From a virus (taxonomy: Duplodnaviria > Heunggongvirae > Uroviricota > Caudoviricetes), in the IMG/VR virus record IMGVR_UViG_3300017989_000052: DNA of 64,000 bases. One strand, given 5' to 3'. The position numbers and the translations under genes were made by a program. The notes beneath the pieces are model-generated. The model had not been told where the DNA came from. It saw only the letters and a program-made list of their open reading frames with translations, and did not search any database. The first letter of the stretch is position 1; every line of letters starts with the position of its first letter. Below, in pieces: positions 1-64,000 of this stretch.

Positions 1-189
1 TAACTATCGTAGAGACTATTATTGAGGGCCGCTACAAATTCGGATATTCGTTTTGGATTCAATCCTGGATAACCTATAGACCTAAGTCTATTTTTACCCC
101 AACGCCCGTTGAGGATGCCCCTAACCTTCAGCAAGGTTTAACATCCAAATACCCCTTAATTCGGCAATACGTAAAAATGAGATTAAAGA

Positions 190-1011
190 ATGATTAAGCT
201 CATAAAAGCAAAGATCGTGACAAAAGTTGACCATAACCAAGAATTAATCCGCCTTTGGGTTAAACCCGAAGCTCCTGTTGAATTTAAACCTGGGCAATAT
301 ATAACACTTTCATGGGGGAAAACAAAGCGGGCTTATTCCGTTGCTTCTGCCCCACACGAAGAATTAATTGAGCTATTTATCGCACGAGTCCCGGACAAAC
401 TTAAAACAGAAGAATCCTTAACCCCTCCATTATGGGAGATGAAGGTTGGGGAGGAATTAGAGATGAAACCCACCGCAAAGGGAAAGTTTCTTTTAGACCC
501 AGAATTTAAAACTCATGTCTTTGTAGCAACAACTACCGGCATTGCTCCTTTTGTTTCGATGATAAAAGCCTATGCCCATCGAACATTTGAGAAACCAGAA
601 GGGTATTATAAAAAGAAATTCGAAAATATCTATATCTTCCAAGGGGCTAGCTACGAAGACGAATTTGGATACGACCAAGAATTGCTTGCGCTAGATGAGA
701 CATACCCTGAAATTACTTACCGTAACACGGTAAGCCAAATTCCGGGGCTTGAAAAACACCCAGGCCGCAACAAAAATTGGTTGGCAGATGACCAGCAACA
801 CGATATTATGCGGGTTAATCGTAATCTCCTCTGGTATTTTGGCCAGTATGGAATTAGACCAGAGGATACAGTAGTTTATGTTTGTGGCAATGAAAAAATG
901 ATTGATGATTTATCTTATGGGTCTACTGCAATAGAGCAACGTCGAAAAAAGCGGCCTTTCGGGCAACTAGTTAACCTAGGGTACGAGGTAAGAAAAGAAG
1001 TTTATTTTTAA
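190..1011 (+). CDS. Ferredoxin/flavodoxin-NADP+ reductase (FNR-like)
   Basis: FAD motif RAYSVASAP, ATTTGIAPFVSM (GTGIAP-like), YVCGN and C-terminal E-x-Y-F. Confidence 0.88.
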   Translation: MIKLIKAKIVTKVDHNQELIRLWVKPEAPVEFKPGQYITLSWGKTKRAYSVASAPHEELIELFIARVPDKLKTEESLTPPLWEMKVGEELEMKPTAKGKFLLDPEFKTHVFVATTTGIAPFVSMIKAYAHRTFEKPEGYYKKKFENIYIFQGASYEDEFGYDQELLALDETYPEITYRNTVSQIPGLEKHPGRNKNWLADDQQHDIMRVNRNLLWYFGQYGIRPEDTVVYVCGNEKMIDDLSYGSTAIEQRRKKRPFGQLVNLGYEVRKEVYF

Positions 1012-1047
1012 GATGCAAAATTTGACCCCTAAACTAAAAGGTATAGA

Positions 1048-1422
1048 ATGTTAGAACAACAAAAGAAAAATATCAAAAATTTAATTGAATACACGAACGA
1101 CCAAGTAGAGCTTCAACTTTGTGAAGCTGCTGCCACTATTCGCAAAGCAGCAGTGAAGCCATTTTGCGATGAGCATGGTTTAATTTTTAAGCAAGGGATG
1201 GGAGCTTTCATCTTTATGTTTAAGGATGAAGCAAAGAAACATATTAAGCTATGCTGCTCATCGACTGCTTTTGGGGGGACTTCGACTATTTCGGACAAAG
1301 ACGCCGAACTTTTAGGAGAAGGCTTCATTGAAGAGCTAGAAGAAGTCTCAGACACTATTTACGAGGACCTAGGGGGACGGCCCAATTTCCAATATATGGA
1401 GGATTACCCAAATGGCGACTGA
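1048..1422 (+). CDS. hypothetical protein
   Basis: 124 aa ORF in the co-directional run; no motif recognised. Confidence 0.55.
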   Translation: MLEQQKKNIKNLIEYTNDQVELQLCEAAATIRKAAVKPFCDEHGLIFKQGMGAFIFMFKDEAKKHIKLCCSSTAFGGTSTISDKDAELLGEGFIEELEEVSDTIYEDLGGRPNFQYMEDYPNGD

Positions 1423-1624
1423 AGAAATCGTTGTAACTTTAGCAGAGCAGAAAAATAGATGGGTTGGGGGTATTGTTCTTATTGGAACCCCGGACTCGGA
1501 GAATGAGTATCTTCTATTTTTACATGAGGATGGCGAGTTTTACCCCGATAGGCCTAACGCGAAAGTTTTTAGGTCTGCTAAAAAAGCCTGGTATGCTGTT
1601 GCCAAGGAACTTGAGAATAGATAA
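1412..1624 (+). CDS. hypothetical protein
   Basis: 70 aa, overlaps neighbours in coupled fashion. Confidence 0.5.
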   Translation: MATEEIVVTLAEQKNRWVGGIVLIGTPDSENEYLLFLHEDGEFYPDRPNAKVFRSAKKAWYAVAKELENR

Positions 1625-2043
1625 TGTTTGCATCGTCCCAAAAAACTCTTAGGCTAACACAAAGTTTCCCCTTTAAAACGAAAATTATTGCCCAACTTTG
1701 GGGCCATTCTTATAATAATTTAGTTTATGAGCAACCCCTGAATAAGATTCCTTATCGAAAGGACTTAGCCCCTCTTATTCTTGCTATTTTGGAAGTTTAT
1801 AAATCCTCCAAGGACTTGGAAAAGCTAGTTAACATAGAATTAAAAACTTCCGTTCTCCTACAAGCCGAAATTATACTTGACTATGGGGTTGATTCAGAGT
1901 ACTATACCTTAAATATAGTAAAAATAAAAGAAGAAGAGGTTCTCCCGCTTCCCCGGATAGAAAATTACTTAACAAATAAACTTCCCATTTTTCGTCGGGT
2001 AGCAAAACAAGTTATTAAAAAGAGGGATAGCGAGTATAGTTAG
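1624..2043 (+). CDS. hypothetical protein with C-terminal LT[H/S]-x4-R tag
   Basis: C-terminal YLTNKLPIFRRVAK. Confidence 0.6.
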   Translation: MFASSQKTLRLTQSFPFKTKIIAQLWGHSYNNLVYEQPLNKIPYRKDLAPLILAILEVYKSSKDLEKLVNIELKTSVLLQAEIILDYGVDSEYYTLNIVKIKEEEVLPLPRIENYLTNKLPIFRRVAKQVIKKRDSEYS

Positions 2044-2108
2044 ACGTTACCTAAAGAAAAAGAATATTCTTTTTCGAAATTTCGTAAAAGGATTATAGTG
2101 AAGCTCTA

Positions 2109-2474
2109 ATGTTTGAACAGTATATCACACACAAAGATCCTAAAATTAGGGGGCTGGTAAAAAAGGTTAACCGTCTTTTAGAAAAAGGGGAATTCAAGCA
2201 TGCGGCTGGTTTCGTCCAAAAAGAGCGAGAGGAGCTTTCAAGAATGATTAAGGCCCCCGTGAGGCCCATAACAACTAACGCCCAGTATAGGGCTGAAATT
2301 GAATTAGATAAAAGGATCGAAGAGTATCAAAGTATTATCTACCCACTTGAATTAGCAGTTACAAAAAAATATTATCGAAGTTTAAGAGAAAGACGAGAAA
2401 AAACACATCGAAAGTTATTGTGGTTATACGTTGCAGTTATTGTAGCCTACATGCTATTACAAATTTTTGGATAA
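2109..2474 (+). CDS. membrane-anchored protein with N-terminal tag (paralog of 27111..27527)
   Basis: N-terminal YITHKDPKIRGLVK; C-terminal hydrophobic helix LLWLYVAVIVAYMLL. Confidence 0.65.
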   Translation: MFEQYITHKDPKIRGLVKKVNRLLEKGEFKHAAGFVQKEREELSRMIKAPVRPITTNAQYRAEIELDKRIEEYQSIIYPLELAVTKKYYRSLRERREKTHRKLLWLYVAVIVAYMLLQIFG

Positions 2475-2658
2475 GGAGAAACTAATGCTAGTAACAAAAT
2501 GGACAGAAACTAAGGAAGAATGGCTTGTGTTATCTGGGTCTCTAGAAGAAACGGGGGAACTCGCTTCTCAATATTTCGACGCCGGCGCTAAAATTCAGGG
2601 GGAAGAAACGGAAATGCCCGAAAACGAGTTTAGGGCTCTTTCAGAATTTGGAGGATAA
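2467..2658 (+). CDS. hypothetical protein
   Basis: 63 aa coupled ORF. Confidence 0.5.
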   Translation: MDKEKLMLVTKWTETKEEWLVLSGSLEETGELASQYFDAGAKIQGEETEMPENEFRALSEFGG

Positions 2659-2661
2659 AAA

Positions 2662-2907
2662 ATGCCAGACAGCGGAAAAACCCTAGCCGAAGCAACCCGA
2701 GAGGAGTTAATGGAAGAACTTGTTCAAAGATGCCAGTCGATTGTTATGGCGGCGGTGTGGAGAGACCCAGACGAGCTTTCAAAAGAGGAGATTACGAGAA
2801 AGCGAATTTGTATGGGGAATGGGCTAGAATGTCTCGGGTTGGTCCGTCTCCTAGATGACTATGCCTTAAAACTCTATTATGGAACAAGTAAACGCTATGA
2901 CAACTGA
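2662..2907 (+). CDS. hypothetical protein
   Basis: 81 aa; GGA upstream of the start. Confidence 0.55.
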   Translation: MPDSGKTLAEATREELMEELVQRCQSIVMAAVWRDPDELSKEEITRKRICMGNGLECLGLVRLLDDYALKLYYGTSKRYDN

Positions 2908-3394
2908 AATTATTGAAATCGTAACAGAGTTGAGTTTTGGTTCTCTTACTATTGGCGTGTCCTCTTTTGACATTCCAACTCTTTGTCGTAGAATAATAGA
3001 GGAGGATAAACTAACTTTAGAGTTTACTTACTTTACCACAACTAAAGAGTCCTTAAAGAAGAAAAAATACGGATCGGGGATTCGAGTATACAGAGGAAAG
3101 AACTCAGGACGAATCCATAAAATTCAAATTCTAAACCTGAGTCTTCTAAAGGATGAAACGTGGCACGAGTTTATTGTAGATAGTATTTTATCAAGCATCT
3201 CGAGCTATGTCTATGGAAAATCCTGGCACGAACATATTATAAAGCAAGCGGTTCGGGAAGTTCTTAAACCCTTTCGGAATAAGGCAGGGTTGCCTACTGT
3301 TGGGACAAGTCAGTTAAGGGTTGTAGGCCCCGCACCAAAAAACCTTGAAGAACCTGTCCAAAATTATTTTCCAGAAACTAAAGTTCTCGGCTAG
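2897..3394 (+). CDS. hypothetical protein
   Basis: In-frame ATG at 2897 overlaps the upstream stop region; followed by a terminator. Confidence 0.55.
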   Translation: MTTEIIEIVTELSFGSLTIGVSSFDIPTLCRRIIEEDKLTLEFTYFTTTKESLKKKKYGSGIRVYRGKNSGRIHKIQILNLSLLKDETWHEFIVDSILSSISSYVYGKSWHEHIIKQAVREVLKPFRNKAGLPTVGTSQLRVVGPAPKNLEEPVQNYFPETKVLG

Positions 3395-3414
3395 TTCCTC
3401 TACATAATAATTTG

Positions 3415-3442
3415 ACCCTGGCACTTGCCAGGGTTTTCTTTT
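3415..3442 (+). terminator. Rho-independent terminator
   Basis: accctggc-actt-gccagggt hairpin followed by a T-rich run. Confidence 0.8.
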
Positions 3443-3450
3443 GGTGTTCT

Positions 3451-3479
3451 TTCGTTAGTCAAAAGGGAAACATTATATA
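3451..3479 (+). promoter_or_regulatory. putative phage promoter (CGTT-N17-TATAT class)
   Basis: ttcgtt-N17-tatata directly after a terminator; same geometry at 7 other intergenic sites. Confidence 0.6.
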
Positions 3480-3834
3480 AAGGAGGACCCAAAAAGGGAT
3501 ATCTGGCATTAAAATAGCCAATCATTAAGTTATCATAGAAGATTATTTATCTTCGGCTTATTGATTGTTCAATCGAGCCTTAAAAACTTCCATAATTGAA
3601 AGAAAACCTTATTTCAGATCGATTTTTTTATGATTTTACTTTTTCATTATTGGTTTACAATCAAAGACCCTTAAAGCCTCTATTAAGGTGTAATTCCCGA
3701 TTTAACTCTTCCTTCCATTGGTTTGTTATAATCTTCACCGGCTTATTGGGATGCAAGGTTGAAAATCTAAAACCTGATTCAATATTACAAAGGAATTTAC
3801 AAAGTTTAATATGTAAAATACCTTTTTAAAGAAT

Positions 3835-4392
3835 TTGTTTTTAATAAATAGGATTCAAATGAAATATCGAACCGAGTTTGAAGGGCAGCTTCAAGAGGAA
3901 TTCGATCGGAGAGTTCAAAGAATCAGCAGATGGGAAGAGACTGCATCCGTTCTGGTTGGGAAATTCCGGGAATTCTACCGAGAACAGATTCTACTAAGCT
4001 TTTTTGCCCAGAACCCCAACGAGGAGCGGACAGATTATAATCAAACCTTATGCCAGGGTTGGAGAGCTTTTTGGAGTGAGATTGTTTCTATCGATCCTTT
4101 CTCCCTTACCTTTATCGAAACCTTCCAAAAGTTTATTTCAAATGTAATCCTGACCAATTCTTATTTCAAAATCGTTAAGGTACAATTCTCCCTCGAAGAT
4201 TATAAATATGTCATTGTTGATAATCCCCCTTGGGGTAGTAGAGTTCACATTCAAGTCCGCTACGCAGAACCTGAGGAGGAAAAGGCTACTCAAAGTTCCG
4301 ACACGCTGATCGAAGGCTGGAAACAACAACTCCGCTGCGTCCGACAAAATTGCATAATTGGTTGGAAACTAGAAGAAGATGGAGACTATTAA
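3835..4392 (+). CDS. hypothetical protein
   Basis: 185 aa ORF (start may be the ATG at 3859). Confidence 0.55.
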   Translation: MFLINRIQMKYRTEFEGQLQEEFDRRVQRISRWEETASVLVGKFREFYREQILLSFFAQNPNEERTDYNQTLCQGWRAFWSEIVSIDPFSLTFIETFQKFISNVILTNSYFKIVKVQFSLEDYKYVIVDNPPWGSRVHIQVRYAEPEEEKATQSSDTLIEGWKQQLRCVRQNCIIGWKLEEDGDY

Positions 4393-4395
4393 TCC

Positions 4396-4884
4396 ATGAA
4401 AAACACCACAACGCTAGTCATCGTTGATGTTCAACCTGGATTTGAGACAGCAAAACATGCCGTTGCTGGAGTTTTACATCAAATTAAATTAGCAAAAAGA
4501 CGCAAAGCAGGTATTATCGTAGTTGAATATGATATCGGGGAATATGGGGCCTCGCTACCGGAAGTAAGAAAAGAAATAGGGTCTTATAGAAATGTTGTTT
4601 ATACTGAAAAATGTAATGATGATGGATCGATGGAGATTATAGATGCCGGAGAAACAGCACGGTTTAATTTAAGAAAAATTCGTTTTTGTGGGGTTAACGC
4701 TCTTTATTGTGTACATGACTCAATTTTTGGTTTTCTTAGAATGCAAAAAGAATCCAAGGTTGAAGTTGCTTTCGACGCATGTTTTTGTGATTCCGCCATA
4801 GGCAAAAAGAACTTTAGAAAAGTAAAAGAAATGTGGAAACGGATCTATGAACAAAACGAAGGAAACTTAAAAATCATAGACTAA
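4396..4884 (+). CDS. isochorismatase/cysteine hydrolase family protein (nicotinamidase-like fold)
   Basis: IVDVQPGF (Asp), YTEK (Lys), GVNALYCV (Cys) triad pattern; the His metal ligands typical of PncA are not evident. Confidence 0.75.
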   Translation: MKNTTTLVIVDVQPGFETAKHAVAGVLHQIKLAKRRKAGIIVVEYDIGEYGASLPEVRKEIGSYRNVVYTEKCNDDGSMEIIDAGETARFNLRKIRFCGVNALYCVHDSIFGFLRMQKESKVEVAFDACFCDSAIGKKNFRKVKEMWKRIYEQNEGNLKIID

Positions 4885-4938
4885 AACGGGCAAAATTAGA
4901 TGTGTTAAAAGGTGCCGAGAAGCATGAAAAGGAAACAA

Positions 4939-5538
4939 ATGAAACCCATTGTAATTGGCCTCTATGGTGGGGTAGGTGCCGGAAAAGACCTTGTCGCCAA
5001 TGAATTTCGTTACTTGGGGGCGGAAATTTTAGACGCGGATGCCGAAGTTACAAAATTATATACAAAAGCTTCTATCCGCAATGCCGTGGCGAAAAAATTC
5101 GGCGCTGATATTGTGGTAGGGAATAGGGTTGACCGAAAAGCTTTAGCAAAAATGATCTTCACAAATCCCACTGCGCGTCATGACCTTGAGGCCATTCTTC
5201 ATCCCCCAATTCATGAACGATTTCAGCAATATATTGCATCCGCTGATGCCCCAGAGGTAATCATATTAAATGTCCCTCTGTTGTTTGGTTCCCAGATGGA
5301 ATCGCTGGTAACTGTCGGGGTGTTTATTGACGCGAGCGAAGAAATTCGGGAAGAGCGAGTGATTAAATATCGTGGGTGGCAACCAGGGGAATTAGCTCGC
5401 CGGGACGCAGCACAACCAACACTTCCTGAAAAACGGAAACGATGCACACATATTGTTGATAATAATAAAACACAAGCAGAGGTTAAACACCAGGTACGAG
5501 GTATCTGGGAAAAATTATTCCAGAAGTCCGTAACTTAG
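4939..5538 (+). CDS. coaE: dephospho-CoA kinase
   Basis: GLYGGVGAGK P-loop, ILDAD, VDRKALAKMIF, LEAILHPPI, NVPLLF. Confidence 0.9.
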   Translation: MKPIVIGLYGGVGAGKDLVANEFRYLGAEILDADAEVTKLYTKASIRNAVAKKFGADIVVGNRVDRKALAKMIFTNPTARHDLEAILHPPIHERFQQYIASADAPEVIILNVPLLFGSQMESLVTVGVFIDASEEIREERVIKYRGWQPGELARRDAAQPTLPEKRKRCTHIVDNNKTQAEVKHQVRGIWEKLFQKSVT

Positions 5539-5559
5539 CAAAAGACTGCTTAGCCTAAG

Positions 5560-5901
5560 ATGTTCAATAATAAGGATCCACGATGGAGTTCAATGATACC
5601 GGAACCTGGTATCTATGATATAACAGAGGGGCACCACGTTTTTATTAGGTATAGCGGGCAATCCCCGATATTTGTTTTTATAAAAACAAAAGCCTTAGAA
5701 CAATTCAAACAAGGGGAACCCGCTGTTAGTCTATTATTTGTAACACCAAGCAGATATTCAGAAATGTTTTGTAACTTAGGGGCAGCAGGAACGATTTTCC
5801 ATGTTATTATAGAGGAGAAGTTTAATTCTAAGTCAGTAAGCCCCACTCAATTTCTCACGCATCCTTCCCCACAGATTCGGCAAGCTGCGAAAGACTTCTA
5901 A
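5560..5901 (+). CDS. hypothetical protein with C-terminal tag
   Basis: C-terminal FLTHPSPQIRQAAK. Confidence 0.65.
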   Translation: MFNNKDPRWSSMIPEPGIYDITEGHHVFIRYSGQSPIFVFIKTKALEQFKQGEPAVSLLFVTPSRYSEMFCNLGAAGTIFHVIIEEKFNSKSVSPTQFLTHPSPQIRQAAKDF

Positions 5902-5902
5902 A

Positions 5903-6250
5903 ATGTTTGAAAAACCTCCATACTGTGTTATTTTTAACTCTATTGAAATATATAAGCAGGAAATTTATTGGCTCCCAGATAAGCCAGACGACTTAACTAT
6001 TAAATCGCTTGTTATTTCTTATCTCCATAAATATGAAAAATCTTTAGTGAATCAGGTGTTGAAGATTCAGATTAAAGAACCCTCGTCGACGAATTGGAGA
6101 AAAGAAATTCTTGTCTTTCTCCGGCATGCTACGATGCATATTCAATTCATTGAAGGTTTCCCTCAACTTGATTTTCCTTGTATGGAAGAAATGCTAACAC
6201 ACGAAAATGCTTATATTCGTAAAATAGCAAAAATGAAACTTGAGGAATAG
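5903..6250 (+). CDS. hypothetical protein with C-terminal tag
   Basis: C-terminal MLTHENAYIRKIAK. Confidence 0.65.
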   Translation: MFEKPPYCVIFNSIEIYKQEIYWLPDKPDDLTIKSLVISYLHKYEKSLVNQVLKIQIKEPSSTNWRKEILVFLRHATMHIQFIEGFPQLDFPCMEEMLTHENAYIRKIAKMKLEE

Positions 6251-6252
6251 TT

Positions 6253-6546
6253 ATGTTTGAGAAGAAACTTTTCGAAGTCCAGTTAACAAAGCAGGTTTAT
6301 CTTTATTTCGAAGATAATGTTTTGCATATTATCACCCCTAATGGGTATCGAAAAGTTCCCAGGATAAGTAGGGTTTATGTTTACTGGGAAGGTGCATTAC
6401 AAAAGCATTTCACCCTAAATTATTCTGTTGCATCAATGGTAGAACAGCCTCTCTCAATTCTTCTCACACACCCAGATCCTGGAGCGCGAGATTGGGCAAA
6501 AGAAAAGCTTAGAGTTGCGCTAATTTCACAAAATAATAATTTTTAG
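6253..6546 (+). CDS. hypothetical protein with C-terminal tag
   Basis: LLTHPDPGARDWAK near the C-terminus. Confidence 0.65.
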   Translation: MFEKKLFEVQLTKQVYLYFEDNVLHIITPNGYRKVPRISRVYVYWEGALQKHFTLNYSVASMVEQPLSILLTHPDPGARDWAKEKLRVALISQNNNF

Positions 6547-6636
6547 GGTTACCAGAATCTTAAGATCCCGTTTATACTATTAAAGGGGAAATGAAACTTT
6601 AGAAGAAAATGTGTTTAACTGTACAAGGAGTAAAAA

Positions 6637-6828
6637 ATGGGTGCCGACTCTACCTTGACCGTTAGCCGTGCTGCTGCCCTTCAAAAGCTTTTTGAGCAAC
6701 TCGGCGCAGCAACAAACAAACAGCTAGAGGATATGCTTTACCATTTATGGGGAGCGGAAAACCTCCACAACTTTATTGTTCTCGATACCCCGACAGAGCC
6801 AGATGATGAGAAAATAAGACACTGCTAA
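6637..6828 (+). CDS. hypothetical protein
   Basis: 63 aa with AGGAG RBS. Confidence 0.55.
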   Translation: MGADSTLTVSRAAALQKLFEQLGAATNKQLEDMLYHLWGAENLHNFIVLDTPTEPDDEKIRHC

Positions 6829-6915
6829 GTAGCTAGGTTAACCAGATAAGATTTAACCAACCTTATTCAGTATAAGGATTAAGAGGTTTTTGGTTGTCAC
6901 CTCCGGAGGTTATCC

Positions 6916-7911
6916 ATGTTCCCAATCACTGCGAACCTTGCACCCACAAAAATTCAAGTAGACGCAAAAGTAAAGGATATCCTCCTAAATGAGGCAGCAA
7001 GAAAAGCTTGCATCTATAAGGCAGCCACAGTCTCTGAGGTACTTGACTTAGAGATATTCCCACACCAACTTGGTACTTGTGCCCTTGATTGGTTAAAAGA
7101 CCACGAAGACATTTATTGGTTTCAGGACGAAGTAATCAACGCAGTAAAAGAGCACATTAACTTCGATTTATTTGAAAGCCACCTATCACAATTAGTACAA
7201 GTTTCTGAAATAAAACACGCCCGTCAGGATGATCTTGATATTGGCCTTTATCATAGAAGCTTTATGAGTGCCCCTATATTTGATAATTTCGAAGCTATGA
7301 GTTTCTACAAGTTTAATCTTCTTTTAGCCTTAACTCCTGTTGCGGGGGTGCCTAAACCGTCTACCGAAAGGTATCAGTTTTTTAATGGGGGCACTACGGA
7401 TTTACAAGTTTCTTTTTTATTACGCGAGGAAAACCACCATTTAGGCCATCTGGTTAGAATGTCTCCTTCTTATGCTAGTCTTTATAAATACTTTTTTAGA
7501 CTTCTCCGGGAGCGGAGGTTTGTGGGGGGTTGTATATCACCACCCTTTGGTTGCATAGATATGCAGCCAGCTGAAATCTTAAATGAGCTTAAAGGCTTCG
7601 ACCTACGACCGGCGTTAAGAAAAGTAAAAAAGTTCACGCAAGGATGGAAAAAAGTAGCAATTCGAGAAGAAATCACCCACGAGAATTTAACAAGCAAAGG
7701 CGCGGAAATAAGAAAAAAGGAGAAAAGGGAGCTTATTAAAATAAACCTCCATTTTAATAAGTTTCTGCCAAAATTCGCAGAAAAGTTAATTAAGGAAATA
7801 GATAAAACTAATAACGATTTGTCCCAGGTCAACTTTCAGAAACTTTCAGAAACTTTCCGGAAGAGAGTGGTTATCCCAGCCCTAAAGAAAGAAGGAATCA
7901 ATGAACATTGA
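6916..7911 (+). CDS. uncharacterised protein, paralog of 13578..14420
   Basis: GGAGG RBS; C-terminal half aligns by eye with the 13578 ORF (FDLRP/YDFRP, HENLT/YENLT, VVIPALK). Confidence 0.7.
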   Translation: MFPITANLAPTKIQVDAKVKDILLNEAARKACIYKAATVSEVLDLEIFPHQLGTCALDWLKDHEDIYWFQDEVINAVKEHINFDLFESHLSQLVQVSEIKHARQDDLDIGLYHRSFMSAPIFDNFEAMSFYKFNLLLALTPVAGVPKPSTERYQFFNGGTTDLQVSFLLREENHHLGHLVRMSPSYASLYKYFFRLLRERRFVGGCISPPFGCIDMQPAEILNELKGFDLRPALRKVKKFTQGWKKVAIREEITHENLTSKGAEIRKKEKRELIKINLHFNKFLPKFAEKLIKEIDKTNNDLSQVNFQKLSETFRKRVVIPALKKEGINEH

Positions 7912-8233
7912 ATTTATCCCATCCGCTTATAATATTCATATTCCAGACTCCATCAAAGATTTTATCAAGCTTGAAGACGGAACACACGAAATGCTTGATA
8001 AAAGAAGGCCTCTTCGGATTGAGCGAAGAGACTACCATAAGGATGTGTGGTGTATTCACGATGGTTTTGGATGTATGAACCGTCAATTCAAATTCGACTA
8101 TGAATCGCTTCCCTCGAACCGAGAGGATGAGTGGTTAGCAGATCACAGATTCTCGTTGGAAGAAGCAAAAAAACTAGTTACGCAGCTTTTCTCCCTATGG
8201 GAAAAAAATGGCGTGGAGGACCCCCGAAAATGA
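7901..8233 (+). CDS. hypothetical protein
   Basis: 110 aa coupled ORF. Confidence 0.55.
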   Translation: MNIEFIPSAYNIHIPDSIKDFIKLEDGTHEMLDKRRPLRIERRDYHKDVWCIHDGFGCMNRQFKFDYESLPSNREDEWLADHRFSLEEAKKLVTQLFSLWEKNGVEDPRK

Positions 8234-8538
8234 TAGATTCCTACGACATCCGAGACTGGTTTGAAGAACACACAAAGGGCCTGCTAATCCTTATTCCAAT
8301 TATTATCCTTCTCATCTATGGAATCATCGCCCTATTTGAATACGAGGCTGTTCAAAAAAAAGAAATTGAAATTACAAAATCGGGAAGTGGCCAAATAGTT
8401 ATGCTAGAGGGTCGGGACAAAGAATTAATGCTAGCAAAGTTTGAAAGCGATTATGCAGAGGGATACGAATTTATTTCAATTGGCAAAGATGCAGATGGAG
8501 AGTATATTTTTGTAATCTCCCAACGGGAGGAGAATTAA
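8230..8538 (+). CDS. single-pass membrane protein
   Basis: ATG at 8230 overlaps the previous stop; hydrophobic LLILIPIIILLIYGIIALF. Confidence 0.55.
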   Translation: MIDSYDIRDWFEEHTKGLLILIPIIILLIYGIIALFEYEAVQKKEIEITKSGSGQIVMLEGRDKELMLAKFESDYAEGYEFISIGKDADGEYIFVISQREEN

Positions 8539-8539
8539 A

Positions 8540-9034
8540 ATGTTGGAACGCAAAATACCAGCAATTAAATATCTGGGGCTTTTTCTTTCCTATGGTTTGG
8601 TTGCTTGGGTTATTATCTTTTGCTCGATACAGCTCGCACAAATAAGTGCCTGGTTTCTTTTCTTCTGGTTAGCTCTGTTTTTGCTCGGGTTTTTCGTTGC
8701 AAGATTAGCAGAATCTATCAAAAATTTTGGGGAGCTGGAACATCGACGGATTTATATTGTAGAACGAGAAGACGCTTTGGGAAAAGTTAACGTCCTTATT
8801 TGTTTTTGCACCCTTTTCAAAATAAAGATTTACGCGAGCGAGTATTTTTGTAAGAAAAATAGCAATATCAAAGCCGGAGAAATTATAACGGTATCCAGAC
8901 TTAATCCTAAAACCTATCAGGCAATTGATTTTATACACCTTTATTACTACAAAGTAGGGGTAACCGAGCTACTAACGTATCCTTACCCAAGCGCAAGGAA
9001 ATTTGCGAAACTAGTTCTAAACAAGAAAATATGA
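8540..9034 (+). CDS. two-TM membrane protein with C-terminal tag
   Basis: Two N-terminal hydrophobic helices; C-terminal LLTYPYPSARKFAK. Confidence 0.65.
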   Translation: MLERKIPAIKYLGLFLSYGLVAWVIIFCSIQLAQISAWFLFFWLALFLLGFFVARLAESIKNFGELEHRRIYIVEREDALGKVNVLICFCTLFKIKIYASEYFCKKNSNIKAGEIITVSRLNPKTYQAIDFIHLYYYKVGVTELLTYPYPSARKFAKLVLNKKI

Positions 9035-9042
9035 AATATAGA

Positions 9043-10377
9043 GTGAACTACTCCCACGTAAACGTAGGAGCTTCTTTCCTAATTAATAACCGTTGGACTT
9101 ACCACCTTAGGTGGGTCCTTTGGTAATAGAAAAGCATGATTTTGGGCAGTCCCTGCCCTACGTAATAATTGTCCTTTTTTCTTAATAACTAAAGCTGCGT
9201 TAATGTCTCTATCATGATGAGTTTTGCAACTTAAACAAGTCCATTCCCTATCTTTGAGCTTCAAATCCTTATTCACCCAATCACAGGCATGACATGTTTT
9301 TGAAGTGTTTCTTGGGGGGACGAGAACTAGTTCTCGTCCATACCAGGAGGCTTTATATTCAATCATAGATTTCAGCATAGAAATAGCAGTGTTAGATGCA
9401 GCAAATGCTAGGTTTCTATTCTTAATCATAAATTGGACTGTTAAATCTTCTAGATAAATTGCTTGGTTTTCGTCAATTATCTTTTTTGAGATTTTATCTA
9501 ATTTATCTTTTCTAACATTTTTAACTTTTTCATGACATCTCGCAACTTTTAGTTTTTGTTTTTTATAGTTGTTTGATCCTCTCTTCTTCTTTGAAAGTTT
9601 TCTTTGATTTTTTCTCAATTTCTTATGATATTTATCTAAATTCTGATGCTTATCATGCTTCTCACCATTATCTTCAATCAAAGCATTTTTGATTCCAAAA
9701 TCTAGTCCGACTTCATTCTTAGTTCTTTTTAACTTCTTCTGCTTTTGATCATGAAAACAAAGAGAAGCAAAATATTTATTAGTTGAAGTCTTTTTGATAG
9801 TGCAAAAAGAAATCTTTCCATTAATTTCTCTATGCCTTTTGATTCTAATTCCTTCAAGGAATGCAGGCATTTTAAGGAGATTTTCTTCAATTTTGATTCC
9901 TTGAGGGATTCTAAAAGACTTTTCAGAGAAATTTCTCTTTTTGAATTTAGGAGGTCCTGCTTTTAATTTTGGACTGAAGAAGTTTTTATATGCTTGGTGA
10001 AGGTCTCTAAGAGCAGCTTGACAGGCTTGAGAATGAATGGTTTTCATCCATTCTAAGGACTTCCTTAATTGGGTTAAAGTTGCTTGGTCTTCCTTATAAA
10101 AAGAAAATTTCAATCCATTTTTATGATGCTCCTTTTTGAGGGCTAAAAAATGATTATAGATAAATCTACGAGCACCAAAAAACTGATCAAATTTCTTGAT
10201 TTGATCTTTTGATGGATAGATTCTAAACTTGTATAATTTAGTGATGGTTGATCTTTTAGACTTTCTAACCATGGTATAAAATTATACATGTTAGAGGATT
10301 ATAACGTAAGGCAAAATTGCTTTTTTGACACAATTCATCCTCGCGCGTGAACGCGGAGGACTTTTTGCGTAGGCACA
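9043..10377 (-). mobile_element. IS200/IS605-family tnpB-only insertion element
   Basis: Right-end hairpin reads gaagctcctacgtttacgtgggagtagTTCAC on the minus strand and ends at 9043; left-end hairpin cctcgcgcgtgaacgcggagg near 10339-10359; candidate TAM TTTAA (minus strand) at 10378-10382; no tnpA. The left boundary is inferred. Confidence 0.75.
9079..10272 (-). CDS. tnpB: RNA-guided endonuclease TnpB
   Basis: YKFRIYP HTH start, RuvC-I VGLDFG, RuvC-II IYLEDL, zinc finger CHAC/CLSC, RuvC-III DRDINAA. Confidence 0.93.
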   Translation of the reverse strand: MVRKSKRSTITKLYKFRIYPSKDQIKKFDQFFGARRFIYNHFLALKKEHHKNGLKFSFYKEDQATLTQLRKSLEWMKTIHSQACQAALRDLHQAYKNFFSPKLKAGPPKFKKRNFSEKSFRIPQGIKIEENLLKMPAFLEGIRIKRHREINGKISFCTIKKTSTNKYFASLCFHDQKQKKLKRTKNEVGLDFGIKNALIEDNGEKHDKHQNLDKYHKKLRKNQRKLSKKKRGSNNYKKQKLKVARCHEKVKNVRKDKLDKISKKIIDENQAIYLEDLTVQFMIKNRNLAFAASNTAISMLKSMIEYKASWYGRELVLVPPRNTSKTCHACDWVNKDLKLKDREWTCLSCKTHHDRDINAALVIKKKGQLLRRAGTAQNHAFLLPKDPPKVVSPTVIN

Positions 10378-10430
10378 TTAAAACTTAACGGATGCAAACA
10401 AAGGGCTGCGAAAACTCGCAAAAGAAATTT

Positions 10431-10787
10431 ATGAAGGAAATCCAGATGAATCTCAGGAAAATAGCAAGTAGTCTTATTGAAACAGTATTACAGAATGTTT
10501 ATAAAAGCTCTGGGGAAACAGAAAAAAAGGTAGAGGAAATCCTTGCCGCCTTGCTAAAAGAAGGAATGCCCCAATTGGTTGAAAAAATAACTGAGCAGGA
10601 AAAAGAAATCAAAAACCTGCGAGCAGCTTTAGGCTATACGTATAACCCGGATTCTGAAGAATACTTATCTTTTGACGAACATTCTCGGACTCTTTGGAAT
10701 GCAGGTAGCCGACCCCCAGACGAAGACGAGTATTGGGCAGACGTCGCTTTAATGCACTATGAGGCGTCAAAAAGAAGAGGAAGTTAG
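10431..10787 (+). CDS. hypothetical protein
   Basis: In-frame ATG at 10431 (or 10446 region) of the 10392 ORF; coiled-coil-like. Confidence 0.55.
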   Translation: MKEIQMNLRKIASSLIETVLQNVYKSSGETEKKVEEILAALLKEGMPQLVEKITEQEKEIKNLRAALGYTYNPDSEEYLSFDEHSRTLWNAGSRPPDEDEYWADVALMHYEASKRRGS

Positions 10788-10789
10788 GA

Positions 10790-11314
10790 ATGAAGGCAAT
10801 ATCACTTTTCAAGACGATTGGCGCGGCAAGTCAGCAGGGCGAATTACACTGGGCTTGGAATGTTTTCACAAAGGACAAAATAACAGAAGATTTTGTTCGG
10901 AAGATATTACTCGACTATCTTATTTATATTGAAGAAGGCAACCTTAGAACAGACATTGATACCGACAATCCTATCTATTTGACAAAGGTATCTGCTTTTA
11001 GAAATTATAACCTTTTTAAGGTTCTCGGGATTAAGAAACAGAAGCTTTGTTATTCGAAAAACTTTTTTTATGAAAAACTTATTCCAGAGGTTAAACGCCA
11101 ATGGAAATTGTTAGGCTTTCTCCCGACCGGATTTTATCCGATTATTTATCACAGAAGACCGAGTATAAAGGATAGCGTTCGACTCGGGGCTAAACTTTTT
11201 GTTACATCAGAGTTAAAAGAAACCCACACAAAAAAACCAAGCATGCAATTTCTCACCCATAAACATAAGGTAATAAGGGACATCACAAAATGCTTAGAAA
11301 ACTCGTCTTTATAA
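10790..11314 (+). CDS. hypothetical protein with C-terminal tag
   Basis: FLTHKHKVIRDITK near the C-terminus. Confidence 0.6.
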   Translation: MKAISLFKTIGAASQQGELHWAWNVFTKDKITEDFVRKILLDYLIYIEEGNLRTDIDTDNPIYLTKVSAFRNYNLFKVLGIKKQKLCYSKNFFYEKLIPEVKRQWKLLGFLPTGFYPIIYHRRPSIKDSVRLGAKLFVTSELKETHTKKPSMQFLTHKHKVIRDITKCLENSSL

Positions 11315-11655
11315 TCGGCTTACTGTTAATCCCGTTAACTGATGTTGGTGAAACCCGAGATGTCTTTCACGGAGATTTACGGCAATACCAAAATGGAGCC
11401 GTTGTTGATATACATGCTGCCTTTGCGGCAATAACAGAATACCAAGAAATAGAAAACCGGGGGCTAACTCCGGAAGATGCCGATTATTATGTTTTACTCG
11501 CACGAGCAAATGAAAGATTTTATGCCGCAATCCGTGTCGTCGCAAGACAGGGAAATTATGATATGATTGCCAGAAAAAATTCGGTAGGGGTACAGAACTT
11601 AGACCTTCCCGATATAACGGAAGCGGTCGTGTCCGAACTAACCGCTGATAAATAA
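11290..11655 (+). CDS. exported protein, OmpH/Skp-like
   Basis: N-terminal signal-like helix; AVVDIHAAF and AIRVVARQGNYDMI resemble the OmpH termini. Confidence 0.5.
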   Translation: MLRKLVFIIGLLLIPLTDVGETRDVFHGDLRQYQNGAVVDIHAAFAAITEYQEIENRGLTPEDADYYVLLARANERFYAAIRVVARQGNYDMIARKNSVGVQNLDLPDITEAVVSELTADK

Positions 11656-11656
11656 A

Positions 11657-12031
11657 ATGGATTATCCAATTCGACATGTCGAATTCCTGAGAAGCAAGAC
11701 TAGGCTTGTTGTGCGGGTCACAGCCGATTTTTATCTTGATTTAGACCAACCGGATGAGTTTGTAAGACAGACGATTTACTTTTCAGAAAAATTTGTACCA
11801 GGGACGCCATATAAATACCCGATTGAAAATAAGTATGTTATTTTTGGAAAATCTGTTCTCTGTCCCTCTTCCCGGGGCCTTGAAGAGGTTGAAGCCGCAG
11901 AACTACTAACTCACGATTCTCCAGAAGTGAGAAAAGCTATAAAACTATACCTTAGCTCTTCCCTAAGAGAATTTGAAGAATTTTGCATGCGGCTGAATTG
12001 TGAAAATATAACATCGGAGGCGTGCCCTTGA
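11657..12031 (+). CDS. hypothetical protein with tag near C-terminus
   Basis: LLTHDSPEVRKAIK. Confidence 0.65.
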   Translation: MDYPIRHVEFLRSKTRLVVRVTADFYLDLDQPDEFVRQTIYFSEKFVPGTPYKYPIENKYVIFGKSVLCPSSRGLEEVEAAELLTHDSPEVRKAIKLYLSSSLREFEEFCMRLNCENITSEACP

Positions 12032-12059
12032 ATTTGGTGAACATTTAAAAGGAAGGATT

Positions 12060-12359
12060 ATGGCCTCTAAAACAAAACAAATCCGCTGGCAACTTTTAGG
12101 TCTTGTTCTGACCCTAAGTTTATTCCCATGTGCTCTTCTGTTGATGCTTTTCATGCTTCTCGGGGCGCTCTCTTTTGCCTATGGTATAGCATGCCTCATT
12201 AGGGTTCCCGGAAATTGGGAATCTGATATACTTTTAATGGCGTTTGGGGTTTTCCTCGTTTTCACGGGCTTCTATTCCCGTAATATACTTAGGTTTTTAT
12301 TGGATAGGATACGCGACACATTTTTTCCGGAGAAGGATTATGACTTTTTACGTAGATGA
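12060..12359 (+). CDS. small membrane protein
   Basis: Two hydrophobic helices; AAGGA RBS. Confidence 0.55.
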   Translation: MASKTKQIRWQLLGLVLTLSLFPCALLLMLFMLLGALSFAYGIACLIRVPGNWESDILLMAFGVFLVFTGFYSRNILRFLLDRIRDTFFPEKDYDFLRR

Positions 12360-13026
12360 AAAAACGGTTGAGTGTCTTTCTGAAGTCCAAGAAAAAATGA
12401 GGAAGTTTGGGGTTTCAGACAAGAAGGTTAGTTGCTTAAGCAACGCAAATACTGCGGAAGAGCGGTTAAAAGCACTTGCGGATGCCGCTAACTCAGTTGA
12501 ACTTAGTATCAACGGGTATATTGCAAAAATTGACGCTGATTCCGAGGATAAAGACCAACGACATTTCATTCGAGTTCAGATGGGGTACCAGAGAGCTTTC
12601 AATTGCACCTGGAGACCCAACTATTTTTGGTATCATAATGAGAGTCTCCTGTGTCCCGACCCACTGGTTAGTTCTGTATTAGAGGCCCTTAGGTATATAG
12701 AAACAGAGGTTGAACCATTCCACTACCTTATTATTCACACGGATTATGGGGATGGGAAACCCCCACGGGTTTCGGTAGAGAAACTAGGAGTTGGTTTCGA
12801 TTCTACCCTTGCGGACTCAAAGAAGCATGCTAATCGATACGCAGGGTACCTAGCTCCTCCCACTACCTGGACAATACCCAAGGTTGAAATCGCAAGCATA
12901 TCCGGAGTTTCAGATGTAACTGAAGCCTTTAACGAAATTGTAGAAAGAACTTTGAGAAGACGGTACTGGTTTAAGACTTTTATAAATAAGATTGCTTCGC
13001 TCTTTAGAAAGAAACAAAATGGATAA
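12340..13026 (+). CDS. hypothetical protein
   Basis: In-frame ATG at 12340 with AAGGA RBS. Confidence 0.6.
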   Translation: MTFYVDEKTVECLSEVQEKMRKFGVSDKKVSCLSNANTAEERLKALADAANSVELSINGYIAKIDADSEDKDQRHFIRVQMGYQRAFNCTWRPNYFWYHNESLLCPDPLVSSVLEALRYIETEVEPFHYLIIHTDYGDGKPPRVSVEKLGVGFDSTLADSKKHANRYAGYLAPPTTWTIPKVEIASISGVSDVTEAFNEIVERTLRRRYWFKTFINKIASLFRKKQNG

Positions 13027-13507
13027 TCTTCCTAGTTACGAAGAATTAAAGGCCCACTCTGAAAGCCTTTTTGAAAAATTCGCAGAGGTTTTTGGCAAAT
13101 CGAAGGCTTTCGAAGTCACCGAAAAACAACAGGTTCGCAAAGACCCTATTATTGACCTCCAAAACAGAAGGCTATATGAAAAATTTACCGAGCTAGGTTT
13201 TCCAATTCGCTCTTTCGGCGATCTTTCTCATATTATCAAATTAATTCAAACCAAAGAAGAATATCAAAAATTGCTGGAGGAAGAAAGCGAGCTTGTCCGG
13301 GAGGAAGTTGAAAAAGAATTTGCGGATTTAGTTAAGTCTTTCCCAGATCAGGACCCGATGTTAGTCGAAGTCATAAACCAGCAAATTTGCGAGTCTTTTG
13401 CTAGCGTCTCAGCAATAGCAAAGTTTCTCAAAATCAAGGTAACCCCACAAAATATCAAACACGCCGTAGCCCGGGTGTTGAAAGTAACAAAGGAACTGGA
13501 AGATTAA
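13019..13507 (+). CDS. hypothetical helical protein
   Basis: In-frame ATG at 13019 overlapping the upstream stop. Confidence 0.55.
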   Translation: MDNLPSYEELKAHSESLFEKFAEVFGKSKAFEVTEKQQVRKDPIIDLQNRRLYEKFTELGFPIRSFGDLSHIIKLIQTKEEYQKLLEEESELVREEVEKEFADLVKSFPDQDPMLVEVINQQICESFASVSAIAKFLKIKVTPQNIKHAVARVLKVTKELED

Positions 13508-13514
13508 AAAATCT

Positions 13515-13543
13515 TGCGTTACTCCTTAGGAAGTCGTTATATT
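13515..13543 (+). promoter_or_regulatory. putative phage promoter (CGTT-N17-TATAT class)
   Basis: tgcgtt-N17-tatatt in an intergenic gap. Confidence 0.6.
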
Positions 13544-13577
13544 TTTAAATATAGCTGGTTTAACCTTGGAGGAAAAA

Positions 13578-14420
13578 ATGTTTCAGATTTGCGACGCCCA
13601 AACCCTTTCGGACCTTTTAGTCCGCCTTAACGATACAACGAAAGATCGTTTACGAAGTGAAGTCGCTGCACAAACTTATTGTGAATTTTTTCTCTCCAGT
13701 AATGCTAAATTTAGAAAAAGGATTCTAAAAGAGGCGGGGGAGGAAGAAAAAGAAATGGCCGACCCGCATAAGGTTATTTCTGTCTTAAAAAATTACGTAT
13801 CTCTAGATTATTACGACTCCACCCTCTATAATGACTCCCCAAGTCTGTGCCTTTTAATTAGAGCTTTTGTAAGCCTAAAAGAGCTTAACTTTGAAGGGTG
13901 TGGAGAAGTTAGGCTTCCTTTAGATTTTATGCTTTCCCCGCAGGGATTGGAGCTTAGTTTTAGGGAAACAACCTTTTGTAGAAAAATTAAGTATGACCTT
14001 ATTTCCTACGAAGATATGGCATCTCGGATAACGCAGATGTTTCGCCGAGAAGAGTTTTTGGCAGAGGCCGAAGCAACTTCAATGTATCCGGCTTTCTTTG
14101 CCGAGTGGGAAGTAATTTGTCGTGTTAAAGAGTATGATTTCCGCCCGCTTCTCAAAGGTATTCTGGAAAAATTGCCCGAATGGAAAAAAGAATTGCCCTA
14201 TGAAAATCTCACTCAAGAGAGCTCTAGGGAACGAAAATATCAAAAGCGAAAATTGCGTATCCAAATGCTTCATTACGACAAACTAATCCCGGATTTTATT
14301 AAGAAGTGGCTTGCCGTCTTAGATTCGGTTGACGGCGATGTCCTGGACTCCCATTTCTTTGAGTTAGTCCTCAAATACCAACGGGAAGTTGTTATTCCAG
14401 CATTAAAAGAAATTAACTAG
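13578..14420 (+). CDS. uncharacterised protein, paralog of 6916..7911
   Basis: GGAGG RBS; shared YDFRP, ENLT, LHYDKLIP/LHFNKFLP and VVIPALK segments. Confidence 0.7.
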   Translation: MFQICDAQTLSDLLVRLNDTTKDRLRSEVAAQTYCEFFLSSNAKFRKRILKEAGEEEKEMADPHKVISVLKNYVSLDYYDSTLYNDSPSLCLLIRAFVSLKELNFEGCGEVRLPLDFMLSPQGLELSFRETTFCRKIKYDLISYEDMASRITQMFRREEFLAEAEATSMYPAFFAEWEVICRVKEYDFRPLLKGILEKLPEWKKELPYENLTQESSRERKYQKRKLRIQMLHYDKLIPDFIKKWLAVLDSVDGDVLDSHFFELVLKYQREVVIPALKEIN

Positions 14421-14429
14421 GAGGTTGTT

Positions 14430-15140
14430 GTGGGTTTATTCAAATCTAAGGATGAGAAAATAAGGGAAGCCGCTATCCAACAGGAGAAACGAGAAATTGA
14501 GCAAGTTCTCCCAAATTCATATACAATAAATGAGGCCGCAAACTTTCTTGCTCGCCTTTTGGGGAAGTTTAATCCTCTTTTCAGCACTGATTTCCCTTCC
14601 CCTATGTTAATCCGCCCTTATAAAAAGGGAGTGTCATTAATTTGGAATAGCCCGAATAGCCCTAATGGGATTCTTAAAATAGATTTTGAGAATTATTTAC
14701 CCGGCCTTGTAATTAGGGAGCCAGATGACTCCCCGTTCACTTATACAACTCTAACAAAACCTATCCGGCGGCGGCACTGTCCGTATACTTGGGTCAAGGA
14801 AGAGTTGACTAAATTCACATTGGTCTTTAAAGGCAACTCTGGTGAATTTCAAGCAAACCTAATACATTCGGGGTTACGCAAAAAATTACATTCCGAGGGT
14901 GCTAATAAAGGGGTAGAGGCAAGCAGAAAAGAATTTAAGGAGGTTACTCTTTCAAAGATTAAGCAAGCCCTACAAAAACAAGCTATTGCATTGGAATGGT
15001 TCTCAGCTAACAAAGCGAAGTTGCCTTTCCCTGAAAAAGAACTACTTTCTTTTAAGATTGAGCGGGGGTATTTCCAAAGCAAAGACCCCAACCCAAAACT
15101 AAAATTCAACGAGCTTACTGGCGAATATATTTACGATTAA
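14430..15140 (+). CDS. hypothetical protein
   Basis: 236 aa, GGAGG RBS with GTG start. Confidence 0.6.
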   Translation: MGLFKSKDEKIREAAIQQEKREIEQVLPNSYTINEAANFLARLLGKFNPLFSTDFPSPMLIRPYKKGVSLIWNSPNSPNGILKIDFENYLPGLVIREPDDSPFTYTTLTKPIRRRHCPYTWVKEELTKFTLVFKGNSGEFQANLIHSGLRKKLHSEGANKGVEASRKEFKEVTLSKIKQALQKQAIALEWFSANKAKLPFPEKELLSFKIERGYFQSKDPNPKLKFNELTGEYIYD

Positions 15141-15152
15141 GGAGAAGGTTCC

Positions 15153-15671
15153 TTGGAAAAAGTCATCTTCCTAGATATGGATGGTGTTCTGGCCTTTGGT
15201 CGTTGGGTAAAAATTGACGACAAAACATACGAAGCAATCATCGAAGAAACCCAGCTTCAAAGATTTGCGGAGCTTATAGAGGCAACTAAAGCAACCGTTA
15301 TTCTAAGTTCTGCCTGGAGACGATGTAAGTCAGATAGAAAGCAAATCAGCGAAGCTTTAGAGTCTGTCGGGGTAGCTTGGGACCCTGAAAATCGGACTCC
15401 AGACACAAAAAACGGAAATAGGGCTGATGAAATCCAGGCTTGGCTAGATAAGCACCCAGAAGTTAAAAAATTCGCTGTTTTAGATGATGACGCAACTGCG
15501 GCAGTCTTTGGAGAGAACTATTTCCAAACGTACTGGCCCGAGGTTTCTAACGAAGAAGTTAAGGCAGACCCAAACTGGGAAACTACTTTTAAGGGTCGTT
15601 TCGAAGTTGCTGGTTTAACCACGGAAGTTGTCAGTAGTGTAGTTGAACATTTAGGAGGTACCAATGAGTAG
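15153..15671 (+). CDS. HAD-superfamily phosphatase (Swiss-army-knife RNA-repair-like HAD)
   Basis: IFLDMDGVL, ILSSAWR, RADEIQAWL, FAVLDD. Confidence 0.8.
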   Translation: MEKVIFLDMDGVLAFGRWVKIDDKTYEAIIEETQLQRFAELIEATKATVILSSAWRRCKSDRKQISEALESVGVAWDPENRTPDTKNGNRADEIQAWLDKHPEVKKFAVLDDDATAAVFGENYFQTYWPEVSNEEVKADPNWETTFKGRFEVAGLTTEVVSSVVEHLGGTNE

Positions 15672-15873
15672 TAGAATCACCATTCCAAAACATATTCTCG
15701 AAGATGGCAAAGAGGAAATCCTGAAATGGTTAAAGGATGCCCCCAATGGACCATATACGTTTAGCGTATGCTTGGGGTGTGGAGGCTATTACGTTCACCC
15801 GGAGACTCCGGAAGACGTAGAGATCGAGTTCACAAAAGAATGTAAAAATTGTTTTATTCCTGAAAAAGTGTAG
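15664..15873 (+). CDS. small Cys-containing protein
   Basis: CLGC and CKNC pairs; GGAGG RBS. Confidence 0.55.
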   Translation: MSSRITIPKHILEDGKEEILKWLKDAPNGPYTFSVCLGCGGYYVHPETPEDVEIEFTKECKNCFIPEKV

Positions 15874-15879
15874 GGTTCA

Positions 15880-16149
15880 ATGGAACATCAATTCCCTTTC
15901 ACCATAAAAACAATTACATAAACATGCTGTTTCTGTCCTTCGCAATGGGAGGGGTATACAACTTGTGGGAAAGGTTTCTATATTAGATACCGGGGTGGTT
16001 TCTTGTCGGCGTCCATTGGGGCTACGACCGACGGCGCGGTTATGGGAGAAGTAATTTTTGCTAAACAAATTGGGGATGCCTTCGACGGCTTTATGGAGGA
16101 AGAAGAGCTATTTAAGCATCTCCAAGACGTTCTTAAGCACCCCTCTTAA
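15880..16149 (+). pseudogene. small phage protein interrupted by an in-frame TAA
   Basis: Reads MEHQFPFTIKTIT*TCCFCPSQWEGYTTCGKGFYIRYRGG...KHPS; single stop at 15919-15921 in an otherwise open 90-codon frame. Confidence 0.55.
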
Positions 16150-16200
16150 AAAATTTTTCAAAAAATGATAATTTTTCGAGAAAATCTTTAAATTCAGGTG

Positions 16201-16335
16201 TATAAATAATTGCTTGACACGGATTCGTAATGATACCTTTTTTAGTCTTGAGGGGGACCGGGGAAGCGTGTGTCAACAAATTACGAATCGTTAAGTGTAA
16301 GAGGGCTTGGTATTCACCCAAGCCCTCTTTTTTTG
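16201..16335 (+). ncRNA. candidate small RNA with pseudoknot topology
   Basis: TATAAATA at 16201; ttgacac(16214)/gtgtcaa(16270) and gattcgtaat(16222)/attacgaatc(16280) pair in A-B-A'-B' order; ends in a terminator. Confidence 0.4.
16299..16335 (+). terminator. Rho-independent terminator
   Basis: aagagggcttgg/ccaagccctctt 12-bp stem plus T run. Confidence 0.85.
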
Positions 16336-16358
16336 TTTAAGCCTCCCACCCCAAATCT

Positions 16359-16387
16359 TACGTAGTACAAAAAAAATTCACCATATT
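16359..16387 (+). promoter_or_regulatory. putative phage promoter (CGTT-N17-TATAT class variant)
   Basis: tacgta-N17-catatt directly after a terminator. Confidence 0.5.
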
Positions 16388-16430
16388 TTTTAAATATAAC
16401 CTAATTGTACTGCCAGGATAAAGCACCCCA

Positions 16431-16682
16431 ATGAAAATTCCAATTGAGAAGCAGCATAGATTATTTAAAAATGTAGGCTCTATCCCATATCTCTATTTTT
16501 CAAAATCCAGAGTCTATTCAATTGGAAAATCAGAACATGCTACCATATATCCGGCAAGGACGGCAACGGAGTACAAGGTAATGAAGGCCGAAGAAGAAGT
16601 CCCCCTAACTACTCTATTAACTCATCCAAGCCCAAAAATAAGGAAGTGGGCGAAGAGGGTCACTAACCAAAAAACCTCTTAG
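16431..16682 (+). CDS. hypothetical protein with C-terminal tag
   Basis: LLTHPSPKIRKWAK. Confidence 0.65.
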   Translation: MKIPIEKQHRLFKNVGSIPYLYFSKSRVYSIGKSEHATIYPARTATEYKVMKAEEEVPLTTLLTHPSPKIRKWAKRVTNQKTS

Positions 16683-16694
16683 GATTAAGTTGAA

Positions 16695-17279
16695 ATGCGT
16701 ATTACAGAAGCTTGTTTTAGTTTCTTTGGTGGCCTTCAAAAAGTAAGGATTCTGCCGAAGTCCCGAAGAACAATTATTATTGGCCATAACGGGTCAGGCA
16801 AAACAACTTTGCTAAAAACTTTATATACATATTTTAAAGGAGACCATATCTTACAGGAAGAAGAGGCGGTTAAAACTGACTTAGAGTTTTCTCGCCTTGC
16901 TTTTGTTTGGGCAGCAGTTGGAGAACAAATAGGGGACGATACAATAAAGGCTCCTATCCTTGGGAATCATAATGATCATTTTGATACCCATGATATTTTG
17001 AAAAAGGTAATTTCAGAATTTGACCTGGACCCAAACAAACTAAAGAAAAGTAAGGCAGGGGGCCATTTAAGACTTTACGCGATGCTTGAAGCTGCGGCGA
17101 AAATTTCGCCGGATGGGATTTTACTTGTTGATGAACTTGGGAGACATTTACAAATTGAGACCCAATATTTATTAGTCAAAGCATTAACAAGCATTCTACC
17201 TGAAGGGCATCTTATTGGGACAACCCATTCTCCATGTGTTCTTTCTAACCGCGATGATGATGAAATCATAACACTTTAA
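16695..17279 (+). CDS. minimal ABC-type (AAA_21-like) ATPase
   Basis: Walker A GHNGSGKT, Walker B ILLVDE, H-loop TTHSP. Confidence 0.75.
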   Translation: MRITEACFSFFGGLQKVRILPKSRRTIIIGHNGSGKTTLLKTLYTYFKGDHILQEEEAVKTDLEFSRLAFVWAAVGEQIGDDTIKAPILGNHNDHFDTHDILKKVISEFDLDPNKLKKSKAGGHLRLYAMLEAAAKISPDGILLVDELGRHLQIETQYLLVKALTSILPEGHLIGTTHSPCVLSNRDDDEIITL

Positions 17280-17281
17280 AA

Positions 17282-17656
17282 ATGTTTGAACCATATACAT
17301 TAGTGAAAATAAAGTTTATCCCTTCCTCCCCATACTCGGTTCAAAGAAAAGAAGAAGAGGAAATCGCCTTTGGAATTTTTAAAAGAATAGCGTACGGAAA
17401 ACACCGTAAAAGTAAAATGTCAAAAATGTATTTTGAAGTTGACACTATTATCCCTACCGAAAACTGTTGGAATTTTGGGGACTCCCCAGAATTTCTTGAC
17501 GATGCCCACCTTTCCCTTTCTAACTGTGACTTCGAGCAGCTTTCTTTTGACGCCGCTCCCGATTTTATTAAAGAACTTTTACTCTCCCCTACTGCACTAA
17601 CACATAAATGCTCGGGTATTAGAGTTTTGGCGAGAAGATTGCAAAATGCTATCTAG
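17282..17656 (+). CDS. hypothetical protein with C-terminal tag
   Basis: ALTHKCSGIRVLAR. Confidence 0.6.
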   Translation: MFEPYTLVKIKFIPSSPYSVQRKEEEEIAFGIFKRIAYGKHRKSKMSKMYFEVDTIIPTENCWNFGDSPEFLDDAHLSLSNCDFEQLSFDAAPDFIKELLLSPTALTHKCSGIRVLARRLQNAI

Positions 17657-18044
17657 ATTTCAAAGAAGAAAGGGAAATAGCGCCTGGTATAACTATATCC
17701 GGTTTAAGTCCTACCTTGCCATTCCTATCTTCCCAATACTATTAATATTAACTGGAATTTTTGTTCTTGTAACTTTTAGTTGTTTATACTTGGGTCGGCT
17801 ATACGAAAAAGTTAGGGGGTGTAATTGTTCTGGAAGTTGGTTTTTCTCATGGCCGTCACACAAGGATTATAACTACAACAACAAATGTCCTTACCATTAC
17901 GGGGTACTCCGAGCGAAAGAAGAGTTCGAGATATCTCTGGGGGAGGGGACAGACCCACGGGCCCTATTAACATCCCAAAATAAGTATATACGTAAATATG
18001 CTAAAAGGCACTTAAAGAAATGCGCACGTCAATCAGTGAAATAA
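17646..18044 (+). CDS. membrane protein with CxC...CPYH motif and C-terminal tag
   Basis: TM helix, GCNC...CPYH, LLTSQNKYIRKYAK. Confidence 0.65.
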   Translation: MLSRFQRRKGNSAWYNYIRFKSYLAIPIFPILLILTGIFVLVTFSCLYLGRLYEKVRGCNCSGSWFFSWPSHKDYNYNNKCPYHYGVLRAKEEFEISLGEGTDPRALLTSQNKYIRKYAKRHLKKCARQSVK

Positions 18045-18370
18045 TTGGGTTTGCTATTTCGGTTATCCTTTCTGGCCTTTTTCCACAATATATTCTGGTC
18101 ATTATCCCCCTTGTGTTTGGTTCAATGATTCTTTATCAAAAATCCCACGGCTGTACTTGCTTTTCTTGGAATGCCTCCCTACCTGACCGGCGGGATATCC
18201 CATGTCCTTATCATAGCCAGCTCTACGCAAAGGAAGAGGTTAAGAATGCAGCAAAATCAGGGAGGGGTGCCATTACTTCTCTCCTAACATCCAAGAATAA
18301 GTATTTCAGGTCTGCCGCAAGAGAGTTTCTTAAGAAACACCCCTTAACCAAAGGAAAAGACAATGAGTGA
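18020..18370 (+). CDS. membrane protein with CxC...CPYH motif and C-terminal tag
   Basis: TM helices, GCTC...CPYH, LLTSKNKYFRSAAR. Confidence 0.65.
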   Translation: MRTSISEIIGFAISVILSGLFPQYILVIIPLVFGSMILYQKSHGCTCFSWNASLPDRRDIPCPYHSQLYAKEEVKNAAKSGRGAITSLLTSKNKYFRSAAREFLKKHPLTKGKDNE

Positions 18371-19307
18371 AATTATCGTAATCGTTGGGTACCCCGCCGC
18401 CGGAAAATCCTCTCTCTGCAAGGAGTTTGAGGATCAGGGTTATATGCGGGTTAACCGTGATACCTTGGGCGGAACTCTAAAAGACCTTGCTGAATACGCA
18501 AAGAAGCTTATTAGCGAAGGGAAAAAGAAACTTGTTCTCGACAACACTTATGGCACGATTGAAAGCCGTAAGGTTGTAATTGAGCTTGGGAAAGAAACAA
18601 ACATCCCTGTTCGTTGTGTTTGGCTTGATACCAGTATTGAAGATTCCCAATTCAATGCCTGCATGAGGATGATGCAACGGTTTGGGAAGGTTCTAGCCCC
18701 AGACGAGATTAAGAAAAAGAAAGACCCTAACACTTTCCCGGCGGCAGTACAATTCAAGTATCGGAAGGCTTTTGAAAAACCAAAGAAAGAGGAAGGGTTT
18801 ACGTCTATAGAGAAAAGGAAGTTTGAGCGAGTCCTAGATCCGGAGTATTGTAACTCTGCTTTGATTCTTGACTACGATGGGTGTCTCAGAGAAACAAAAA
18901 GCGATAAAAAATACCCCACCAGCCCAGATGATATCCGAATTCTTCCGGGAAGGGGGGAGAAGCTTAAGAAGCTACTTAAAGATGATCCCTCGCTATTATT
19001 GTTGGGGGCTTCAAATCAAAGTGGAATCGCAAAGGGTGTTTTATCGGAAGAAGACGCCCGAGCTTGCTTCGATTTCACGAATAAGGAGCTCGGGGTTGAT
19101 ATCGAATATCGTTTCTGCCCCCATAAGGTCCCACCAATTTCTTGCTTCTGCCGGAAACCGATGCCTGGGATTGGCGTTTATTTTGTCGAAAAGTACAAAC
19201 TGAATCCTGAAAAGGTAACAATGGTTGGGGATATGAAATCAGATGAGACTTTCGCTAAACGGTGTGGGTTTAAGTTTATTCATTCTGACGATTTTTTCAA
19301 GGTATAA
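18363..19307 (+). CDS. polynucleotide kinase / 3'-phosphatase (PNKP-like, kinase-HAD)
   Basis: GYPAAGKS P-loop, RVNRD, VLDNT; HAD LDYDG, SNQSGI, CRKP, MVGD. Confidence 0.85.
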   Translation: MSEIIVIVGYPAAGKSSLCKEFEDQGYMRVNRDTLGGTLKDLAEYAKKLISEGKKKLVLDNTYGTIESRKVVIELGKETNIPVRCVWLDTSIEDSQFNACMRMMQRFGKVLAPDEIKKKKDPNTFPAAVQFKYRKAFEKPKKEEGFTSIEKRKFERVLDPEYCNSALILDYDGCLRETKSDKKYPTSPDDIRILPGRGEKLKKLLKDDPSLLLLGASNQSGIAKGVLSEEDARACFDFTNKELGVDIEYRFCPHKVPPISCFCRKPMPGIGVYFVEKYKLNPEKVTMVGDMKSDETFAKRCGFKFIHSDDFFKV

Positions 19308-19351
19308 AATTCTGTAGATTGCCGTAGGCCTAAGCAACAGAAAGGCAACTG

Positions 19352-20431
19352 ATGGACAGCAAGGAAATAAAACCAGGGTTCTACTGGTGTGAATGGAATC
19401 ATGGGCCTATCCAAAAAGTTGTAGGATACTACGTCGAAGATAGGTTATATTTCTCAGCGTGGGGAGGTCATCCGGGTGGCTGGTGGGCTGAGTATATCGC
19501 AAAACGAGCGAAACGGCTTATTCCAATCCCGGATAAACCGCCGAAGCAAGGGGTATCGGCGAAAGAGGACACAATGTCTCATACCCCTAAGTGGTTAGTT
19601 GTTTATTCGGGTAGTAAATTCGCACAGGATGCTGCTAATAAAATTTGTGGCTTGCTACAAAAACGCAGGATCGATTTTGAAAAATGTTCTGTTTTCGAAA
19701 TTTCAAAGAAAATACCGCTCGAAATTCAACAAACTTTCAACCTAGCTATTGTCTGTGGTGGAGACGGTACAATTCTTGGAACTCAACGGCAGCTTAAAGT
19801 CGAAAATCTCCCCCTAGTTGGAGTCAACCTGGGCCGATTGGGCTTTCTTGCTGAATTTGAATTTTCAAAATTCGAAGAAAAGATTGACCAGTTAGCCGAA
19901 AAATTCGAATTACGCAACCGGTTAAGGTTAAGAACAACTCTTTCTCGGAATAATAAAGTTATCTTCGAAGAAATTGCATTAAACGAAGCAGCGATAACCC
20001 AATCAGGGATTTCCCGTATGGTTGGGGTAAACGTTTTCATAAACAATCAATTTTGTGGAAATATTCAAGGAGATGGGTTATTGATCGCAACCCCATCTGG
20101 GTCTACTGCCTACTCCTTAGCAGCAGGAGGATCTCTAGCACACCCGGAATTAGAGACAATTCTATTAACGCCCATTTGTTCCCATTCCTTAACAGTACGT
20201 CCTATTATCTTGCCGCCGGATCGAAATATAAAAGTGAAACTGATGGATGACAGAAAAGCCGCAACCGTTGTTACGGTTGATGGGCAGGTTTCAGTCGAGA
20301 TGCAAGTGGGCGACGAGTTACTTGTTTCTAGAGCTCCAGATTTATTGACTGTTAAATCCACAACACATAACTTCTTCGATGCCTTGCAAACAAAACTAAA
20401 TTGGTCTGGGCATGCAAACCTCCCACAATAA
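19352..20431 (+). CDS. nadK: NAD kinase (core probably starts at ATG 19574; in-frame N-terminal extension)
   Basis: GGDGTIL, GVNLGRLGFL, ALNEA, GDGLLIATPSGSTAYSLAAGG. Confidence 0.93.
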   Translation: MDSKEIKPGFYWCEWNHGPIQKVVGYYVEDRLYFSAWGGHPGGWWAEYIAKRAKRLIPIPDKPPKQGVSAKEDTMSHTPKWLVVYSGSKFAQDAANKICGLLQKRRIDFEKCSVFEISKKIPLEIQQTFNLAIVCGGDGTILGTQRQLKVENLPLVGVNLGRLGFLAEFEFSKFEEKIDQLAEKFELRNRLRLRTTLSRNNKVIFEEIALNEAAITQSGISRMVGVNVFINNQFCGNIQGDGLLIATPSGSTAYSLAAGGSLAHPELETILLTPICSHSLTVRPIILPPDRNIKVKLMDDRKAATVVTVDGQVSVEMQVGDELLVSRAPDLLTVKSTTHNFFDALQTKLNWSGHANLPQ

Positions 20432-20493
20432 TCTTTTAATCTTTAGGCCAAAAATTAGTATAAAGGAGGAAGAACTCTATTAGAAAGGCCAGA

Positions 20494-21063
20494 ATGATTG
20501 AGAGACAAACAAAGGCAGGGATTATTCAAACTTCCTCCGGATTGAAATTTGATATTTGCAATCCAAATCCCGAGCTAATAAATATTGAAGATATTGCGGA
20601 TGCGCTTTCAAAACTTTGCCGGTTTGGAGGCCATACGACATCGTTCTATAGTGTAGCGCAACATTGTTGCCTTGTTGCCTTACAACTCCCCCTTGACCTA
20701 GCCATGTGGGGTTTATTGCACGACGCATCGGAGGCTTACTTAGTTGACATTCCATCCCCGATTAAAAAGTTACTTCCGACTTATATTGAGTTTGAAGAAG
20801 GGTTACACCAAGCAGTTGCGAAGAAGTTTGACCTTTCTTGGCCTATGCCAGAGGCTGTGAAATGGGCCGATGAAATTGCGCTGGCAACGGAAGCCCGAGA
20901 CCTTATGGGAAGCGTTGGGAAAAAACGATGGGGAAGCCTTAAAGGCATTCCAATGCTTCAAGATAAAGTTGTCCCCGTTACGTCAGATGTTGCGTATCGG
21001 GATTTTCTCAAACACTATGAGATTTTAAGTAATTTCATAGAACACCAAAAGGAAGCTTCTTAG
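20494..21063 (+). CDS. HD-domain 5'-deoxynucleotidase (YfbR/YfdR-like)
   Basis: IEDIADALS..CRFGGH, YSVAQHC, LLHDASEAY. Confidence 0.85.
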   Translation: MIERQTKAGIIQTSSGLKFDICNPNPELINIEDIADALSKLCRFGGHTTSFYSVAQHCCLVALQLPLDLAMWGLLHDASEAYLVDIPSPIKKLLPTYIEFEEGLHQAVAKKFDLSWPMPEAVKWADEIALATEARDLMGSVGKKRWGSLKGIPMLQDKVVPVTSDVAYRDFLKHYEILSNFIEHQKEAS

Positions 21064-21434
21064 GTGGGCAGGTAACCGCGGCAGCAATGTCGAGGAAAGT
21101 CCGGACTCCCCAGAGCAAGAAAGTCGCTAACAGCGACCGGGCGCGAGCCTAGGGAAAGTGCCACAGAAAATAAACCGCCGATGGCCCTCTTTGGGCACAG
21201 GTGACGATGAAAAGGTGGGGTAAGAGCCCACCGCCGTTTCTGGCGACAGAGCGGGCATGGTAAACCCTTTCTGGAGCAAGCTCAAACAGACTGGAGGTGT
21301 TGCTCGCACCATTTGACAGTCGGGTAGAGTGCAGGAGGCAAAAGCCCCTACTCAGGTCGCGCCAGGACCCAAAAAATAGCCTGAGTAAGATGAATGGTTA
21401 CCCAACGACAGAATCCGGCTTATTCCTACCTAAG
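21059..21434 (+). ncRNA. rnpB: RNase P RNA, bacterial type A
   Basis: GAGGAAAGUCC, GAAAGUGCCACAGAAA, GGUAAGAGCCCACC, GGUAAACCC..GGAGCAAG and ACAGAAUCCGGCUUA; P1 closes cttaggtggg/cctacctaag. Confidence 0.95.
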
Positions 21435-21470
21435 CAAGTTTTCCCTTCCCTCAGCCAACGGAAAAAATTA

Positions 21471-21734
21471 ATGGCTACTCCAAAAGCACACCTTGTCCCT
21501 GGAAACAAAGTTGTTGTTACTAATAAAGGAAAAGGCATTAACACTCCGGTAATATTAACGGCTAAACCCGGGTCCGCTTTAAGTGGGTTTTGCGAGCCCC
21601 CTATTGGGACAATTCTTAAGATTCTCGGCCCTCCTAGAAGGACTGAAGGAATTAACACCATTAAGGTAGAGTGTGGAGAACAGATTTTTGAAGCCTACTA
21701 CTGTACGATAAGGTATAGTACGGAACCTGTCTAA
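21471..21734 (+). CDS. hypothetical protein
   Basis: In-frame ATG downstream of rnpB. Confidence 0.5.
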   Translation: MATPKAHLVPGNKVVVTNKGKGINTPVILTAKPGSALSGFCEPPIGTILKILGPPRRTEGINTIKVECGEQIFEAYYCTIRYSTEPV

Positions 21735-21765
21735 CCATTTCTAACCTCGAGCAAGGAGAAAGCCG

Positions 21766-22323
21766 ATGATCGTAAATGTTATCAACCCAGAGGCCTATAA
21801 TCCCTTCACCCGAACCCAAGAAGAACTTCAAATGGGGTTTAGAGAAGACCAAGAATCTGCAAGGGAGGTTTTTGAAGAATGGAATAAGGATATTGACTTT
21901 CCAGATTTTTCCCTACCCCCCAAACAATGGGTTGCACAAATCCCCGATAAATTTAAGTTCAAGGTTCCGAAAGGCACAAAAATTCTATTTGCCACCTACG
22001 GGGAAGAGGATGAAACTGAAGGGGATTTTAAAGGAACTGCGCTAGAAAAAGATAGCAGCGGCCTTGTTGGTTTAAATGGGGACTGGTCCACTCTTCCAGA
22101 GTTTGAGCTTATTGTAGATGACGACGAAACTTTTGTTATTAACGTTGATCTTGCTCGTTATGGTGACGATATTTTCACAAATGACCAGGTAGTTTGGATG
22201 GTTGATAAGGCAGGTAATCTTTATCAGCTAGGGGGTGAACCGGCAGGATGTACAAAAAAAGACCCCGATTCTATTAATCCTTCTCTTTTTAATCTTTATG
22301 ATTATGTTGTAAAACACCAATAA
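21766..22323 (+). CDS. hypothetical acidic protein
   Basis: 185 aa, AGGAG RBS. Confidence 0.6.
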   Translation: MIVNVINPEAYNPFTRTQEELQMGFREDQESAREVFEEWNKDIDFPDFSLPPKQWVAQIPDKFKFKVPKGTKILFATYGEEDETEGDFKGTALEKDSSGLVGLNGDWSTLPEFELIVDDDETFVINVDLARYGDDIFTNDQVVWMVDKAGNLYQLGGEPAGCTKKDPDSINPSLFNLYDYVVKHQ

Positions 22324-22326
22324 TCT

Positions 22327-22355
22327 ATCGTTTAACTTAAGATCTTCCTTATATA
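22327..22355 (+). promoter_or_regulatory. putative phage promoter (CGTT-N17-TATAT class)
   Basis: atcgtt-N17-tatata upstream of the Thg1/tRNA cluster. Confidence 0.65.
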
Positions 22356-22433
22356 ATTGCTATAGAGGATTATACAAAGCAGTTAACCCAATTCCGGGAT
22401 TTACGTTTTAGAAAAGGAAACCGGGGATTAAAG

Positions 22434-23144
22434 ATGGATAAAACATCACTAGGCGATCGAATGAAACGTTTCGAGGGGATTACTAATCCAGTTGTTGTCC
22501 CCCGAATGCCCATTATTTTGCGGGTTGATGGAAAAGCTTTCCACAACTGGGTAAAGAAAATTAATGCCGAAAAGCCCTTTGACCAGCGGCTACTTGACGC
22601 AATGGGCGATACAGCAATTGAGCTTTGCCAAGAGATTCAGGGGGCTGTTTTTGCTTATCAGCAATCCGACGAAATCTCAATCTTGATTCACCCTTACCAG
22701 AATCTTGAAAGCCAGCCGTGGTTTGGCGGTAAATTACAAAAGATGGTTTCAATCTCTGCCGCAACTGCGAGTTCCTTTATGTCCCTGCGGTTTGGCATTA
22801 AAACTATCTTCGATTCAAGGGTTTTTGTTCTCCCAGAAAATGAGGTTATTAACTATTTCATCTGGCGCCAACAGGATGCCTCCCGAAACTCTGTCCAGAT
22901 GGTGGCAAGAAGCAAGTTTTCACACAAGGCTTGCAACAATAAGTCCTGTAATGAGTTGCAAGAGATGCTTTGGCAAGAACATAACCTTAACTGGAACGAT
23001 CTGCCTCCCGTTCAGAAGCGTGGGCTTGGTATTCTCCGGAGAGACGGGAAATGGGATAAGGATTTTGATATCCCAATCTTTACTCAGGATAGGGATTACA
23101 TTAAAAACTTATTTTTCCAGAAAACTGAGGAAGTAAAAGAGTAA
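22434..23144 (+). CDS. tRNA(His) guanylyltransferase Thg1-like protein (3'-5' polymerase)
   Basis: LGDRMK, LRVDGKAFH, QSDEISIL, FDSRVF, YFIWRQQDASRNS. Confidence 0.93.
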   Translation: MDKTSLGDRMKRFEGITNPVVVPRMPIILRVDGKAFHNWVKKINAEKPFDQRLLDAMGDTAIELCQEIQGAVFAYQQSDEISILIHPYQNLESQPWFGGKLQKMVSISAATASSFMSLRFGIKTIFDSRVFVLPENEVINYFIWRQQDASRNSVQMVARSKFSHKACNNKSCNELQEMLWQEHNLNWNDLPPVQKRGLGILRRDGKWDKDFDIPIFTQDRDYIKNLFFQKTEEVKE

Positions 23145-23206
23145 TAATCTATTAATATAAGGATTGGCCTTCAAACGCTGATCTATTTCATAGGAGGTCA
23201 AAGGCA

Positions 23207-23305
23207 ATGGAACAAAACTATATCCACATCCGCCACTCACATCTGAGGCACTCCTATCTTCATCGCCCTGGTACGGGCCTACGACTTAAGCGAAAACATA
23301 GCTAA
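23207..23305 (+). CDS. His-rich 32-aa small ORF
   Basis: AGGAGG upstream; MEQNYIHIRHSHLRHSYLHRPGTGLRLKRKHS; below the ORF-track cutoff. Confidence 0.45.
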   Translation: MEQNYIHIRHSHLRHSYLHRPGTGLRLKRKHS

Positions 23306-23398
23306 GACTTCACATTAAAAATTCGTCTGGGATGGCAGCTACCACAATAGGATATCTTTCTAGTGGTAGGGGAAAATTGGGGTTTAATCGTGTATTTT

Positions 23399-23471
23399 GG
23401 GTCCATAGCTCAGCAGGCAGAGCAGCGGCCTTTTAAGCCGATGGTCGGGGGTTCGATTCCCTCTGGACCCA
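23399..23471 (+). tRNA. tRNA-Lys(UUU)
   Basis: Cloverleaf gggtcca/tggaccc, anticodon loop CT-TTT-AA, TTCGA T-loop. Confidence 0.93.
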
Positions 23472-23477
23472 TAGAAA

Positions 23478-23548
23478 GCGATGCTAGCATAATGGGAATG
23501 CACCGGATTGCCGGTCCGGGTATACGAGTTCGATTCTCGTGCGTCGCT
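23478..23548 (+). tRNA. tRNA-Gly(GCC)
   Basis: gcgatgc/gcgtcgc, ccgga-TTGCCGG-tccgg, U73. Confidence 0.88.
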
Positions 23549-23552
23549 TAAA

Positions 23553-23628
23553 AGTCCTGTGGGCAAGTTGGCAAAGCCGCCTGAATGAGGTTCAGGAGAT
23601 TTTGAGGGTTCGACCCCCTCCAGGACTA
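23553..23628 (+). tRNA. tRNA with GAG anticodon (Leu-type), short variable region
   Basis: agtcctg/caggact, cctga-ATGAGGT-tcagg, A73; variable region only 7 nt. Confidence 0.75.
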
Positions 23629-23671
23629 TGTGACGTTGTTCGGTTTCTCTACTTTTATGGAGAAGATTGAA

Positions 23672-23923
23672 ATGCGGAATATCAAGGTATTCAAGTTTAG
23701 CGAGTTGCCAAAGGCCTATGCGGCAACGGTTCTAGAAGATGCCCCATCAATGAATGCCGATGGAAGGTATTGGTTCAAGTTTGTAGGTAATGTGGTTGAG
23801 GATGCGGCAGTTGACCCAAAAGGATTTGACCCTGAATATGTTGAGATTTATCGGGAAGCAGATGTATTCTTCTATGAAAGTGGGTGCGAAAACGGGGAAT
23901 CAATCCTAATTGAACAAGATTAA
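23672..23923 (+). CDS. hypothetical protein
   Basis: In-frame ATG at 23672 with GGAG upstream, between tRNAs. Confidence 0.5.
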   Translation: MRNIKVFKFSELPKAYAATVLEDAPSMNADGRYWFKFVGNVVEDAAVDPKGFDPEYVEIYREADVFFYESGCENGESILIEQD

Positions 23924-23928
23924 CTGCT

Positions 23929-24001
23929 GGGAGTGTAGCTCAATTGGAAGAGCTCCAACCTCTTAAGTTGGATGTTTGGGGTTCAAGTCCCCACACTCCC
24001 A
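23929..24001 (+). tRNA. tRNA-Lys(CUU)
   Basis: gggagtg/cactccc, ccaac-CTCTTAA-gttgg. Confidence 0.93.
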
Positions 24002-24006
24002 TATAT

Positions 24007-24091
24007 GGTGGGTATGGCGGAATTGGTATACGCGCAAGACTGTGGATCTTGTGGGCAATAGCCCTTGTGGGTTCGAACCCCACTATCCACC
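24007..24091 (+). tRNA. tRNA-His(GUG) with G-1:C73 and a long variable arm
   Basis: g-gtgggta/tatccac-c, caaga-CTGTGGA-tcttg, variable arm gggc-aata-gccc, Leu-like D-arm. Confidence 0.88.
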
Positions 24092-24120
24092 CTTTCAGTT
24101 TTCTTAAAAAGGAAACCCTA

Positions 24121-24294
24121 ATGAATCAGAGAGAAATGTTTGAAAAATCATTCTTACGGCCTAAAGATTTCTTTTCCTTATCCCCCGAGAAACAATGGGA
24201 AATTGATAAATCTTTAGGTATCCTTGATTGGGATGGTTCGGGGCTATCTAACGCGGATAAGCAAAGGTTTCGGGAGCATTACTCAAAACCCTGA
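24121..24294 (+). CDS. small hypothetical protein
   Basis: In-frame ATG at 24121 with AAGGA RBS; the upstream part of the track ORF overlaps tRNAs. Confidence 0.55.
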   Translation: MNQREMFEKSFLRPKDFFSLSPEKQWEIDKSLGILDWDGSGLSNADKQRFREHYSKP

Positions 24295-24350
24295 AAAGGC
24301 TGTAAAAAGATTCTGGCCAGGTATGGGTTAATCTAAGGGACCAAAGAAAA

Positions 24351-24731
24351 ATGGTTGAAGTGGGTACAAAAGAATCAGAAATATATCTACTCATAATTGA
24401 ATCTCGCGAGTTCCCTCTACAGTATACGATTCCTTTAGGGCACTATCCGTCTGAGGAAGACATTAAAATATTAATTATGTCCTCTTCGGAAATGTTCACC
24501 GATGACCTTATCCTAGATATGGAATTTAGTTTTCAACCTACTAGATCGGGGATCTTGGTTTTAACATATAATAGTTCCCCCACTCTTGGGGAACTTCAGA
24601 ATCTTTATGATTTTTATCTCAAGAAAGAAGTAATTAGAAATTCTCCTTCCTTGGAGGCACTTCTCACACATAAACAGGCATTTATAAGAGAATACGCAAA
24701 GAAAAAGTGCCAAAAGGAATTAAATGTTTAG
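24351..24731 (+). CDS. hypothetical protein with C-terminal tag
   Basis: LLTHKQAFIREYAK. Confidence 0.65.
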   Translation: MVEVGTKESEIYLLIIESREFPLQYTIPLGHYPSEEDIKILIMSSSEMFTDDLILDMEFSFQPTRSGILVLTYNSSPTLGELQNLYDFYLKKEVIRNSPSLEALLTHKQAFIREYAKKKCQKELNV

Positions 24732-25122
24732 ATTAATTATAGAGGGAGTCCCCTCCCAAATAACTTTTGAAGAATTCCCAGAACATGCGGAGTTGCTCCC
24801 ATACCTGATCTCTTATTTAGAAGAGCAATATTCTGTTAAAAATTGTGATGCAATTAATTTTTGCAAAATAATTTTAACGCGAGATTGTTATTCTGGATGC
24901 TTAGTATTAGTTTGGAAAGATGAAGTTTGCTGGGTTGCAGGAGCATTTGACAAGGAAGAGGACGTACCTTACGAATTGGTAGATACATCAGAGGAGAAGA
25001 ACGAGCCTAAGTATATAGTTGGGGTAGAATTTCAGCCCTTAACTATGTATCTAACACATGAAGCCGAAGCAATAAGAAAACTAGCGAAAAAAGTTTTGGA
25101 AAGACCGGAGATTGCCCAATGA
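24724..25122 (+). CDS. hypothetical protein with C-terminal tag
   Basis: YLTHEAEAIRKLAK. Confidence 0.65.
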   Translation: MFRLIIEGVPSQITFEEFPEHAELLPYLISYLEEQYSVKNCDAINFCKIILTRDCYSGCLVLVWKDEVCWVAGAFDKEEDVPYELVDTSEEKNEPKYIVGVEFQPLTMYLTHEAEAIRKLAKKVLERPEIAQ

Positions 25123-25688
25123 CGTGGTATGCTAGAATTACAAAGAACACCTTTTCAACGACCTATAAATTAGGAGAGGCAGGGTCCGAAAAGGAAGCTA
25201 AAAAACTTTTGTGTGAAAATCTTTCTGTTAAAAAATTACCTGGGAAGGTAGACATCCGAGAAATCGAGGAAGTTAAATCCTTTTCAGATTTCTTAATAAT
25301 TGTTGAATCCTTAAAAATCACCACCTCCCACTATGTACCGGGATGGCGTAGTTGTGTTCTCAATGATTATATTTTAATAAGTTGGGAACTCGGTGGTTAT
25401 GAAAAATCTGTTGAAGACGTCAGCGAATTTAAAAATATTGAGATTTATAGGCCCTGCGGGGGAGAGCCAGAAAAAGAATTTCTAGACCTACTTAAAATAA
25501 TAGAAAAATTTGTCCCAGAAATTACTTTTATCCAATATAAACTACTCTGTGCCGAACTAACTGAAACTTCTACTCAAACAGACGACTGGGGAACTATAAC
25601 AGCATGTAAACAAGTTTCGTTGAGAGCCCTGTATAACTATTTAGTCTCCAGGGACTGGGTGAAAGGTCGAAAGGTTAAAATCACATGA
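25119..25688 (+). CDS. hypothetical protein
   Basis: 189 aa coupled ORF. Confidence 0.6.
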   Translation: MTWYARITKNTFSTTYKLGEAGSEKEAKKLLCENLSVKKLPGKVDIREIEEVKSFSDFLIIVESLKITTSHYVPGWRSCVLNDYILISWELGGYEKSVEDVSEFKNIEIYRPCGGEPEKEFLDLLKIIEKFVPEITFIQYKLLCAELTETSTQTDDWGTITACKQVSLRALYNYLVSRDWVKGRKVKIT

Positions 25689-26104
25689 TTAAGCTCTTCC
25701 GCAACTTTGCCGATTGGGTTCGTCTCTATTTCTGGGATCGCTTTGATGTTGTGAAAGCGAAAAACCTTAAACGGGGCCGTTATTATGATAAAGATTGGCA
25801 AATGATGAGTGTTTGCTTCCAGCTTCTTGTTGATTATGTTGAAGTTGAAGCCGACCAAATCAACTGGAAAGAAGAGCCTTATGCAGGCATCTGGAAAGAG
25901 ATGCAAGAGCTTTATTCCTGGTGGACTAAAGACCGCAAAATTCGGGAAGAAAAAGGAGACAGTATGTTGTTAAGTACTTCCTGGGATAAGGAATTTAGCA
26001 AGGAGGAACGTGAGAACTGGTTTAAGTTCGATATTGCTTGTGGTGAAGAAGATACCGAGATGCTTATTCGCTTGATGAAAATTCGTCCGCATCTTTGGTC
26101 TTAA
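25685..26104 (+). CDS. conserved-looking hypothetical phage protein
   Basis: Trp-rich; FQLLVDYVE, ELYSWW, C-terminal LIRLMKIRPHLWS. Confidence 0.65.
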   Translation: MIKLFRNFADWVRLYFWDRFDVVKAKNLKRGRYYDKDWQMMSVCFQLLVDYVEVEADQINWKEEPYAGIWKEMQELYSWWTKDRKIREEKGDSMLLSTSWDKEFSKEERENWFKFDIACGEEDTEMLIRLMKIRPHLWS

Positions 26105-26109
26105 AATTT

Positions 26110-26197
26110 GGGAGTGTGGCGAAATTGGCTTACGCGCGAGGCTTAGGCCCTCGTGAGGGATAAAACCCTCTTGTGGGTTCGAATCCCACCACTCCTA
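26110..26197 (+). tRNA. tRNA-Leu(UAG)
   Basis: gggagtg/cactcct, cgagg-CTTAGGC-cctcg, long variable arm, A73. Confidence 0.93.
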
Positions 26198-26225
26198 CTA
26201 ACTAAGTTCCTTTTTAGGAGGCCTA

Positions 26226-26612
26226 ATGGATCTCTCGGGCATAAAAAGGTTAGAGCCCCTGCTAACTTCCCCTTGCTCATTTTTACGGGAGTTAGCAAAG
26301 GCTCTCAAGGCCCTAAAAGAAAAATTTGAAATTGCTCTTGATTTCCTTGAGCGGGGTTTGATTTCACCGGACTATGCATATCTTCGGTTAAAAATTATCC
26401 TTAAGCACAAAGAAAAAAAATATGAAACGCTTGTATATTTAGATACTATGACCCATTACTTAGGGAAGTCTAGCTGCTTTGCTATAGCCGATCCCCTATT
26501 AAAACATACATATGATTTTGTTTCTATTTCTTATATGAGGGCAACACTCAATTTTAGGCTTCGTAAATATGAAAAGTCCTTGGACCATAAAAAGCACAAA
26601 GTTAGTTTATAA
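26226..26612 (+). CDS. hypothetical protein with N-terminal tag
   Basis: LLTSPCSFLRELAK at residues ~12-25. Confidence 0.6.
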   Translation: MDLSGIKRLEPLLTSPCSFLRELAKALKALKEKFEIALDFLERGLISPDYAYLRLKIILKHKEKKYETLVYLDTMTHYLGKSSCFAIADPLLKHTYDFVSISYMRATLNFRLRKYEKSLDHKKHKVSL

Positions 26613-27108
26613 CAACCCTTGGATCTCCGTGCGGGAGGACCAGGTTATAACCCCCTCGGGAACGGATGGGATTTATGGGGTTGTGCATCTTAAAGGCTAT
26701 GCTCTAGGAATCGTTGCTTTAGATGCGGAACAGAATATTTATTTAGTTGGCCAATACAGGTACCCCTTAGAAAAATATTCTTGGGAACTCCCCGAAGGAG
26801 GAGGCGACCTAAAGGCTCCTCCCCTCGAGTCAGCAAAACGCGAATTAAGAGAAGAGACGGGACTAATAGCAAAGGAATGGGAATACCTTTGCAAGTATCA
26901 CCCCTCTAACTCAATCACGGATGAGGTAGGTTTCCTCTATTTAGCTACCGACTTAGTTCAAGGTGAAATGGATTTAGATGAAACCGAGGATATTAAGGTA
27001 AAGAAATTACCTTTTGTGGAGGCTTTAAGAATGGTAGAGAGAGAAGAAATTACGGATCTCATTAGTATTACAGGCATCTACGCCGTTGCTCGCAAATTGG
27101 GAGTTTAG
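26569..27108 (+). CDS. Nudix hydrolase (ADP-ribose pyrophosphatase NudF-like)
   Basis: QYRYPL, Nudix box ELPEGG...ESAKRELREETG. Confidence 0.88.
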   Translation: MKSPWTIKSTKLVYNNPWISVREDQVITPSGTDGIYGVVHLKGYALGIVALDAEQNIYLVGQYRYPLEKYSWELPEGGGDLKAPPLESAKRELREETGLIAKEWEYLCKYHPSNSITDEVGFLYLATDLVQGEMDLDETEDIKVKKLPFVEALRMVEREEITDLISITGIYAVARKLGV

Positions 27109-27110
27109 TA

Positions 27111-27527
27111 ATGTTAACTGAATATTTAACCCATTCCGACCCAGAGATAAGGATTAGCGTAAAAGCAGTAATAAGTCTTAACGAACTTAAGGAATTTAAT
27201 GAAGCTGATAAACTTTTAGAAATGCTAATTACCCATTCCATTAATTCTTATAAGACTATTTTAGATCCGAATTTAGGAATATATACTGATGAAATCCCCC
27301 CAGAACAATATTATGAACGTTACCAAGTCCTTGTTCAGATTCGAATAAAAACGGCTTTAGAAAAAATAAAGTACCTCAAAAATCAAGAAAAGGCTAAAGA
27401 AGAAAAGGCTAAAGAAGAAATTGTAGAGTATGAAGAAAAAAGAAGAAAGGCCCAAGAGCTTTTTGAGCAGAATATTAAGTGGCTAATTCTTGGGGCTTCT
27501 ATAATAATTGCTGCTCTTTTAATTTAG
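27111..27527 (+). CDS. membrane-anchored protein with N-terminal tag (paralog of 2109..2474)
   Basis: MLTEYLTHSDPEIRISVK; C-terminal WLILGASIIIAALLI. Confidence 0.65.
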   Translation: MLTEYLTHSDPEIRISVKAVISLNELKEFNEADKLLEMLITHSINSYKTILDPNLGIYTDEIPPEQYYERYQVLVQIRIKTALEKIKYLKNQEKAKEEKAKEEIVEYEEKRRKAQELFEQNIKWLILGASIIIAALLI

Positions 27528-27534
27528 CACTTTG

Positions 27535-27607
27535 GCACCTGTAGCTTAACTGGAAAAGCCCCCGGCTACGAACTGGGACGCTGGAGGTTCGAATCCTCCC
27601 AGGTGTA
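27535..27607 (+). tRNA. tRNA-Arg(ACG)
   Basis: gcacctg/caggtgt, cccgg-CTACGAA-ctggg. Confidence 0.9.
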
Positions 27608-27635
27608 TTGAGAAAAAATTAGTATAAGGTATAAT

Positions 27636-27708
27636 GCGCCCGTAGCTCAGATGGAAGAGCAGGAGATTTCTAATCTTCAGGTCGTGGGTTCAAATCCTAC
27701 CGGGTGTA
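27636..27708 (+). tRNA. tRNA-Arg(UCU)
   Basis: gcgcccg/cgggtgt, ggaga-TTTCTAA-tcttc. Confidence 0.9.
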
Positions 27709-27725
27709 CTTCAAAAGGAGATTTT

Positions 27726-27923
27726 ATGTCTATATCCGACTTGTTCCCTAACGAGCTAGCAGAAATAACACACGCAAACAGTGCTTGGGCAGCAATGGGA
27801 ATTCTGCAAGGAGAAAAAGTTAAAGTCTTGCAGAAGTGTCCGCTGCTTGTCCAGATTGGAGGATCCAAGTGGGGTTTAGATCCCGAAATCGCGAAGGAAA
27901 TTAAGGTAAGGATTGAAAACTAA
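27726..27923 (+). CDS. FeoA-like SH3-fold protein
   Basis: AMGILQGEKVKV..CPLLVQIGG...LDPEIAKEIKV; ATG 27726 with AGGAG. Confidence 0.65.
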   Translation: MSISDLFPNELAEITHANSAWAAMGILQGEKVKVLQKCPLLVQIGGSKWGLDPEIAKEIKVRIEN

Positions 27924-28207
27924 TGTTATGTGAATTGTGTGGCTGTGAAGAGCATTACAACTTTCACCATTTTATCCCTGTTACAAATCATAGCAATAAA
28001 TGGTTTAAGAAAAACTTTACCCGAGAAGAGATGCGGCAAGGTCTAAACCTTTGTAAGCAATGCCACAAAACAATTCATAAAATTATCCCGAAAGAAAAAG
28101 AACTGGGTAAAAAATATAATAGTTTAGAGAAATTGCTCTCCCACCCAAAAATCGCAAAATATGTGGGATGGAAAAGACAAAGGAAAAGCCCCAATGAAAC
28201 AGTCTAA
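27923..28207 (+). CDS. small HNH-like zinc-binding protein
   Basis: CELC...HHFIP...LNLCKQCHKTIH. Confidence 0.7.
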   Translation: MLCELCGCEEHYNFHHFIPVTNHSNKWFKKNFTREEMRQGLNLCKQCHKTIHKIIPKEKELGKKYNSLEKLLSHPKIAKYVGWKRQRKSPNETV

Positions 28208-28436
28208 ACAATCTAGAATGCGAATGATTAAAGTCGAGCGGCTGGATAGCAAGGGGAATAAGGTTTCTCTAACATCCCACGTTGAGGATTCTAAAAAACT
28301 TAAGCTTGGTAGGCATATCACGCTTAAGGAAGAGGGGGAGGATCTTTGGTGGGAAATCGTTTTCGTATCTGACCATACTATAGATAGAAAACAGATAGAG
28401 GGGATTCAACGCTTTAAGTTTCCTAGCACAAAATAA
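28161..28436 (+). CDS. hypothetical protein
   Basis: Coupled ORF; start uncertain. Confidence 0.5.
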   Translation: MWDGKDKGKAPMKQSKQSRMRMIKVERLDSKGNKVSLTSHVEDSKKLKLGRHITLKEEGEDLWWEIVFVSDHTIDRKQIEGIQRFKFPSTK

Positions 28437-28873
28437 TGCACCCTTACCACCAACCTAAACTTCTTTCAACGGTTTTCTTTGAATTTCAAAAATGGGTTCC
28501 CCTTTATGGGTTGGATTTCTTTTTTCCTCCATGCCTCTCTTTTTTTAAAGGAAGTTCGGATAAAACAGTCATCTTTCGGGTTGCTTGGCCCTTCTGTTTA
28601 GAATTTGATGTTGAAAACGAAATCGTCGGCCTCTATGGAAGATTTCAAATAGACACCCCTGTCTTAACTTTTTCTTCTTTCCTTAGCCTTGGTTTCTTCT
28701 TAAATTCCCCCAAAGCTTTTGTACAATATATTGTAATTGAACTCTATAACTTTTTTTGTGATGCCGCGACTTTGACACATTCTGATAAGCATGTTCGCGA
28801 TTGTTGTAAAAAATTTCGGGAAAGAATAAAGGAAGAAGATGTATCCAACTTACAGTGGTTTGCCAATCTTTAA
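28436..28873 (+). CDS. hypothetical protein with tag near C-terminus
   Basis: TLTHSDKHVRDCCK. Confidence 0.55.
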   Translation: MHPYHQPKLLSTVFFEFQKWVPLYGLDFFFPPCLSFFKGSSDKTVIFRVAWPFCLEFDVENEIVGLYGRFQIDTPVLTFSSFLSLGFFLNSPKAFVQYIVIELYNFFCDAATLTHSDKHVRDCCKKFRERIKEEDVSNLQWFANL

Positions 28874-29036
28874 GGCAACACAATTTGCAAAAGTCTTTAA
28901 AATGAAATACGAGGGCCCTGGCAACCAAAAAGGGTTTGCGGGGTTTTGGTTCAGCAACAAAGGAAGAAAAGATTTTTATAGTTATGACAGAATGTCCAAA
29001 ATGTTAAAGGATGAAAAGAAAAATGTTAGAGAATGA
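28839..29036 (+). CDS. hypothetical protein
   Basis: 65 aa coupled ORF. Confidence 0.45.
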   Translation: MYPTYSGLPIFKATQFAKVFKMKYEGPGNQKGFAGFWFSNKGRKDFYSYDRMSKMLKDEKKNVRE

Positions 29037-29451
29037 AGCTCACCTTAGACTTTGCTTAGTCCTTGGAAATCCCCTTTATTTCAGCTTTCTCTGTTTGAGT
29101 AATGTTTCTCTTTTCATAAAAATCCCTATCTTAATTATAGGTTCGATTATCCCCCTTATAACATTATTATGCCTAGTAATGTTTGTTGTTTCTTTTTTCA
29201 GTATGGTTTGGGCAACTAGAAAAGGGTGTACCTGCTCTTGGGAGCTTGTTACTATGGAATTTAGTTATTCGAATTCTAGAGTAAAAACTTCTATTTTAGG
29301 AGTAACAACTATCATAGATTGCCCATACCATAGGGAAACACATGAAAAGGCGATTGTTAAAGCGTACGTTAAAAGGGAAAAGAAGGACCTTAAGTCCCTT
29401 CTCACTCATAAAAATGTGAGGGTAAGGCTTGCTGCAAAGAAATTACAATAA
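29023..29451 (+). CDS. membrane protein with CxC...CPYH motif and C-terminal tag
   Basis: TM helices, GCTC...CPYH, LLTHKNVRVRLAAK. Confidence 0.65.
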   Translation: MLENEAHLRLCLVLGNPLYFSFLCLSNVSLFIKIPILIIGSIIPLITLLCLVMFVVSFFSMVWATRKGCTCSWELVTMEFSYSNSRVKTSILGVTTIIDCPYHRETHEKAIVKAYVKREKKDLKSLLTHKNVRVRLAAKKLQ

Positions 29452-29454
29452 AGA

Positions 29455-29796
29455 ATGTTTGAACATAAAAAAACTATCTATAAGGCAACCCAAATTTTTG
29501 GGGATAAGAGCGAAGACGTATTAGGATACATTATCACCTATAAAAATGAAGATGAGTGGGAAATCGCTTATTTTGATACAGCTGTGGCAAAAGAAGAAAC
29601 ATCCTTGGAGGAGAAGCATAACATCCTATGGTTACAAGGTATAAAAGATTTTTACGAAAAAGGCGAAGATAAAGAACCCTTCTTTAAGGATTCAAAATAT
29701 AGATATGACGAGAGGTCCCTCACAGAATTCTTAACACACTCAAACACAAAATTAAGAGCCTTTGCAAAAAAATATAATGTTTATCCTGAAAATTAA
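29455..29796 (+). CDS. hypothetical protein with C-terminal tag
   Basis: FLTHSNTKLRAFAK. Confidence 0.65.
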   Translation: MFEHKKTIYKATQIFGDKSEDVLGYIITYKNEDEWEIAYFDTAVAKEETSLEEKHNILWLQGIKDFYEKGEDKEPFFKDSKYRYDERSLTEFLTHSNTKLRAFAKKYNVYPEN

Positions 29797-30157
29797 TCAA
29801 ACCGGGCCTTTCGAGGCTACGGGGGAAGAGTATAGCTTCAACTTTCTTCCAACGAAGAAAGAAATTGTTGCCTGCTGCCTCTACCTCTTAATCGATGAGT
29901 GGCAAGGTGTTAGGTATGACCATAAGTTAGGGGTTTGCCCCGAAGAAATCAAGAATATAAAATTTCAAGTATACGACGAATGGTGTAGTATTATTCACCT
30001 ATCTTTTAAGAATCCACATAAAAGCCTTCCCAGAATAATGAAATGTGAAATAACTAGAGTTAGTCAAACCCCTGCTTGTTTAGAGCAATATCTAACCTCG
30101 CCCAGCTTGGGGCTGGCGATAAAACAATGGATGAAAGAGGAACTAGATGCTTCCTGA
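29777..30157 (+). CDS. hypothetical protein with degenerate C-terminal tag
   Basis: EQYLTSPSLGLAIKQW; in-frame ATG at 29777. Confidence 0.55.
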   Translation: MFILKINQTGPFEATGEEYSFNFLPTKKEIVACCLYLLIDEWQGVRYDHKLGVCPEEIKNIKFQVYDEWCSIIHLSFKNPHKSLPRIMKCEITRVSQTPACLEQYLTSPSLGLAIKQWMKEELDAS

Positions 30158-31004
30158 GATTGCAATTGGAGATGCGTATGGGGCAGCGTTTGAGTTTGCT
30201 CCAAAAAAGTTTCTCCGAGAAAATAACGATTTTCAGTACCACCCCCACCCAAAAAGGGCAGATTTTGGAAAAGGGAATTATACTGATGATACGCAGATGT
30301 CGATTGGCACTGCGCTTTTCATGTTAAGCGAGGAACATATATCACAGCTAAACATTGCTAAATTTTACGTTCAAGCTTATAAAGATAATCCAATTGATGG
30401 ATATGCTAGAGGCTTTCAATCTGTCCTTAATAAAGTAAGAGGGGGCAATCATTTAATCAAGGTACTAAGGCCCTATTCAAAACGGAATGGTTCTGTAATG
30501 CGGGCTGTGCCGCTGGGATTATTAAAGAGCCCAAAAGAAATTATTCATTTCTCAATTGTTCAATCTTCCATCACCCATGCAACTTTCGAGGGGGTGCATG
30601 CTGCAACAATTGTAAGTCTCGCAGCACACTATCTTTACTATAATTTAGGAAAAAAGAAAAAAATTATAGATTTTATGAAAGAAACTGCGCCCGATATTCC
30701 ATTAATAGATTATGATAAGGTAAAGAAGCCTGTTGCTTGCGACGCAAAGCAAACTATAAGCGCGGTTCTTGCGTTAATACGGCAACACACTAGGATGTCA
30801 GTTATTTTACGGAATGCCATTTGTCTTGGCGGAGATACTGATTCGGTTGCTTCTGTGGCACTTGGTTTAGCAAGTTTAACAGATCAAATCCGAAATGATC
30901 TACCAGAACATCTGTATAAAGAATTGAATCCTGGGACGAAAGGGCTTTCTTACCTTCAAACATTAGATTCACAACTATTTGCAAAATTCCCAAAAACGGA
31001 GTAA
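30147..31004 (+). CDS. ADP-ribosylglycohydrolase (DraG/ARH family)
   Basis: AIGDAYG, YTDDTQM, NGSVMR, GGDTDSVAS. Confidence 0.92.
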   Translation: MLPEIAIGDAYGAAFEFAPKKFLRENNDFQYHPHPKRADFGKGNYTDDTQMSIGTALFMLSEEHISQLNIAKFYVQAYKDNPIDGYARGFQSVLNKVRGGNHLIKVLRPYSKRNGSVMRAVPLGLLKSPKEIIHFSIVQSSITHATFEGVHAATIVSLAAHYLYYNLGKKKKIIDFMKETAPDIPLIDYDKVKKPVACDAKQTISAVLALIRQHTRMSVILRNAICLGGDTDSVASVALGLASLTDQIRNDLPEHLYKELNPGTKGLSYLQTLDSQLFAKFPKTE

Positions 31005-31010
31005 AGGAAG

Positions 31011-31367
31011 ATGAAACAATTAACAACCGAAACTTTTAAGGAAGAAATTTTTAACTTTGAAGTCAATGATTGGAAATATGAGGGACAAAAGCCTTGTATT
31101 ATTGATTTCTTTGCAGACTGGTGCGGCCCCTGTAAAGCATTAGGTCCCCTTCTGGAGGACCTGGAGAAAGAATATAAGGATAAAATCGATTTCTTTAAGG
31201 TTGATATCGATGAAGATCCTACCCTTGCGGCGAGATTTGAAATTGCGAGTATCCCCACGTTAATTTTTCTTCCAACTGATGGGTCTTCCCCTCAGGTTAT
31301 TAAAGGGCTTCTTCCAAAAGAGGGGCTTATTGAAGTTTTCAAAGACGTCTTTAAGCTCGAAGAATAA
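31011..31367 (+). CDS. trxA: thioredoxin
   Basis: DFFADWCGPCK, SIPTL. Confidence 0.93.
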   Translation: MKQLTTETFKEEIFNFEVNDWKYEGQKPCIIDFFADWCGPCKALGPLLEDLEKEYKDKIDFFKVDIDEDPTLAARFEIASIPTLIFLPTDGSSPQVIKGLLPKEGLIEVFKDVFKLEE

Positions 31368-31369
31368 CA

Positions 31370-31398
31370 ATCGTATAACTAAGTAAAATCATTATATT
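31370..31398 (+). promoter_or_regulatory. putative phage promoter (CGTT-N17-TATAT class)
   Basis: atcgta-N17-tatatt immediately after the trxA stop. Confidence 0.6.
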
Positions 31399-31460
31399 TT
31401 TAATAGGGATCGGGGTATTTCCTCCGGTCCTTGTTATTTTTAGGCACCTAGGGCCATGGA

Positions 31461-32078
31461 ATGAATGCTTCCCAGAATCTTGCGAGTTGTAGCCTTAACT
31501 TCCGCGAAAACCCGGATTCCTCTATTTTTGGGGGAGGCGGGAAAAAGCGGGATATCTCCACGGTACCTAACTTAGATACCCTAACCGAAATTCGACAAAT
31601 TGTTGCTGAAACTCTTATTAAACTCAACGCCGACCATTTATTGCTAAACGTTTCTTTTAATGGTAGATTTTCGGCAAGACTTGGAGATGCGAATTGGTCT
31701 TATAAGCGAATTCGGTTTAGTAAGCCACTTTGGCCCAGAGCCTCAAAACTACAACGGTATCAATGTGTAGTTCATGAGGTCGCCCATATTATCGCCCACG
31801 AGCGATATGGAAGAGGGGTTGGGAAACGAATTAAACCTCATGGCAATGAATGGAAAAGAGTCATGAGAGAAATGGGGTTAGACCCTGATCGCTGTCACGA
31901 GGTGCCAACGGCAGGGGTGGCTAACAAAAAAGCAAAGTTCAAAACCTTTTGTAACTGCCCGGGAGAGGGGAAACTGCACCTAGTCACCCAAAAGGTTTAC
32001 AACCGAATTGCTGACCCCCTGCGTCTTAACAAATATTTTTGTCGGCGCTGTAAAGCTACATTAACTATAAAACCCTAA
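31461..32078 (+). CDS. SprT-like zinc metalloprotease
   Basis: FNGRFSARLGDA, VVHEVAHI, PHGNEWKRVM, C-terminal Cys cluster; start uncertain. Confidence 0.85.
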   Translation: MNASQNLASCSLNFRENPDSSIFGGGGKKRDISTVPNLDTLTEIRQIVAETLIKLNADHLLLNVSFNGRFSARLGDANWSYKRIRFSKPLWPRASKLQRYQCVVHEVAHIIAHERYGRGVGKRIKPHGNEWKRVMREMGLDPDRCHEVPTAGVANKKAKFKTFCNCPGEGKLHLVTQKVYNRIADPLRLNKYFCRRCKATLTIKP

Positions 32079-32083
32079 GATTA

Positions 32084-32557
32084 ATGGAAAAACATTATAC
32101 TTTAATCGCAGACACGTCTCAGGCAGGCTTTTGGGGCACCTCTCCAACTTATAAATGCCAAATTAAAAGGAAACCTCGCTTTACCGATTTGAAATTGTTT
32201 GGCTATCTTATAGCCAAAGACCTGGTAGCTAGATTTATCCTGGGCTCAATATCATATCCGAGGGTTGCTAAAGTCCAAGGGGATGTAAATAGCGGCTGGT
32301 TTGACGAATGTTATTCGTTTTTTGATTTTGATCGTTTTTTCGAGGATTGCCTAGCATGTGGAAGTACGCTAGTAATTGAAATTTCTGGCTTCAGAATCCC
32401 TATAAAAACTGAAATTGAATTTATTCTAAAATCCTTTAACATTTCTCAAGACCTTACCCACAAGAACGCCAATATTCGCAAAACTGCAAAAGAAATCCAA
32501 AAGGATGTTACGGAAGCGTCGTTTTACTTTACCCCTTTCCCAGAGACAACGCCATGA
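32084..32557 (+). CDS. hypothetical protein with tag near C-terminus
   Basis: DLTHKNANIRKTAK. Confidence 0.6.
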   Translation: MEKHYTLIADTSQAGFWGTSPTYKCQIKRKPRFTDLKLFGYLIAKDLVARFILGSISYPRVAKVQGDVNSGWFDECYSFFDFDRFFEDCLACGSTLVIEISGFRIPIKTEIEFILKSFNISQDLTHKNANIRKTAKEIQKDVTEASFYFTPFPETTP

Positions 32558-33396
32558 AAATCGAAAAGCCAGAAAACCCACTTATCACTTCTGGGCCCCT
32601 TTCAATCTTCTTTGTTGGGGTTGGAAGTGCTTTCGCGATGGAACACTATCAAACAAGTATCCTCATCGCAAAAGGGGATACCCACATCCTTGTGGACTGT
32701 GGAGAAAACGGGCCTTTGGCTTTAAATAGTCATGGGATTGATGTTTCAGATATCCAAACTCTTTTTGTAACGCATTTGCATTCGGATCACGTTGCAGGGG
32801 TAGGACACCTTGCCTTGAAAAACTATTACGTAGCACGCCCTTTTATGAAGAAGCCCAAGTTACGCTGTATTGTTAATGAACATATGCAGCAGTTAATGTG
32901 GGATAAAGCATTATCTGCAGGGTTAATGTATAACGAAATCATCGGGGAAGAGCTCGCTCGGCCACTTTGTTTTGAGGATTACTTCACCGTAGTTCGGCCG
33001 ACTTGGAAACAAATTCAGCCCCGAGAGGTATGGGAAGTTAAAATCGGTGAGATTAAATTAGAAATCTTCCGAACTCTACATATTCCTCAGCAAGCCCCTA
33101 CTTGGGATGCTGCATTTCCATCTTATGGCTTAATGATTGATGACCGTGTTTTCTACTCTGGGGATTCCCAGTTTGACCCCAGCTTAATTGATCAGTATAA
33201 GCATGCTGAAGCTTTCTTCCACGACGTACAATTTTTCCCAGGCGCCGTGCATGCGCCTTTGGCAGACCTAAAGAAACTGCCAGAAGACATTAAAAAGAAA
33301 ATGTTTTTAATGCACTATGCAGATAATTTTGAGGAGCAAGAAATTGGTGGCTTTGCTGGTTGGGCAACCCAAGGCAATTCTTACGTGTTTGAGTAG
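32554..33396 (+). CDS. MBL-fold metallohydrolase, Apyc1-like cyclic-nucleotide phosphodiesterase candidate
   Basis: VGVGSAF, LVDCG, THLHSDH, FYSGDSQFD, FHDVQF..AVHA, LMHYAD. Confidence 0.8.
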   Translation: MKIEKPENPLITSGPLSIFFVGVGSAFAMEHYQTSILIAKGDTHILVDCGENGPLALNSHGIDVSDIQTLFVTHLHSDHVAGVGHLALKNYYVARPFMKKPKLRCIVNEHMQQLMWDKALSAGLMYNEIIGEELARPLCFEDYFTVVRPTWKQIQPREVWEVKIGEIKLEIFRTLHIPQQAPTWDAAFPSYGLMIDDRVFYSGDSQFDPSLIDQYKHAEAFFHDVQFFPGAVHAPLADLKKLPEDIKKKMFLMHYADNFEEQEIGGFAGWATQGNSYVFE

Positions 33397-33405
33397 GAGA
33401 AGCAA

Positions 33406-34080
33406 ATGTCAAATATACGATTCATTTTCCCAAAAGAAATGCCTTCCATCGAAGAGGTCGACACTATTTTGCGCGATATTGTCGACAAACATTTCCAAGG
33501 ACTTACGTTAGGTATCTGGGATTCGAAAACACGGGATTATGCCAAGACAGAACGACCTACCGCTGCGGCTTTCAAAAAAGAACAGCAAAGCCTAGATAAA
33601 GACGGGTTCCCAACCTTTGCGTGGGAGCTTCTCTACAAACCTTACCCCAACGAGCTTGATTTCTTTTGTTCCGCCGATATCTACTATGGAAAGGCCTTGA
33701 GGGATCCGGAACAAGTAGTCGGGTGGCAAGCCTGTGATGCTTGGGACGAGGACGAATGGGAAGCCCACAACAAGCGGTTAATACACGTTCCAGCAATTCA
33801 AATTCCGCACCATGTAAATCGTTTTTCGGAATTCCTCTCCGAAAGACTTATGAGGCATCTTTCCTTGAAATTAGGGGATGTCATCCTTGGGGATGAGGGG
33901 GTTGGAGAGCTTTGGTACCCTAAAGAGGACCAGACATTTGAAACATTTGAAAGCTACCTATCTTATTTCGATGCAGGCTTGAAAAAAGACTACCCAGAGG
34001 TGTTTGAGCGGCTGGTACTGGGGTTTTCCCTCCCACAAGAATTGGAATATTTAAGAGGCGATCTTAAGAAGAAGGATTAA
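33406..34080 (+). CDS. hypothetical acidic protein
   Basis: 224 aa, AGGAG RBS. Confidence 0.6.
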   Translation: MSNIRFIFPKEMPSIEEVDTILRDIVDKHFQGLTLGIWDSKTRDYAKTERPTAAAFKKEQQSLDKDGFPTFAWELLYKPYPNELDFFCSADIYYGKALRDPEQVVGWQACDAWDEDEWEAHNKRLIHVPAIQIPHHVNRFSEFLSERLMRHLSLKLGDVILGDEGVGELWYPKEDQTFETFESYLSYFDAGLKKDYPEVFERLVLGFSLPQELEYLRGDLKKKD

Positions 34081-34081
34081 A

Positions 34082-34378
34082 ATGTTTTTCCGCAAGAAAA
34101 AAAACCAGCAGAGAGCCATCCCTGCGCCTGCAACGCTTTCTCTAGAAGAGAAGCGACAGGTTTACGATTACGCAAAAAACAAACGGGCAGATATTAGTGG
34201 GCGGCAACGAATTGTTGATTTACACCGGGCGATGTTAAAGAAGGACCCCCGGAGTTGCCGCAACTCCAGTTATATGTCTTTCTTGGCAGAAGTGGATAAT
34301 CCCTGCCCTGATCTTATATTAAGAGATAGATATAGAAAAGAAGTTATTAAGGACTTTGAGGGAAAAAATGAACATTAA
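34082..34378 (+). CDS. hypothetical protein
   Basis: 98 aa coupled ORF. Confidence 0.55.
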   Translation: MFFRKKKNQQRAIPAPATLSLEEKRQVYDYAKNKRADISGRQRIVDLHRAMLKKDPRSCRNSSYMSFLAEVDNPCPDLILRDRYRKEVIKDFEGKNEH

Positions 34379-34640
34379 AGAATTTTCAGAGTATGCCAAA
34401 GCCGACACTGCGATTAGAAGGTATCTAAAAGAAACAGGCTGGAAATATACACATGACGGAATTTGGGAAAAGGAAGAAAAAAAAGTAATGTTGCCTGTCT
34501 ACCTTTTCAACAGTGCCCCCTCAATGCTAGATCGCCTTGCTAACGTAATTGACCAAATCGCAGAGGCAGAAGGGTTAACTTCTTCCCAAGCGGCTATTAA
34601 AATTCTTAACGCTTTAGAATTGAAAAAAGAGAAGAAATGA
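34368..34640 (+). CDS. hypothetical protein
   Basis: In-frame ATG at 34368 with GAGGG upstream. Confidence 0.5.
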   Translation: MNIKEFSEYAKADTAIRRYLKETGWKYTHDGIWEKEEKKVMLPVYLFNSAPSMLDRLANVIDQIAEAEGLTSSQAAIKILNALELKKEKK

Positions 34641-34825
34641 GATACCAGGTACAAAAGAATAAGCAAGATGGAGCTGCTTATGATGTTGTTGGCCCCAACA
34701 AGGAACTTTATGTTTTTGGGGAAACTTTCACCGTAGCATCCGGAATTTGTGATGGCCTAAACCACGGTTCGTTTATTTGTGGCGAGATCCAAGAAGTTGT
34801 TAATTCAATTAAAGGAGAAAAGTAA
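34637..34825 (+). CDS. hypothetical protein
   Basis: 62 aa coupled ORF. Confidence 0.5.
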   Translation: MRYQVQKNKQDGAAYDVVGPNKELYVFGETFTVASGICDGLNHGSFICGEIQEVVNSIKGEK

Positions 34826-35913
34826 TGGAACTGAAACAAGACATCCCAACTATTTCCGAGTTCCTGGCAAAGAAGCTTTACGAGAGTAAGGACTCACAAA
34901 TTGTAATGGACGAAGGAGGCCGCTATTGGGTATTTGCCGATAAAAAGTTTTACGATACCGCGAACGATTATACGAGCCATGAAGCTGGAGAGGCGGCGGT
35001 ATTCGAAGAGTTTGATGACTATACCGATAATTGTTTCCCAGCCGCGATTTTAATAAAGAAAGGCAATAAACCGCTAATTATTTTGAACGGGGACGAGGAT
35101 TTAATCGGTTATGTCCAGTTGGATTTGTTCGAGATGAAAGCCCCCACAATTAGTTTTAGCTGTTTCTCAAGAATCTTTAATACGGAAGACCCGACCCCAG
35201 AAGATATTAAAGGGGCAGTTGGTGACCTTATCAATGGCAAATTTAAGATAGTTGACTTTACAGAAGACCGAGAAGTCGCACTTACGAAAGAAGAGAAGAG
35301 ACAAGTTTCTAATTTTAAGAGAACTTTAGAATGGAAAAATAGAGGCTGGGAGGTTGATGGGTGTGCCGTTATTCAAAGAAAACTCTCGCCTCCCGATAAA
35401 ACCTTTACATTAATTAAGGGTTCCCGCGATATTCTCACATGGCATGCTCCTGCCACAATTCTACTTAAGGAAGTAGCAACCGACAAGCATTATATCTTTG
35501 GACAAGACGAAGGAACTTATTTCGGGTGTGAACTGGCAACGAAACCAAGAAACGTGAAGCAAGCCTTCGACCAATTAATCCCAGCTGAAATCCGCAAGGT
35601 AGAGGGGGTTATTCGTCAAGGGGAATGGTTTGCTGTTCCTGTCCCCGTAGATAAACTTCCTGGGGAACACAAAGCAATTGTGACACTAGACCAAGACTGC
35701 GACGATCAAGTAACTCTTCCAAAGGATGACCCAGATTCAAACCCACATCTGCTCCTCTGCGACGAAGGGTATGTCGCTCCTGAAGGAATTTTTGTGAAAA
35801 ACTTTACCCTACAACACTCCGAACATGCTTCGCTGTGTGGGAAGGAAAATACCTGGTATACCTTTAAGAAGAATACGGCAGTAAGAAGCTTCAGTCAAGA
35901 TGGGGTTGACTAA
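34825..35913 (+). CDS. uncharacterised protein (RQGEW motif)
   Basis: 362 aa, AAGGAG RBS; IRQGEWFAVP, SNPH, HSEH suggest a metal-binding C-terminal domain. Confidence 0.65.
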   Translation: MELKQDIPTISEFLAKKLYESKDSQIVMDEGGRYWVFADKKFYDTANDYTSHEAGEAAVFEEFDDYTDNCFPAAILIKKGNKPLIILNGDEDLIGYVQLDLFEMKAPTISFSCFSRIFNTEDPTPEDIKGAVGDLINGKFKIVDFTEDREVALTKEEKRQVSNFKRTLEWKNRGWEVDGCAVIQRKLSPPDKTFTLIKGSRDILTWHAPATILLKEVATDKHYIFGQDEGTYFGCELATKPRNVKQAFDQLIPAEIRKVEGVIRQGEWFAVPVPVDKLPGEHKAIVTLDQDCDDQVTLPKDDPDSNPHLLLCDEGYVAPEGIFVKNFTLQHSEHASLCGKENTWYTFKKNTAVRSFSQDGVD

Positions 35914-36575
35914 TGTCGAACTATAATTACGTAGTACCCAAGTGCGGAGAACTCCCTCCCCAAGAAGAGCTTAATGCTTTAATTAGGAAGATAGTTATAA
36001 GTCGGTTGCCCTGCTGGGGTCTTTCTACCGTTAAGGACTTAAATCGTTTCTTCGCTTGCTACAGCATCCAACATAAAACTTGGGAAACCGATCCCGAAGG
36101 GATAATTCTTTTCTGGGAAGACTCCTACCGCACTCCCGAATTTGAGGGTAGCAAGTTTAACTATCTTAAACATATTGTGGGGAAAAGAGTCCCATGCCTT
36201 GTTTTTGATCGGGGACCTGTAAGCCCATTCACCCGATTCATTAATAATGAAATACGGAAAAGGGTATGCCTTGAAATTGAAGCGTTTGATGTAGCAGACA
36301 CAGTTGATCTCTATCCCATAGAAAAGGAATTTAAGTTCTACGAAACCTTCTGGGACCAAGAAAAAACATATATTAGTAGCGAAAACCCACTCGAGATCAG
36401 TGGTCCCCTAATGAATAAATTGACCTGGGTATTAGAATCAATCGGAGAAGCACCCCAGGACATTTATAATCTTTTAGGGTTGCCCGATGGTATTCTTTAT
36501 CCTTTTCTGACCTCGGCAAGCCAAGAAGCAAGGAAAGCAGCAAAGAAAGCCCTAGAAAAAAGTGAAAATCCGTAA
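35913..36575 (+). CDS. hypothetical protein with C-terminal tag
   Basis: FLTSASQEARKAAK. Confidence 0.6.
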   Translation: MSNYNYVVPKCGELPPQEELNALIRKIVISRLPCWGLSTVKDLNRFFACYSIQHKTWETDPEGIILFWEDSYRTPEFEGSKFNYLKHIVGKRVPCLVFDRGPVSPFTRFINNEIRKRVCLEIEAFDVADTVDLYPIEKEFKFYETFWDQEKTYISSENPLEISGPLMNKLTWVLESIGEAPQDIYNLLGLPDGILYPFLTSASQEARKAAKKALEKSENP

Positions 36576-36637
36576 GTTTTGTAGAGTAATAATCCATTAA
36601 TCTAAGTATAAGGGACATATTGTTTGTTGAGTGGAAC

Positions 36638-36708
36638 GGCCCTATCGTCTAGTGGAAGGACACAAGATTTTCATTCTTGTAGCGGGAGTTCAATTCTCCC
36701 TAGGGTCA
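36638..36708 (+). tRNA. tRNA-Glu(UUC)
   Basis: ggcccta/tagggtc, caaga-TTTTCAT-tcttg. Confidence 0.9.
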
Positions 36709-36715
36709 TTTATGA

Positions 36716-36788
36716 GGTCCCATCGTCTAGTGGCCAAGGATACCAGACTGTCGATCTGGTGACACGGGTTCAAGTCCCGTTGGGACCG
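36716..36788 (+). tRNA. tRNA-Asp(GUC)
   Basis: ggtccca/tgggacc, ccaga-CTGTCGA-tctgg, G73. Confidence 0.93.
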
Positions 36789-36793
36789 TCGTT

Positions 36794-36865
36794 AAGGGGA
36801 TAGTGTAATTGGTAACACAGGAGACTTTGACTCTCCTATTCTGGGTTCAAGTCCCAGTCCCCTTG
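36794..36865 (+). tRNA. tRNA-Gln(UUG)
   Basis: aagggga/tcccctt, ggaga-CTTTGAC-tctcc, G73. Confidence 0.9.
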
Positions 36866-36926
36866 TCGCTTCTCAAGCCACCAAAATACTTTGGTGGTTG
36901 TTTCATGTTCCATCTGGAGAAAACCA

Positions 36927-38135
36927 ATGCGCGTACTTTTAGTTGGTGGTACGTTTGATAGTAATGGCGGGAGGGATTCTTCCATTATTGAGAAGCTTGC
37001 TAATGGGGTTATGCAGGAGCTAAGTCTCAAGCAAACGGGCTATTCCGAAGTTCCAGAAAACGGGGAAGAAACCGACAAGTTTTTACTTATCAATGGGGGG
37101 TTTCTCGACTATATTAGTAAGGTATTGGTTCAACCCCACCCTCTATCCCAGTTTGACGCCATTCTTTGGTTTGCGAATATTCTAGATAATAGCCTTCCTA
37201 AAATTGTTGAAGATATCAAAAAGATTAATCCAAAAATTCTCCTCGTGACTTCAAAAAGATGTGTTGAGAAGGATTATAACCGCGCCGATGTTATTTCTCA
37301 TGCCCTCAAAATTAAAAGCAACTTAATTCTTGAGATTCGGCGGGGAGGAACTCAATATAAAGGAGTTCTTCTAGACCCGCTTGGGAATACCTTTAAGCTA
37401 AAAGAATTAGCGGGAGAGGACTTTATTAACGACTCCTATGATTTTGAGCCTATCGGCAAAATAATTATCAGAAGACTTCGCGAGCTAGCAAAGTTCTCTC
37501 GTGTTGGGAGTAAACAGGTATCCCCAGAACCAATTGTTGCTGAAGGGGACCCGCTGTTCTTCGAAACTATAAAAAGTTCTGCCGATTTATTTGACTCTCT
37601 TCTTCCAACCCCAAAACATGTTGAGAGATTTTTAGGGAACGCTTCCTTCCGGTGTGGTAAGGGTTTTCCCTCTTTCCGAAAAGATAATCTAATCTTTGTT
37701 TCTCGAAGAAATATTGATAAGAAATACATCGGACCAGAAGGTTTTGTTGCTGTAGATCCTGATGCTTTTCCAGTACATTATTATGGTGAAAATAAACCGT
37801 CGGTGGATACTCCGATACAATTAATGCTTTATAACTACTATAAAAATGTAAACTACATGCTTCATGGGCATGTTCGGGTTGGGGCAGGAATCGGGTTAGG
37901 GTTAAAGGATAGAGAAAAAATCAAGGAGACTGGACACCCTATCCCGTGTGGAGCCATTGAGGAAGCAGCAGCGATTATTAGGACAGAACCAGATTTCACT
38001 AAAACTAATTTTATAGTTAATCTTAGTGGGCATGGTTTTATTGCACTTGCTAAGGAGCCTAACTTCCTCCATCGGATTTTAAGTGGGGGCCCTGGTATTT
38101 ATGGGGAGCGAGAAGATGAAACTTGGGAGGTTTAA
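36927..38135 (+). CDS. class II aldolase/adducin-domain protein with N-terminal extra domain
   Basis: C-terminal GNASFR, FVSRRN, KPSVDTPIQ, MLHGH, GHGFI. Confidence 0.7.
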   Translation: MRVLLVGGTFDSNGGRDSSIIEKLANGVMQELSLKQTGYSEVPENGEETDKFLLINGGFLDYISKVLVQPHPLSQFDAILWFANILDNSLPKIVEDIKKINPKILLVTSKRCVEKDYNRADVISHALKIKSNLILEIRRGGTQYKGVLLDPLGNTFKLKELAGEDFINDSYDFEPIGKIIIRRLRELAKFSRVGSKQVSPEPIVAEGDPLFFETIKSSADLFDSLLPTPKHVERFLGNASFRCGKGFPSFRKDNLIFVSRRNIDKKYIGPEGFVAVDPDAFPVHYYGENKPSVDTPIQLMLYNYYKNVNYMLHGHVRVGAGIGLGLKDREKIKETGHPIPCGAIEEAAAIIRTEPDFTKTNFIVNLSGHGFIALAKEPNFLHRILSGGPGIYGEREDETWEV

Positions 38136-38468
38136 ATGCCACTCGTTAGGATTGAAACTCTACTCACACACAAAAACCAAGCGGTGCGAAACTTGACCCA
38201 GAAGCTACTAAAGTTAACTCTAGATAATGAAGCATTGGTAGAAGAAACGTATTATAGTGACAAGTATCCTCTGGTCACTTTTTTCTGTATAAAAGATCCT
38301 CTCTTCAGCTATAGCATTCGCTTCATGCGCCATGCTCTGTATCTAGAGATCTTTGATCATAATAGGTACACACGCCCTAAAGGTTTCAAGGGGATCGGCG
38401 TAAAACTTAACGAAGGCGAAAAGATTATAGAAGCTCTTCTGGGCTTCACTCCGGTTGAAAGAAAATGA
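38136..38468 (+). CDS. hypothetical protein with N-terminal tag
   Basis: ETLLTHKNQAVRNLTQ. Confidence 0.6.
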   Translation: MPLVRIETLLTHKNQAVRNLTQKLLKLTLDNEALVEETYYSDKYPLVTFFCIKDPLFSYSIRFMRHALYLEIFDHNRYTRPKGFKGIGVKLNEGEKIIEALLGFTPVERK

Positions 38469-38908
38469 AGTATTCAGTAAACTATCTCAAGAATCGTTTT
38501 AGCCAAGGCGAATTTATAATAATTTATACGGATCACTTCTCTTCTCGGCTTTTTTATGGGATTCTTGAAGGGATAAATCGAAAAGGGAAACGGCTTGGTT
38601 TTACGAAGTTTGAAAGAAACGGGGGAAATCTTAAAATCCGCATCGATTACCTTTTAATTGAGAAGATTAGGTTAATCGTATCAGCAGAGAAGCCAGAAGG
38701 GAGACATAAACAGGAGATTAAGGCTTTGGAAGACCTTTATAAAGAACTTCCTAGCCTTCTCACTTCACCTAGAATACCTACCCGAACCCTGGCTAAAAGG
38801 TGTAGAGTTTTACGAAAGATCTTTCAAGGGGAAGACTATGAAAAAGAAAAAGCAGCCCTGACAAATACGCTAAAGAAATACGATAATCTATTTTTTAAAA
38901 GGGTATAG
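38465..38908 (+). CDS. hypothetical protein with tag near C-terminus
   Basis: LLTSPRIPTRTLAK. Confidence 0.6.
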   Translation: MKYSVNYLKNRFSQGEFIIIYTDHFSSRLFYGILEGINRKGKRLGFTKFERNGGNLKIRIDYLLIEKIRLIVSAEKPEGRHKQEIKALEDLYKELPSLLTSPRIPTRTLAKRCRVLRKIFQGEDYEKEKAALTNTLKKYDNLFFKRV

Positions 38909-38921
38909 AAAGGTTAAGAAA

Positions 38922-39089
38922 ATGACTAAGAAAGAGGCTTTGAGCCAATTTAAGGAATTTCATATGCCAAACATTCCAAGCAACGATAAACCTGCACTTC
39001 GGCAGGCTTGGAATGATTACACAGACTATCTTTGTAAAGATAAACAAATTTCATTAAAACAATATGAAACTTGGGACAATCCCTTCTAA
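38922..39089 (+). CDS. small phage protein (55 aa)
   Basis: MTKKEALSQFKEFHMPNIPSNDKPALRQAWNDYTDYLCKDKQISLKQYETWDNPF; below the ORF-track cutoff. Confidence 0.65.
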   Translation: MTKKEALSQFKEFHMPNIPSNDKPALRQAWNDYTDYLCKDKQISLKQYETWDNPF

Positions 39090-39100
39090 CCTGTGTATAT

Positions 39101-39178
39101 TAGTTTAGGGTGATAACTAAAGTATTTGGCGTTGCAAACGCACGGGCGATCCCCAAATTCAGTTATCACCCAAATCTA
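39101..39178 (+). ncRNA. candidate branched structured RNA
   Basis: gggtgataact/agttatcaccc 11-bp closing stem, tttgg/ccaaa, and hairpins gcgtt-gca-aacgc and ggg-cgat-ccc; strand not established. Confidence 0.4.
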
Positions 39179-39189
39179 TTTTAAACTCC

Positions 39190-39218
39190 ATCGTTTATCT
39201 TTTAGCCTTCCCCATATA
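39190..39218 (+). promoter_or_regulatory. putative phage promoter (CGTT-N17-TATAT class)
   Basis: atcgtt-N17-catata upstream of the PARP operon. Confidence 0.55.
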
Positions 39219-39256
39219 TTTATAAATGCCAATACCCCAACCGTCAAGGGGCTTCA

Positions 39257-39682
39257 ATGGGTTTGCCTGGATACCTAGGAATGCAAAAGTATTACGAAAA
39301 CGAGGAAATAAAAAACTTGGGATATTCTTCCCGGACTATCTATACAGGCCCAGACTTTGTAATCTGGGAAGGCCGTGCAGCCCAAACGTTTGCGGACAGT
39401 TACTCTTTCGTAACTATTCGGGACGAGCGTTATGATTTCGAATATTATGGAGAAACACCGCTCTTGAGCCTAATCCGCGCTATTTTGGGGACAAAAGATG
39501 ATCGGCTAATTCTAAAGGGCTTAAACGCTCTTCTTATTAAAGCGTATTTAGAGTATTTCCTAAAACACCCGGAAGACTTTATAAAACATATGGAAATACT
39601 TCAAGGACAACATTTCGAAGAGGGTCGCCGCGCAAAACAAGTTGAATTCCTTAGCGTTCTCGGAATCCATGAGGAGGAATAG
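39257..39682 (+). CDS. hypothetical protein
   Basis: 141 aa ORF upstream of PARP. Confidence 0.55.
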   Translation: MGLPGYLGMQKYYENEEIKNLGYSSRTIYTGPDFVIWEGRAAQTFADSYSFVTIRDERYDFEYYGETPLLSLIRAILGTKDDRLILKGLNALLIKAYLEYFLKHPEDFIKHMEILQGQHFEEGRRAKQVEFLSVLGIHEEE

Positions 39683-39688
39683 TTAAAC

Positions 39689-41008
39689 ATGGCAACTGTC
39701 CTAAAACACCGTAGGTTCGTAAAAGTCGACACGAAGAGAAATAATAACAAGTATTGGTACATCACGCTTTATGATGATGGTACGGTCAAAACAGAATATG
39801 GCCGGGTGGGTTATAACGGACAAGTTTCTTCTGATGGCCCTTTTTCCCAGCCGGCAGCCGAGAGAAAATTCGAAAGCAAAATTAAATCAAAGTTAAGGGG
39901 GAAAAAGGACGGGGAAAAGGCATATACTGAAATCGATGTTTTAGAGGCGACTTCGGATACACCCAAAACGGCCAGCAAAGCAGTAGACCAAAAGAACTTA
40001 CGGCAACTGGCAGCAGAACAGATTGGGTCGGGGGATAAGGAAGTCACAAAGCTTGTGAGTTATCTCGTCAAGCAAAATATCCACACGATTGTGGAGAATA
40101 CGACAATTCAGTATAATGCTCAAACGGGCAACTTTTCAACGGCGTGTGGGACTGTTACTCTCGACACGATTGACGATGCTCGTAAGTTTTTGGAAAAGCT
40201 TGCGAAGCACGTTTCGAACAAAAGGTTTAAGGGTAAAATCGTTGAACGGAATTTAGAAAGCTATCTCACCTTAATCCCACAACACCTCGGAATGAAGGCA
40301 CCGGCGCTTGATCGGCTTTGCCCTGATCTCGATGCTGTGAAAAAGCAAAACCAACTATTGGATTCACTGGAAGCGGGTATTAGCGTTTTCAAACAATCCG
40401 CAACTCAGGATGAAGATAAAAAAGAAGACGATACACCAAAGGTTTGGGATGTGTCCCTCGCCCGAGTTGACGCTAAGAAAGAATTAGATCGCATCCGGCG
40501 GCTTTACCGGAAAACTGCTAAGTCCATGCACACCTCTTCTAGTTTGGATGTTAAGCGGGTATTTACTGTGCGGATTAAGCAAATGGCAGATGCCTTTGAA
40601 AAGAAAGGGAAAGCGATTGGAAATATTATGCAACTCTGGCATGGCACCCGGGTTGCCAATATTCTCTCAATCCTCGCAAAAGGCTTAATCATCCCACCCG
40701 CCCGATCTTCTCACTGCACAGGGAGGATGTTTGGGAATGGAGTTTATTTCTCGGACCAGTCAACAAAAGCGTTAAACTACTCTCACGGGTATTGGGGTGG
40801 GTTCAAGGACAACAATTGTTTTATGTTCCTTGCTGATGTCGCAATGGGTAAGACGTATACCCCACGTTCTTGGAGCGAACCTTTCCCGAAGGCTGGGCAC
40901 GACTCAACCTTTGCAAAGGCAAGCGTGAGTGGCGTGATGAACAATGAGATGATCGTCTACAAGCTTGCCCAATGTAACCTAGTTTACTTGGTTGAGTTTG
41001 GTAGCTAG
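39689..41008 (+). CDS. WGR-domain poly/mono(ADP-ribose) polymerase (PARP-like)
   Basis: N-terminal WGR-like KYWYITL...EYGRVG; catalytic LWHGT, GRMFGNGVYFSD, NNEMIVY (H-Y-E triad). Confidence 0.92.
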   Translation: MATVLKHRRFVKVDTKRNNNKYWYITLYDDGTVKTEYGRVGYNGQVSSDGPFSQPAAERKFESKIKSKLRGKKDGEKAYTEIDVLEATSDTPKTASKAVDQKNLRQLAAEQIGSGDKEVTKLVSYLVKQNIHTIVENTTIQYNAQTGNFSTACGTVTLDTIDDARKFLEKLAKHVSNKRFKGKIVERNLESYLTLIPQHLGMKAPALDRLCPDLDAVKKQNQLLDSLEAGISVFKQSATQDEDKKEDDTPKVWDVSLARVDAKKELDRIRRLYRKTAKSMHTSSSLDVKRVFTVRIKQMADAFEKKGKAIGNIMQLWHGTRVANILSILAKGLIIPPARSSHCTGRMFGNGVYFSDQSTKALNYSHGYWGGFKDNNCFMFLADVAMGKTYTPRSWSEPFPKAGHDSTFAKASVSGVMNNEMIVYKLAQCNLVYLVEFGS

Positions 41009-41018
41009 GGAAACTCCA

Positions 41019-41849
41019 ATGAAATGGACCGTTAAGAAAGTGGATCTTCCCGACGTCCTTGTTAAGGTAGAAAAAGAAGGGGAAAAATCCGAGGAGTGGA
41101 AGACAATCTTCGAACTACAAGTTGTCCACTCTAAAAGAGGGAAGTACGAACCAAAGGTAGGGGACGTTCTCCAATTCGGTCAAGCAGCAGCAGGGCTTGC
41201 GAGCTTCCTCCTTGACCTAGGAGACCCAAAGAAGCTGAGGCCAAAGATCAAGGTCCATTGGTCAATGCTTATTCTGCTTATCCCTTTAATTAGCACTTTA
41301 GCGACAAGCGGGATTCAAGCAGCTCTGACTCTACTGGGGCTCTGGGCCGCTCTCTATACTTTTGTAACGCTCCATGAGCTAGGGCATATGTTTGCTGCTT
41401 CTCGGCTAGGGTACCCAACGGGAAATATCTTACTAACCCCGATTGGTGGGCTAGCAATTGTTCAAATGGAGATGCCCCCAGCATCACATGAACTTATTGT
41501 TGCTTTAGCAGGCCCCCTTGTAAATGTTATTCTCGCAGGATTATTTGCGTTGGTTTGGTGGGCATTCCCAGTAGAAGTGGTGCTTACCTTATTAATGCTT
41601 AATATAATCCTCTTTGCTTTCAATATCTTTGTCTTTGCCTTTCCAATGGACGGGGGAAGAATCTTTAGGTCGATCTTGCGTTTCTGTGGCTTGGATTTTA
41701 GAAAGGCAACAAAAGTAGCGATCTACGTATCGTTTATATTGTTAGGGGGCCTTGGAATTCTTGGGGTCTTTATTGGGCACTTCTTTATGGTAATAATCGC
41801 CGTTTTTCTCAGTCTTCTAAATGTTAAGCAATTGAAAACGTTGGGGTAA
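41019..41849 (+). CDS. site-2 protease (M50 family)
   Basis: LHELGH, LTPIGG, LAGPLVN, FPMDGGRI; several TM helices. Confidence 0.9.
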   Translation: MKWTVKKVDLPDVLVKVEKEGEKSEEWKTIFELQVVHSKRGKYEPKVGDVLQFGQAAAGLASFLLDLGDPKKLRPKIKVHWSMLILLIPLISTLATSGIQAALTLLGLWAALYTFVTLHELGHMFAASRLGYPTGNILLTPIGGLAIVQMEMPPASHELIVALAGPLVNVILAGLFALVWWAFPVEVVLTLLMLNIILFAFNIFVFAFPMDGGRIFRSILRFCGLDFRKATKVAIYVSFILLGGLGILGVFIGHFFMVIIAVFLSLLNVKQLKTLG

Positions 41850-41909
41850 TATTCACACGATTTAGGGCTTGATTAAGCCATTTTTTAGGCACGTTTACGG
41901 AGAAAGTAC

Positions 41910-42272
41910 ATGCGGGGCTTGGTTAAATTCGGAACAGTATTCGCTTATGTCCTACTTCTTTTAGCAACCCAGATGTTTATGGTTGCAAAGGACAGCAGGC
42001 TATTGAATAGCCACGCACAACTAGAAGGAGCGTTAGAAACCATTGATGTAACTGGTCCCGGAAACTATTTTGTGCCCTACAAGGGTGATCCCATTATGGA
42101 TGTTTGGGGAAATCCAATTGATATTACCTATACAGCCACGAGCTACACGAATACCGTCTTTGTTTGTTCGGCGGGGCCAGACCAAGAAATGGGTACCGAG
42201 GACGACATTGTATACGGGCGGATGTATACTCTTACTGACATGATTCCTCTAACCCTAGCCTGGGCTAACTAA
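41910..42272 (+). CDS. pseudopilin GspG-like (T2SSG C-terminal domain) protein
   Basis: N-terminal TM; DVWGNPI...VCSAGPDQEMGTEDDI. Confidence 0.7.
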   Translation: MRGLVKFGTVFAYVLLLLATQMFMVAKDSRLLNSHAQLEGALETIDVTGPGNYFVPYKGDPIMDVWGNPIDITYTATSYTNTVFVCSAGPDQEMGTEDDIVYGRMYTLTDMIPLTLAWAN

Positions 42273-42291
42273 AACTGTTGAATCCCCCTAC

Positions 42292-42558
42292 ATGTCCTTT
42301 TGCCTAAGGAAATTGAAAATGCAAGAGTACGTCAACACTAATATTTCTAATCTAATTGGTTTCGTCCCAGAACCCGAGGAGTTCTGGACCAAAACAGAAA
42401 GAATTGAAAAGGCAGAAAAACAATTAATGGAAAAATTCGATGCTGAGAAAATCAGGCTAATGCCTCCTGGTTGCGCAATGACCTGCGATTTTTGGCCAAA
42501 CCGCCTTAACCTCGTTGTTGATACAGATGGCCTAATCATATCTATCGGTAAAGGTTAG
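42292..42558 (+). CDS. peptidase inhibitor I78-like protein
   Basis: IRLMPPGCAMTCDFWPNRLNLVVD.DG.I.SI..G. Confidence 0.75.
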   Translation: MSFCLRKLKMQEYVNTNISNLIGFVPEPEEFWTKTERIEKAEKQLMEKFDAEKIRLMPPGCAMTCDFWPNRLNLVVDTDGLIISIGKG

Positions 42559-42588
42559 TTCTAGTTTCCCCTTCCTTCCCCTAGGAGC

Positions 42589-43323
42589 TTGAAAATGAAT
42601 CTCGATTCACTAGTCCGTGCAGCAGTTAATCGGTTTGTCGACTTTGAGAAACCCTTCACCGCTTTCGATATTACTCGGAAGTTGCGGCATGACGGGCATA
42701 AAGTTCGTCATGGCGGCGTGAAGAAGGTTGTCCACGAAATCTTCCTTCAAGGAGATTTATCTGACGTGGGCTACGAGAGAGGGCTCATCTCCATTCCGAA
42801 TGTGAATGAACAACCTTTCTTGTACTATCCCTTTGACTTTGACATTGAAGACTACGAGTCTGAGTTCAATGATGAATTCATTGAAAACAGCAAGAAAGTT
42901 GAAGATGAGGACGAAGAGGAGGACGAGGATAACGGTAAAGCTAAGACAGCCCCAACAAAAAAATCTGCTCAAATCAAGAAACCAAAGAAACCCACTAAGA
43001 AAAATATAACCCTGCCTCCAGCAGTAAAAAGGAGAACCACTCAGGACTACCGCGTAACCATCCCAGCAAAGATCTTCCGAAAATGGGGGCTGAAACATAA
43101 GGATAAGATTTATGTCTCGGTGAATCAAAATAACCCAGTGCTGGGGCCTTGTCTGGAAATCACAGCACACCAACCTTCCTCAGCAAAAACTTTCCGAATT
43201 ACCAAACGCAATGACTGTAGGCTCCCTGGAAGTCTTCTCAAAGAAATTGCCGTAAATCATCCAGGCCAAGTTGAGATCCTCCCGAGCGTTACCACTTCTT
43301 CCCTTCTTATTACTTCTGCCTAA
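42589..43323 (+). CDS. putative DNA-binding protein with C-terminal AbrB/MraZ-like segments
   Basis: TTQDYRVTIPAKIFRKWGL and TKRNDCRLPGSLLKEI; acidic/basic linker. Confidence 0.5.
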   Translation: MKMNLDSLVRAAVNRFVDFEKPFTAFDITRKLRHDGHKVRHGGVKKVVHEIFLQGDLSDVGYERGLISIPNVNEQPFLYYPFDFDIEDYESEFNDEFIENSKKVEDEDEEEDEDNGKAKTAPTKKSAQIKKPKKPTKKNITLPPAVKRRTTQDYRVTIPAKIFRKWGLKHKDKIYVSVNQNNPVLGPCLEITAHQPSSAKTFRITKRNDCRLPGSLLKEIAVNHPGQVEILPSVTTSSLLITSA

Positions 43324-43338
43324 AAAGGAGAATCATCC

Positions 43339-44514
43339 ATGGCGACGAAGAAAAAGGCCAAGAAAAAGTCTGGCACAGCACAACAACCCGACCCCACCCA
43401 GATGGCACAACCCGACCCCACCCAGATGGCACAGCCAATGGCACAACCAATGCCCGGAATGATGCCACAACAGCAGATGCCAATGCCCGGGATGCAGCAA
43501 CAGATGCCGCAGCAACAGATGCCGCAGCAACAGATGAACCCAATGGCTATGATGCAGATGATGATGCAAATGGCCGGAGGGGGTATGCAAGGCATGCAAG
43601 CGGACCCCGCTTCCGCGCCTTTCCAAGCGGGGGCCCAAACAGAACCGGACGACGATCCCGGGTTGGACTCTGGAGTTATCCGCCCCGCGACTCTAGAAGA
43701 CTTAGTAAAAACCCAGGAAGCCCTTAAGATGGGGAATATTCTTGATTTCCTCTGCTTAACGGAGGATGGAAAGAATGCTCTTGGCGGCCTCCCGATGGGT
43801 TGCACTATGGCACTCGCTGGCCCTCCCGGCAAAGGGAAAACCCGTACTGCCCTTGGCGCTTTATGCCGAATCGCAGCAACGGGAAAGAAATGTGCCTTCG
43901 TTGTTGCTGAAGAAGGTTTCCACAATGACGTTGATTCGGGCCGTGATGACCTAGCCTCCCGTCTTGCTAAGATTGGAATGCAAGTTACGGGGCTAAGCGA
44001 AAGCGATTTCCGCGAAAAAGTGCTTGAGAACATTTACGTGATGGAATCCCAATACCATCGGGGGCAGACTTGGGATGACTTTGTCACTAAGTACCGGTAC
44101 CTGGTGGAAAAAGAAGAAATCGAGTTTGTGATTGTTGATTCGCTAAACATGCTCGATCCGTCGAGAAACCATACTGCGGATAACCTGGCAGCGTTGAAAA
44201 CATACAACCACGAACAAGGGGTTACCTGCCTCTGTATCGGACAAATTAAAGATACAGGTGGCCCTGTTGGGGGTGAAGCCCTTCAACACACAGCCGATGC
44301 TGTTTTCCTCATTGAAGAGATGGGGTTAGGCAGCAAAGAAATCGCTGCGAAGTGGGGTGGGAATTATCGGGATAAGATTGATGTGGTTCGTGCAACCAAG
44401 AGTGTTACCACTCCCATCTTCTCACATCCGATTCGGATTTCGCTTTCAACAGGCGAATTGTTAGTCCACGACGACCAACCAGACGAGTATAAAGTCCTAG
44501 GTATTAAGGACTAA
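43339..44514 (+). CDS. RecA-superfamily (KaiC/RadA-like) ATPase with Q/M/P-rich disordered N-terminus
   Basis: Walker A GPPGKGKT, Walker B FVIVDSL, ALQHTADAVF; N-terminal QQQMP repeats. Confidence 0.85.
   Translation: MATKKKAKKKSGTAQQPDPTQMAQPDPTQMAQPMAQPMPGMMPQQQMPMPGMQQQMPQQQMPQQQMNPMAMMQMMMQMAGGGMQGMQADPASAPFQAGAQTEPDDDPGLDSGVIRPATLEDLVKTQEALKMGNILDFLCLTEDGKNALGGLPMGCTMALAGPPGKGKTRTALGALCRIAATGKKCAFVVAEEGFHNDVDSGRDDLASRLAKIGMQVTGLSESDFREKVLENIYVMESQYHRGQTWDDFVTKYRYLVEKEEIEFVIVDSLNMLDPSRNHTADNLAALKTYNHEQGVTCLCIGQIKDTGGPVGGEALQHTADAVFLIEEMGLGSKEIAAKWGGNYRDKIDVVRATKSVTTPIFSHPIRISLSTGELLVHDDQPDEYKVLGIKD
43384..43539 (+). repeat. in-frame tandem repeats
   Basis: caacccgaccccacccagatggca x2 (43384-43431); cagcaacagatgccg x2 plus a variant (43495-43539). 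Confidence 0.9.
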
Positions 44515-44579
44515 GGGCCGATCTCTCTTCTACCGCCCGTGCGGTAGATTTTCTATCTACTAGCACAGGGAGATTAAGT

Positions 44580-45176
44580 ATGATGACCCAACCTTTTAAA
44601 GCACTAAGCCCATTCTTTTTTCGGCTAGAACTACATCTTTGCCTGGAAGTCCCAGGAGAAAAAATATGGAAAAAACGATTTATTGACCTTGTAGAAGGCG
44701 ATAATGATATTGTGCCAAAGGTCCTCTATTTTAGGGCAGAGCGAAATGTTCTAACAGAAGAGGATCTTAAGGTCATTGTTGCCCACGAATTTTACCATAA
44801 CCCTTATCATGAGTTCGGGGAGGATAAAAGGAAACTTAAAGTTAATGAAATTGATTTTATTGACTGTAGGGCTATTACTTGGAGCAAAAATACATATGGA
44901 GAAAAACAAGTATTAGAATACCCTAATCTTGGATATATCCAAATGAAATTGCGGAGAGACTTTTTGTATTCGGTCTCTCAGGTGCCATATACAACAGCGG
45001 GGACCATGACAACATTTCAGTTTGAAATTGAACAAATTAAGATTTACGAAGCCCCTCCAAAGTTAGAAACGTTTTTAACAACGCAGGATAAAGTAACGAG
45101 GGAATGGGCAAAAAGAGAGAAAGAATTTAAGGCGAGAAAAGAGGAAGAAGCAGACTCACGTCGAGGGAGATTTTAA
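44580..45176 (+). CDS. hypothetical protein with tag near C-terminus
   Basis: FLTTQDKVTREWAK. Confidence 0.6.
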   Translation: MMTQPFKALSPFFFRLELHLCLEVPGEKIWKKRFIDLVEGDNDIVPKVLYFRAERNVLTEEDLKVIVAHEFYHNPYHEFGEDKRKLKVNEIDFIDCRAITWSKNTYGEKQVLEYPNLGYIQMKLRRDFLYSVSQVPYTTAGTMTTFQFEIEQIKIYEAPPKLETFLTTQDKVTREWAKREKEFKARKEEEADSRRGRF

Positions 45177-45181
45177 TTATA

Positions 45182-45598
45182 ATGTTAATGCACGAGTCCC
45201 AAGGGATACTACGTTACGAAAAAACAGATACTTGGTACAGGCTTACTGTAGAAGTTGATCGAGGCCTCTCAGATTATTACCGTAATCTAATTCCTAAGTG
45301 GCATTACGTTCAACCACAAAAATGGCCAGCGCATATAACAGTAGTGCGGCCGATTAAAGAAACCCCCGTAACCTTAGAATATTGGGATAGGTATGAAGGG
45401 GAAGAAATTAATTTCTTTTACGAACCTTATGTTTATTCTGGAAGAGTCTATTATTGGTTGAATATCTGGTGCGCCCGGTTAGAGGACATCCGCAGAGAAT
45501 TAGGAATGCCGGTTACGAGTCCATATACTTTACCCCCAGAGGGTTTTGCAAAATGTTTCCACTGCACGATTGGGAATAAAAAAGAAAGGCCACAATGA
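45182..45598 (+). CDS. 2H phosphoesterase
   Basis: Two HxT motifs: PAHITVV and FHCTIG. Confidence 0.8.
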   Translation: MLMHESQGILRYEKTDTWYRLTVEVDRGLSDYYRNLIPKWHYVQPQKWPAHITVVRPIKETPVTLEYWDRYEGEEINFFYEPYVYSGRVYYWLNIWCARLEDIRRELGMPVTSPYTLPPEGFAKCFHCTIGNKKERPQ

Positions 45599-45957
45599 AA
45601 ACGTATTTCGTTAGCGGGCATCTTAAAATATCTAGTGACGAATTTGAAGAGCATTATATCCCGCTTTTGGAAAAAGCTCTTAGCGAAGGAGCCCAGTTTG
45701 TTGTGGGTGATGCACGCGGAACAGACGCAAAAGCCCAACAATGGCTTTCTGGGCAGGGTGCTAATGCTGTTGTTTATCATATGTTTGAAAACCCCAGAAA
45801 TAATGTTGGAAACTTTCCTACCAAGGGAGGCTTCGAATCCGACTCCGAACGGGATACGGCTATGACTCAATCAAGTGATTTTGATATTGCCTGGGTTCGC
45901 CCTGGAAGAGAATCTTCGGGGACTGCAAAGAACCTGGCCAGAAGGAAAGCTAATTAA
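45595..45957 (+). CDS. stand-alone SLOG-fold (DprA/YspA-like) nucleotide-binding protein
   Basis: FVSGH, VVGDARGTD, RDTAMT..SD..IAW, SGTAKNL. Confidence 0.65.
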   Translation: MKTYFVSGHLKISSDEFEEHYIPLLEKALSEGAQFVVGDARGTDAKAQQWLSGQGANAVVYHMFENPRNNVGNFPTKGGFESDSERDTAMTQSSDFDIAWVRPGRESSGTAKNLARRKAN

Positions 45958-46014
45958 TCAGATTCTTTGCAAAAACGCTAATTCCGCAGGTAAGCTTGAA
46001 GTTAAACAGAAGGA

Positions 46015-47928
46015 TTGAAAATGAAAGTTGTTAACGAAAAAGATCTTCGTGACTGGATGCAAGATTCTGATAACTTACATAACACTATTAAGTCTATTGG
46101 GCACAAAAAGTTGAGCGATGAATATTTCTCAGAAACTATCGGGCTCCCAACCCACCTTAAATTCCTAGCTGAGGAGCTGGGAAGTATTAAACAACTTACC
46201 TCAATTCCATTCTATAGCCTTTGTAAAGGGCTTTTTCTCCCTCTCACCGGGATGTATCAGGATAAGGCCGCAAGTCTTTTTGGGGTTGAAATTGACCCAC
46301 CACTTAAAAAGGACGCAAGAGAGAAACTTCTTAGCGACTTCCTTGAGAAAGATTTAGGGCTATCTCTTGTTCAGAAAATTAGTTGTGTATTAGGGGACCC
46401 CTTCCAAGGTAAAGCAAGTAGGTTTAAAAGAGATAGCCTCCTTCGGCTACTTAAATCGTTACGTATTGTCCCTAACCAAGAAGTAATGGATCGCCTTTCC
46501 CAGGTTGGGGATATAGCAATTCTATTTTCGGAAGGAAAACAGGACCTAAAAGTCGAGCCACGTTTAACCGCCGCTGAAGTCTTGTGGGTTCTTTACCTGC
46601 TTCCAAAACAAAAGCGTAACAAGCAATTTGAATTATTACGTTCCCTCTTTGGGCGGTGTGGCAAGCTTGAGGCTTATTTCCTCTCCAAGTTAATTCTAAA
46701 GCGTGCCGGTTTTGGGTTCGATTATGAAGGGGCACAGATTGCTCAAGCAATGGGCAAGCAATACAAGGTATCTGAAGAGCTTGTAAAAAGTGCGATGGCA
46801 CTAACAGATACTTTTACGGTTGCTCATACTTTAATGGAAAAGGGCAAGAAGGGGTTAGAAGAAATTCAACTTCAACCCTTAACCCCCATTCGGCCTGCCC
46901 TTGCAATGGGCTCGTCTGATGGTGTAAAGAAATTCCCAACATGGGTTGAACGGAAGTATGATGGAATTCGTTTAATGCTTCATAAGTCAACAGACCTAAA
47001 TGGGTCTGTTCTTTGTGGGGCATATACGAGAAGAAGAAATGATTGGCTGGAGCTCGTCCCAGGGCTGGATACGACCATTAAGATGCTCCCCTGCCAAACT
47101 GCTATATTGGATGGGGAATTATATGGGACAGTCATGGATCTTGATGGGGTCCGGCTAGCTTCTGTATATGAAGTTTATGCAGCTCTTCAGGGCGCAGGAA
47201 ACTCTCCAGTTAATCTAAAATTCGCAGCCTTTGATGTAATTTATCTTAATGGGCAAGATTTAACTCAACAACCATTGAGGGCAAGACGGCAATTCCTTCA
47301 AAACTTGGTAGTACCTATTGGGGCCATGCCCTTACCAGTACCAATCGTAATGGCAGAGGGGCAACTAGCACAAGATTCCAAAGACGTTAATCGCCTTTAT
47401 CAGCACTTCCGCTCACAAGGGTACGAAGGGATTATTACAAAAGACTTAGAAGGCCCTTATCGCTTAGCCCAACGTGATCCTTCTTGGTTGAAGCGGAAAC
47501 CCGAAATCACCCTGGATCTAGTTATTTTGGGCGCTATTCTTGCTGTCACTTCAAAGAAGACAGCTGGGATGTACGGCTCTTATGTCGTTGGGGCGAAGAA
47601 TAACAAAGGCGAGTTTGTTTATGTTGGGGATGTGGCCGGGGTGGATGTTCAAAGGGACCAACAGATCCAACAAGAAATTATGCGGGAAGGGCTTATGACC
47701 GGACAAAGAATTGAAAGAACAGGCGCGGGAGGAAAACGGACTGGGTTTGAGTTGCGGCCCCATATTGTAATCACAATTAAATTTGAAGGAATCGTAAAGG
47801 ATTTCAAAACTGGGGAACTTAGCCTCCGAGACCCAAAACTGGCGTATATTCGGTCAGATAAATCGGCGCTAGAAGCCGATACGGTTAAGTCGATTGAAGA
47901 ACTGTACCTCAAACAAAGAGTTGGCTAA
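46015..47928 (+). CDS. ATP-dependent DNA ligase (DBD-adenylation-OB)
   Basis: ERKYDGIR, ILDGEL, AFDVIYLNG, YEGIITK, WLKRK, LRDPKL..IRSDK. Confidence 0.93.
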   Translation: MKMKVVNEKDLRDWMQDSDNLHNTIKSIGHKKLSDEYFSETIGLPTHLKFLAEELGSIKQLTSIPFYSLCKGLFLPLTGMYQDKAASLFGVEIDPPLKKDAREKLLSDFLEKDLGLSLVQKISCVLGDPFQGKASRFKRDSLLRLLKSLRIVPNQEVMDRLSQVGDIAILFSEGKQDLKVEPRLTAAEVLWVLYLLPKQKRNKQFELLRSLFGRCGKLEAYFLSKLILKRAGFGFDYEGAQIAQAMGKQYKVSEELVKSAMALTDTFTVAHTLMEKGKKGLEEIQLQPLTPIRPALAMGSSDGVKKFPTWVERKYDGIRLMLHKSTDLNGSVLCGAYTRRRNDWLELVPGLDTTIKMLPCQTAILDGELYGTVMDLDGVRLASVYEVYAALQGAGNSPVNLKFAAFDVIYLNGQDLTQQPLRARRQFLQNLVVPIGAMPLPVPIVMAEGQLAQDSKDVNRLYQHFRSQGYEGIITKDLEGPYRLAQRDPSWLKRKPEITLDLVILGAILAVTSKKTAGMYGSYVVGAKNNKGEFVYVGDVAGVDVQRDQQIQQEIMREGLMTGQRIERTGAGGKRTGFELRPHIVITIKFEGIVKDFKTGELSLRDPKLAYIRSDKSALEADTVKSIEELYLKQRVG

Positions 47929-47950
47929 AGTTCTCCAAAGTTTTAATTCT

Positions 47951-47979
47951 ATCGTTTAACATATAAGCTTCCCTATATT
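47951..47979 (+). promoter_or_regulatory. putative phage promoter (CGTT-N17-TATAT class)
   Basis: atcgtt-N17-tatatt; spacer resembles that at 22327. Confidence 0.65.
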
Positions 47980-48014
47980 TAGGCAAAGGCAGCCAACCTT
48001 AGGAAGGGAAACTA

Positions 48015-48971
48015 ATGCTTTTACAAGTCACAGATATTTTACAGAAATTCTTCCCCAAAGTACAACGGGAATATCTTGAAGCACATATTGACGGATGTGC
48101 TGAAGATATGGGGATCATCGGTAAAGCAATAGACCCCGATACTTTGGATGACCTTCTAAAAGAGTCGGCGATTCGGGTTGCGAAGAAATACCCAATAGCG
48201 TCCCAGGATCTTTTTCGATTCGATCCCTTACTAGAAGCAAGAGAAGCAGCAAAGGCAACAGGGGAAAACCCGCATGTCTTTTTCTTTGCGTTTGCAGACT
48301 TAAATCGTTTCTTAAAAACAAATGTGCTGAAGGCTCTAGACGATGTCTCTGAAGAATTCCTTCCCTCTGAATGGGAAAGGGTTTTAAGAAACTTCGGGTT
48401 TGAGTTGGGGTTGGAGTTGCCTTTTGAATGTGAAGGTAAAAAAGATAAACAATGCCTCTGGTACCATCCGAAAGATGGGGTCATCGTAAAATACGATACA
48501 TGGGATAATCAATCAAAGATTAACAGCGCGGAGCTTTGCTTTAATTGGCAGCCCTCAGAAGAAACATGGGAAAAAGGAAATCCTTGGCCCCCAAGTTGCG
48601 GTGGGGGTTTTCGCCACCCCGATGGTGGGCCTAACTTTCGTCGCGAGGACGAAGTTCCAAACGCCGAAATGATTTATGTGGGTTCTATCGACATACGGGA
48701 TGGAATGAGAGTTATTTTAGAGTTCCTCCGGACTAACGGGGCTTTTATTTCTCCCTGGGTTTCTTCCCCTAGTATATACTGGCTCCATTATGGGGACAAA
48801 GACCGTAAGACCGGAAAGTACCCAAAAGAGAGTAGGGTCTGGGGAAACCGCAAAAAACAACTTCCCAAGGAAATGAAGACCATCTTTGAAGAGGCCGAAA
48901 AGAAAGATACTAAAAGAAGAAAACAAAATGAAAAAGAAATGCGTCGCCGTAAAAGATGGTTCTTTTTTTAG
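48015..48971 (+). CDS. hypothetical protein
   Basis: 318 aa ORF downstream of a promoter motif. Confidence 0.65.
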   Translation: MLLQVTDILQKFFPKVQREYLEAHIDGCAEDMGIIGKAIDPDTLDDLLKESAIRVAKKYPIASQDLFRFDPLLEAREAAKATGENPHVFFFAFADLNRFLKTNVLKALDDVSEEFLPSEWERVLRNFGFELGLELPFECEGKKDKQCLWYHPKDGVIVKYDTWDNQSKINSAELCFNWQPSEETWEKGNPWPPSCGGGFRHPDGGPNFRREDEVPNAEMIYVGSIDIRDGMRVILEFLRTNGAFISPWVSSPSIYWLHYGDKDRKTGKYPKESRVWGNRKKQLPKEMKTIFEEAEKKDTKRRKQNEKEMRRRKRWFFF

Positions 48972-49248
48972 AAGAACCCTTTTTGGGGAAAAGGCCCTCC
49001 AAAGCTTTCTTTTTTACGCAACCGATGAAACCCTTTTATATATCCAAATTGGGGAGGCTACTATTATCTCTAATGTAAGAGGGGGTATTAAAGATTTTTG
49101 GATAGGGCAGATCGAAACTAAACATGGTCTTTCAGAAATTGAAGAGATAAAACCAGAGACCTTGTTGACTAGCGAAAACCTAAGAGTTCGTAAGTATATA
49201 AAAGAAGTCTTAGAAAAAGGCGTTTTCACTTTTATAGAGGAAACCTAG
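48886..49248 (+). CDS. hypothetical protein with C-terminal tag
   Basis: LLTSENLRVRKYIK; start uncertain. Confidence 0.55.
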   Translation: MKRPKRKILKEENKMKKKCVAVKDGSFFRRTLFGEKALQSFLFYATDETLLYIQIGEATIISNVRGGIKDFWIGQIETKHGLSEIEEIKPETLLTSENLRVRKYIKEVLEKGVFTFIEET

Positions 49249-49249
49249 T

Positions 49250-49660
49250 ATGGGAAAAGTAAAAGTACAATTGAGGCAATTGGCCAGAGAAGGGTTAATT
49301 GATTTATTTCTTAAAGACTTTAATCTTAAAGTAGGGGTATCGAAACATGATATTAGAACTCTTTTTCTTATCTGTGAACATGTCCAAGAACATTTTGAGG
49401 AATTTTACCTCCACATCACGAAAGAGCAACGGAAAATTTTCACGCCCTATATTTGTGAATTCGGAACAATTCTGAAATACCGCAAAGATTTTAGAACGCG
49501 GATTTTGCAAGAGCTAACGGAGGAAGAGGTAAAAAAGAATTTTGATTTTATAACTAACTGGCGGAACCCTCCAACAAAACCTCAGTGGAAAGGATTAATG
49601 AAAAGATTTCCAAAGGTAAAGGAGGAGGTTCAGGCTTTCTTAAAGAAAACTTATAAATAA
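49250..49660 (+). CDS. hypothetical protein
   Basis: 136 aa ORF. Confidence 0.55.
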   Translation: MGKVKVQLRQLAREGLIDLFLKDFNLKVGVSKHDIRTLFLICEHVQEHFEEFYLHITKEQRKIFTPYICEFGTILKYRKDFRTRILQELTEEEVKKNFDFITNWRNPPTKPQWKGLMKRFPKVKEEVQAFLKKTYK

Positions 49661-49673
49661 GGATTGTTATTAT

Positions 49674-50738
49674 ATGGCATCTGAAAAAATTCTTACTATA
49701 GACCTAGATGAGTATTTTAAGGAGAAAGAGAATTTTAAGAGGCTAAGGCCGAGAAGGAGATATTATAGCGGGATCGGGGAAACTCCTTTTCGAACAGGGT
49801 GGCTCCAAGCTCTGAGCGAGGATATTGTAGTTCGGGTTGACCTTCACGGTTTGCTTTCTATTTTAGAACATGAGGATTGCTCTTGGCGGCATATTAGAGG
49901 GCTAACAAATCTTTTATTAAAGCATACAGATTTAACTTCTAATCAGGTAGACGTAGTTGTAGACACTTATCTAGGAAAACGTACATCTTTTTTTGAAGAT
50001 AGAAGCCCGCTAGACAAAGAAGTGAGCAACCGGATATCAAAAGCTATCTTTGATAAGCATTTTGATTTTCTTTTGAAACAAATTCCAGAGATTCCAAAGA
50101 AAACCACTCAACGGTTTTTTCATGAGCTTGCAGGGGAAGAACAAAAAATTAAGATCTTTCAAATAGTTGAGGATACCCAACTAAAAACTGAATTTCTAAA
50201 GAAGCTCCCCAAAAAGTATGCCACGGATCAACTAACAAGTAACCTCGTAGACTTACGCCAAGAAGCAAAAGGGATTATCACCGGAAAGAAGGTTAACTTT
50301 GAAAAGAAGCTTAAAACAGCTCTTGGAGAGACCTTTGCGGAGCTTTTTCCGGAAGGAAGCAGGAAAGAAAATTCGTTTGCGGGAGTAACCCTTCCACAAT
50401 CAAGGATTTTCAATAAACATAAGGTGGATGAGATTTTCTTCAGAAAACACAGAGGGGGTGTTTCACAGAAAAAAGACCCTAACCGATTTTATCTCGTAGT
50501 CAAAATTAATTCCAAGTATCGGCAAAGACCTTATCGATTACCATCCACCTACAAATCCCCTGGATTTTATATGGAAAAGACGGGGGAACTAATAAAGCAT
50601 GAGAGAAAGATGGGATACGGAGTTGATATTATTTTATCTTTCCCGAAAACAAGTTGGGATATCTTTAATACTTGGGTAAAAGAGAATCTAAAGTCTTCTA
50701 TATTAGATTGTATTATCCAACCCCGCTCATGGTTTTAG
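49674..50738 (+). CDS. hypothetical protein
   Basis: 354 aa ORF ending before a terminator. Confidence 0.65.
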   Translation: MASEKILTIDLDEYFKEKENFKRLRPRRRYYSGIGETPFRTGWLQALSEDIVVRVDLHGLLSILEHEDCSWRHIRGLTNLLLKHTDLTSNQVDVVVDTYLGKRTSFFEDRSPLDKEVSNRISKAIFDKHFDFLLKQIPEIPKKTTQRFFHELAGEEQKIKIFQIVEDTQLKTEFLKKLPKKYATDQLTSNLVDLRQEAKGIITGKKVNFEKKLKTALGETFAELFPEGSRKENSFAGVTLPQSRIFNKHKVDEIFFRKHRGGVSQKKDPNRFYLVVKINSKYRQRPYRLPSTYKSPGFYMEKTGELIKHERKMGYGVDIILSFPKTSWDIFNTWVKENLKSSILDCIIQPRSWF

Positions 50739-50747
50739 GTTTTAATG

Positions 50748-50778
50748 AAAAAAGGAACCGATTTTCGGTTCCTTTTTT
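50748..50778. terminator. bidirectional Rho-independent terminator
   Basis: aaaaaaggaaccg-atttt-cggttcctttttt between convergent genes. Confidence 0.88.
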
Positions 50779-50947
50779 CTTGGCATTTTTTCCCTAAAAA
50801 ACAACTTAATGTTTTTAAGTTACATTAGCAACTAAAATTATATGGGGCCTTGCCCTTAAAATTAAGGCGACTCAAATGTAAATGGGGCTACAGCGAGGCA
50901 CGTAAAGCAACAAAAAGTTATATATATAAAAGGGTTTCCCTATTGAA

Positions 50948-51925
50948 TTAATCTTCCCTCTTAACTTGTTTTGGTAACTTGTCTTCTCTCATCCCTTTGT
51001 ATACGGGGTGTCTTAATAACCCCTCTGAAGTCCAGTCAAAAAAAACTACCTCGCAAACTTTATTAGGTCTAACCCAAATAGCATTCTTAACCCCCTTAAT
51101 TTCGTTCTTAAAAGGGGATTCATTTTGGGTTAGGGGTCTTAGACTCTTCTCTAACTTTATTCTTTCTTCATTGCTAAACCCAGTTCCAACTTTCCCTGTA
51201 TAGATTAAAGCATCTTCTTCGTAGACCCCCAAGAAAAGGGCTCCGATTCCTTCTTTTTCCTCTGAATCTACTGGGGTATACCCGCCGATAACAAACTCTT
51301 GGCGCCGAGAACACTTCACTTTTAACCAATCTTTAGTTCTTTTTCCAATATAAATTGAATTTATATCTTTTGCGATTATTCCTTCTTCCCCCTTAGAGCA
51401 AACTTGCTCCAGAAGTTTTTCACCGTTTCCTGTAAAGTGTGTTGAATAAAGAATTTGTTCTGTTGGCGAAATGGTTAGAAGTGTTTTTAATTTAGCTTTT
51501 CTTTCAGATAAAGGAAATTTTCTAAGGTCTTCTCCATCTAAATAAAGTAAATCAAAGACGTAGTATCTCAAGCCACTGTAATCTTTTGTTTTAAGAACGT
51601 TTTGTAACGCTTGAAAATCCGATTTCCCTTCTTGTTCAACAATAATTTCTCCATCTAAAATAACAGAGTCTGCTTTAAGCCCTAAAGCGTCTTCTTCTAT
51701 ACTGGGATATCGCTCAGTCCAATCTTTATCGTTTCGTGTTAGCAATTGAATATTTTCGCCATCTTTCCTTAAGACAATTCTGTAACCGTCATATTTCTTT
51801 TCAAAGATCCAATCTTCCCCAACTGGGATTTGTTCGGCAAGGGTTGCTAGTTCTAGCCCTATTTTTCTAGGAACCCCAGCCGCCACATTCTTTGCTATTT
51901 TTCGTAATATATAAGATACTTTCAT
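50948..51925 (-). CDS. ATP-dependent DNA ligase, LigD ligase-domain type
   Basis: LELATL, FEKKYDGYR, ILDGEI, FDLLYLDG, EEGIIAK, WLKVKC, GKVGTGF, LRHPVYKGMREDK. Confidence 0.92.
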   Translation of the reverse strand: MKVSYILRKIAKNVAAGVPRKIGLELATLAEQIPVGEDWIFEKKYDGYRIVLRKDGENIQLLTRNDKDWTERYPSIEEDALGLKADSVILDGEIIVEQEGKSDFQALQNVLKTKDYSGLRYYVFDLLYLDGEDLRKFPLSERKAKLKTLLTISPTEQILYSTHFTGNGEKLLEQVCSKGEEGIIAKDINSIYIGKRTKDWLKVKCSRRQEFVIGGYTPVDSEEKEGIGALFLGVYEEDALIYTGKVGTGFSNEERIKLEKSLRPLTQNESPFKNEIKGVKNAIWVRPNKVCEVVFFDWTSEGLLRHPVYKGMREDKLPKQVKRED

Positions 51926-51985
51926 TTTTTCGCCAGTCTTCAGTTTATATACTATAGTTCGAGTAGTGAAATACTAAAAGAAACT

Positions 51986-52014
51986 ATCGTTTTTTCAAAA
52001 AAAGTCATTATATT
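51986..52014 (+). promoter_or_regulatory. putative phage promoter (CGTT-N17-TATAT class)
   Basis: atcgtt-N17-tatatt upstream of the lysS/PNK operon. Confidence 0.65.
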
Positions 52015-52050
52015 TAATATATAGACCCTAAACTCTACTAGGAGATTAAA

Positions 52051-52392
52051 GTGGCCGTTGGGTTTATTATAGTAGCCGGAAGCCTGTTGTTCGCCCTAGC
52101 TCTTTTACTTAGGCACTATATTTCGATTCGAACACTAACTGCAATCCGTGCGGTGAGAGAGTTAAAGGAATATAAGATTACGATAAAAAGTTTTTCTTTC
52201 CCGGCTAAAACTTATCGTAGCTATGGCATGCGCATACCTCGTGACGATGAAATGAAATGGTGTGATATTAGATATAGAGAAGTTGATCCTGCTTCTTTTC
52301 TTTATAGTTACCTTAGTGCGTGTGCGGACGCGCTAGACATTAAAGAAGAATTAGAAGCACGGGGGCTTAAAAAAGATGAAAAGAATTACTAG
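52051..52392 (+). CDS. membrane-anchored hypothetical protein
   Basis: AGGAG RBS, GTG start, N-terminal TM. Confidence 0.55.
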   Translation: MAVGFIIVAGSLLFALALLLRHYISIRTLTAIRAVRELKEYKITIKSFSFPAKTYRSYGMRIPRDDEMKWCDIRYREVDPASFLYSYLSACADALDIKEELEARGLKKDEKNY

Positions 52393-52849
52393 AGGGGAAC
52401 AAGTTGAAATCGAAGATCCCCAAAAAGGGAACTTGAGTAGATTCCTAACATCTCAAAACCCAAAGGTACGAAACCATGTTGCTGCGATGCTTGGGTTAAA
52501 GATCTCAGGTATCGTGTATAAACAATTAGAATTTTATGTTGAGGAGATTCACGATCTTGAAAAGAAAAAGAAAAGAACTAGAACTTCCTTTAGAATAACT
52601 TTAATTAAGGAGGAGATTAAACTAAAAATTCTATTTACCGAAACCGGGGCGGAGACAGAAGTTTTTTTCTACTACCTTTTTGCTAAGGAATCGTTACCTT
52701 ATATTGAACAAGCTAGTTCTCTGAAACTGCTTCTCCCAAAAATTAAAAGCATTTTCGATAAAGAAATCGATATTGCTGCCCTCAAACAAAAGATTACCAA
52801 AAGGCTTCTAAAAGAGGTGAACAATGCTAGGACGTCAAGACAGGCTTAA
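52376..52849 (+). CDS. hypothetical protein with N-terminal tag
   Basis: FLTSQNPKVRNHVA. Confidence 0.6.
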   Translation: MKRITRGEQVEIEDPQKGNLSRFLTSQNPKVRNHVAAMLGLKISGIVYKQLEFYVEEIHDLEKKKKRTRTSFRITLIKEEIKLKILFTETGAETEVFFYYLFAKESLPYIEQASSLKLLLPKIKSIFDKEIDIAALKQKITKRLLKEVNNARTSRQA

Positions 52850-54302
52850 CCGACTCAATAAGATTGTAGAATCCGGGGATACCCCATATAAAGATCAGTT
52901 CACAAGAACCCACAGCCTAGAAGAGGCAGGCACGTTAGAGGATGGATTGGAAAACGTAGCTCTGGCAGGCCGAGTTATCCTTAAGAGAAATCAAGGGAAG
53001 CTCTTGTTTGGGCAGATTCAAGATTTCTATGGCCGCATTCAATTTTCAATTAAGGCCAACACTCTTAGTAAAGAAGTTATTAAGGCTTTTGATAAGACTA
53101 TTGATCTTGGGGATATTGTCGGCATTAGGGGAACGATGTGGACTACCCAGAGAGGCCAAAAGACTCTTGATGTCCACGACTATTCTCTTTTAACAAAGGC
53201 TATTAACCCTCAGCCTGAAAAGTGGCATGGCGTCCAAGACCAAGAACTTGCCTACCGTAAGCGGTATCTTGATCTTAGTGCTGCGGGTAATGATGAAAGC
53301 CGAAAACGTTTTAAGGTGGCTCTCGCTATCCCAAAGATAATCAGGGATAATCTAGAGCAGGCAGGGTTTATTGAAACGCCGACGCCAATCCTTGTCCCCA
53401 TAGCAAGTGGCGCCGCAGCCAACCCATTTCAAACCCACCACGATAAACTGGATATTCCCCTATATTTACGAATCGCGCCGGAAACATATTTGAAAAGACT
53501 TTTGATTGCCGGCTTTCCAAAGGTTTATGAACTTGGGCGTTGCTTTAGAAATGAAGGAATGTCTACCGAGCATCTCCAAGAATTTCAAATGGTAGAAGTT
53601 TATGATGCGTATTCAAACTATAAGGACACAATGAGGTATGTAGAAAACCTTGTTAAAAATATAGTACTTAATGTTTGTAACTCTTATAAATTTACCTTCC
53701 GTGGGAAAGATTATAACTTGGAGGGTAAGTTTGAAGAGGTCGATTACGTTTCTGCGGTAGAAGAGGCTACTGGGATTAATGTTTTAGAATATGATAGCTT
53801 CCAAGAGCTTTGGGGAGCCATTTCCGAGAAGAAGGGGGAAAGTTTTGCTACGGAACTACATCCCCCAGAACATATTGTGGGACTGGGGACTTTAATTGAC
53901 CTCTTATATAAGAAAACTGTTCGGCCTAACATCATGGGCCCTGCTTTTCTTATTGGTCACCCTGCTGCTGTTTCTCCCCTAGCAAGACAGAATGGCACTA
54001 ATCCTAAAATTGCTGATCGCTACCAATTAATTATTGGTGGGATTGAAGTTATAAATGGTTATTCAGAGCTCGCAGACCCACAGGAACAAGCAGCAAAGTT
54101 TGAAGAACAAGCAAAAGTTTCCGCTACTGATAACGAAGCGATAAGCGCCGAAGATTCTTTTGTGGAAGCTTTGACCTATGGTATGCCTCCCGCTAGTGGC
54201 TGGGGGATGGGCATTGAACGCCTAGCGATGATTCTAACAGACGCTCCCAGTATTCGGGATGTGGTTTTGTTCCCTACAATGAAGCCGGAAGAAAAGGGTT
54301 AG
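52824..54302 (+). CDS. lysS: lysyl-tRNA synthetase (class II)
   Basis: OB-fold GRVILKRNQGKL, motif 1 FIETPTPIL, YLRIAPETYLKRL, motif 2 FRNEG..EHLQEF, motif 3 YGMPPASGWGMGIERL. Confidence 0.96.
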   Translation: MLGRQDRLNRLNKIVESGDTPYKDQFTRTHSLEEAGTLEDGLENVALAGRVILKRNQGKLLFGQIQDFYGRIQFSIKANTLSKEVIKAFDKTIDLGDIVGIRGTMWTTQRGQKTLDVHDYSLLTKAINPQPEKWHGVQDQELAYRKRYLDLSAAGNDESRKRFKVALAIPKIIRDNLEQAGFIETPTPILVPIASGAAANPFQTHHDKLDIPLYLRIAPETYLKRLLIAGFPKVYELGRCFRNEGMSTEHLQEFQMVEVYDAYSNYKDTMRYVENLVKNIVLNVCNSYKFTFRGKDYNLEGKFEEVDYVSAVEEATGINVLEYDSFQELWGAISEKKGESFATELHPPEHIVGLGTLIDLLYKKTVRPNIMGPAFLIGHPAAVSPLARQNGTNPKIADRYQLIIGGIEVINGYSELADPQEQAAKFEEQAKVSATDNEAISAEDSFVEALTYGMPPASGWGMGIERLAMILTDAPSIRDVVLFPTMKPEEKG

Positions 54303-54307
54303 AGACA

Positions 54308-55165
54308 ATGCGAGAAATTATCATACTTTCCGGGTTACCTGCAAGTGGAAAATCAACCTGGGCAAAACATATGGTCAAGGAAAACCCAGGGGTCTATAAA
54401 AGGATTAATAAAGACGACCTCCGGAAAATGCTGGACTGCAGCAAATGGTCAAAAAAGAATGAGCAGTTTATATTAAAGACTCGGGACTTCCTGATCAAAG
54501 CCGCTTTAGAAGACGGTTGGAAAGTTCTCGTCGATGATACAAATTTCAGCAAAAAACATTTTAGAAGGATTGAGCAATTAGCCAAGTCCATTGATCGCAA
54601 CATTCCGGTTACGGTCAAAACTTTTGATTGTTTGCCGACCGAAAGTATTAAAAGAGACGCAAACAGAGAAGCGAGTGTTGGCGAGAGCGTTATTAAAAGA
54701 ATGCATCAACAATTTGTTGTCCCCAGCATACAAAAGTTAGAGCAGGACGAGACCTTAGATAAAGCGATTATTTCTGATATCGATGGGACGTTAGCAATTG
54801 TTACCGATCGCAGCCCATACGACACAGCATTATGTGGACAAGACAAATTAAACGTTGACGTTGCTACAATTTTAACAATATATAAAGCAGCCGGGTATAA
54901 GATTTTACTTGTTACGGGTAGAGAAGATAGATACCGCCCACAGACAGAAGAATGGCTAGAAAAACATAACATTGAATACGGTAATCTTTGGATGCGGAAA
55001 ACAAGGGACCGTAGAAAAGATTACGACGTTAAGAAAGAAATCTACTATAGTCATATTAATGGTCGGTACTACGTCCAGTTTATTCTAGATGACCGAGACC
55101 AAGTTGTTGATTTCTGGAGAGCTACTGGCCTATCCTGCTTCCAAGTAAACTATGGATATTTCTAG
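54308..55165 (+). CDS. T4-like polynucleotide 5'-kinase/3'-phosphatase (PseT-like)
   Basis: GLPASGKSTWA, RINKDDLR, VDDTN; HAD DIDGTLA, VTGRE, LDDRDQVV. Confidence 0.92.
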   Translation: MREIIILSGLPASGKSTWAKHMVKENPGVYKRINKDDLRKMLDCSKWSKKNEQFILKTRDFLIKAALEDGWKVLVDDTNFSKKHFRRIEQLAKSIDRNIPVTVKTFDCLPTESIKRDANREASVGESVIKRMHQQFVVPSIQKLEQDETLDKAIISDIDGTLAIVTDRSPYDTALCGQDKLNVDVATILTIYKAAGYKILLVTGREDRYRPQTEEWLEKHNIEYGNLWMRKTRDRRKDYDVKKEIYYSHINGRYYVQFILDDRDQVVDFWRATGLSCFQVNYGYF

Positions 55166-55173
55166 GAATACCC

Positions 55174-55629
55174 ATGAATAGGCACCTCTTAAAATATCTG
55201 ACCTGTAACAGCCCTCTTTTAAGAAATTGGGTTAAAGAGAGAATTTATAGGGAAGATATTAGATTTGAAGTTATTGAAGGGGATATCGAATATGTCCCCG
55301 AAGAGACTCAATACGTTCGTGGAGAAATTGATATTACTGGTAGAAGACTTAAAAAGATAGATAGAAAAGTAATTTTTTGTGAGTTCCTGTTTTGTTGGAA
55401 TAACCAATTGTCTGAGCTTCCGGAATTACCTGTTTGTAGGTTATTAATTTGTTCAAGCAACCGACTGACTCGACTTCCGGAATTGCCTGTTTGTGAAAGC
55501 TTGATTTGCCACCATAATCAATTAGCATCCCTTCCTCGGCTGCCCGTTTGTACACATTTGGATTGTTCAGATAATAGGTTACCTGCTGGGTTATCCTTTT
55601 CAAAAAATGAAAACAATTTATCGCGTTAG
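55174..55629 (+). CDS. leucine-rich-repeat protein with N-terminal tag
   Basis: YLTCNSPLLRNWVK, then NNQLSELPELP / SNRLTRLPELP / HNQLASLPRLP repeats. Confidence 0.8.
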   Translation: MNRHLLKYLTCNSPLLRNWVKERIYREDIRFEVIEGDIEYVPEETQYVRGEIDITGRRLKKIDRKVIFCEFLFCWNNQLSELPELPVCRLLICSSNRLTRLPELPVCESLICHHNQLASLPRLPVCTHLDCSDNRLPAGLSFSKNENNLSR

Positions 55630-56002
55630 TCTGTACCAAGAACTGGATTTTAAGGCTAGGGAAACTTTCTTGTTTGAATGTTTGCCCGACCTTGATGAAC
55701 TATTACTATTCCTCCTTGATTTCATTTCCAAGTCTTTCTTCTACAAAGCCGAATTTTTACAGCTTATTCGGTACAAAAAAGAATTTCACAGCTTGTCTGG
55801 GGTTGGACAAATCGAGATGGAAGTTTGGGTGGACCCTTTGGAAAAAGAAAAGAAACCTTGGCGTTGTTTAATCCGGGCTTCAATCTCAGAAGTATCTTTC
55901 ACCCCCCTGGAAAGAAAAGAAACCTATTTAACTAACAAAAATTCAGAAGTAAGGTCATTAGCAAAAAACCTAAGTCAAAAGGCAGACCGCGATGAGGGAT
56001 AA
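55607..56002 (+). CDS. hypothetical protein with C-terminal tag
   Basis: YLTNKNSEVRSLAK. Confidence 0.6.
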   Translation: MKTIYRVSLYQELDFKARETFLFECLPDLDELLLFLLDFISKSFFYKAEFLQLIRYKKEFHSLSGVGQIEMEVWVDPLEKEKKPWRCLIRASISEVSFTPLERKETYLTNKNSEVRSLAKNLSQKADRDEG

Positions 56003-56396
56003 ACATATAAATGCTTTACCGAATGGGCAATTCGAGCTTGCAGATGAATACGTTATCAACTTCGAAGCGGAAACCCATGCTTCGTATAAAAGGTTATCTC
56101 GTTGCCAACTTTATTTTGTTATCTTCGTTTTTATAAACCTCATGCTTGCATTAGTTTCCTATCTATTCGGTATCTTCTGGCTTGTTATGAGCACAATTAC
56201 TTTATGTGTTTTCGAAAAAAAGGAGCGGGGACTTAAAAAAAGAAATGCAGACCGATTAAGAATGTTTGGGGATTCAGATTACGCCCTAACCCAAGCTTTA
56301 CCTTCCCTCGGCTTAAAGTATAAAGAAGTAACAAAATCTTTATTAACGCATCCTAGTAAAGAAGTTAGAAAAACAGCAAAGAAAGTTTTAAGTTAA
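55992..56396 (+). CDS. two-TM protein with C-terminal tag
   Basis: Central hydrophobic helices; LLTHPSKEVRKTAK. Confidence 0.65.
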   Translation: MRDKHINALPNGQFELADEYVINFEAETHASYKRLSRCQLYFVIFVFINLMLALVSYLFGIFWLVMSTITLCVFEKKERGLKKRNADRLRMFGDSDYALTQALPSLGLKYKEVTKSLLTHPSKEVRKTAKKVLS

Positions 56397-56397
56397 A

Positions 56398-56976
56398 ATG
56401 ATATTCTTTACCGCGGATTGTCATTTCTTCCACGCAAACATAATTAAATATTGTAAACGCCCATTCTCTTCCGTCGAAGAGATGAACAAAACGCTTATTG
56501 CGAATTGGAATTCAGTCGTTCGCCCCAGCGATTCAATCTATATCTTGGGCGACTTTGCATTTCAAGGACATACTAAAATTCTTCCTAAGTTAAATGGAAC
56601 CAAATTCTTTATCTTTGGTAACCACGATAAGCGCAGGGAGGTTAGGAAAGCGCAGGATGAAAATTTATTGGAATGGGCACGGGAAAGTTATGGACTAAAG
56701 TGGGAAAATAAATTCTTTGAACTTTGCCATTACCCCATGAGATCTTGGAATAGGAAATTCCATGGGGCTATTCATCTCTATGGGCACACACATGCCACTC
56801 TCCCCCCTTACGATTTATCTTTTGATGTCGGAGTAGATGCGTGGGATTATTACCCAATTAGCATTACACAGGTCATACAAGTTGCAGATAAACTAGAAGA
56901 ACACCTAAAGGCACAGCCCCGAAATGATGGTTTGCCTTCCCCAAGTTGGAGTGGGAATGAATTTTTAGATGGATAA
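56398..56976 (+). CDS. calcineurin-like metallophosphoesterase
   Basis: TADCHFFH, LGDF, GNHD, LCHYP, HLYGHTH, DVGVD. Confidence 0.9.
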   Translation: MIFFTADCHFFHANIIKYCKRPFSSVEEMNKTLIANWNSVVRPSDSIYILGDFAFQGHTKILPKLNGTKFFIFGNHDKRREVRKAQDENLLEWARESYGLKWENKFFELCHYPMRSWNRKFHGAIHLYGHTHATLPPYDLSFDVGVDAWDYYPISITQVIQVADKLEEHLKAQPRNDGLPSPSWSGNEFLDG

Positions 56977-57499
56977 GTTAAACGATTACTTTAAGAGCCT
57001 TCAACCCAAGGACATTGATTATTCCTTTGGAAAATTAGAACTAAGGGGGAAAGGCTTTGAAATTCCTTTCGATAATAATTTTCGAAACCACCTTGGCCCC
57101 CAGGCCAAAGAACGGGTATATGCTCTTGAACTTGTTTTCCCAGATTTTAAGTGGGAACGGGTATATGTGATAATCGAAACAAACAAAAAGAAATTTAACT
57201 GGAAAAAGCTTCGCGAAGATTCCCGAACATATTATAAATACGTTATAGTAGGGCAAACAAAACAGGGAGAGACCCTTCAATACGAAAAAACTAATCCATA
57301 TTTTAGGCTTCTTAAAAATGGGGAGAGGGAAGCTAAGGATAAAACCTTTCTTTTAGTTCTCCCTGCCATAGAGGCTATTCGCCAAATTAAGGAGTTTGGC
57401 CATAAAAAAACAAAACTAAAACGTTGGCTAACCTCCAATAACAGATATCTTCGAATATTGGCTAAAAAGAAATTAGAAGGGGTTTGGCATGGAATCTGA
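56969..57499 (+). CDS. hypothetical protein with C-terminal tag
   Basis: WLTSNNRYLRILAK. Confidence 0.6.
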   Translation: MDKLNDYFKSLQPKDIDYSFGKLELRGKGFEIPFDNNFRNHLGPQAKERVYALELVFPDFKWERVYVIIETNKKKFNWKKLREDSRTYYKYVIVGQTKQGETLQYEKTNPYFRLLKNGEREAKDKTFLLVLPAIEAIRQIKEFGHKKTKLKRWLTSNNRYLRILAKKKLEGVWHGI

Positions 57500-57821
57500 A
57501 TTAGCCCAACATCTCACCTCAGCCTGCCCACTTATACGGAAACTAGCGAAAAATGCGTCTCAAATAGATGGAATCAAGCATCTTTGTCTTGAAAATTATG
57601 CTTGTCGAATCCTATACCTTTTTGAGTATAAAGGGTATGAGTTCGAAACTTGGTATTTTGATCCTGCCGTTTATGGACGCTTTTCTTATTTGTACGAATT
57701 TAGACTTCGAAAAGCTGGTTCTCCCATTTCGGTGAGAACCGAAAAGACTAACGATAGTTCTAAAATGCTGAACGCTATCCTCCAGGCTATAGAATTTGTT
57801 AAGGAGAATCTAAGTGCCTAA
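57489..57821 (+). CDS. hypothetical protein with N-terminal tag
   Basis: HLTSACPLIRKLAK. Confidence 0.6.
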   Translation: MESELAQHLTSACPLIRKLAKNASQIDGIKHLCLENYACRILYLFEYKGYEFETWYFDPAVYGRFSYLYEFRLRKAGSPISVRTEKTNDSSKMLNAILQAIEFVKENLSA

Positions 57822-58143
57822 AGAAATTATTCACATTATTTATAGCTGTAGTCAATGCCCCTATCTATTATCAAATCTTGAAGAGTTTGAATCCCAAGCA
57901 CATATAAAAGTTAATTTCAGTTGTAAACTGACATCTAAATATTTAGCATCCCAGCTAGTTTTAGTGAAGCAGAAAGAAGGGGTTCCCAGTATCGAACCCG
58001 CAGGAGACCTTACAAATGGAACTCATCCCTCATGCCCCCTTCCAGACCATACTCCAGAACGAACCACAGAGAAAATAAGACTTTCGGCTGCTCCTACAGA
58101 AGCAGCCTTGGATATACCGAAGAGAAAAAATGAAAACAGTTGA
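57814..58143 (+). CDS. hypothetical Cys-containing protein
   Basis: CSQCPY...C...CPL; GTG start with AAGGAG. Confidence 0.55.
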   Translation: MPKEIIHIIYSCSQCPYLLSNLEEFESQAHIKVNFSCKLTSKYLASQLVLVKQKEGVPSIEPAGDLTNGTHPSCPLPDHTPERTTEKIRLSAAPTEAALDIPKRKNENS

Positions 58144-58534
58144 CTTTTATTTAGTCCCTTTAACCCACAAAGGACCAAATTCAAAGTATTTCCCAGAAAC
58201 AAGGGTTTTGCATCCTGCCATTAGGGTAGACGACGCAATCTACGATCTTATTACTTTTAATTGGGGAAACCACGGTACGTCCGTAATTTCAGATGGGCTT
58301 CGTAAACTTCCCTCAAGGGAACCAGCTGATAGTCCGCTTTGGGATAGATATAAAGTTCCACCTTCTGTTTTTTTAACGAGTATTAGCCAATTTGCAAGAC
58401 ACCTAGCAAAGTCTTATTTAGCAGGAGATATTGACTGGGTTAGGATAGCAATTGAAATTGCTTATAGGGAACTAGGTAGGGAAATGGAATACTTTTTTCA
58501 AAAACTTCATGATAAAGGGGGATGCCTTCCATGA
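58130..58534 (+). CDS. hypothetical protein with tag near C-terminus
   Basis: FLTSISQFARHLAK. Confidence 0.6.
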   Translation: MKTVDFYLVPLTHKGPNSKYFPETRVLHPAIRVDDAIYDLITFNWGNHGTSVISDGLRKLPSREPADSPLWDRYKVPPSVFLTSISQFARHLAKSYLAGDIDWVRIAIEIAYRELGREMEYFFQKLHDKGGCLP

Positions 58535-59049
58535 TAAAGAAAAATTTACCGGTCTTAGCGTATCTAATTTTAGCAGCAACTGCGAACATTGTAACAACCA
58601 GAGGGTTTGAGCTTATCGGTCCCTACATCATGCCTATTGTGGCATTTATTTTCATTGGGGTTGATATAACTTTGCGGGATAAAATTCACGAACGGTGGGC
58701 CCGCAAAGGTCTCTGGTGGAAGATGGGATTTTTAATTTGTGGCGGTTCCTTGCTTTCTTGGGTCACCTACCCAGAAGCAGGTCAGGTAGCCTTAGCATCG
58801 GCCTTGGCATTTTGTGGTGCTGGAATTGTGGATACTTTTATCTACCATATAGTAAGAAAGAAATCCAGAAGAGCTGCAATTCATACAAGTAATGTTGGTT
58901 CTGCAGCAATTGATTCACTTATCTTTCCCTTTGTTGCCTTTGGAATTTTAGCCCTTCCGATTATTGCGATGCAATTCGCGGCGAAGGTAGCAGGGGGCTC
59001 AATCTTTGAAGTTGTTTGGCATAGGGTAACTAAGGATTCTTCAAAATGA
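58531..59049 (+). CDS. VUT-family (YhhQ-like, queuosine precursor) transporter
   Basis: ANIV, FIGVDITLRDKIHE, ALASALAF..AGIVDTFIY, SNVGSAAIDSLIF. Confidence 0.75.
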   Translation: MIKKNLPVLAYLILAATANIVTTRGFELIGPYIMPIVAFIFIGVDITLRDKIHERWARKGLWWKMGFLICGGSLLSWVTYPEAGQVALASALAFCGAGIVDTFIYHIVRKKSRRAAIHTSNVGSAAIDSLIFPFVAFGILALPIIAMQFAAKVAGGSIFEVVWHRVTKDSSK

Positions 59050-59519
59050 TAACCCTAGCTTCTCTTTTAACTATGGGGCGCGGCGAACATCTCTTTGCTA
59101 AAGAAATAATTCCCATTCTTGGAAAAAACTTCGAGGTTTTTGGGGTGGAAAAAAGGTCAAAGAGAAACTTTAGGGTTTATCTTACAAAATATTTTTGGGT
59201 TGATGTTTCCCCGCAAATTTACGTAGTTTGGAACCGCACTTTGCCCGAATTCCAATACTCTGTTATAACCTACAAGGAAGTTATATATAGGGTCAATAAC
59301 CCTTTTGAACCAGAATATTCCTTTATTCGGGGTTTAGATGAGGTATTACGCGAAATCAAAAATGAATTTAAGTCTAAGTTAAAACGATTTTGGCATTCCT
59401 TTCATTTTAACAGACACCTTAAAAACTCTCTTTTTAATCGGAACCTTAAAAACCCACCTTTCGCTTCTTCCGCCTTATCCCCTTCGTTAAAATTTCTTGT
59501 TGAAAATCAGAGGAAATAG
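59046..59519 (+). CDS. hypothetical protein, tandem paralog of 59550..59990
   Basis: LASLLTMGRGEHLFAK; shared IPILGK, YFWV, LPEFQY, KRFWH. Confidence 0.65.
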   Translation: MITLASLLTMGRGEHLFAKEIIPILGKNFEVFGVEKRSKRNFRVYLTKYFWVDVSPQIYVVWNRTLPEFQYSVITYKEVIYRVNNPFEPEYSFIRGLDEVLREIKNEFKSKLKRFWHSFHFNRHLKNSLFNRNLKNPPFASSALSPSLKFLVENQRK

Positions 59520-59549
59520 GTTTATACTAAAGCAAACCCAGAATATTCA

Positions 59550-59990
59550 ATGGCAATGAAATTAGCAACTTTGTTAACCATGAAACGGCCTGTCGCCCTT
59601 TTCGCAAAGAAGGTAATTCCAATTCTTGGAAAGGATTTCAAGCTTTTTGCGGTAGAGAAGAACGATGAATGTTCACAATTTATCATTTGTTTCACCGAGT
59701 ACTTTTGGGTTGAAATTTTCCCCCAATACTTGATATCCACCAACCCTAATTATATTCTACCGGAATATCAATATATTGTTAAGACTTATAAGGATATTAA
59801 GAATTATGGATATCTAAATTATTCATTGGTTAGAGACCTGGGTAGCGTGCTCCAGGAAATTAAAACAGAATTAAAACCAAAGCAAAAACGATTTTGGCAT
59901 TGTTTTCGTTTTCTCTTTTTTGTTAAAAATTCTGTAAGATGGAAATACGCCAGGGAAGACAAAGTTGTTCCAACTAAGCGAAACCCTTAA
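59550..59990 (+). CDS. hypothetical protein, tandem paralog of 59046..59519
   Basis: LATLLTMKRPVALFAK; same shared blocks. Confidence 0.65.
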   Translation: MAMKLATLLTMKRPVALFAKKVIPILGKDFKLFAVEKNDECSQFIICFTEYFWVEIFPQYLISTNPNYILPEYQYIVKTYKDIKNYGYLNYSLVRDLGSVLQEIKTELKPKQKRFWHCFRFLFFVKNSVRWKYAREDKVVPTKRNP

Positions 59991-60282
59991 AGTCCCTAAA
60001 AATGTCAGAAAACCCGAGAGGCTTATTAACGGGTAGGCCATCATCTATTTCAACTTGAAGAATTTTTCTAACCCGAGGATAAGTTTTTTTCCGGCGAATA
60101 TACCGGGGTTTCACACTAAATGGGTGATCCAGTTGCATTAAAAATTGGTAAACTTCTTCTCCCGAATCAAAGAAAAGGCAAAACCGTTTTCTCTTTGCTT
60201 TTGGGTTCCCAGAAATGCAACCATATTTTTTGTAATCTCTAGATGTTGGTCTTAATTCTACTTCTATTTGTGGTCGTTTCAT
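59974..60282 (-). CDS. hypothetical basic protein
   Basis: 102 aa minus-strand ORF with AAGG upstream, filling a gap between + strand genes. Confidence 0.5.
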   Translation of the reverse strand: MKRPQIEVELRPTSRDYKKYGCISGNPKAKRKRFCLFFDSGEEVYQFLMQLDHPFSVKPRYIRRKKTYPRVRKILQVEIDDGLPVNKPLGFSDIFRDFKGFA

Positions 60283-60390
60283 ATATCACCTTTATTGTGC
60301 CTACCAATTATATACAATTGGATCCTTCGTTTTTCAAGGAAATATCCCTATATATTTTTTAACGGCAGGAATAAAAACAAAGGAGTTAAG

Positions 60391-60918
60391 ATGACTTTCA
60401 TGCCAAATTGTAGAGCCGCCGTTGCCGTACTAATACTACGGCCCTTAGACCAAACAACGGCGACTAATCAATACCTAGCAATCCGCAACGCTAAGCGGGA
60501 TGTTTGGGAATGCCCTGGAGGAAAAATCGAACCGGGGGAAACCCCAACCCAAGCCGCAATCCGAGAAGTAGCAGAAGAAACGAACTTGCGGCTGAATCCT
60601 CAGAAATTACGACTTGAGAGAGTCTACGCCAACCCAACCGAGGATGGACAAACTTTTATAATGTTCTTTTTTCACTATAACATAGGGGAAGAGCTGCATC
60701 AATTAGATTATCTCAAATTAAGCGAGGAACACACTGACTTCTCTTGGAAGAAGTTAACAGACTTGCTAAATCTTAGCCCCGAGGATGCCGCACCCCGGTT
60801 TTTAGACTATATCCGAAGCCACTTTTACGTAAACCGTTCAACCCCGGATATCGATGTGACTCAAAAATCTTGGTATCCGGGCGAAGCCCCAACCGCCGGT
60901 TTTTCGAAAGGGAGCTAA
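60391..60918 (+). CDS. Nudix hydrolase
   Basis: WECPGGKIEPGETPTQAAIREVAEETNL; AAGGAG RBS before ATG 60391. Confidence 0.9.
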   Translation: MTFMPNCRAAVAVLILRPLDQTTATNQYLAIRNAKRDVWECPGGKIEPGETPTQAAIREVAEETNLRLNPQKLRLERVYANPTEDGQTFIMFFFHYNIGEELHQLDYLKLSEEHTDFSWKKLTDLLNLSPEDAAPRFLDYIRSHFYVNRSTPDIDVTQKSWYPGEAPTAGFSKGS

Positions 60919-60920
60919 AA

Positions 60921-62072
60921 ATGATCACAAGCCTCCTCGACAACGATCTCTACAAATACACGATGCAACAAGCGGTGCTTGAACGCTACTACGGCGTTGA
61001 AGTTGAATACCGCTTCACAAATCGGGGGAAACAAAGATTCTCTCCAGAATTCCTTGAGATGTTGAAACAAGCGATCAAGGACATGGAGAAAATTAAACTC
61101 ACCCCGCAAGAGTACGTCTGGTTGCGGGACAATGTTGCGTTCATCAAACCCCAGTATCTTGAGTACCTAAGAAGTTATCGCTTTAATGCCAACGAAGTGT
61201 CTCTTTCCCTTACGGAAGAGAATGATCTTGAGTTGACAATCAAGGGCCCGTGGCATTCAACAATTCTCTGGGAAGTTCCACTGCTTGCCTTAATTAGCGA
61301 ATGCTACTTTAAGACCGTCGACACTTCTTGGGACGCGGAAGGCCAAACAGATAAAGCAAGAAACAAAGCTAAGCGTCTTAAAGACGCAGGATGCCTTTTC
61401 GCAGATTTCGGGACGCGGAGACGTCGCTCCAGGTGGAACCACGCAATTGTCTTGAAGGGACTTAATTCAACCGACGCTTTTGTTGGGACAAGCAACGTCC
61501 TCTTTGCTAAAAAATTGGGCTGTAAGCCAATTGGGACGATGGCACATGAGTTTTGCCAGGCAATGGCTGTGCTAGAAAGCCTAAACCACCCCAATAAGCA
61601 TATGATGAAGAAATGGTACTCTGTCTATAACGGACGGCTAGGAATTGCCTTGACAGATACCTATGGGCTCGAAGCCTTCTTGGGAGACTTTAACCTAAAA
61701 CTTGCTAAGCTCTTTGATGGGGTTCGGCACGACTCGGGATGCCCATTCAAGTTCACAGATCAAATCATTGCCCATTACGAGAGGCTGGGTATTGACCCTA
61801 AATCAAAAACAATTGTTTTTAGCGACGGCCTAAACGTGGACAAAGCCATTGAATTGAATGATTATTGTAAAGGAAGGATCAAATGCTCTTTCGGAATTGG
61901 TACTTTCTTCACCAACGATTTTGAAGAGAGCAAAGCATTAAATATTGTCATTAAACTTTATAAAGCCAATGGAAAGCCCGTTGTAAAATTAAGCGATGAC
62001 CCAGGAAAGGCCATTGGCGAACCTGACGCCGTGCGCGTAATGAAGTGGCTTTTCTTTGGAGAAGCACTTTAA
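60921..62072 (+). CDS. pncB: nicotinate phosphoribosyltransferase
   Basis: SLLDNDLYKYTMQQ, ILWEVPLLA, DFGTRRR, GTSN, GTMAHE, LTDT, GVRHDSG, FSDGL, FGIGT, KLSD. Confidence 0.95.
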   Translation: MITSLLDNDLYKYTMQQAVLERYYGVEVEYRFTNRGKQRFSPEFLEMLKQAIKDMEKIKLTPQEYVWLRDNVAFIKPQYLEYLRSYRFNANEVSLSLTEENDLELTIKGPWHSTILWEVPLLALISECYFKTVDTSWDAEGQTDKARNKAKRLKDAGCLFADFGTRRRRSRWNHAIVLKGLNSTDAFVGTSNVLFAKKLGCKPIGTMAHEFCQAMAVLESLNHPNKHMMKKWYSVYNGRLGIALTDTYGLEAFLGDFNLKLAKLFDGVRHDSGCPFKFTDQIIAHYERLGIDPKSKTIVFSDGLNVDKAIELNDYCKGRIKCSFGIGTFFTNDFEESKALNIVIKLYKANGKPVVKLSDDPGKAIGEPDAVRVMKWLFFGEAL

Positions 62073-62175
62073 CCGGAAAGAAGAAAAATGAATCTTGGTA
62101 TTAAAGATATCAGAAAAGCCGATTAAGAAACGATACAGTCTGCTTCCTGGATTAGGCCCTAGCAGGAGAAAAACA

Positions 62176-63966
62176 ATGAAAGTTAAGCTTGGCGAAATCA
62201 ATACTACCCCTAACGACTTTGATGGGAACCGCGACAGTATTCTCACAGTCTTAGAAGAGGCGAAAAAAGAAAATGCAGACCTTACAGTTTTCCCCGAGCT
62301 TGCAATTTGTGGGTACCTTTCAAAGGACCTACTTTACCAAAAAGGGTTCATCCAGAGGAATCTAGAGGCACTGCGTCATATCCAAAATTGGAGTGCTGAA
62401 AACCACGGCATGGCTATTGTTGTTGGCTATGCTAGTTGGAATAACGGGGGAAAAGGCAAGCCCTTTGCTAACATGGCGGCAGTTGTCCGAGATGGAATGA
62501 TTATTGGCACCTATCAAAAACACCTTTTACCGTTCTACGATGTTTTCGATGAAGGGAGATATTTTGAACCTGGGACCAATCTTTGTGTTGTAAATATCGC
62601 CGGGAAAAAATGTGGCATTACGATTTGCGAAGATGTATGGAACGACAAGGGTGCTGATGATTATTCTTACGAGGATAACCCCGTGGGAAGGTACCGCAAA
62701 GTTGGGGTTGAGGTGCTTATTAATATTAGCAGCTCTCCTTTCGCCCAAAGAAAATCGCGGAAAAGGTTTGGGGTGCTGTCTAAAATTCCAACATTAGAGC
62801 CAATTACTGCTCTAATTTATGTTAATCAGCTTGGCGGGCAAGATGAGCTTGTATTTGATGGAAAAAGCTGTATTATAACCCGGAATAGTTCTTTCGTCAC
62901 AGAGGCGCCAGGCCGAAAAGTTGGTGGGGGGATCGAGAGTCAAAAAATTGCCCCAGCGCGGGCCTTAGAAAATATCAGCGGATGGCCGCTAAACGACTTT
63001 GACCGGCCGTACGAAGATATTTATAAAGCAATTATCCTAGGCTTGTCCGATTATGTAAAGAAATCAGGATTTAAGAAAGTTGTTCTTGGGAGTTCTGGGG
63101 GAGTTGATTCCGCCTTAGTTGCTGCTCTGGCAGCCCATGCGGTAGGACCCAAAAACGTTCATTGTATTATGATGCCGGGGCCACACTCAAGCGAAGGGTC
63201 AGTTAAGGACGCACAAAAGTTGCACCGAAATTTAGGATGTGTTGAGCATACGGTTCCAATTCGGGCGGAAGAGGAATTGGGGCATATCAACCAACAGATC
63301 AAACTAAAAAGCCCATATGACCCTATTGCGGATGAAAATATTCAGGCACGACTTCGGGGTCTTACCGTGATGCATTTCTCCAATGCCTATGGTGCTTTGC
63401 CTCTCTCCACCGGAAATAAAACGGAACTTGCAGTTGGGTATTGCACTCTGTATGGTGATATGAACGGGGGTTTTAACCCAATCGGGGACCTCTATAAGCT
63501 TCAGGTCTATCAAGTTGCAGACTTTATCAACGAATATTACAACGCTGGAAAGTATACCCCAGTTATTCCAAAGGAAATCCTACAGAAAGCACCAAGTGCT
63601 GAACTTGCGCCCGACCAAACAGACGAGAAAAGCCTACTCCCCTACGAAATTCTTGATTTTATCGCAATGGCTTATCTTGAATATTATATCGACGATTTCC
63701 AGGAATTCTTCAACTGGGTTGTGTTTGGAACGCTCCAAGAAAAGTATCCTGTCCTGGCTTCTTGGGAAAACCCATTCGTTAAAGTTCGTCTCTGGGTGGA
63801 CGAAAAGGGATCCGAAGAAGAATTCTATAAGATCATTCGGCGTATCGATGCAGTAGAGTTTAAACGGCGCCAGGCAGCGCCCTGTATTAAACTAAGCAAA
63901 GTTTCTTTCGGAACGGGTCGGCGCCTCCCAATCGTCCAAAAGCTCCGTGACATCCCTCACGCGTAG
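62176..63966 (+). CDS. nadE: glutamine-dependent NAD+ synthetase
   Basis: Nitrilase domain FPEL, KHLLP.YDVFDE.RYF, ICEDVW; synthetase GSSGGVDSA, ENIQARLRG, TGNKTE, YCTLYGD, KAPSAEL..QTDE. Confidence 0.95.
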   Translation: MKVKLGEINTTPNDFDGNRDSILTVLEEAKKENADLTVFPELAICGYLSKDLLYQKGFIQRNLEALRHIQNWSAENHGMAIVVGYASWNNGGKGKPFANMAAVVRDGMIIGTYQKHLLPFYDVFDEGRYFEPGTNLCVVNIAGKKCGITICEDVWNDKGADDYSYEDNPVGRYRKVGVEVLINISSSPFAQRKSRKRFGVLSKIPTLEPITALIYVNQLGGQDELVFDGKSCIITRNSSFVTEAPGRKVGGGIESQKIAPARALENISGWPLNDFDRPYEDIYKAIILGLSDYVKKSGFKKVVLGSSGGVDSALVAALAAHAVGPKNVHCIMMPGPHSSEGSVKDAQKLHRNLGCVEHTVPIRAEEELGHINQQIKLKSPYDPIADENIQARLRGLTVMHFSNAYGALPLSTGNKTELAVGYCTLYGDMNGGFNPIGDLYKLQVYQVADFINEYYNAGKYTPVIPKEILQKAPSAELAPDQTDEKSLLPYEILDFIAMAYLEYYIDDFQEFFNWVVFGTLQEKYPVLASWENPFVKVRLWVDEKGSEEEFYKIIRRIDAVEFKRRQAAPCIKLSKVSFGTGRRLPIVQKLRDIPHA

Positions 63967-64000
63967 AGGTAAGAAAGAAGGATAAAATGCAAAGCCGAAT

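Follow-up and report, generated by a model that had tools for sequence, protein, structure and literature searches.

Several described systems place one small module on many otherwise unrelated proteins. In the cellulosomal type I dockerin-cohesin system, dozens to hundreds of unrelated proteins each bear a single small module, usually C-terminal, that directs them to a common scaffold, and the dockerin itself is an extracellular, Ca-binding unit of ~70 residues with duplicated F-hands. The T4 capsid-targeting sequence (CTS) and the cargo-loading peptides of encapsulins and microcompartments are short terminal address peptides by which cargo of many kinds reaches a single shell protein; encapsulation peptides can take the form of an amphipathic helix, N- or C-terminal, behind a linker, and in T4 the CTS lies at the N-terminus until it is cut off at an L/I-x-E site. 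The PRANC/F-box-like ends of poxvirus ankyrin proteins and the F-box-LRR receptors combine a constant small helical module with variable binders, LRR proteins among them, to recruit one common machine, and the N-terminal MIX, FIX and RIX markers are common to polymorphic, unrelated type VI effectors. At the level of fold, the closest described units are the HEAT_2/PBS-lyase HEAT repeats (PF13646, PF03130, PF02985, alphaRep and designed scaffolds), whose consensus leaves the Thr and Lys positions discussed below variable.

Here we describe a single HEAT-type helix-turn-helix of 20 residues, which we call the tag, at one end of about one third of the gene products in a 64-kb stretch of DNA from a huge, uncultivated phage (the window). 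The tag follows the logic of dockerins without any sequence or fold relation to them: it is far shorter, and cytoplasmic at least in two tail-anchored carriers. It resembles the T4 and encapsulin peptides in being a short terminal element, but it has no L/I-x-E site, and carriers of the tag exist in far greater number, some of them membrane proteins. The tagged LRR protein at 55174 parallels the F-box-LRR receptors; however, profile searches found no PRANC or F-box match among the carriers, and to our knowledge bacteria have no SCF machinery. Like the type VI markers, the tag is a short stretch common to unrelated proteins, although its sequence differs, its context is a phage, and no secretion apparatus lies nearby. 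With the HEAT_2/PBS-lyase repeats it has in common the helix-turn-helix register and the signature L-x-[D/H/S]-x-[D/N/S]-P-x-[V/I]-R-x-x-A-x-x-x-L. Unlike HEAT proteins, the carriers hold one unit each, never an array, fused to unrelated bodies, with Thr +1, His/Ser +2 and Lys +12 near-invariant, and no carrier reached any HEAT model in the profile search.

Results

The motif profile of the plus-strand ORFs gives the consensus phi-x2-phi-L-T-[HS]-x-[NSD]-x2-[IVL]-R-x-phi-A-K-x-phi-L. An HMM with 24 copies as input identified 27 strong copies (17-36 bits) and five weaker ones, and four further degenerate or variant copies were recognized by eye (Table 1). The total of ~34-36 agrees with the roughly 35 motif-bearing proteins reported in the first-pass annotation, which had overlooked the copy in the 5'-truncated ORF 3-197. 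Two copies missed by the HMM, those in 1624 and 38465, are genuine variants that carry F and T, respectively, at phi-7. The best minus-strand piece scored 5.6 bits, and the regular expression LT[HSDN]x4[IVLAM]R gave 29 matches in the plus frames against none in the minus frames; its matches inside 6916 and 49674 are chance occurrences and not tags.

Table 1. Tag copies in the window, with the ORF that carries each
ORF	Place of tag	Tag position	Strand	Score	Remarks
3-197	C-terminal	126..185	+	12.2 bits	5'-truncated ORF
1624-2043	C-terminal	1957..2016	+	by eye	variant YLTN..FRRVAK
2109-2474	N-terminal	2112..2171	+	18.2 bits	tail-anchored, TM 103-121
5560-5901	C-terminal	5842..5898	+	28.6 bits	
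5903-6250	C-terminal	6182..6241	+	32.4 bits	
6253-6546	C-terminal	6451..6510	+	29.1 bits	
8540-9034		8960..9019	+	8.9 bits	weak LLTY..ARKFAK; N-terminal TM
10790-11314	C-terminal	11240..11299	+	27.5 bits	kept in orthologue P0007
11657-12031	28 residues before end	11894..11953	+	25.5 bits	
16431-16682	C-terminal	16605..16664	+	35.9 bits	top score
17282-17656	C-terminal	17585..17644	+	24.4 bits	
17646-18044	C-terminal	17955..18014	+	29.0 bits	TM + CxC..CPYH subfamily
18020-18370	C-terminal	18272..18331	+	17.0 bits	TM + CxC..CPYH subfamily
24351-24731	C-terminal	24651..24710	+	30.3 bits	
24724-25122	C-terminal	25039..25098	+	29.7 bits	acidic body
26226-26612	N-terminal	26250..26309	+	25.3 bits	
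27111-27527	N-terminal	27114..27173	+	25.9 bits	tail-anchored, TM 120-138
28436-28873		28760..28819	+	27.1 bits	gene without match in sister contig L062
29011-29451	C-terminal	29389..29448	+	25.0 bits	TM + CxC..CPYH subfamily; kept in L062 orthologue
29455-29796	C-terminal	29719..29778	+	28.3 bits	kept in orthologues P0003, P0004
29762-30157		30080..30139	+	7.8 bits	degenerate YLTS.., no Arg
32084-32557		32441..32500	+	27.8 bits	
35913-36575	C-terminal	36495..36554	+	25.2 bits	longest carrier (220 aa)
38136-38468	N-terminal	38151..38210	+	28.0 bits	
38465-38908		38747..38806	+	by eye	variant LLTS..TRTLAK
44580-45176		45063..45122	+	11.1 bits	weak FLTT..TREWAK
48886-49248	C-terminal	49153..49212	+	20.1 bits	
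52376-52849	N-terminal	52433..52492	+	23.9 bits	
55174-55629	N-terminal	55186..55245	+	7.1 bits	weak YLTC..LRNWVK; LRR protein
55607-56002	C-terminal	55916..55975	+	26.6 bits	
55992-56396	C-terminal	56331..56390	+	29.9 bits	hydrophobic hairpin 43-77
56969-57499	C-terminal	57416..57475	+	25.5 bits	
57489-57821	N-terminal	57501..57560	+	26.8 bits	
58130-58534	internal	58361..58420	+	23.6 bits	residue 82 of 134
59046-59519	N-terminal	59055..59114	+	by eye	degenerate tag-like stretch LLTM.., no Arg
59550-59990	N-terminal	59562..59621	+	by eye	degenerate tag-like stretch, no Arg

At 8 bits or more, the real proteins gave 30 matches against a mean of 0.02 in 50 within-protein shuffles, an excess that bears out the motif, and leave-one-out scores ranged from 7.9 to 32.7 bits. 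The corresponding pattern at the DNA level had five matches, with 0.00 expected. Codons vary freely at the invariant residues (six for Leu, six for Arg, four for Thr), in line with the earlier view that conservation acts on the protein. Each protein has one copy, and 31 of 32 copies are terminal (24 C-terminal, 7 N-terminal), where uniform placement would put ~55%. The motif is thus real, selected at the protein level, terminal, present once per protein, and independent of the body of its carrier.

Judged by its residues, the tag is a genuine HEAT-type repeat unit. The register proposed in the first-pass annotation agrees with cellular proteins called HEAT_2 (1e-15) and HEAT by Pfam, in which the LTH..VR..AKKAL unit forms the last repeat. 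The accompanying idea that the Thr falls outside normal HEAT variation is not supported, given these closing repeats and the designed helical-repeat proteins that are the nearest solved sequences, one of which (4rzp) has LLTHDD in every repeat. Both AF2 monomer models (16431 and 58130) are of low confidence, and that of 58130 is too poor for use; in the 16431 model, the most confident part is a predicted helix-turn-helix on the tag (helix 59-63, turn, helix 68-80). The net charge of the tag is +1 to +6, and the second helix (helix B) has basic residues 8, 9, 12, 13 and 16 on one face and hydrophobic residues at 7, 10, 11, 14 and 15.

The carriers are all small (64-220 aa) and, as first described, otherwise unrelated. 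With the tags masked, BLAST among carriers connected only the 17646/18020/29011 subfamily, and it also identified the proteins with the degenerate stretches at 59046 and 59550 as paralogues. No carrier reached a Pfam cut-off (the LRR_4 match of 55174 stays below it), one alone has a PHROG match, no family in either collection is common to them, and the carrier at 35913-36575 has zero homologues among 5.8 billion proteins. Conversely, none of the ~22 enzymes recognizable by Pfam has a tag, as had been noticed at the outset. Among the carrier bodies are tail-anchored coiled coils, TM hairpins that have a CxC..CPYH motif, an LRR protein, a protein modelled as beta-rich and acidic soluble proteins. 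Membrane anchors occur in several carriers, whose tag then occupies the free end: TM prediction places it at the cytoplasmic N-terminus of the tail-anchored 2109 and 27111, and where the TM is N-terminal the tag lies at the opposite end. Pro and Gly are enriched directly upstream of the tag (0.19-0.24 versus 0.083 in the background), a composition in keeping with a linker. SprT-like and M50 proteases are encoded among the carrier genes.

The tag is kept in sister strains of this phage, and among orthologues it stands out as the best-conserved block; the excess over the body is modest (64% versus 50% in seven orthologue pairs, Fisher p = 0.002). Tags are also present on small genes in the tail-fibre region. 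No such tag arrays were found in any cellular genome or any IMG/VR contig. A second lineage, lineage B, comprises contigs L057, L127-L130 and L133 from three further samples, has a GC content of 31.5% (about 31%), and is probably also a phage. It has ~10 tags on ~44 genes, and with tags masked its proteins show no similarity to those of the window or of contig L087. In one lineage B family found across three contigs, 8 of the 19 invariant columns lie within the tag. The tag therefore extends beyond this genome to a second, sequence-unrelated lineage, which is new. Its place at either terminus, on unrelated bodies, as the most conserved block and reused on different proteins in lineage B, upholds the original description of a portable tag.

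Discussion

Our best reading, which we put forward as a candidate with a little under even confidence, is that the tag is a portable docking module. The unit is a single HEAT-type repeat: helix A is short, the turn reads T-[HS]-x-[NSD]-P, and the basic amphipathic helix B follows. The phage lineage places it at either terminus of small accessory proteins, which form a large set that changes fast. Most likely the tag would gather the carriers on one common partner by docking in the cytoplasm of infected cells, while the variable body would supply a specific activity or target. The mechanism we favour is repeat complementation: the tag looks like the capping repeat that closes a HEAT array at its C-terminus, and its conserved Arg, Thr/His and Lys might let it stack on a helical-repeat receptor, either at the exposed end or in the groove. 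Binding as such, a single protein as the partner and the mode of contact are all points we infer. Several considerations weigh against docking. The hairpin might need its conserved L, R and A for purely structural reasons, the tag might pack on its carrier's own body, as both low-confidence AF2 monomer models would allow, and the margin by which the tag surpasses the body in conservation is modest. No partner was found, and searches that covered the window, 20 kb from the tail-fibre region and ~30 kb from lineage B yielded no multi-repeat HEAT or other helical-repeat protein.

A terminal position at either end, on orphans without detectable homologues, would also suit an element that controls stability, either as a degron or adaptor handle for timed turnover or as a cap that protects new orphans from host proteases that read termini, and proteases are indeed encoded among the carriers. 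Known bacterial degrons, however, are short and unstructured, unlike a helix-turn-helix of 20 residues; the invariance of the polar Thr, Arg and Lys speaks for specific recognition (with which an adaptor is also compatible); and no adaptor candidate was found. We regard this explanation as unlikely. We are similarly doubtful of a virion loading or ejection signal, likened to the T4 CTS or encapsulin cargo-loading peptides, by which the tag would bind the procapsid interior, scaffold or portal and carriers would be packaged and injected with the DNA. A terminal, peptide-like module that also occurs on small genes of the tail-fibre region is in keeping with such a signal; the virions of jumbo phages hold dozens of packaged proteins, and hydrophobic segments can occur in ejection proteins. 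Yet the tagged share of the window's genes is far above known packaged sets, no conserved L/I-x-E protease site flanks the tag, its mostly C-terminal location differs from that of the T4 CTS, and several carriers have TM hairpins; the capsid-loading option raised in the first-pass annotation is further weakened by the presence of two tail-anchored membrane proteins among the carriers. The net positive charge and the basic face of helix B could instead suggest that the hairpin binds a non-protein surface, either DNA or RNA, like the AlkD-type proteins with their HEAT-like repeats, or the anionic membrane, and so concentrates accessory proteins on the nucleoid, phage DNA or membrane. This seems improbable, since TM-anchored carriers need no membrane tag, nonspecific electrostatics would require neither an invariant Thr nor a near-invariant His/Ser, and a single hairpin offers little affinity.

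The possibility that the carriers are one very divergent paralogous family, with the motif as its best-conserved helix pair, draws on their uniformly small size and on the true paralogy of 17646, 18020 and 29011, but we give it very little weight: the motif changes ends between carriers, their bodies are of several kinds, pairwise similarity vanishes outside that subfamily once tags are masked, and lineage B has the tag on unrelated proteins. Homotypic association, in which tags stack or form four-helix bundles that join accessory proteins in an assembly or condensate, appears somewhat less remote, though still distinctly improbable. HEAT repeats are built for stacking on HEAT repeats, whereas helix B turns a polar, basic face outward, as a capping repeat does, which would disfavour open-ended stacking. 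Sometimes, as at 1624/2109 and 56969/57489, a gene with a C-terminal tag is directly followed by one with an N-terminal tag, an arrangement in keeping with such association, and in the latter pair the second tag begins 26 nt past the end of the first.

A terminal HEAT-type module on otherwise unrelated proteins

The genes of huge phages are mostly orphans that offer no handle for study. We found that the short motif proposed by the first-pass annotation as a common tag on many small proteins of the window is real, a loose regular expression run over both strands giving 29 matches, all of them on the plus strand. The tag is a 20-residue single HEAT-type unit, a probable helix-turn-helix, LT[HS]x4[IVL]Rx2AK, and its bearers are here called carriers and named by their start coordinates. 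A hidden Markov model of 22 columns, built from 24 copies, recovered 27 ORFs that score 17-36 bits and a weaker set of five that score 7-12 bits, while the best minus-strand piece reached 5.6 bits. Matches of at least 8 bits number 30 in the real proteins but averaged 0.02 over fifty within-protein shuffles, and leave-one-out scores of the tags ranged from 7.9 to 32.7 bits. The copies previously listed in 1624, 38465, 59046 and 59550 are visible variants that the model misses, and a further copy lies in the truncated ORF 3-197. Six Leu, four Thr and six Arg codons are in use at the invariant positions; since synonymous codons vary there, selection on the tag acts at the protein level. Such codon variation, together with the lack of minus-strand or out-of-frame enrichment, excludes that the motif stems from an element at the DNA level.

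The extended consensus reads phi(-4)-x-x-phi-L-T-[HS]-x-[NSD]-x-x-[IVL]-R-x-phi-A-K-x-phi-phi, preceded at -4 to -6 by an enrichment in Pro and Gly, with an amphipathic pattern in helix B and a net charge of +1 to +6. Its positional bias is strong, 31 of 32 tags being terminal (24 C-terminal, seven N-terminal) and one internal. Each carrier has exactly one match to the model, and only in 27111 is there, 35 residues further on, what may be a degenerate second unit.

The carriers proved otherwise unrelated, as had been suggested: once the tags are masked, the only pairs joined by all-against-all BLASTP are 17646 with 18020 and 18020 with 29011, a subfamily sharing a transmembrane segment and a CxC..CPYH motif. 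All 31 carriers searched stay below the Pfam gathering scores, one alone matches a PHROG, and a search of 5.8 billion proteins with the 220-aa carrier 35913 returned no homologue besides itself. The reported exclusion of the tag from recognisable enzymes also holds, none of the roughly 22 proteins with an enzymatic or other Pfam domain being tagged. Two carriers (2109 and 27111) are tail-anchored, with an N-terminal tag and a transmembrane segment at the extreme C-terminus, so that the tag must face the cytoplasm; 8540, 17646, 18020, 29011 and 55992 have N-terminal transmembrane segments and a C-terminal tag. Carrier 55174 is an IpaH-style LRR protein, and further bodies are soluble proteins, both acidic and basic.

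Across seven orthologue pairs, which are not fully independent, the tag is 64% identical as against 50% for the rest of the protein (Fisher p = 0.002). In a four-member carrier family of a second lineage, described below as lineage B, eight of the 19 invariant columns fall within the tag.

Relationship of the tag to HEAT repeats

Column statistics over 21-26 copies place the tag in the HEAT register (L-x-[D]-x-[DN]-P-x-[VI]-R-x-x-A-x-x-x-L, helix A-turn-helix B), in agreement with the first-pass annotation. Its remark that the near-invariant Thr lies outside general HEAT features was not borne out. A cellular family of 225-256 aa, met in metagenomes, has a last repeat reading ..FLTHPKSWVRREAKKAL.. 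(FLTHP.[SA]WVR.EAKKA); three of its members match Pfam HEAT_2 at 1e-15 to 1e-16, and a single-repeat HEAT model falls exactly on the tag-like last repeat of proteins of this type. Additionally, the tag profile run against PDB sequences returned designed helical-repeat proteins, one with LLTHDD in each 42-residue repeat. From these cellular last repeats and the designed protein we conclude that the Thr-His pair is within natural HEAT variation, and the phage tag may have evolved from this cellular-looking family. What is unusual in the tag is that a single unit sits on unrelated bodies with Thr+1 and Lys+12 nearly constant.

HEAT models (PF13646 HEAT_2, PF03130 HEAT_PBS, PF02985 HEAT) gave no match to 31 carriers even at E <= 1, because one unit is too short, and no carrier has a tandem array of at least three repeats forming a solenoid. 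In an AlphaFold2 model of the 83-aa 16431 protein, the tag is the most confident segment (helix 59-63, turn, helix 68-80; pLDDT 61-72 there, 56 overall), although the model as a whole is poor and can be relied on for no more than the secondary structure of the tag; that of 58130 (pLDDT 43) is unusable. An Atlas feature search with the tag region gave HEAT_2 clusters at 0.86, which serves as a lead only.

Distribution beyond the phage of the window

We searched for the tag at the DNA level with the back-translated pattern [LF]LTHx4[IV]Rx2AKK, which matches three of the 32 tags of the window. Among IMG/VR viral contigs it gave two single matches and no multi-tag contig, and relatives of the 43339 and 34825 proteins are absent from IMG/VR. 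In 185,579 species genomes it gave 33 single matches, about the number expected by chance on a rough estimate, and no multi-tag contig or array. JGI metagenomes yielded 82 loci, from which a rescan with the tag model identified several short multi-tag contigs. A profile of the tag-aligned carriers run against 5.8 billion proteins brought back nothing beyond the proteins of the window itself and a single orthologue; a result this sparse follows from the fact that a single tag, worth about 30 bits, falls short of E <= 10 in a collection of that size.

The multi-tag contigs form two groups. The first comprises the same phage (L035, identical to its tail-fibre piece L087) or sister strains at 53-75% identity (L062, L092/L093 and P0007), in which orthologous carriers keep the tag. 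In L062, a syntenic sister contig, the neighbours of the gene at 28436 are conserved but the gene itself has no match, which suggests that single carrier genes are gained or lost between strains. The second group (L057, L007, L038 and L059) comes from a single metagenome and has no match to the available sequence of the window's phage. When the untagged 248-aa protein of L057 was used as query in an exhaustive search, a 27.5-kb contig from three further runs (L127-L130) came to light. It has a GC content of 31.5%, is syntenic with L057 at 45-67% identity and has about ten tags on some 44 genes, most of the tags at the C-terminus and three at the N-terminus. In a still more distant fragment, L133, the counterpart of the untagged L057 protein shows 26% identity to it, and the adjoining carrier keeps its tag. 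With tags masked, L057, L127-L130 and L133, here lineage B, have no similarity to the window or L087 at BLASTP E < 0.03. The tag is not confined to the lineage of the window's phage.

We infer lineage B to be phage, the sole basis being its gene style. Its only recognisable genes encode isocitrate lyase, malate synthase, adenylosuccinate synthetase and a cupin; the first three, which adjoin tagged orphans, would be unusual auxiliary genes if lineage B is phage. The untagged 248-aa protein has a signal peptide and a repeated segment common to the giant proteins P0008-P0012 (1412-2353 aa, up to 18 matched stretches).

One LTH unit, LLTHPMSFVRSSAKK, lies in an identical 56-aa stop-to-stop reading frame in L095, a contig of a Candidatus Uhrbacteria (CPR) MAG (LCAH01000001.1), and in the 84-179-kb metagenome contigs L020, L046 and L072. 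It occurs once in each of these four contigs, with no array.

Possible roles of the tag

The data fit a portable terminal module that is under its own selection and older than any present carrier. We rank first, tentatively and with somewhat less than even confidence, that the tag docks to one common partner. Mechanistically, it would act as a cap-like HEAT repeat that stacks onto a helical-repeat receptor. No receptor candidate emerged in the roughly 115 kb examined, and Pfam and PHROGs identified no helical-repeat candidates among the large uncharacterised proteins of the window, L087 and lineage B. Complex prediction with four tag-bearing C-terminal fragments (16431, 55992, 24351 and 5903) gave a score of 0.10, where the mark is 0.34, and is evidence neither way. 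A fuller picture, which we consider doubtful, is that a clade of huge sediment phages has an intracellular dockerin-like system, in which single HEAT repeats on many rapidly evolving accessory proteins complete or cap one helical-repeat receptor of phage or host, the hub concentrating, delivering or switching the whole arsenal, and the tag being kept while the entire carrier set turned over between lineages. The tag differs from dockerins proper, which consist of duplicated Ca-binding F-hand segments, and neither the dockerin model (Pfam PF00404) nor PRANC or F-box profiles match the 31 carriers at E <= 1.

Several other roles can be envisaged. A degron or protective cap is unlikely, and loading into the capsid, a role raised by the first-pass annotation, very slightly more so: the number of carriers and the presence of tail-anchored membrane proteins among them weaken it, although ejection proteins can be hydrophobic. 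The tag resembles encapsulation or cargo-loading peptides in being a terminal amphipathic helix set off by a Pro/Gly-enriched linker; the sequence examined includes no capsid gene. T4-type capsid targeting sequences are N-terminal with a prohead-protease site (L/I-x-E); 24 of the 32 tags are C-terminal, and no conserved Glu site of this kind flanks the tags. Somewhat less likely again is a basic hairpin that binds nucleic acid or membrane, and homotypic stacking of the tags on one another is improbable. That the motif is an ordinary fold element of one divergent family, the objection that the first-pass annotation had raised against itself, is rejected as very improbable.

We did not find such a tag described in the literature and know of no earlier case of an isolated HEAT repeat as a transferable address. 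If one docking module is indeed present on a third of the genes, it would be the first known to serve in this way; a single tag pull-down would reveal the hub, and many uncharacterised proteins would be organised into one system at once. In related phages from metagenomes, the 20-residue tag is also a simple marker by which accessory or effector genes can be found, and the tag together with its partner could serve as a small orthogonal pair for docking.

Genomic setting and other genes

At 99.99% identity, the window corresponds to about 146.8-210.8 kb of a 335-kb metagenomic contig, and versions of this phage's sequence reach 384 kb. Its sequence was found in metagenomes from sediment and seawater, L087 is a further piece of the same phage with tail-fibre genes, and megablast against phage records gave no match. 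The window has about 112 ORFs of 50 aa or longer, 102 of them on the plus strand, and 11 tRNA genes. A PARP-like enzyme has its best matches in jumbo phages, at 31-37% identity.

Coordinates and identities of genes and other features (window positions unless a locus is named)
Feature	Location	Remarks
Cellular-looking HEAT_2 family	L043:5507-6196 (-); L047:609-1376 (+); L060:133-1152 (-)	About 12 further metagenome loci
ATP-dependent ligase-like genes	46015-47928 / 50948-51925 (-)	Paralogous pair
PNK-like kinase-phosphatases	18363-19307 / 54308-55165	Paralogous pair
Two proteins of unknown kind	6916-7911 / 13566-14420	Paralogous pair
Small proteins with degenerate N-terminal tag	59046-59519 / 59550-59990	Paralogous pair
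Class II aminoacyl-tRNA synthetase		Recognisable gene, window
Thg1, NAD kinase, NAPRTase, NAD synthase		Recognisable genes, window
Nudix enzymes and ADP-ribosylglycohydrolase		Recognisable genes, window
Anti-Pycsar-like metallo-beta-lactamase		Recognisable gene, window
SprT-like and M50 peptidases		Recognisable genes, window
Tagged gene without match in L062	28436-28873
IS605-type TnpB/OrfB	9079-10272 (-)	OrfB_IS605, Cas12f1-like TNB and HTH domains; phrog_506 at 1e-115
Tag-like stretch NLTDANKGLRKLAKEIYEG	10379-10465 (+)	29 codons stop to stop
Isocitrate lyase, malate synthase, adenylosuccinate synthetase	L128:13434-17155	Lineage B
Untagged 248-aa protein	L057:1188-1934 (-)	Lineage B

The full-length TnpB gene lies on the opposite strand amid tagged genes. 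About 100 nt from this insertion, the tag-like stretch NLTDANKGLRKLAKEIYEG, out of frame and start-less, overlaps the start of ORF 10392-10787 and is perhaps what remains of an N-terminal tag that a frameshift or the TnpB insertion removed.

Follow-up and report, generated by a model that had tools for sequence, protein, structure and literature searches.

What would a phage gain from a pathway that rebuilds NAD+ from nicotinate? The question is raised by one end of the window, the 64,000-nucleotide stretch of phage DNA analysed here, where the initial annotation had described genes for a Nudix hydrolase, PncB and NadE as adjoining and co-directional, and where we confirm them at 60391-60918, 60921-62072 and 62176-63966. 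The six ORFs which that annotation had named, from the isochorismatase-fold gene at 4396 to nadE, are all real, in place and members of the families to which they had been assigned, and the ORF glimpsed at the window edge, near 63987, is also genuine and encodes CoaD.

Layout of the cluster

The tail of the window corresponds to positions 11626-11825 of a 335,479-bp contig (L001), so CoaD and NadD lie on the same contig, and the cluster runs past the window end in the order Nudix-PncB-NadE-CoaD-NadD. All five genes are co-directional, with successive spacings of 2, 103 and 20 nt and a 10-nt overlap between CoaD and NadD. The layout of the block is operon-like and its genes may be co-transcribed; promoter and terminator scans gave nothing above chance. 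Gene content was read over 120 kb of the contig, that is, the window and the next 56 kb, and the features located below by window coordinates are all on the plus strand.

Enzymes of the deamidated route

PncB (nicotinate phosphoribosyltransferase, 60921..62072), predicted to convert nicotinate and PRPP into NaMN, matches NAPRTase_N and NAPRTase in Pfam and scores 463 bits against NCBIfam TIGR01514 (cut-off 269.55). Its best solved match is PncB2 of P. aeruginosa (1yir, 285.6 bits), and it retains both the GTMAHE loop, with the autophosphorylation His, and the GVRHDSG loop. NadD, a putative NaMN adenylyltransferase of 206 aa (L001:12315-12935, 490-1110 nt past the window end), would then use ATP to turn NaMN into NaAD. 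It matches TIGR00482 from end to end at 109.4 bits, 3 bits short of the cut-off of 112.45, and carries the motifs GGAFNPVTLGH and SSTQVR; 17 of its 18 PDB matches are NadD-type adenylyltransferases, the remaining one being an uncharacterised protein. NadE (62176..63966), a glutamine-dependent NAD+ synthetase with CN_hydrolase and NAD_synthase domains in Pfam, would produce NAD+ from NaAD at the expense of ATP and glutamine. It scores 528 bits against NF010588 (cut-off 479) and 328 bits against 5kha, and has the nitrilase Glu, Lys and Cys (in FPEL, KHLLP and ICED) together with an SGGVDS PP-loop. As read from the sequences, the catalytic motifs of PncB, NadE and NadD are intact.

An NAD kinase, NadK (19352..20431; Pfam NAD_kinase and NAD_kinase_C), could carry the route on to NADP+. 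Its best NCBIfam score, 213.7 bits, is under all cut-offs, the GGDG and TPSGSTAY motifs are kept, and the protein carries about 80-120 additional residues at its N terminus. The deamidated Preiss-Handler route from nicotinate through NaMN and NaAD to NAD+ and NADP+, which the initial annotation had proposed, is thus borne out by PncB, NadD, NadE and NadK as a well-supported prediction. It is also fuller than could be seen from the window, since NadD sits two genes beyond its edge. Of the enzymes that had been suggested for a search of the rest of the genome, NadD was therefore found, while a PRPP synthetase was absent from the window and the next 56 kb; Adps (PRPS-like), Namat, PnuC and NadR were not seen in the parts read either.

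Two further enzymes would perform the final two steps of CoA synthesis. CoaD, a phosphopantetheine adenylyltransferase of 170 aa (63987..64000 in the window, L001:11812-12324), is identified by TIGR01510 at 146.9 bits (cut-off 103.3), and CoaE, the dephospho-CoA kinase of the last step (4912..5538; Pfam CoaE, 124 bits), by TIGR00152 at 116 bits (cut-off 65.55).

The first gene of the cluster (60391..60918; Pfam NUDIX, E 2e-17) encodes a MutT-like Nudix hydrolase with a canonical Nudix box at residue 44. In both PDB and PHROG it is best matched by generic MutT/Nudix proteins, and no NCBIfam model reached its cut-off. The intact catalytic box and the absence of a winged-helix domain suggest that it is an enzyme and not a regulator of the NrtR type. 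A second Nudix hydrolase (26569..27108; NDPSase_N and NUDIX) is of the ADP-ribose/ADP-sugar pyrophosphatase type, which would split ADP-ribose into AMP and ribose-5-phosphate. It matches the ADPRase of M. tuberculosis (1mk1, E 7e-20) and NudF over its full length; the NudE model gives 63 bits, under its cut-off, and its Nudix box is only partly canonical. The idea of a Nudix enzyme that recycles ADP-ribose consequently stands for this distant protein, our candidate ADP-ribose pyrophosphatase, and not for the generic enzyme beside pncB.

Phage origin of the cluster

Housekeeping enzymes on a metagenomic contig could be host DNA, whether joined to the contig by a chimeric assembly, derived from contaminating cellular sequence, or captured recently as an operon that does not function; the cluster would in that case be uninformative about phage biology. 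The enzymes do belong to ordinary bacterial-type families, GC is slightly raised at 60-64 kb (0.442, against about 0.38-0.43 across most of the window), and the 120 kb read revealed no capsid, terminase or other structural phage gene; the label "phage" is therefore based on architecture and relatives. We nevertheless consider a host origin highly improbable. The gene order, with orphan-rich flanks on both sides, recurs in contigs of five samples (four besides its own); the stretch is present in four DNA runs from three studies, and four contigs of 0.2-1 Mb bear the cluster. Every catalytic motif is intact, and the block lies among small orphan genes, tRNAs and RNA-repair genes that run in its own direction. 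Genes are densely packed and point one way, most ORFs are orphans, and 11 tRNAs and a set of genes for RNA repair are encoded. PncB and NadE have their closest matches in viral contigs and huge phages, and the protein at 4396 comes from a virus-enriched family. The nearest PncB relatives are 57-60% identical, with the exception of one metagenomic relative at 85%, so the cluster was not captured recently from a sequenced host, and no synteny was seen at the cellular loci of the nearest PncB proteins. Directly observed are the identities of the genes, their intact motifs, their adjacency and their occurrence on single contigs in several samples. A search of INPHARED gave no close DNA match to this phage.

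Entry of nicotinamide

The initial annotation had the pathway start from nicotinamide, with the protein at 4396 as an uncertain nicotinamidase. That protein (4396..4884) is a mini isochorismatase-fold cysteine hydrolase (D11/K72/C105). It has no direct Pfam or NCBIfam match; 122 of its 147 relatives match PF00857, its family profile finds the isochorismatase family among known structures (E 2e-13), and its AlphaFold model (pLDDT 93.9) resembles the folds of MAR1, YcaC and PncA at a TM of about 0.7. The Asp-Lys-Cys triad is kept and the PncA metal site is absent, as had been correctly noted from the missing His residues; across the family Q13, K72, G77, G99 and C105 are invariant and a His metal site is likewise missing. 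Viruses are enriched among its members (mostly viral in the ESM Atlas), the viral relatives show no NAD-linked neighbours, and the gene lies 56 kb away from the cluster. The protein is not a demonstrable nicotinamidase, given the absent metal site and the lack of any match to a nicotinamidase model; on the same model, the genuine PncA of a related viral contig reaches 242.8 bits. The step from nicotinamide to nicotinate accordingly lacks a convincing enzyme. With no clear nicotinamidase in the 120 kb read, the phage probably obtains nicotinate through host PncA, by import or through the 4396 protein as a non-canonical hydrolase.

The related contig just mentioned, IMG/VR 3300023210_003613, has its NAD genes in a span of about 13 kb, namely those for NadD, PncB, an ADPRase-like Nudix, NadE and PncA. 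It resembles the phage studied here in having PncB (55% identical) with an adjoining Nudix, a glutamine-dependent NadE and NadD, and differs in that its Nudix is ADPRase-like and its nicotinamidase bona fide (NF008623, cut-off 174, with a DWHPxNH metal motif). Judged by gene content, it is a predicted full nicotinamide-to-NAD+ version of the pathway, of which the window's phage is known with the nicotinate-to-NAD+ part. Of two other related viral contigs, one carries PncB, a PncA-like protein and NadE adjoining one another, and the second, of 340 kb, carries PncB, NadD, a NadE-like protein and LigA.

Role of the pathway during infection

The reading we favour, with a probability of roughly 0.55, is that the cluster is part of a jumbo-phage cofactor-supply module which most likely keeps up the NAD(P)+ and CoA pools of the infected cell. 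The NAD+ would feed the phage's own spenders. One is a PARP-like ADP-ribosyltransferase (39689..41008; Pfam PARP, 108.6 bits), an NAD+ consumer expected to release nicotinamide, with WGR, PARP regulatory (PARP_reg) and catalytic domains and with the His (HGT), Tyr and Glu (NNEMIVY) context in its sequence; the other is an NAD-dependent DNA ligase, LigA, encoded 9.5 kb downstream of NadD. Such consumers provide a reason for the pathway that is independent of defence. Their ADP-ribose products could be cleared by an ADP-ribosylglycohydrolase (30147..31004; PF03747, 112 bits), which would free ADP-ribose from modified targets, by a NADAR protein encoded on the contig, and by the ADP-ribose pyrophosphatase. 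Buffering against depletion of host NAD+ might come as a by-product of this or as a second function.

LigA also suggests a narrower role, in which the route mainly recycles the NMN that this ligase releases: a PncC-type NMN deamidase would yield NaMN, NadD and NadE would complete NAD+, and PncB would be a side entry. NadD-type enzymes of bacterial NAD recycling generally prefer NaMN, which makes NadE necessary and could explain why the deamidated and not the amidated route was kept. We find this improbable, as it does not explain why PncB is so closely linked to NadE and NadD, and two ATP-dependent DNA ligases are encoded besides LigA, which blurs the dependence on it.

The other alternative to cofactor supply is that the pathway is dedicated to counter-defence and amounts to a fourth way of reconstituting NAD+, directed against Thoeris, DSR, SIR2-HerA or similar NADases. 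Nicotinamide released by the NADase would be deamidated by host PncA or the 4396 hydrolase, and PncB, NadD and NadE would rebuild NAD+, while the ADPRase-type Nudix would turn ADP-ribose into AMP and ribose-5-phosphate, from which host Prs could make PRPP. The three core enzymes are encoded intact and in one cluster, an ADPRase-type Nudix is present as well, and an Apyc1-like anti-Pycsar gene in the window makes a counter-defence setting plausible too. The nicotinamidases that related viral contigs cluster with PncB, NadE and an ADPRase-like Nudix tie the phage pathway to nicotinamide, the product of NADases, and not to free nicotinate. NARP1, NARP2 and NARP3 are precedents for phage NAD+ rebuilding against such defences, and this role has been proposed by Li et al. 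(PMC11662467). But here the window and the next 56 kb yielded neither a nicotinamidase nor a PRPP synthetase, and the one candidate lacks the defining metal site of nicotinamidases, the proximity and the NAD-linked neighbours. Each NAD+ made by this route would consume up to three ATP as well as one PRPP and one glutamine, in more steps than NARP1, NARP2 or NARP3; PARP and LigA account for a need of NAD+ without any host defence; and our literature search found no paper testing a Preiss-Handler phage route against a defence system. We therefore hold counter-defence as a tentative and rather unlikely main function. It would be compatible with cofactor supply to the phage itself, and a firm ranking of the two is beyond what sequence alone can provide.

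Relation to known systems

The initial annotation had set the pathway apart from NARP1 and NARP2, which holds, and it is also distinct from the later NARP3. NARP1 (Adps and Namat) proceeds via ADPR-PP, and NARP3 (PnuC and NadR) by uptake and then phosphorylation of nicotinamide riboside (PMC13464706); both are phage-borne and reach the same end product by different chemistry. NARP2 (Nampt and Nmnat, e.g., NadV/NatV of vibriophage KVP40; Osterman et al., 'Phages reconstitute NAD+ to counter bacterial immunity') is likewise a stepwise salvage from a pyridine base and PRPP, by a phosphoribosyltransferase of the PF04095 superfamily and then a nucleotidyltransferase, with associated Nudix/ADPRase activity. 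Unlike in NARP2, the base here would be nicotinate and not nicotinamide, as indicated by the NAPRTase equivalog and the His loop of PncB; the intermediates would be deamidated, a third enzyme, NadE, is required for amidation, and use of the NADase product would need a nicotinamidase step. PncB, NadD and NadE are unmentioned in the NARP preprint.

The type of pathway is not new, contrary to the first impression. Among 668 gut jumbo phages, 174 have a complete salvage or Preiss-Handler pathway together with NAD-consuming enzymes, phage Kuafu_71 has pncB-nadD-nadE clustered, and a counter-defence role for these 'NAD-jumbo phages' was hypothesised in the same study (Li et al., Microbiome 2024, PMC11662467). 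Our phage shares with them a genome over 200 kb, the clustering of pncB, nadD and nadE, a PARP and an NAD-dependent ligase. It comes from sediment and seawater metagenomes and not from the animal gut, its cluster adds a Nudix and places CoaD between NadE and NadD, and NadK, CoaE, ADP-ribosylglycohydrolase, NADAR and the ADPRase-type Nudix accompany it. What is new here is CoaD at 63987, NadD beyond the window edge, and a Nudix-PncB-NadE-CoaD-NadD cluster predicted to be complete from nicotinate to NAD+.

Among bacteria, the pncA-pncB-nadE operon PA4918-4920 of P. aeruginosa also has pncB and nadE as neighbours next to a Nudix-family gene; that operon is under the ADPR-sensing, Nudix-like regulator NrtR, whereas the Nudix here would be an enzyme, and the phage cluster lacks the pncA of such operons and adds NadD and CoaD. 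Jumbo phage PA5oct, which has no such NAD genes by the account of PMC11662467, up-regulates this pncA-pncB1-nadE operon of its host (PMC7318152), which suggests that jumbo-phage infection generally calls for NAD+.

The nicotinate-to-NAD+ gene cluster

All of the genes named in the initial annotation exist, as judged from the ORF listing and family scans. Near the end of the window, a Nudix gene recovered by both (Nudix 1, 60391-60918; canonical Nudix box) is followed by pncB (60921-62072), whose product contains both NAPRTase domains (PF17767 and PF04095), scores 463 bits on TIGR01514 against a cut-off of 269.55 and carries the autophosphorylated-His loop GTMAHE at residue 205. It therefore combines the equivalog match, the N-terminal NAPRTase domain and the His loop by which a nicotinate phosphoribosyltransferase is recognised. 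The next gene, nadE (62176-63966), encodes a glutamine-dependent enzyme with CN_hydrolase and NAD_synthase domains (NF010588, 528 bits against a cut-off of 479), in which the SGGVDS PP-loop and the nitrilase Glu/Lys/Cys residues (FPEL, KHLLP, ICED) are all kept, so that the PP-loop and the Glu-Lys-Cys glutaminase domain of an NAD+ synthetase are both in place. Residues of PncB, NadE and NadD were compared by alignment with solved structures.

An identity look-up of NadE traced the cluster DNA to a 335,479-bp metagenome contig and to contigs from four further samples. The tail of the window maps to L001:11626-11825 (L001 being a stretch of this contig), which places window base 1 at contig base 146,817. 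The ORF reported to begin near 63987 is real and encodes CoaD, phosphopantetheine adenylyltransferase (TIGR01510, 146.9 bits against a cut-off of 103.3). The NaMN adenylyltransferase had been described as lacking, which is true of the window, but NadD was found two genes past its edge on the same contig, as the gene after coaD, which it overlaps by 10 nt. Its match to TIGR00482 covers the model end to end at 109.4 bits, 3 bits under the cut-off of 112.45; 17 of its 18 PDB matches are NadD-type adenylyltransferases (the remaining one is an uncharacterised protein), and the motifs GGAFNPVTLGH and SSTQVR are both found. Though below the equivalog cut-off, the gene is likely to be a member of the NadD type. 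It is NadD-like and not NadM- or NadR-like, with TIGR01527 and TIGR01526 missing from its listed matches. The search beyond the window that had been proposed for nadD, nadM, nadR and prs thus yielded the first of these, but no NadM- or NadR-like match and no PRPP synthetase in contig 146,817-267,009.

Because NadD adjoins, the cluster has the order Nudix-PncB-NadE-CoaD-NadD (intergenic gaps of 2, 103, 20 and -10 nt) and would constitute a complete nicotinate-to-NAD+ route. A coaE gene lies at 4912-5538 in the window; with CoaD and CoaE both present, the phage also encodes the final two reactions of CoA synthesis. Scanned for promoters and terminators, the cluster gave counts equal to chance (14 versus 13.4 and 10 versus 9.4). 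Among 50,697 phage records megablast found nothing that matches the cluster, and an exact 60-mer taken from the window's end had no counterpart in IMG/VR.

NAD kinase and the two Nudix proteins

The NAD kinase (19352-20431), identified by family scan, has an intact GGDG motif. All NCBIfam NAD kinase models align to it only from about residue 80-125 onward, leaving an N-terminal extension of some 80-120 residues that has no family match.

A Nudix protein had been expected to recycle ADP-ribose. The one beside pncB is MutT-like, without a match to any particular family, and the ADPRase homology belongs to the second Nudix protein (Nudix 2, 26569-27108). Two other identities considered for Nudix 1 were not supported: an NrtR-type regulator, given the intact catalytic box and the lack of a DNA-binding domain, and a CoA pyrophosphatase, given the lack of a NuCoA motif. 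Nudix 2 combines an NDPSase_N domain (the N-domain of NDP-sugar hydrolases) with a NUDIX domain and aligns full-length, over residues 9-173, with characterised ADPRases (1mk1, E 7e-20; NudF, E about 1e-19). The catalytic RELREETGL is kept; in the Gx5E part of the box conservation fails at the first Glu, and the protein stays below every equivalog cut-off. Nudix 2 would thus be of the ADP-ribose pyrophosphatase type, its substrate being predicted from homology. Since that homology sits here and not beside pncB, the proposed step from ADP-ribose to ribose-5-phosphate is assigned to this distant gene.

Nicotinamide entry and the mini isochorismatase-fold protein

Neither a nicotinamidase nor a PRPP synthetase was seen in contig 146,817-267,009, and the same interval holds no Pribosyltran_N or PRPS-like gene. 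Its sole other phosphoribosyltransferase is a 166-aa HGPRT-like protein (L013:13441-13941, minus strand, in a further stretch of the contig), which scores 148.9 bits on TIGR01203 against a cut-off of 150. Within this interval, neither entry from nicotinamide nor PRPP supply is encoded.

The protein at 4396-4884 has no direct Pfam or NCBIfam match. More than 1000 relatives came up in an exhaustive phmmer search (over 1000 clusters at E <= 0.001), and PF00857 is matched by 122 of 147 relatives. Against structures, the family profile matches the isochorismatase family best (2e-13) and Pyrococcus PncA at 5e-11. A single-sequence AlphaFold model reached a pLDDT of just 54, and the alignment-based model used instead (pLDDT 93.9) resembles the MAR1/ISOC, YcaC and PncA folds at a TM of about 0.7, the top matches being of the MAR1/ISOC and YcaC types. 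Across the 147-sequence alignment Q13, K72, G77, G99 and C105 do not vary, and D11 hardly does; the Asp-Lys-Cys triad D11/K72/C105 on the isochorismatase fold is therefore present in this protein and conserved across its relatives. The family consists of minimal isochorismatase-fold proteins of roughly 150 aa, with conserved DDGS and CGVN..CV motifs, and viral sequences make up 84-88% of its clusters in the ESM Atlas.

In nicotinamidases, an Asp/His/His metal site holds the pyridine nitrogen. The segment matching this site (DxH...H) has no His in either the 4396 protein or the family consensus, in agreement with the earlier remark that the PncA metal-binding His residues are not there. By contrast, the viral PncA encoded at L007, part of the related contig G002, carries the DWHPxNH motif and scores 242.8 bits on the nicotinamidase model NF008623 (cut-off 174) and 189 bits to 2wt9; the 4396 protein has neither the motif nor the model match. 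As the metal site is missing and no nicotinamidase equivalog is matched, we did not file it as PncA. By tblastn it has no match among the INPHARED phages. Loci were scanned with a 13-sequence alignment, the 147-sequence one being too diverse, and the neighbours of relatives at two IMG/VR loci (an EamA transporter, an M50 peptidase, a deoxynucleoside kinase and UDG) offer no link to NAD.

There is also a more far-reaching reading, which we consider unlikely. In it, Nudix-PncB-NadE-CoaD-NadD would be a fourth, deamidated NAD+ reconstitution pathway, entered through host PncA or a metal-independent nicotinamidase of the 4396 type; the ADPRase-type Nudix 2 would assist it, and jumbo phages would thereby escape the NADase defences Thoeris, DSR and SIR2-HerA. 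If it were true, the pathway would begin with a previously unrecognised enzyme, supplied by the virus-enriched 150-aa isochorismatase family.

Relatives of the cluster

PncB has an 85% identical metagenomic relative (P0157) and relatives at 53-57% identity in four IMG/VR contigs. One of these, the 19-kb fragment G002 (IMG/VR 3300023210_003613), encodes within a span of about 13 kb NadD (124 bits against the cut-off of 112.45), PncB, an ADPRase-like Nudix protein, a glutamine-dependent NadE and the bona fide nicotinamidase, and so carries a complete nicotinamide-to-NAD+ deamidated gene set. Genes for GIY-YIG and group I intron-type homing endonucleases are interspersed in it. In a second contig, G001, the genes for PncB, a PncA-like protein and an NH3-dependent NadE are direct neighbours, and a third (G004, 340 kb) encodes PncB, NadD, a NadE-like protein and LigA; in the latter, isochorismatase and Prs are both absent. 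Homologues of PncB and NadE in INPHARED belong to metagenomic huge phages (LR7565xx) and to the cultured jumbo phages Atu_ph07 and Phosso. In the 735-kb huge phage LR756501.1, which Li et al. 2024 (PMC11662467) credit with nadD alone, tblastn located at about 428.8-431.4 kb a PncB-like gene (a full-length match at 43% identity) and, within less than 1 kb of it, an NAD synthase-like gene.

The nearest named cellular PncB homologues, at 50-54% identity, come from Methanosarcinaceae (Methanosarcina, Methanohalophilus) and an Asgard MAG; the scan, which carries a bias from its exact peptide words, provides a lead rather than a phylogeny. No synteny with Nudix, NadE or NadD was found at the nearest cellular pncB loci (L030-L086, mostly Methanosarcinaceae). 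Capture of an operon from a Methanosarcinaceae lineage was rejected, as these loci share no gene order with the cluster. The contig's architecture and its relatives are the basis for calling it a phage, there being no structural genes in the 120 kb read. That the cluster is contamination or a non-functional capture seems to us very improbable; its DNA recurs in further samples, and the catalytic motifs of PncB and NadE are intact.

Comparison with known phage NAD+ routes

Experiments have established three phage routes for rebuilding NAD+, and none uses the nicotinate branch: PncB, NadD and NadE are not involved in NARP1 (Adps + Namat) or NARP2 (Nampt + Nmnat), and NARP3 consists of PnuC and NadR. 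The present phage differs from each. NARP1 pairs a PRPS-like Adps with a NAMPT-like Namat, whereas the sole PF04095 protein here is a NAPRTase equivalog; NARP2 pairs Nampt/NadV with an NMN adenylyltransferase, whereas the phosphoribosyltransferase here is of the nicotinate type; and, among the genes they covered, the Pfam and NCBIfam scans turned up neither PnuC nor NadR. That jumbo phages carry the nicotinate branch was predicted in 2024 (PMC11662467): of 668 gut jumbo phages, 174 have a full salvage or Preiss-Handler pathway in their genomes (Li et al., Microbiome 2024, PMC11662467). In phage Kuafu_71 pncB, nadD and nadE are clustered, and such phages also encode a PARP and an NAD-dependent ligase (PMC11662467). 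The 335,479-bp contig, with PncB, NadD and NadE, fits the definition of an NAD-jumbo phage (a phage genome over 200 kb in which at least one salvage or Preiss-Handler pathway is encoded in full). On the host side, a pncA-pncB1-nadE operon is strongly induced by the jumbo phage PA5oct (PMC7318152).

The pathway is thus real and distinct from NARP1-3, but of an already described kind, and the finding reveals no new kind of system. The interpretation first placed on these genes is partly supported: the encoded deamidated route stands, no gene for nicotinamide entry or PRPP supply was seen in contig 146,817-267,009, and the ADPRase-type Nudix is not the one beside pncB.

Functional readings and genomic context

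NAD+ depletion is a common anti-phage strategy. The gene content suggests that the phage itself spends NAD+ and handles ADP-ribose: it encodes a PARP (39689-41008) with WGR, regulatory and catalytic domains and the H-Y-E context, an ADP-ribosylglycohydrolase (30147-31004), a NADAR protein (L012:9560-10000, 26 kb past the window on the same contig) and, also downstream on this contig, an NAD-dependent LigA. The PARP, the glycohydrolase and the NADAR protein make up a writer/eraser set for ADP-ribosylation in one phage genome. The encoded PARP, LigA and ADP-ribose handlers therefore give a reason for an NAD+ pathway without any host defence, and we favour, at a probability of roughly 55%, the reading that the cluster provisions cofactor for a phage which is itself an NAD+ consumer, and that it may secondarily buffer against depletion. 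A LigA-NMN recycling loop as the explanation of the deamidated route is improbable. Besides the downstream LigA, the window itself has two ATP-dependent DNA ligases.

That the cluster is a dedicated counter-defence pathway is possible, if rather doubtful. Li et al. propose that the pathway counters Sir2-type NAD+ depletion, and this is a proposal only (PMC11662467); in the literature searched we found no paper testing the nicotinate route against a defence system. A metallo-beta-lactamase-fold protein (32554-33396) matches the anti-Pycsar family Apyc1 (100.6 bits on PF23023, whose cut-off is 50) and is likely, from this match, to be the product of a cyclic-nucleotide-degrading counter-defence gene. 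This locus, a compact block of five genes whose motifs are all intact, forms a natural comparison with its relatives, with a real nicotinamidase in one related viral contig and apparently not in this phage, and the locus and its PncA-bearing relative make testable whether the nicotinate route serves defence evasion or general cofactor provisioning (PARP, LigA).

The bacterial type of the NadD, CoaD, CoaE, LigA, sigma-70 factor, ClpS and DksA-like genes points to a bacterial host. The window encodes Thg1, a PNK-like kinase/phosphatase and 11 tRNAs, and RNA ligases, 2H phosphoesterases, sigma-70 factors and a CCA-adding enzyme lie downstream on the contig. Thg1, the PNK-like protein, the tRNAs, the RNA ligases (of two types), the 2H phosphoesterases and the CCA-adding enzyme, together with an Asn/Asp-tRNA synthetase, give the phage an extensive RNA repair and translation kit (18363-19307, 22434-23144, 23398-24092 and 52824-54302 in the window; L001:13446-14699, L013:10221-11450 and L013:14000-15430 beyond it). 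A homologue of Vut_1, a YhhQ-type queuosine-precursor transporter, at 58522-59049 is a further metabolite-salvage gene, as is the gene for the HGPRT-like phosphoribosyltransferase. The array is otherwise one-directional, and an IS605 OrfB/TnpB gene (9079-10272, with HTH_OrfB_IS605, OrfB_IS605 and Cas12f1-like TNB domains) is one of its very few genes on the minus strand.
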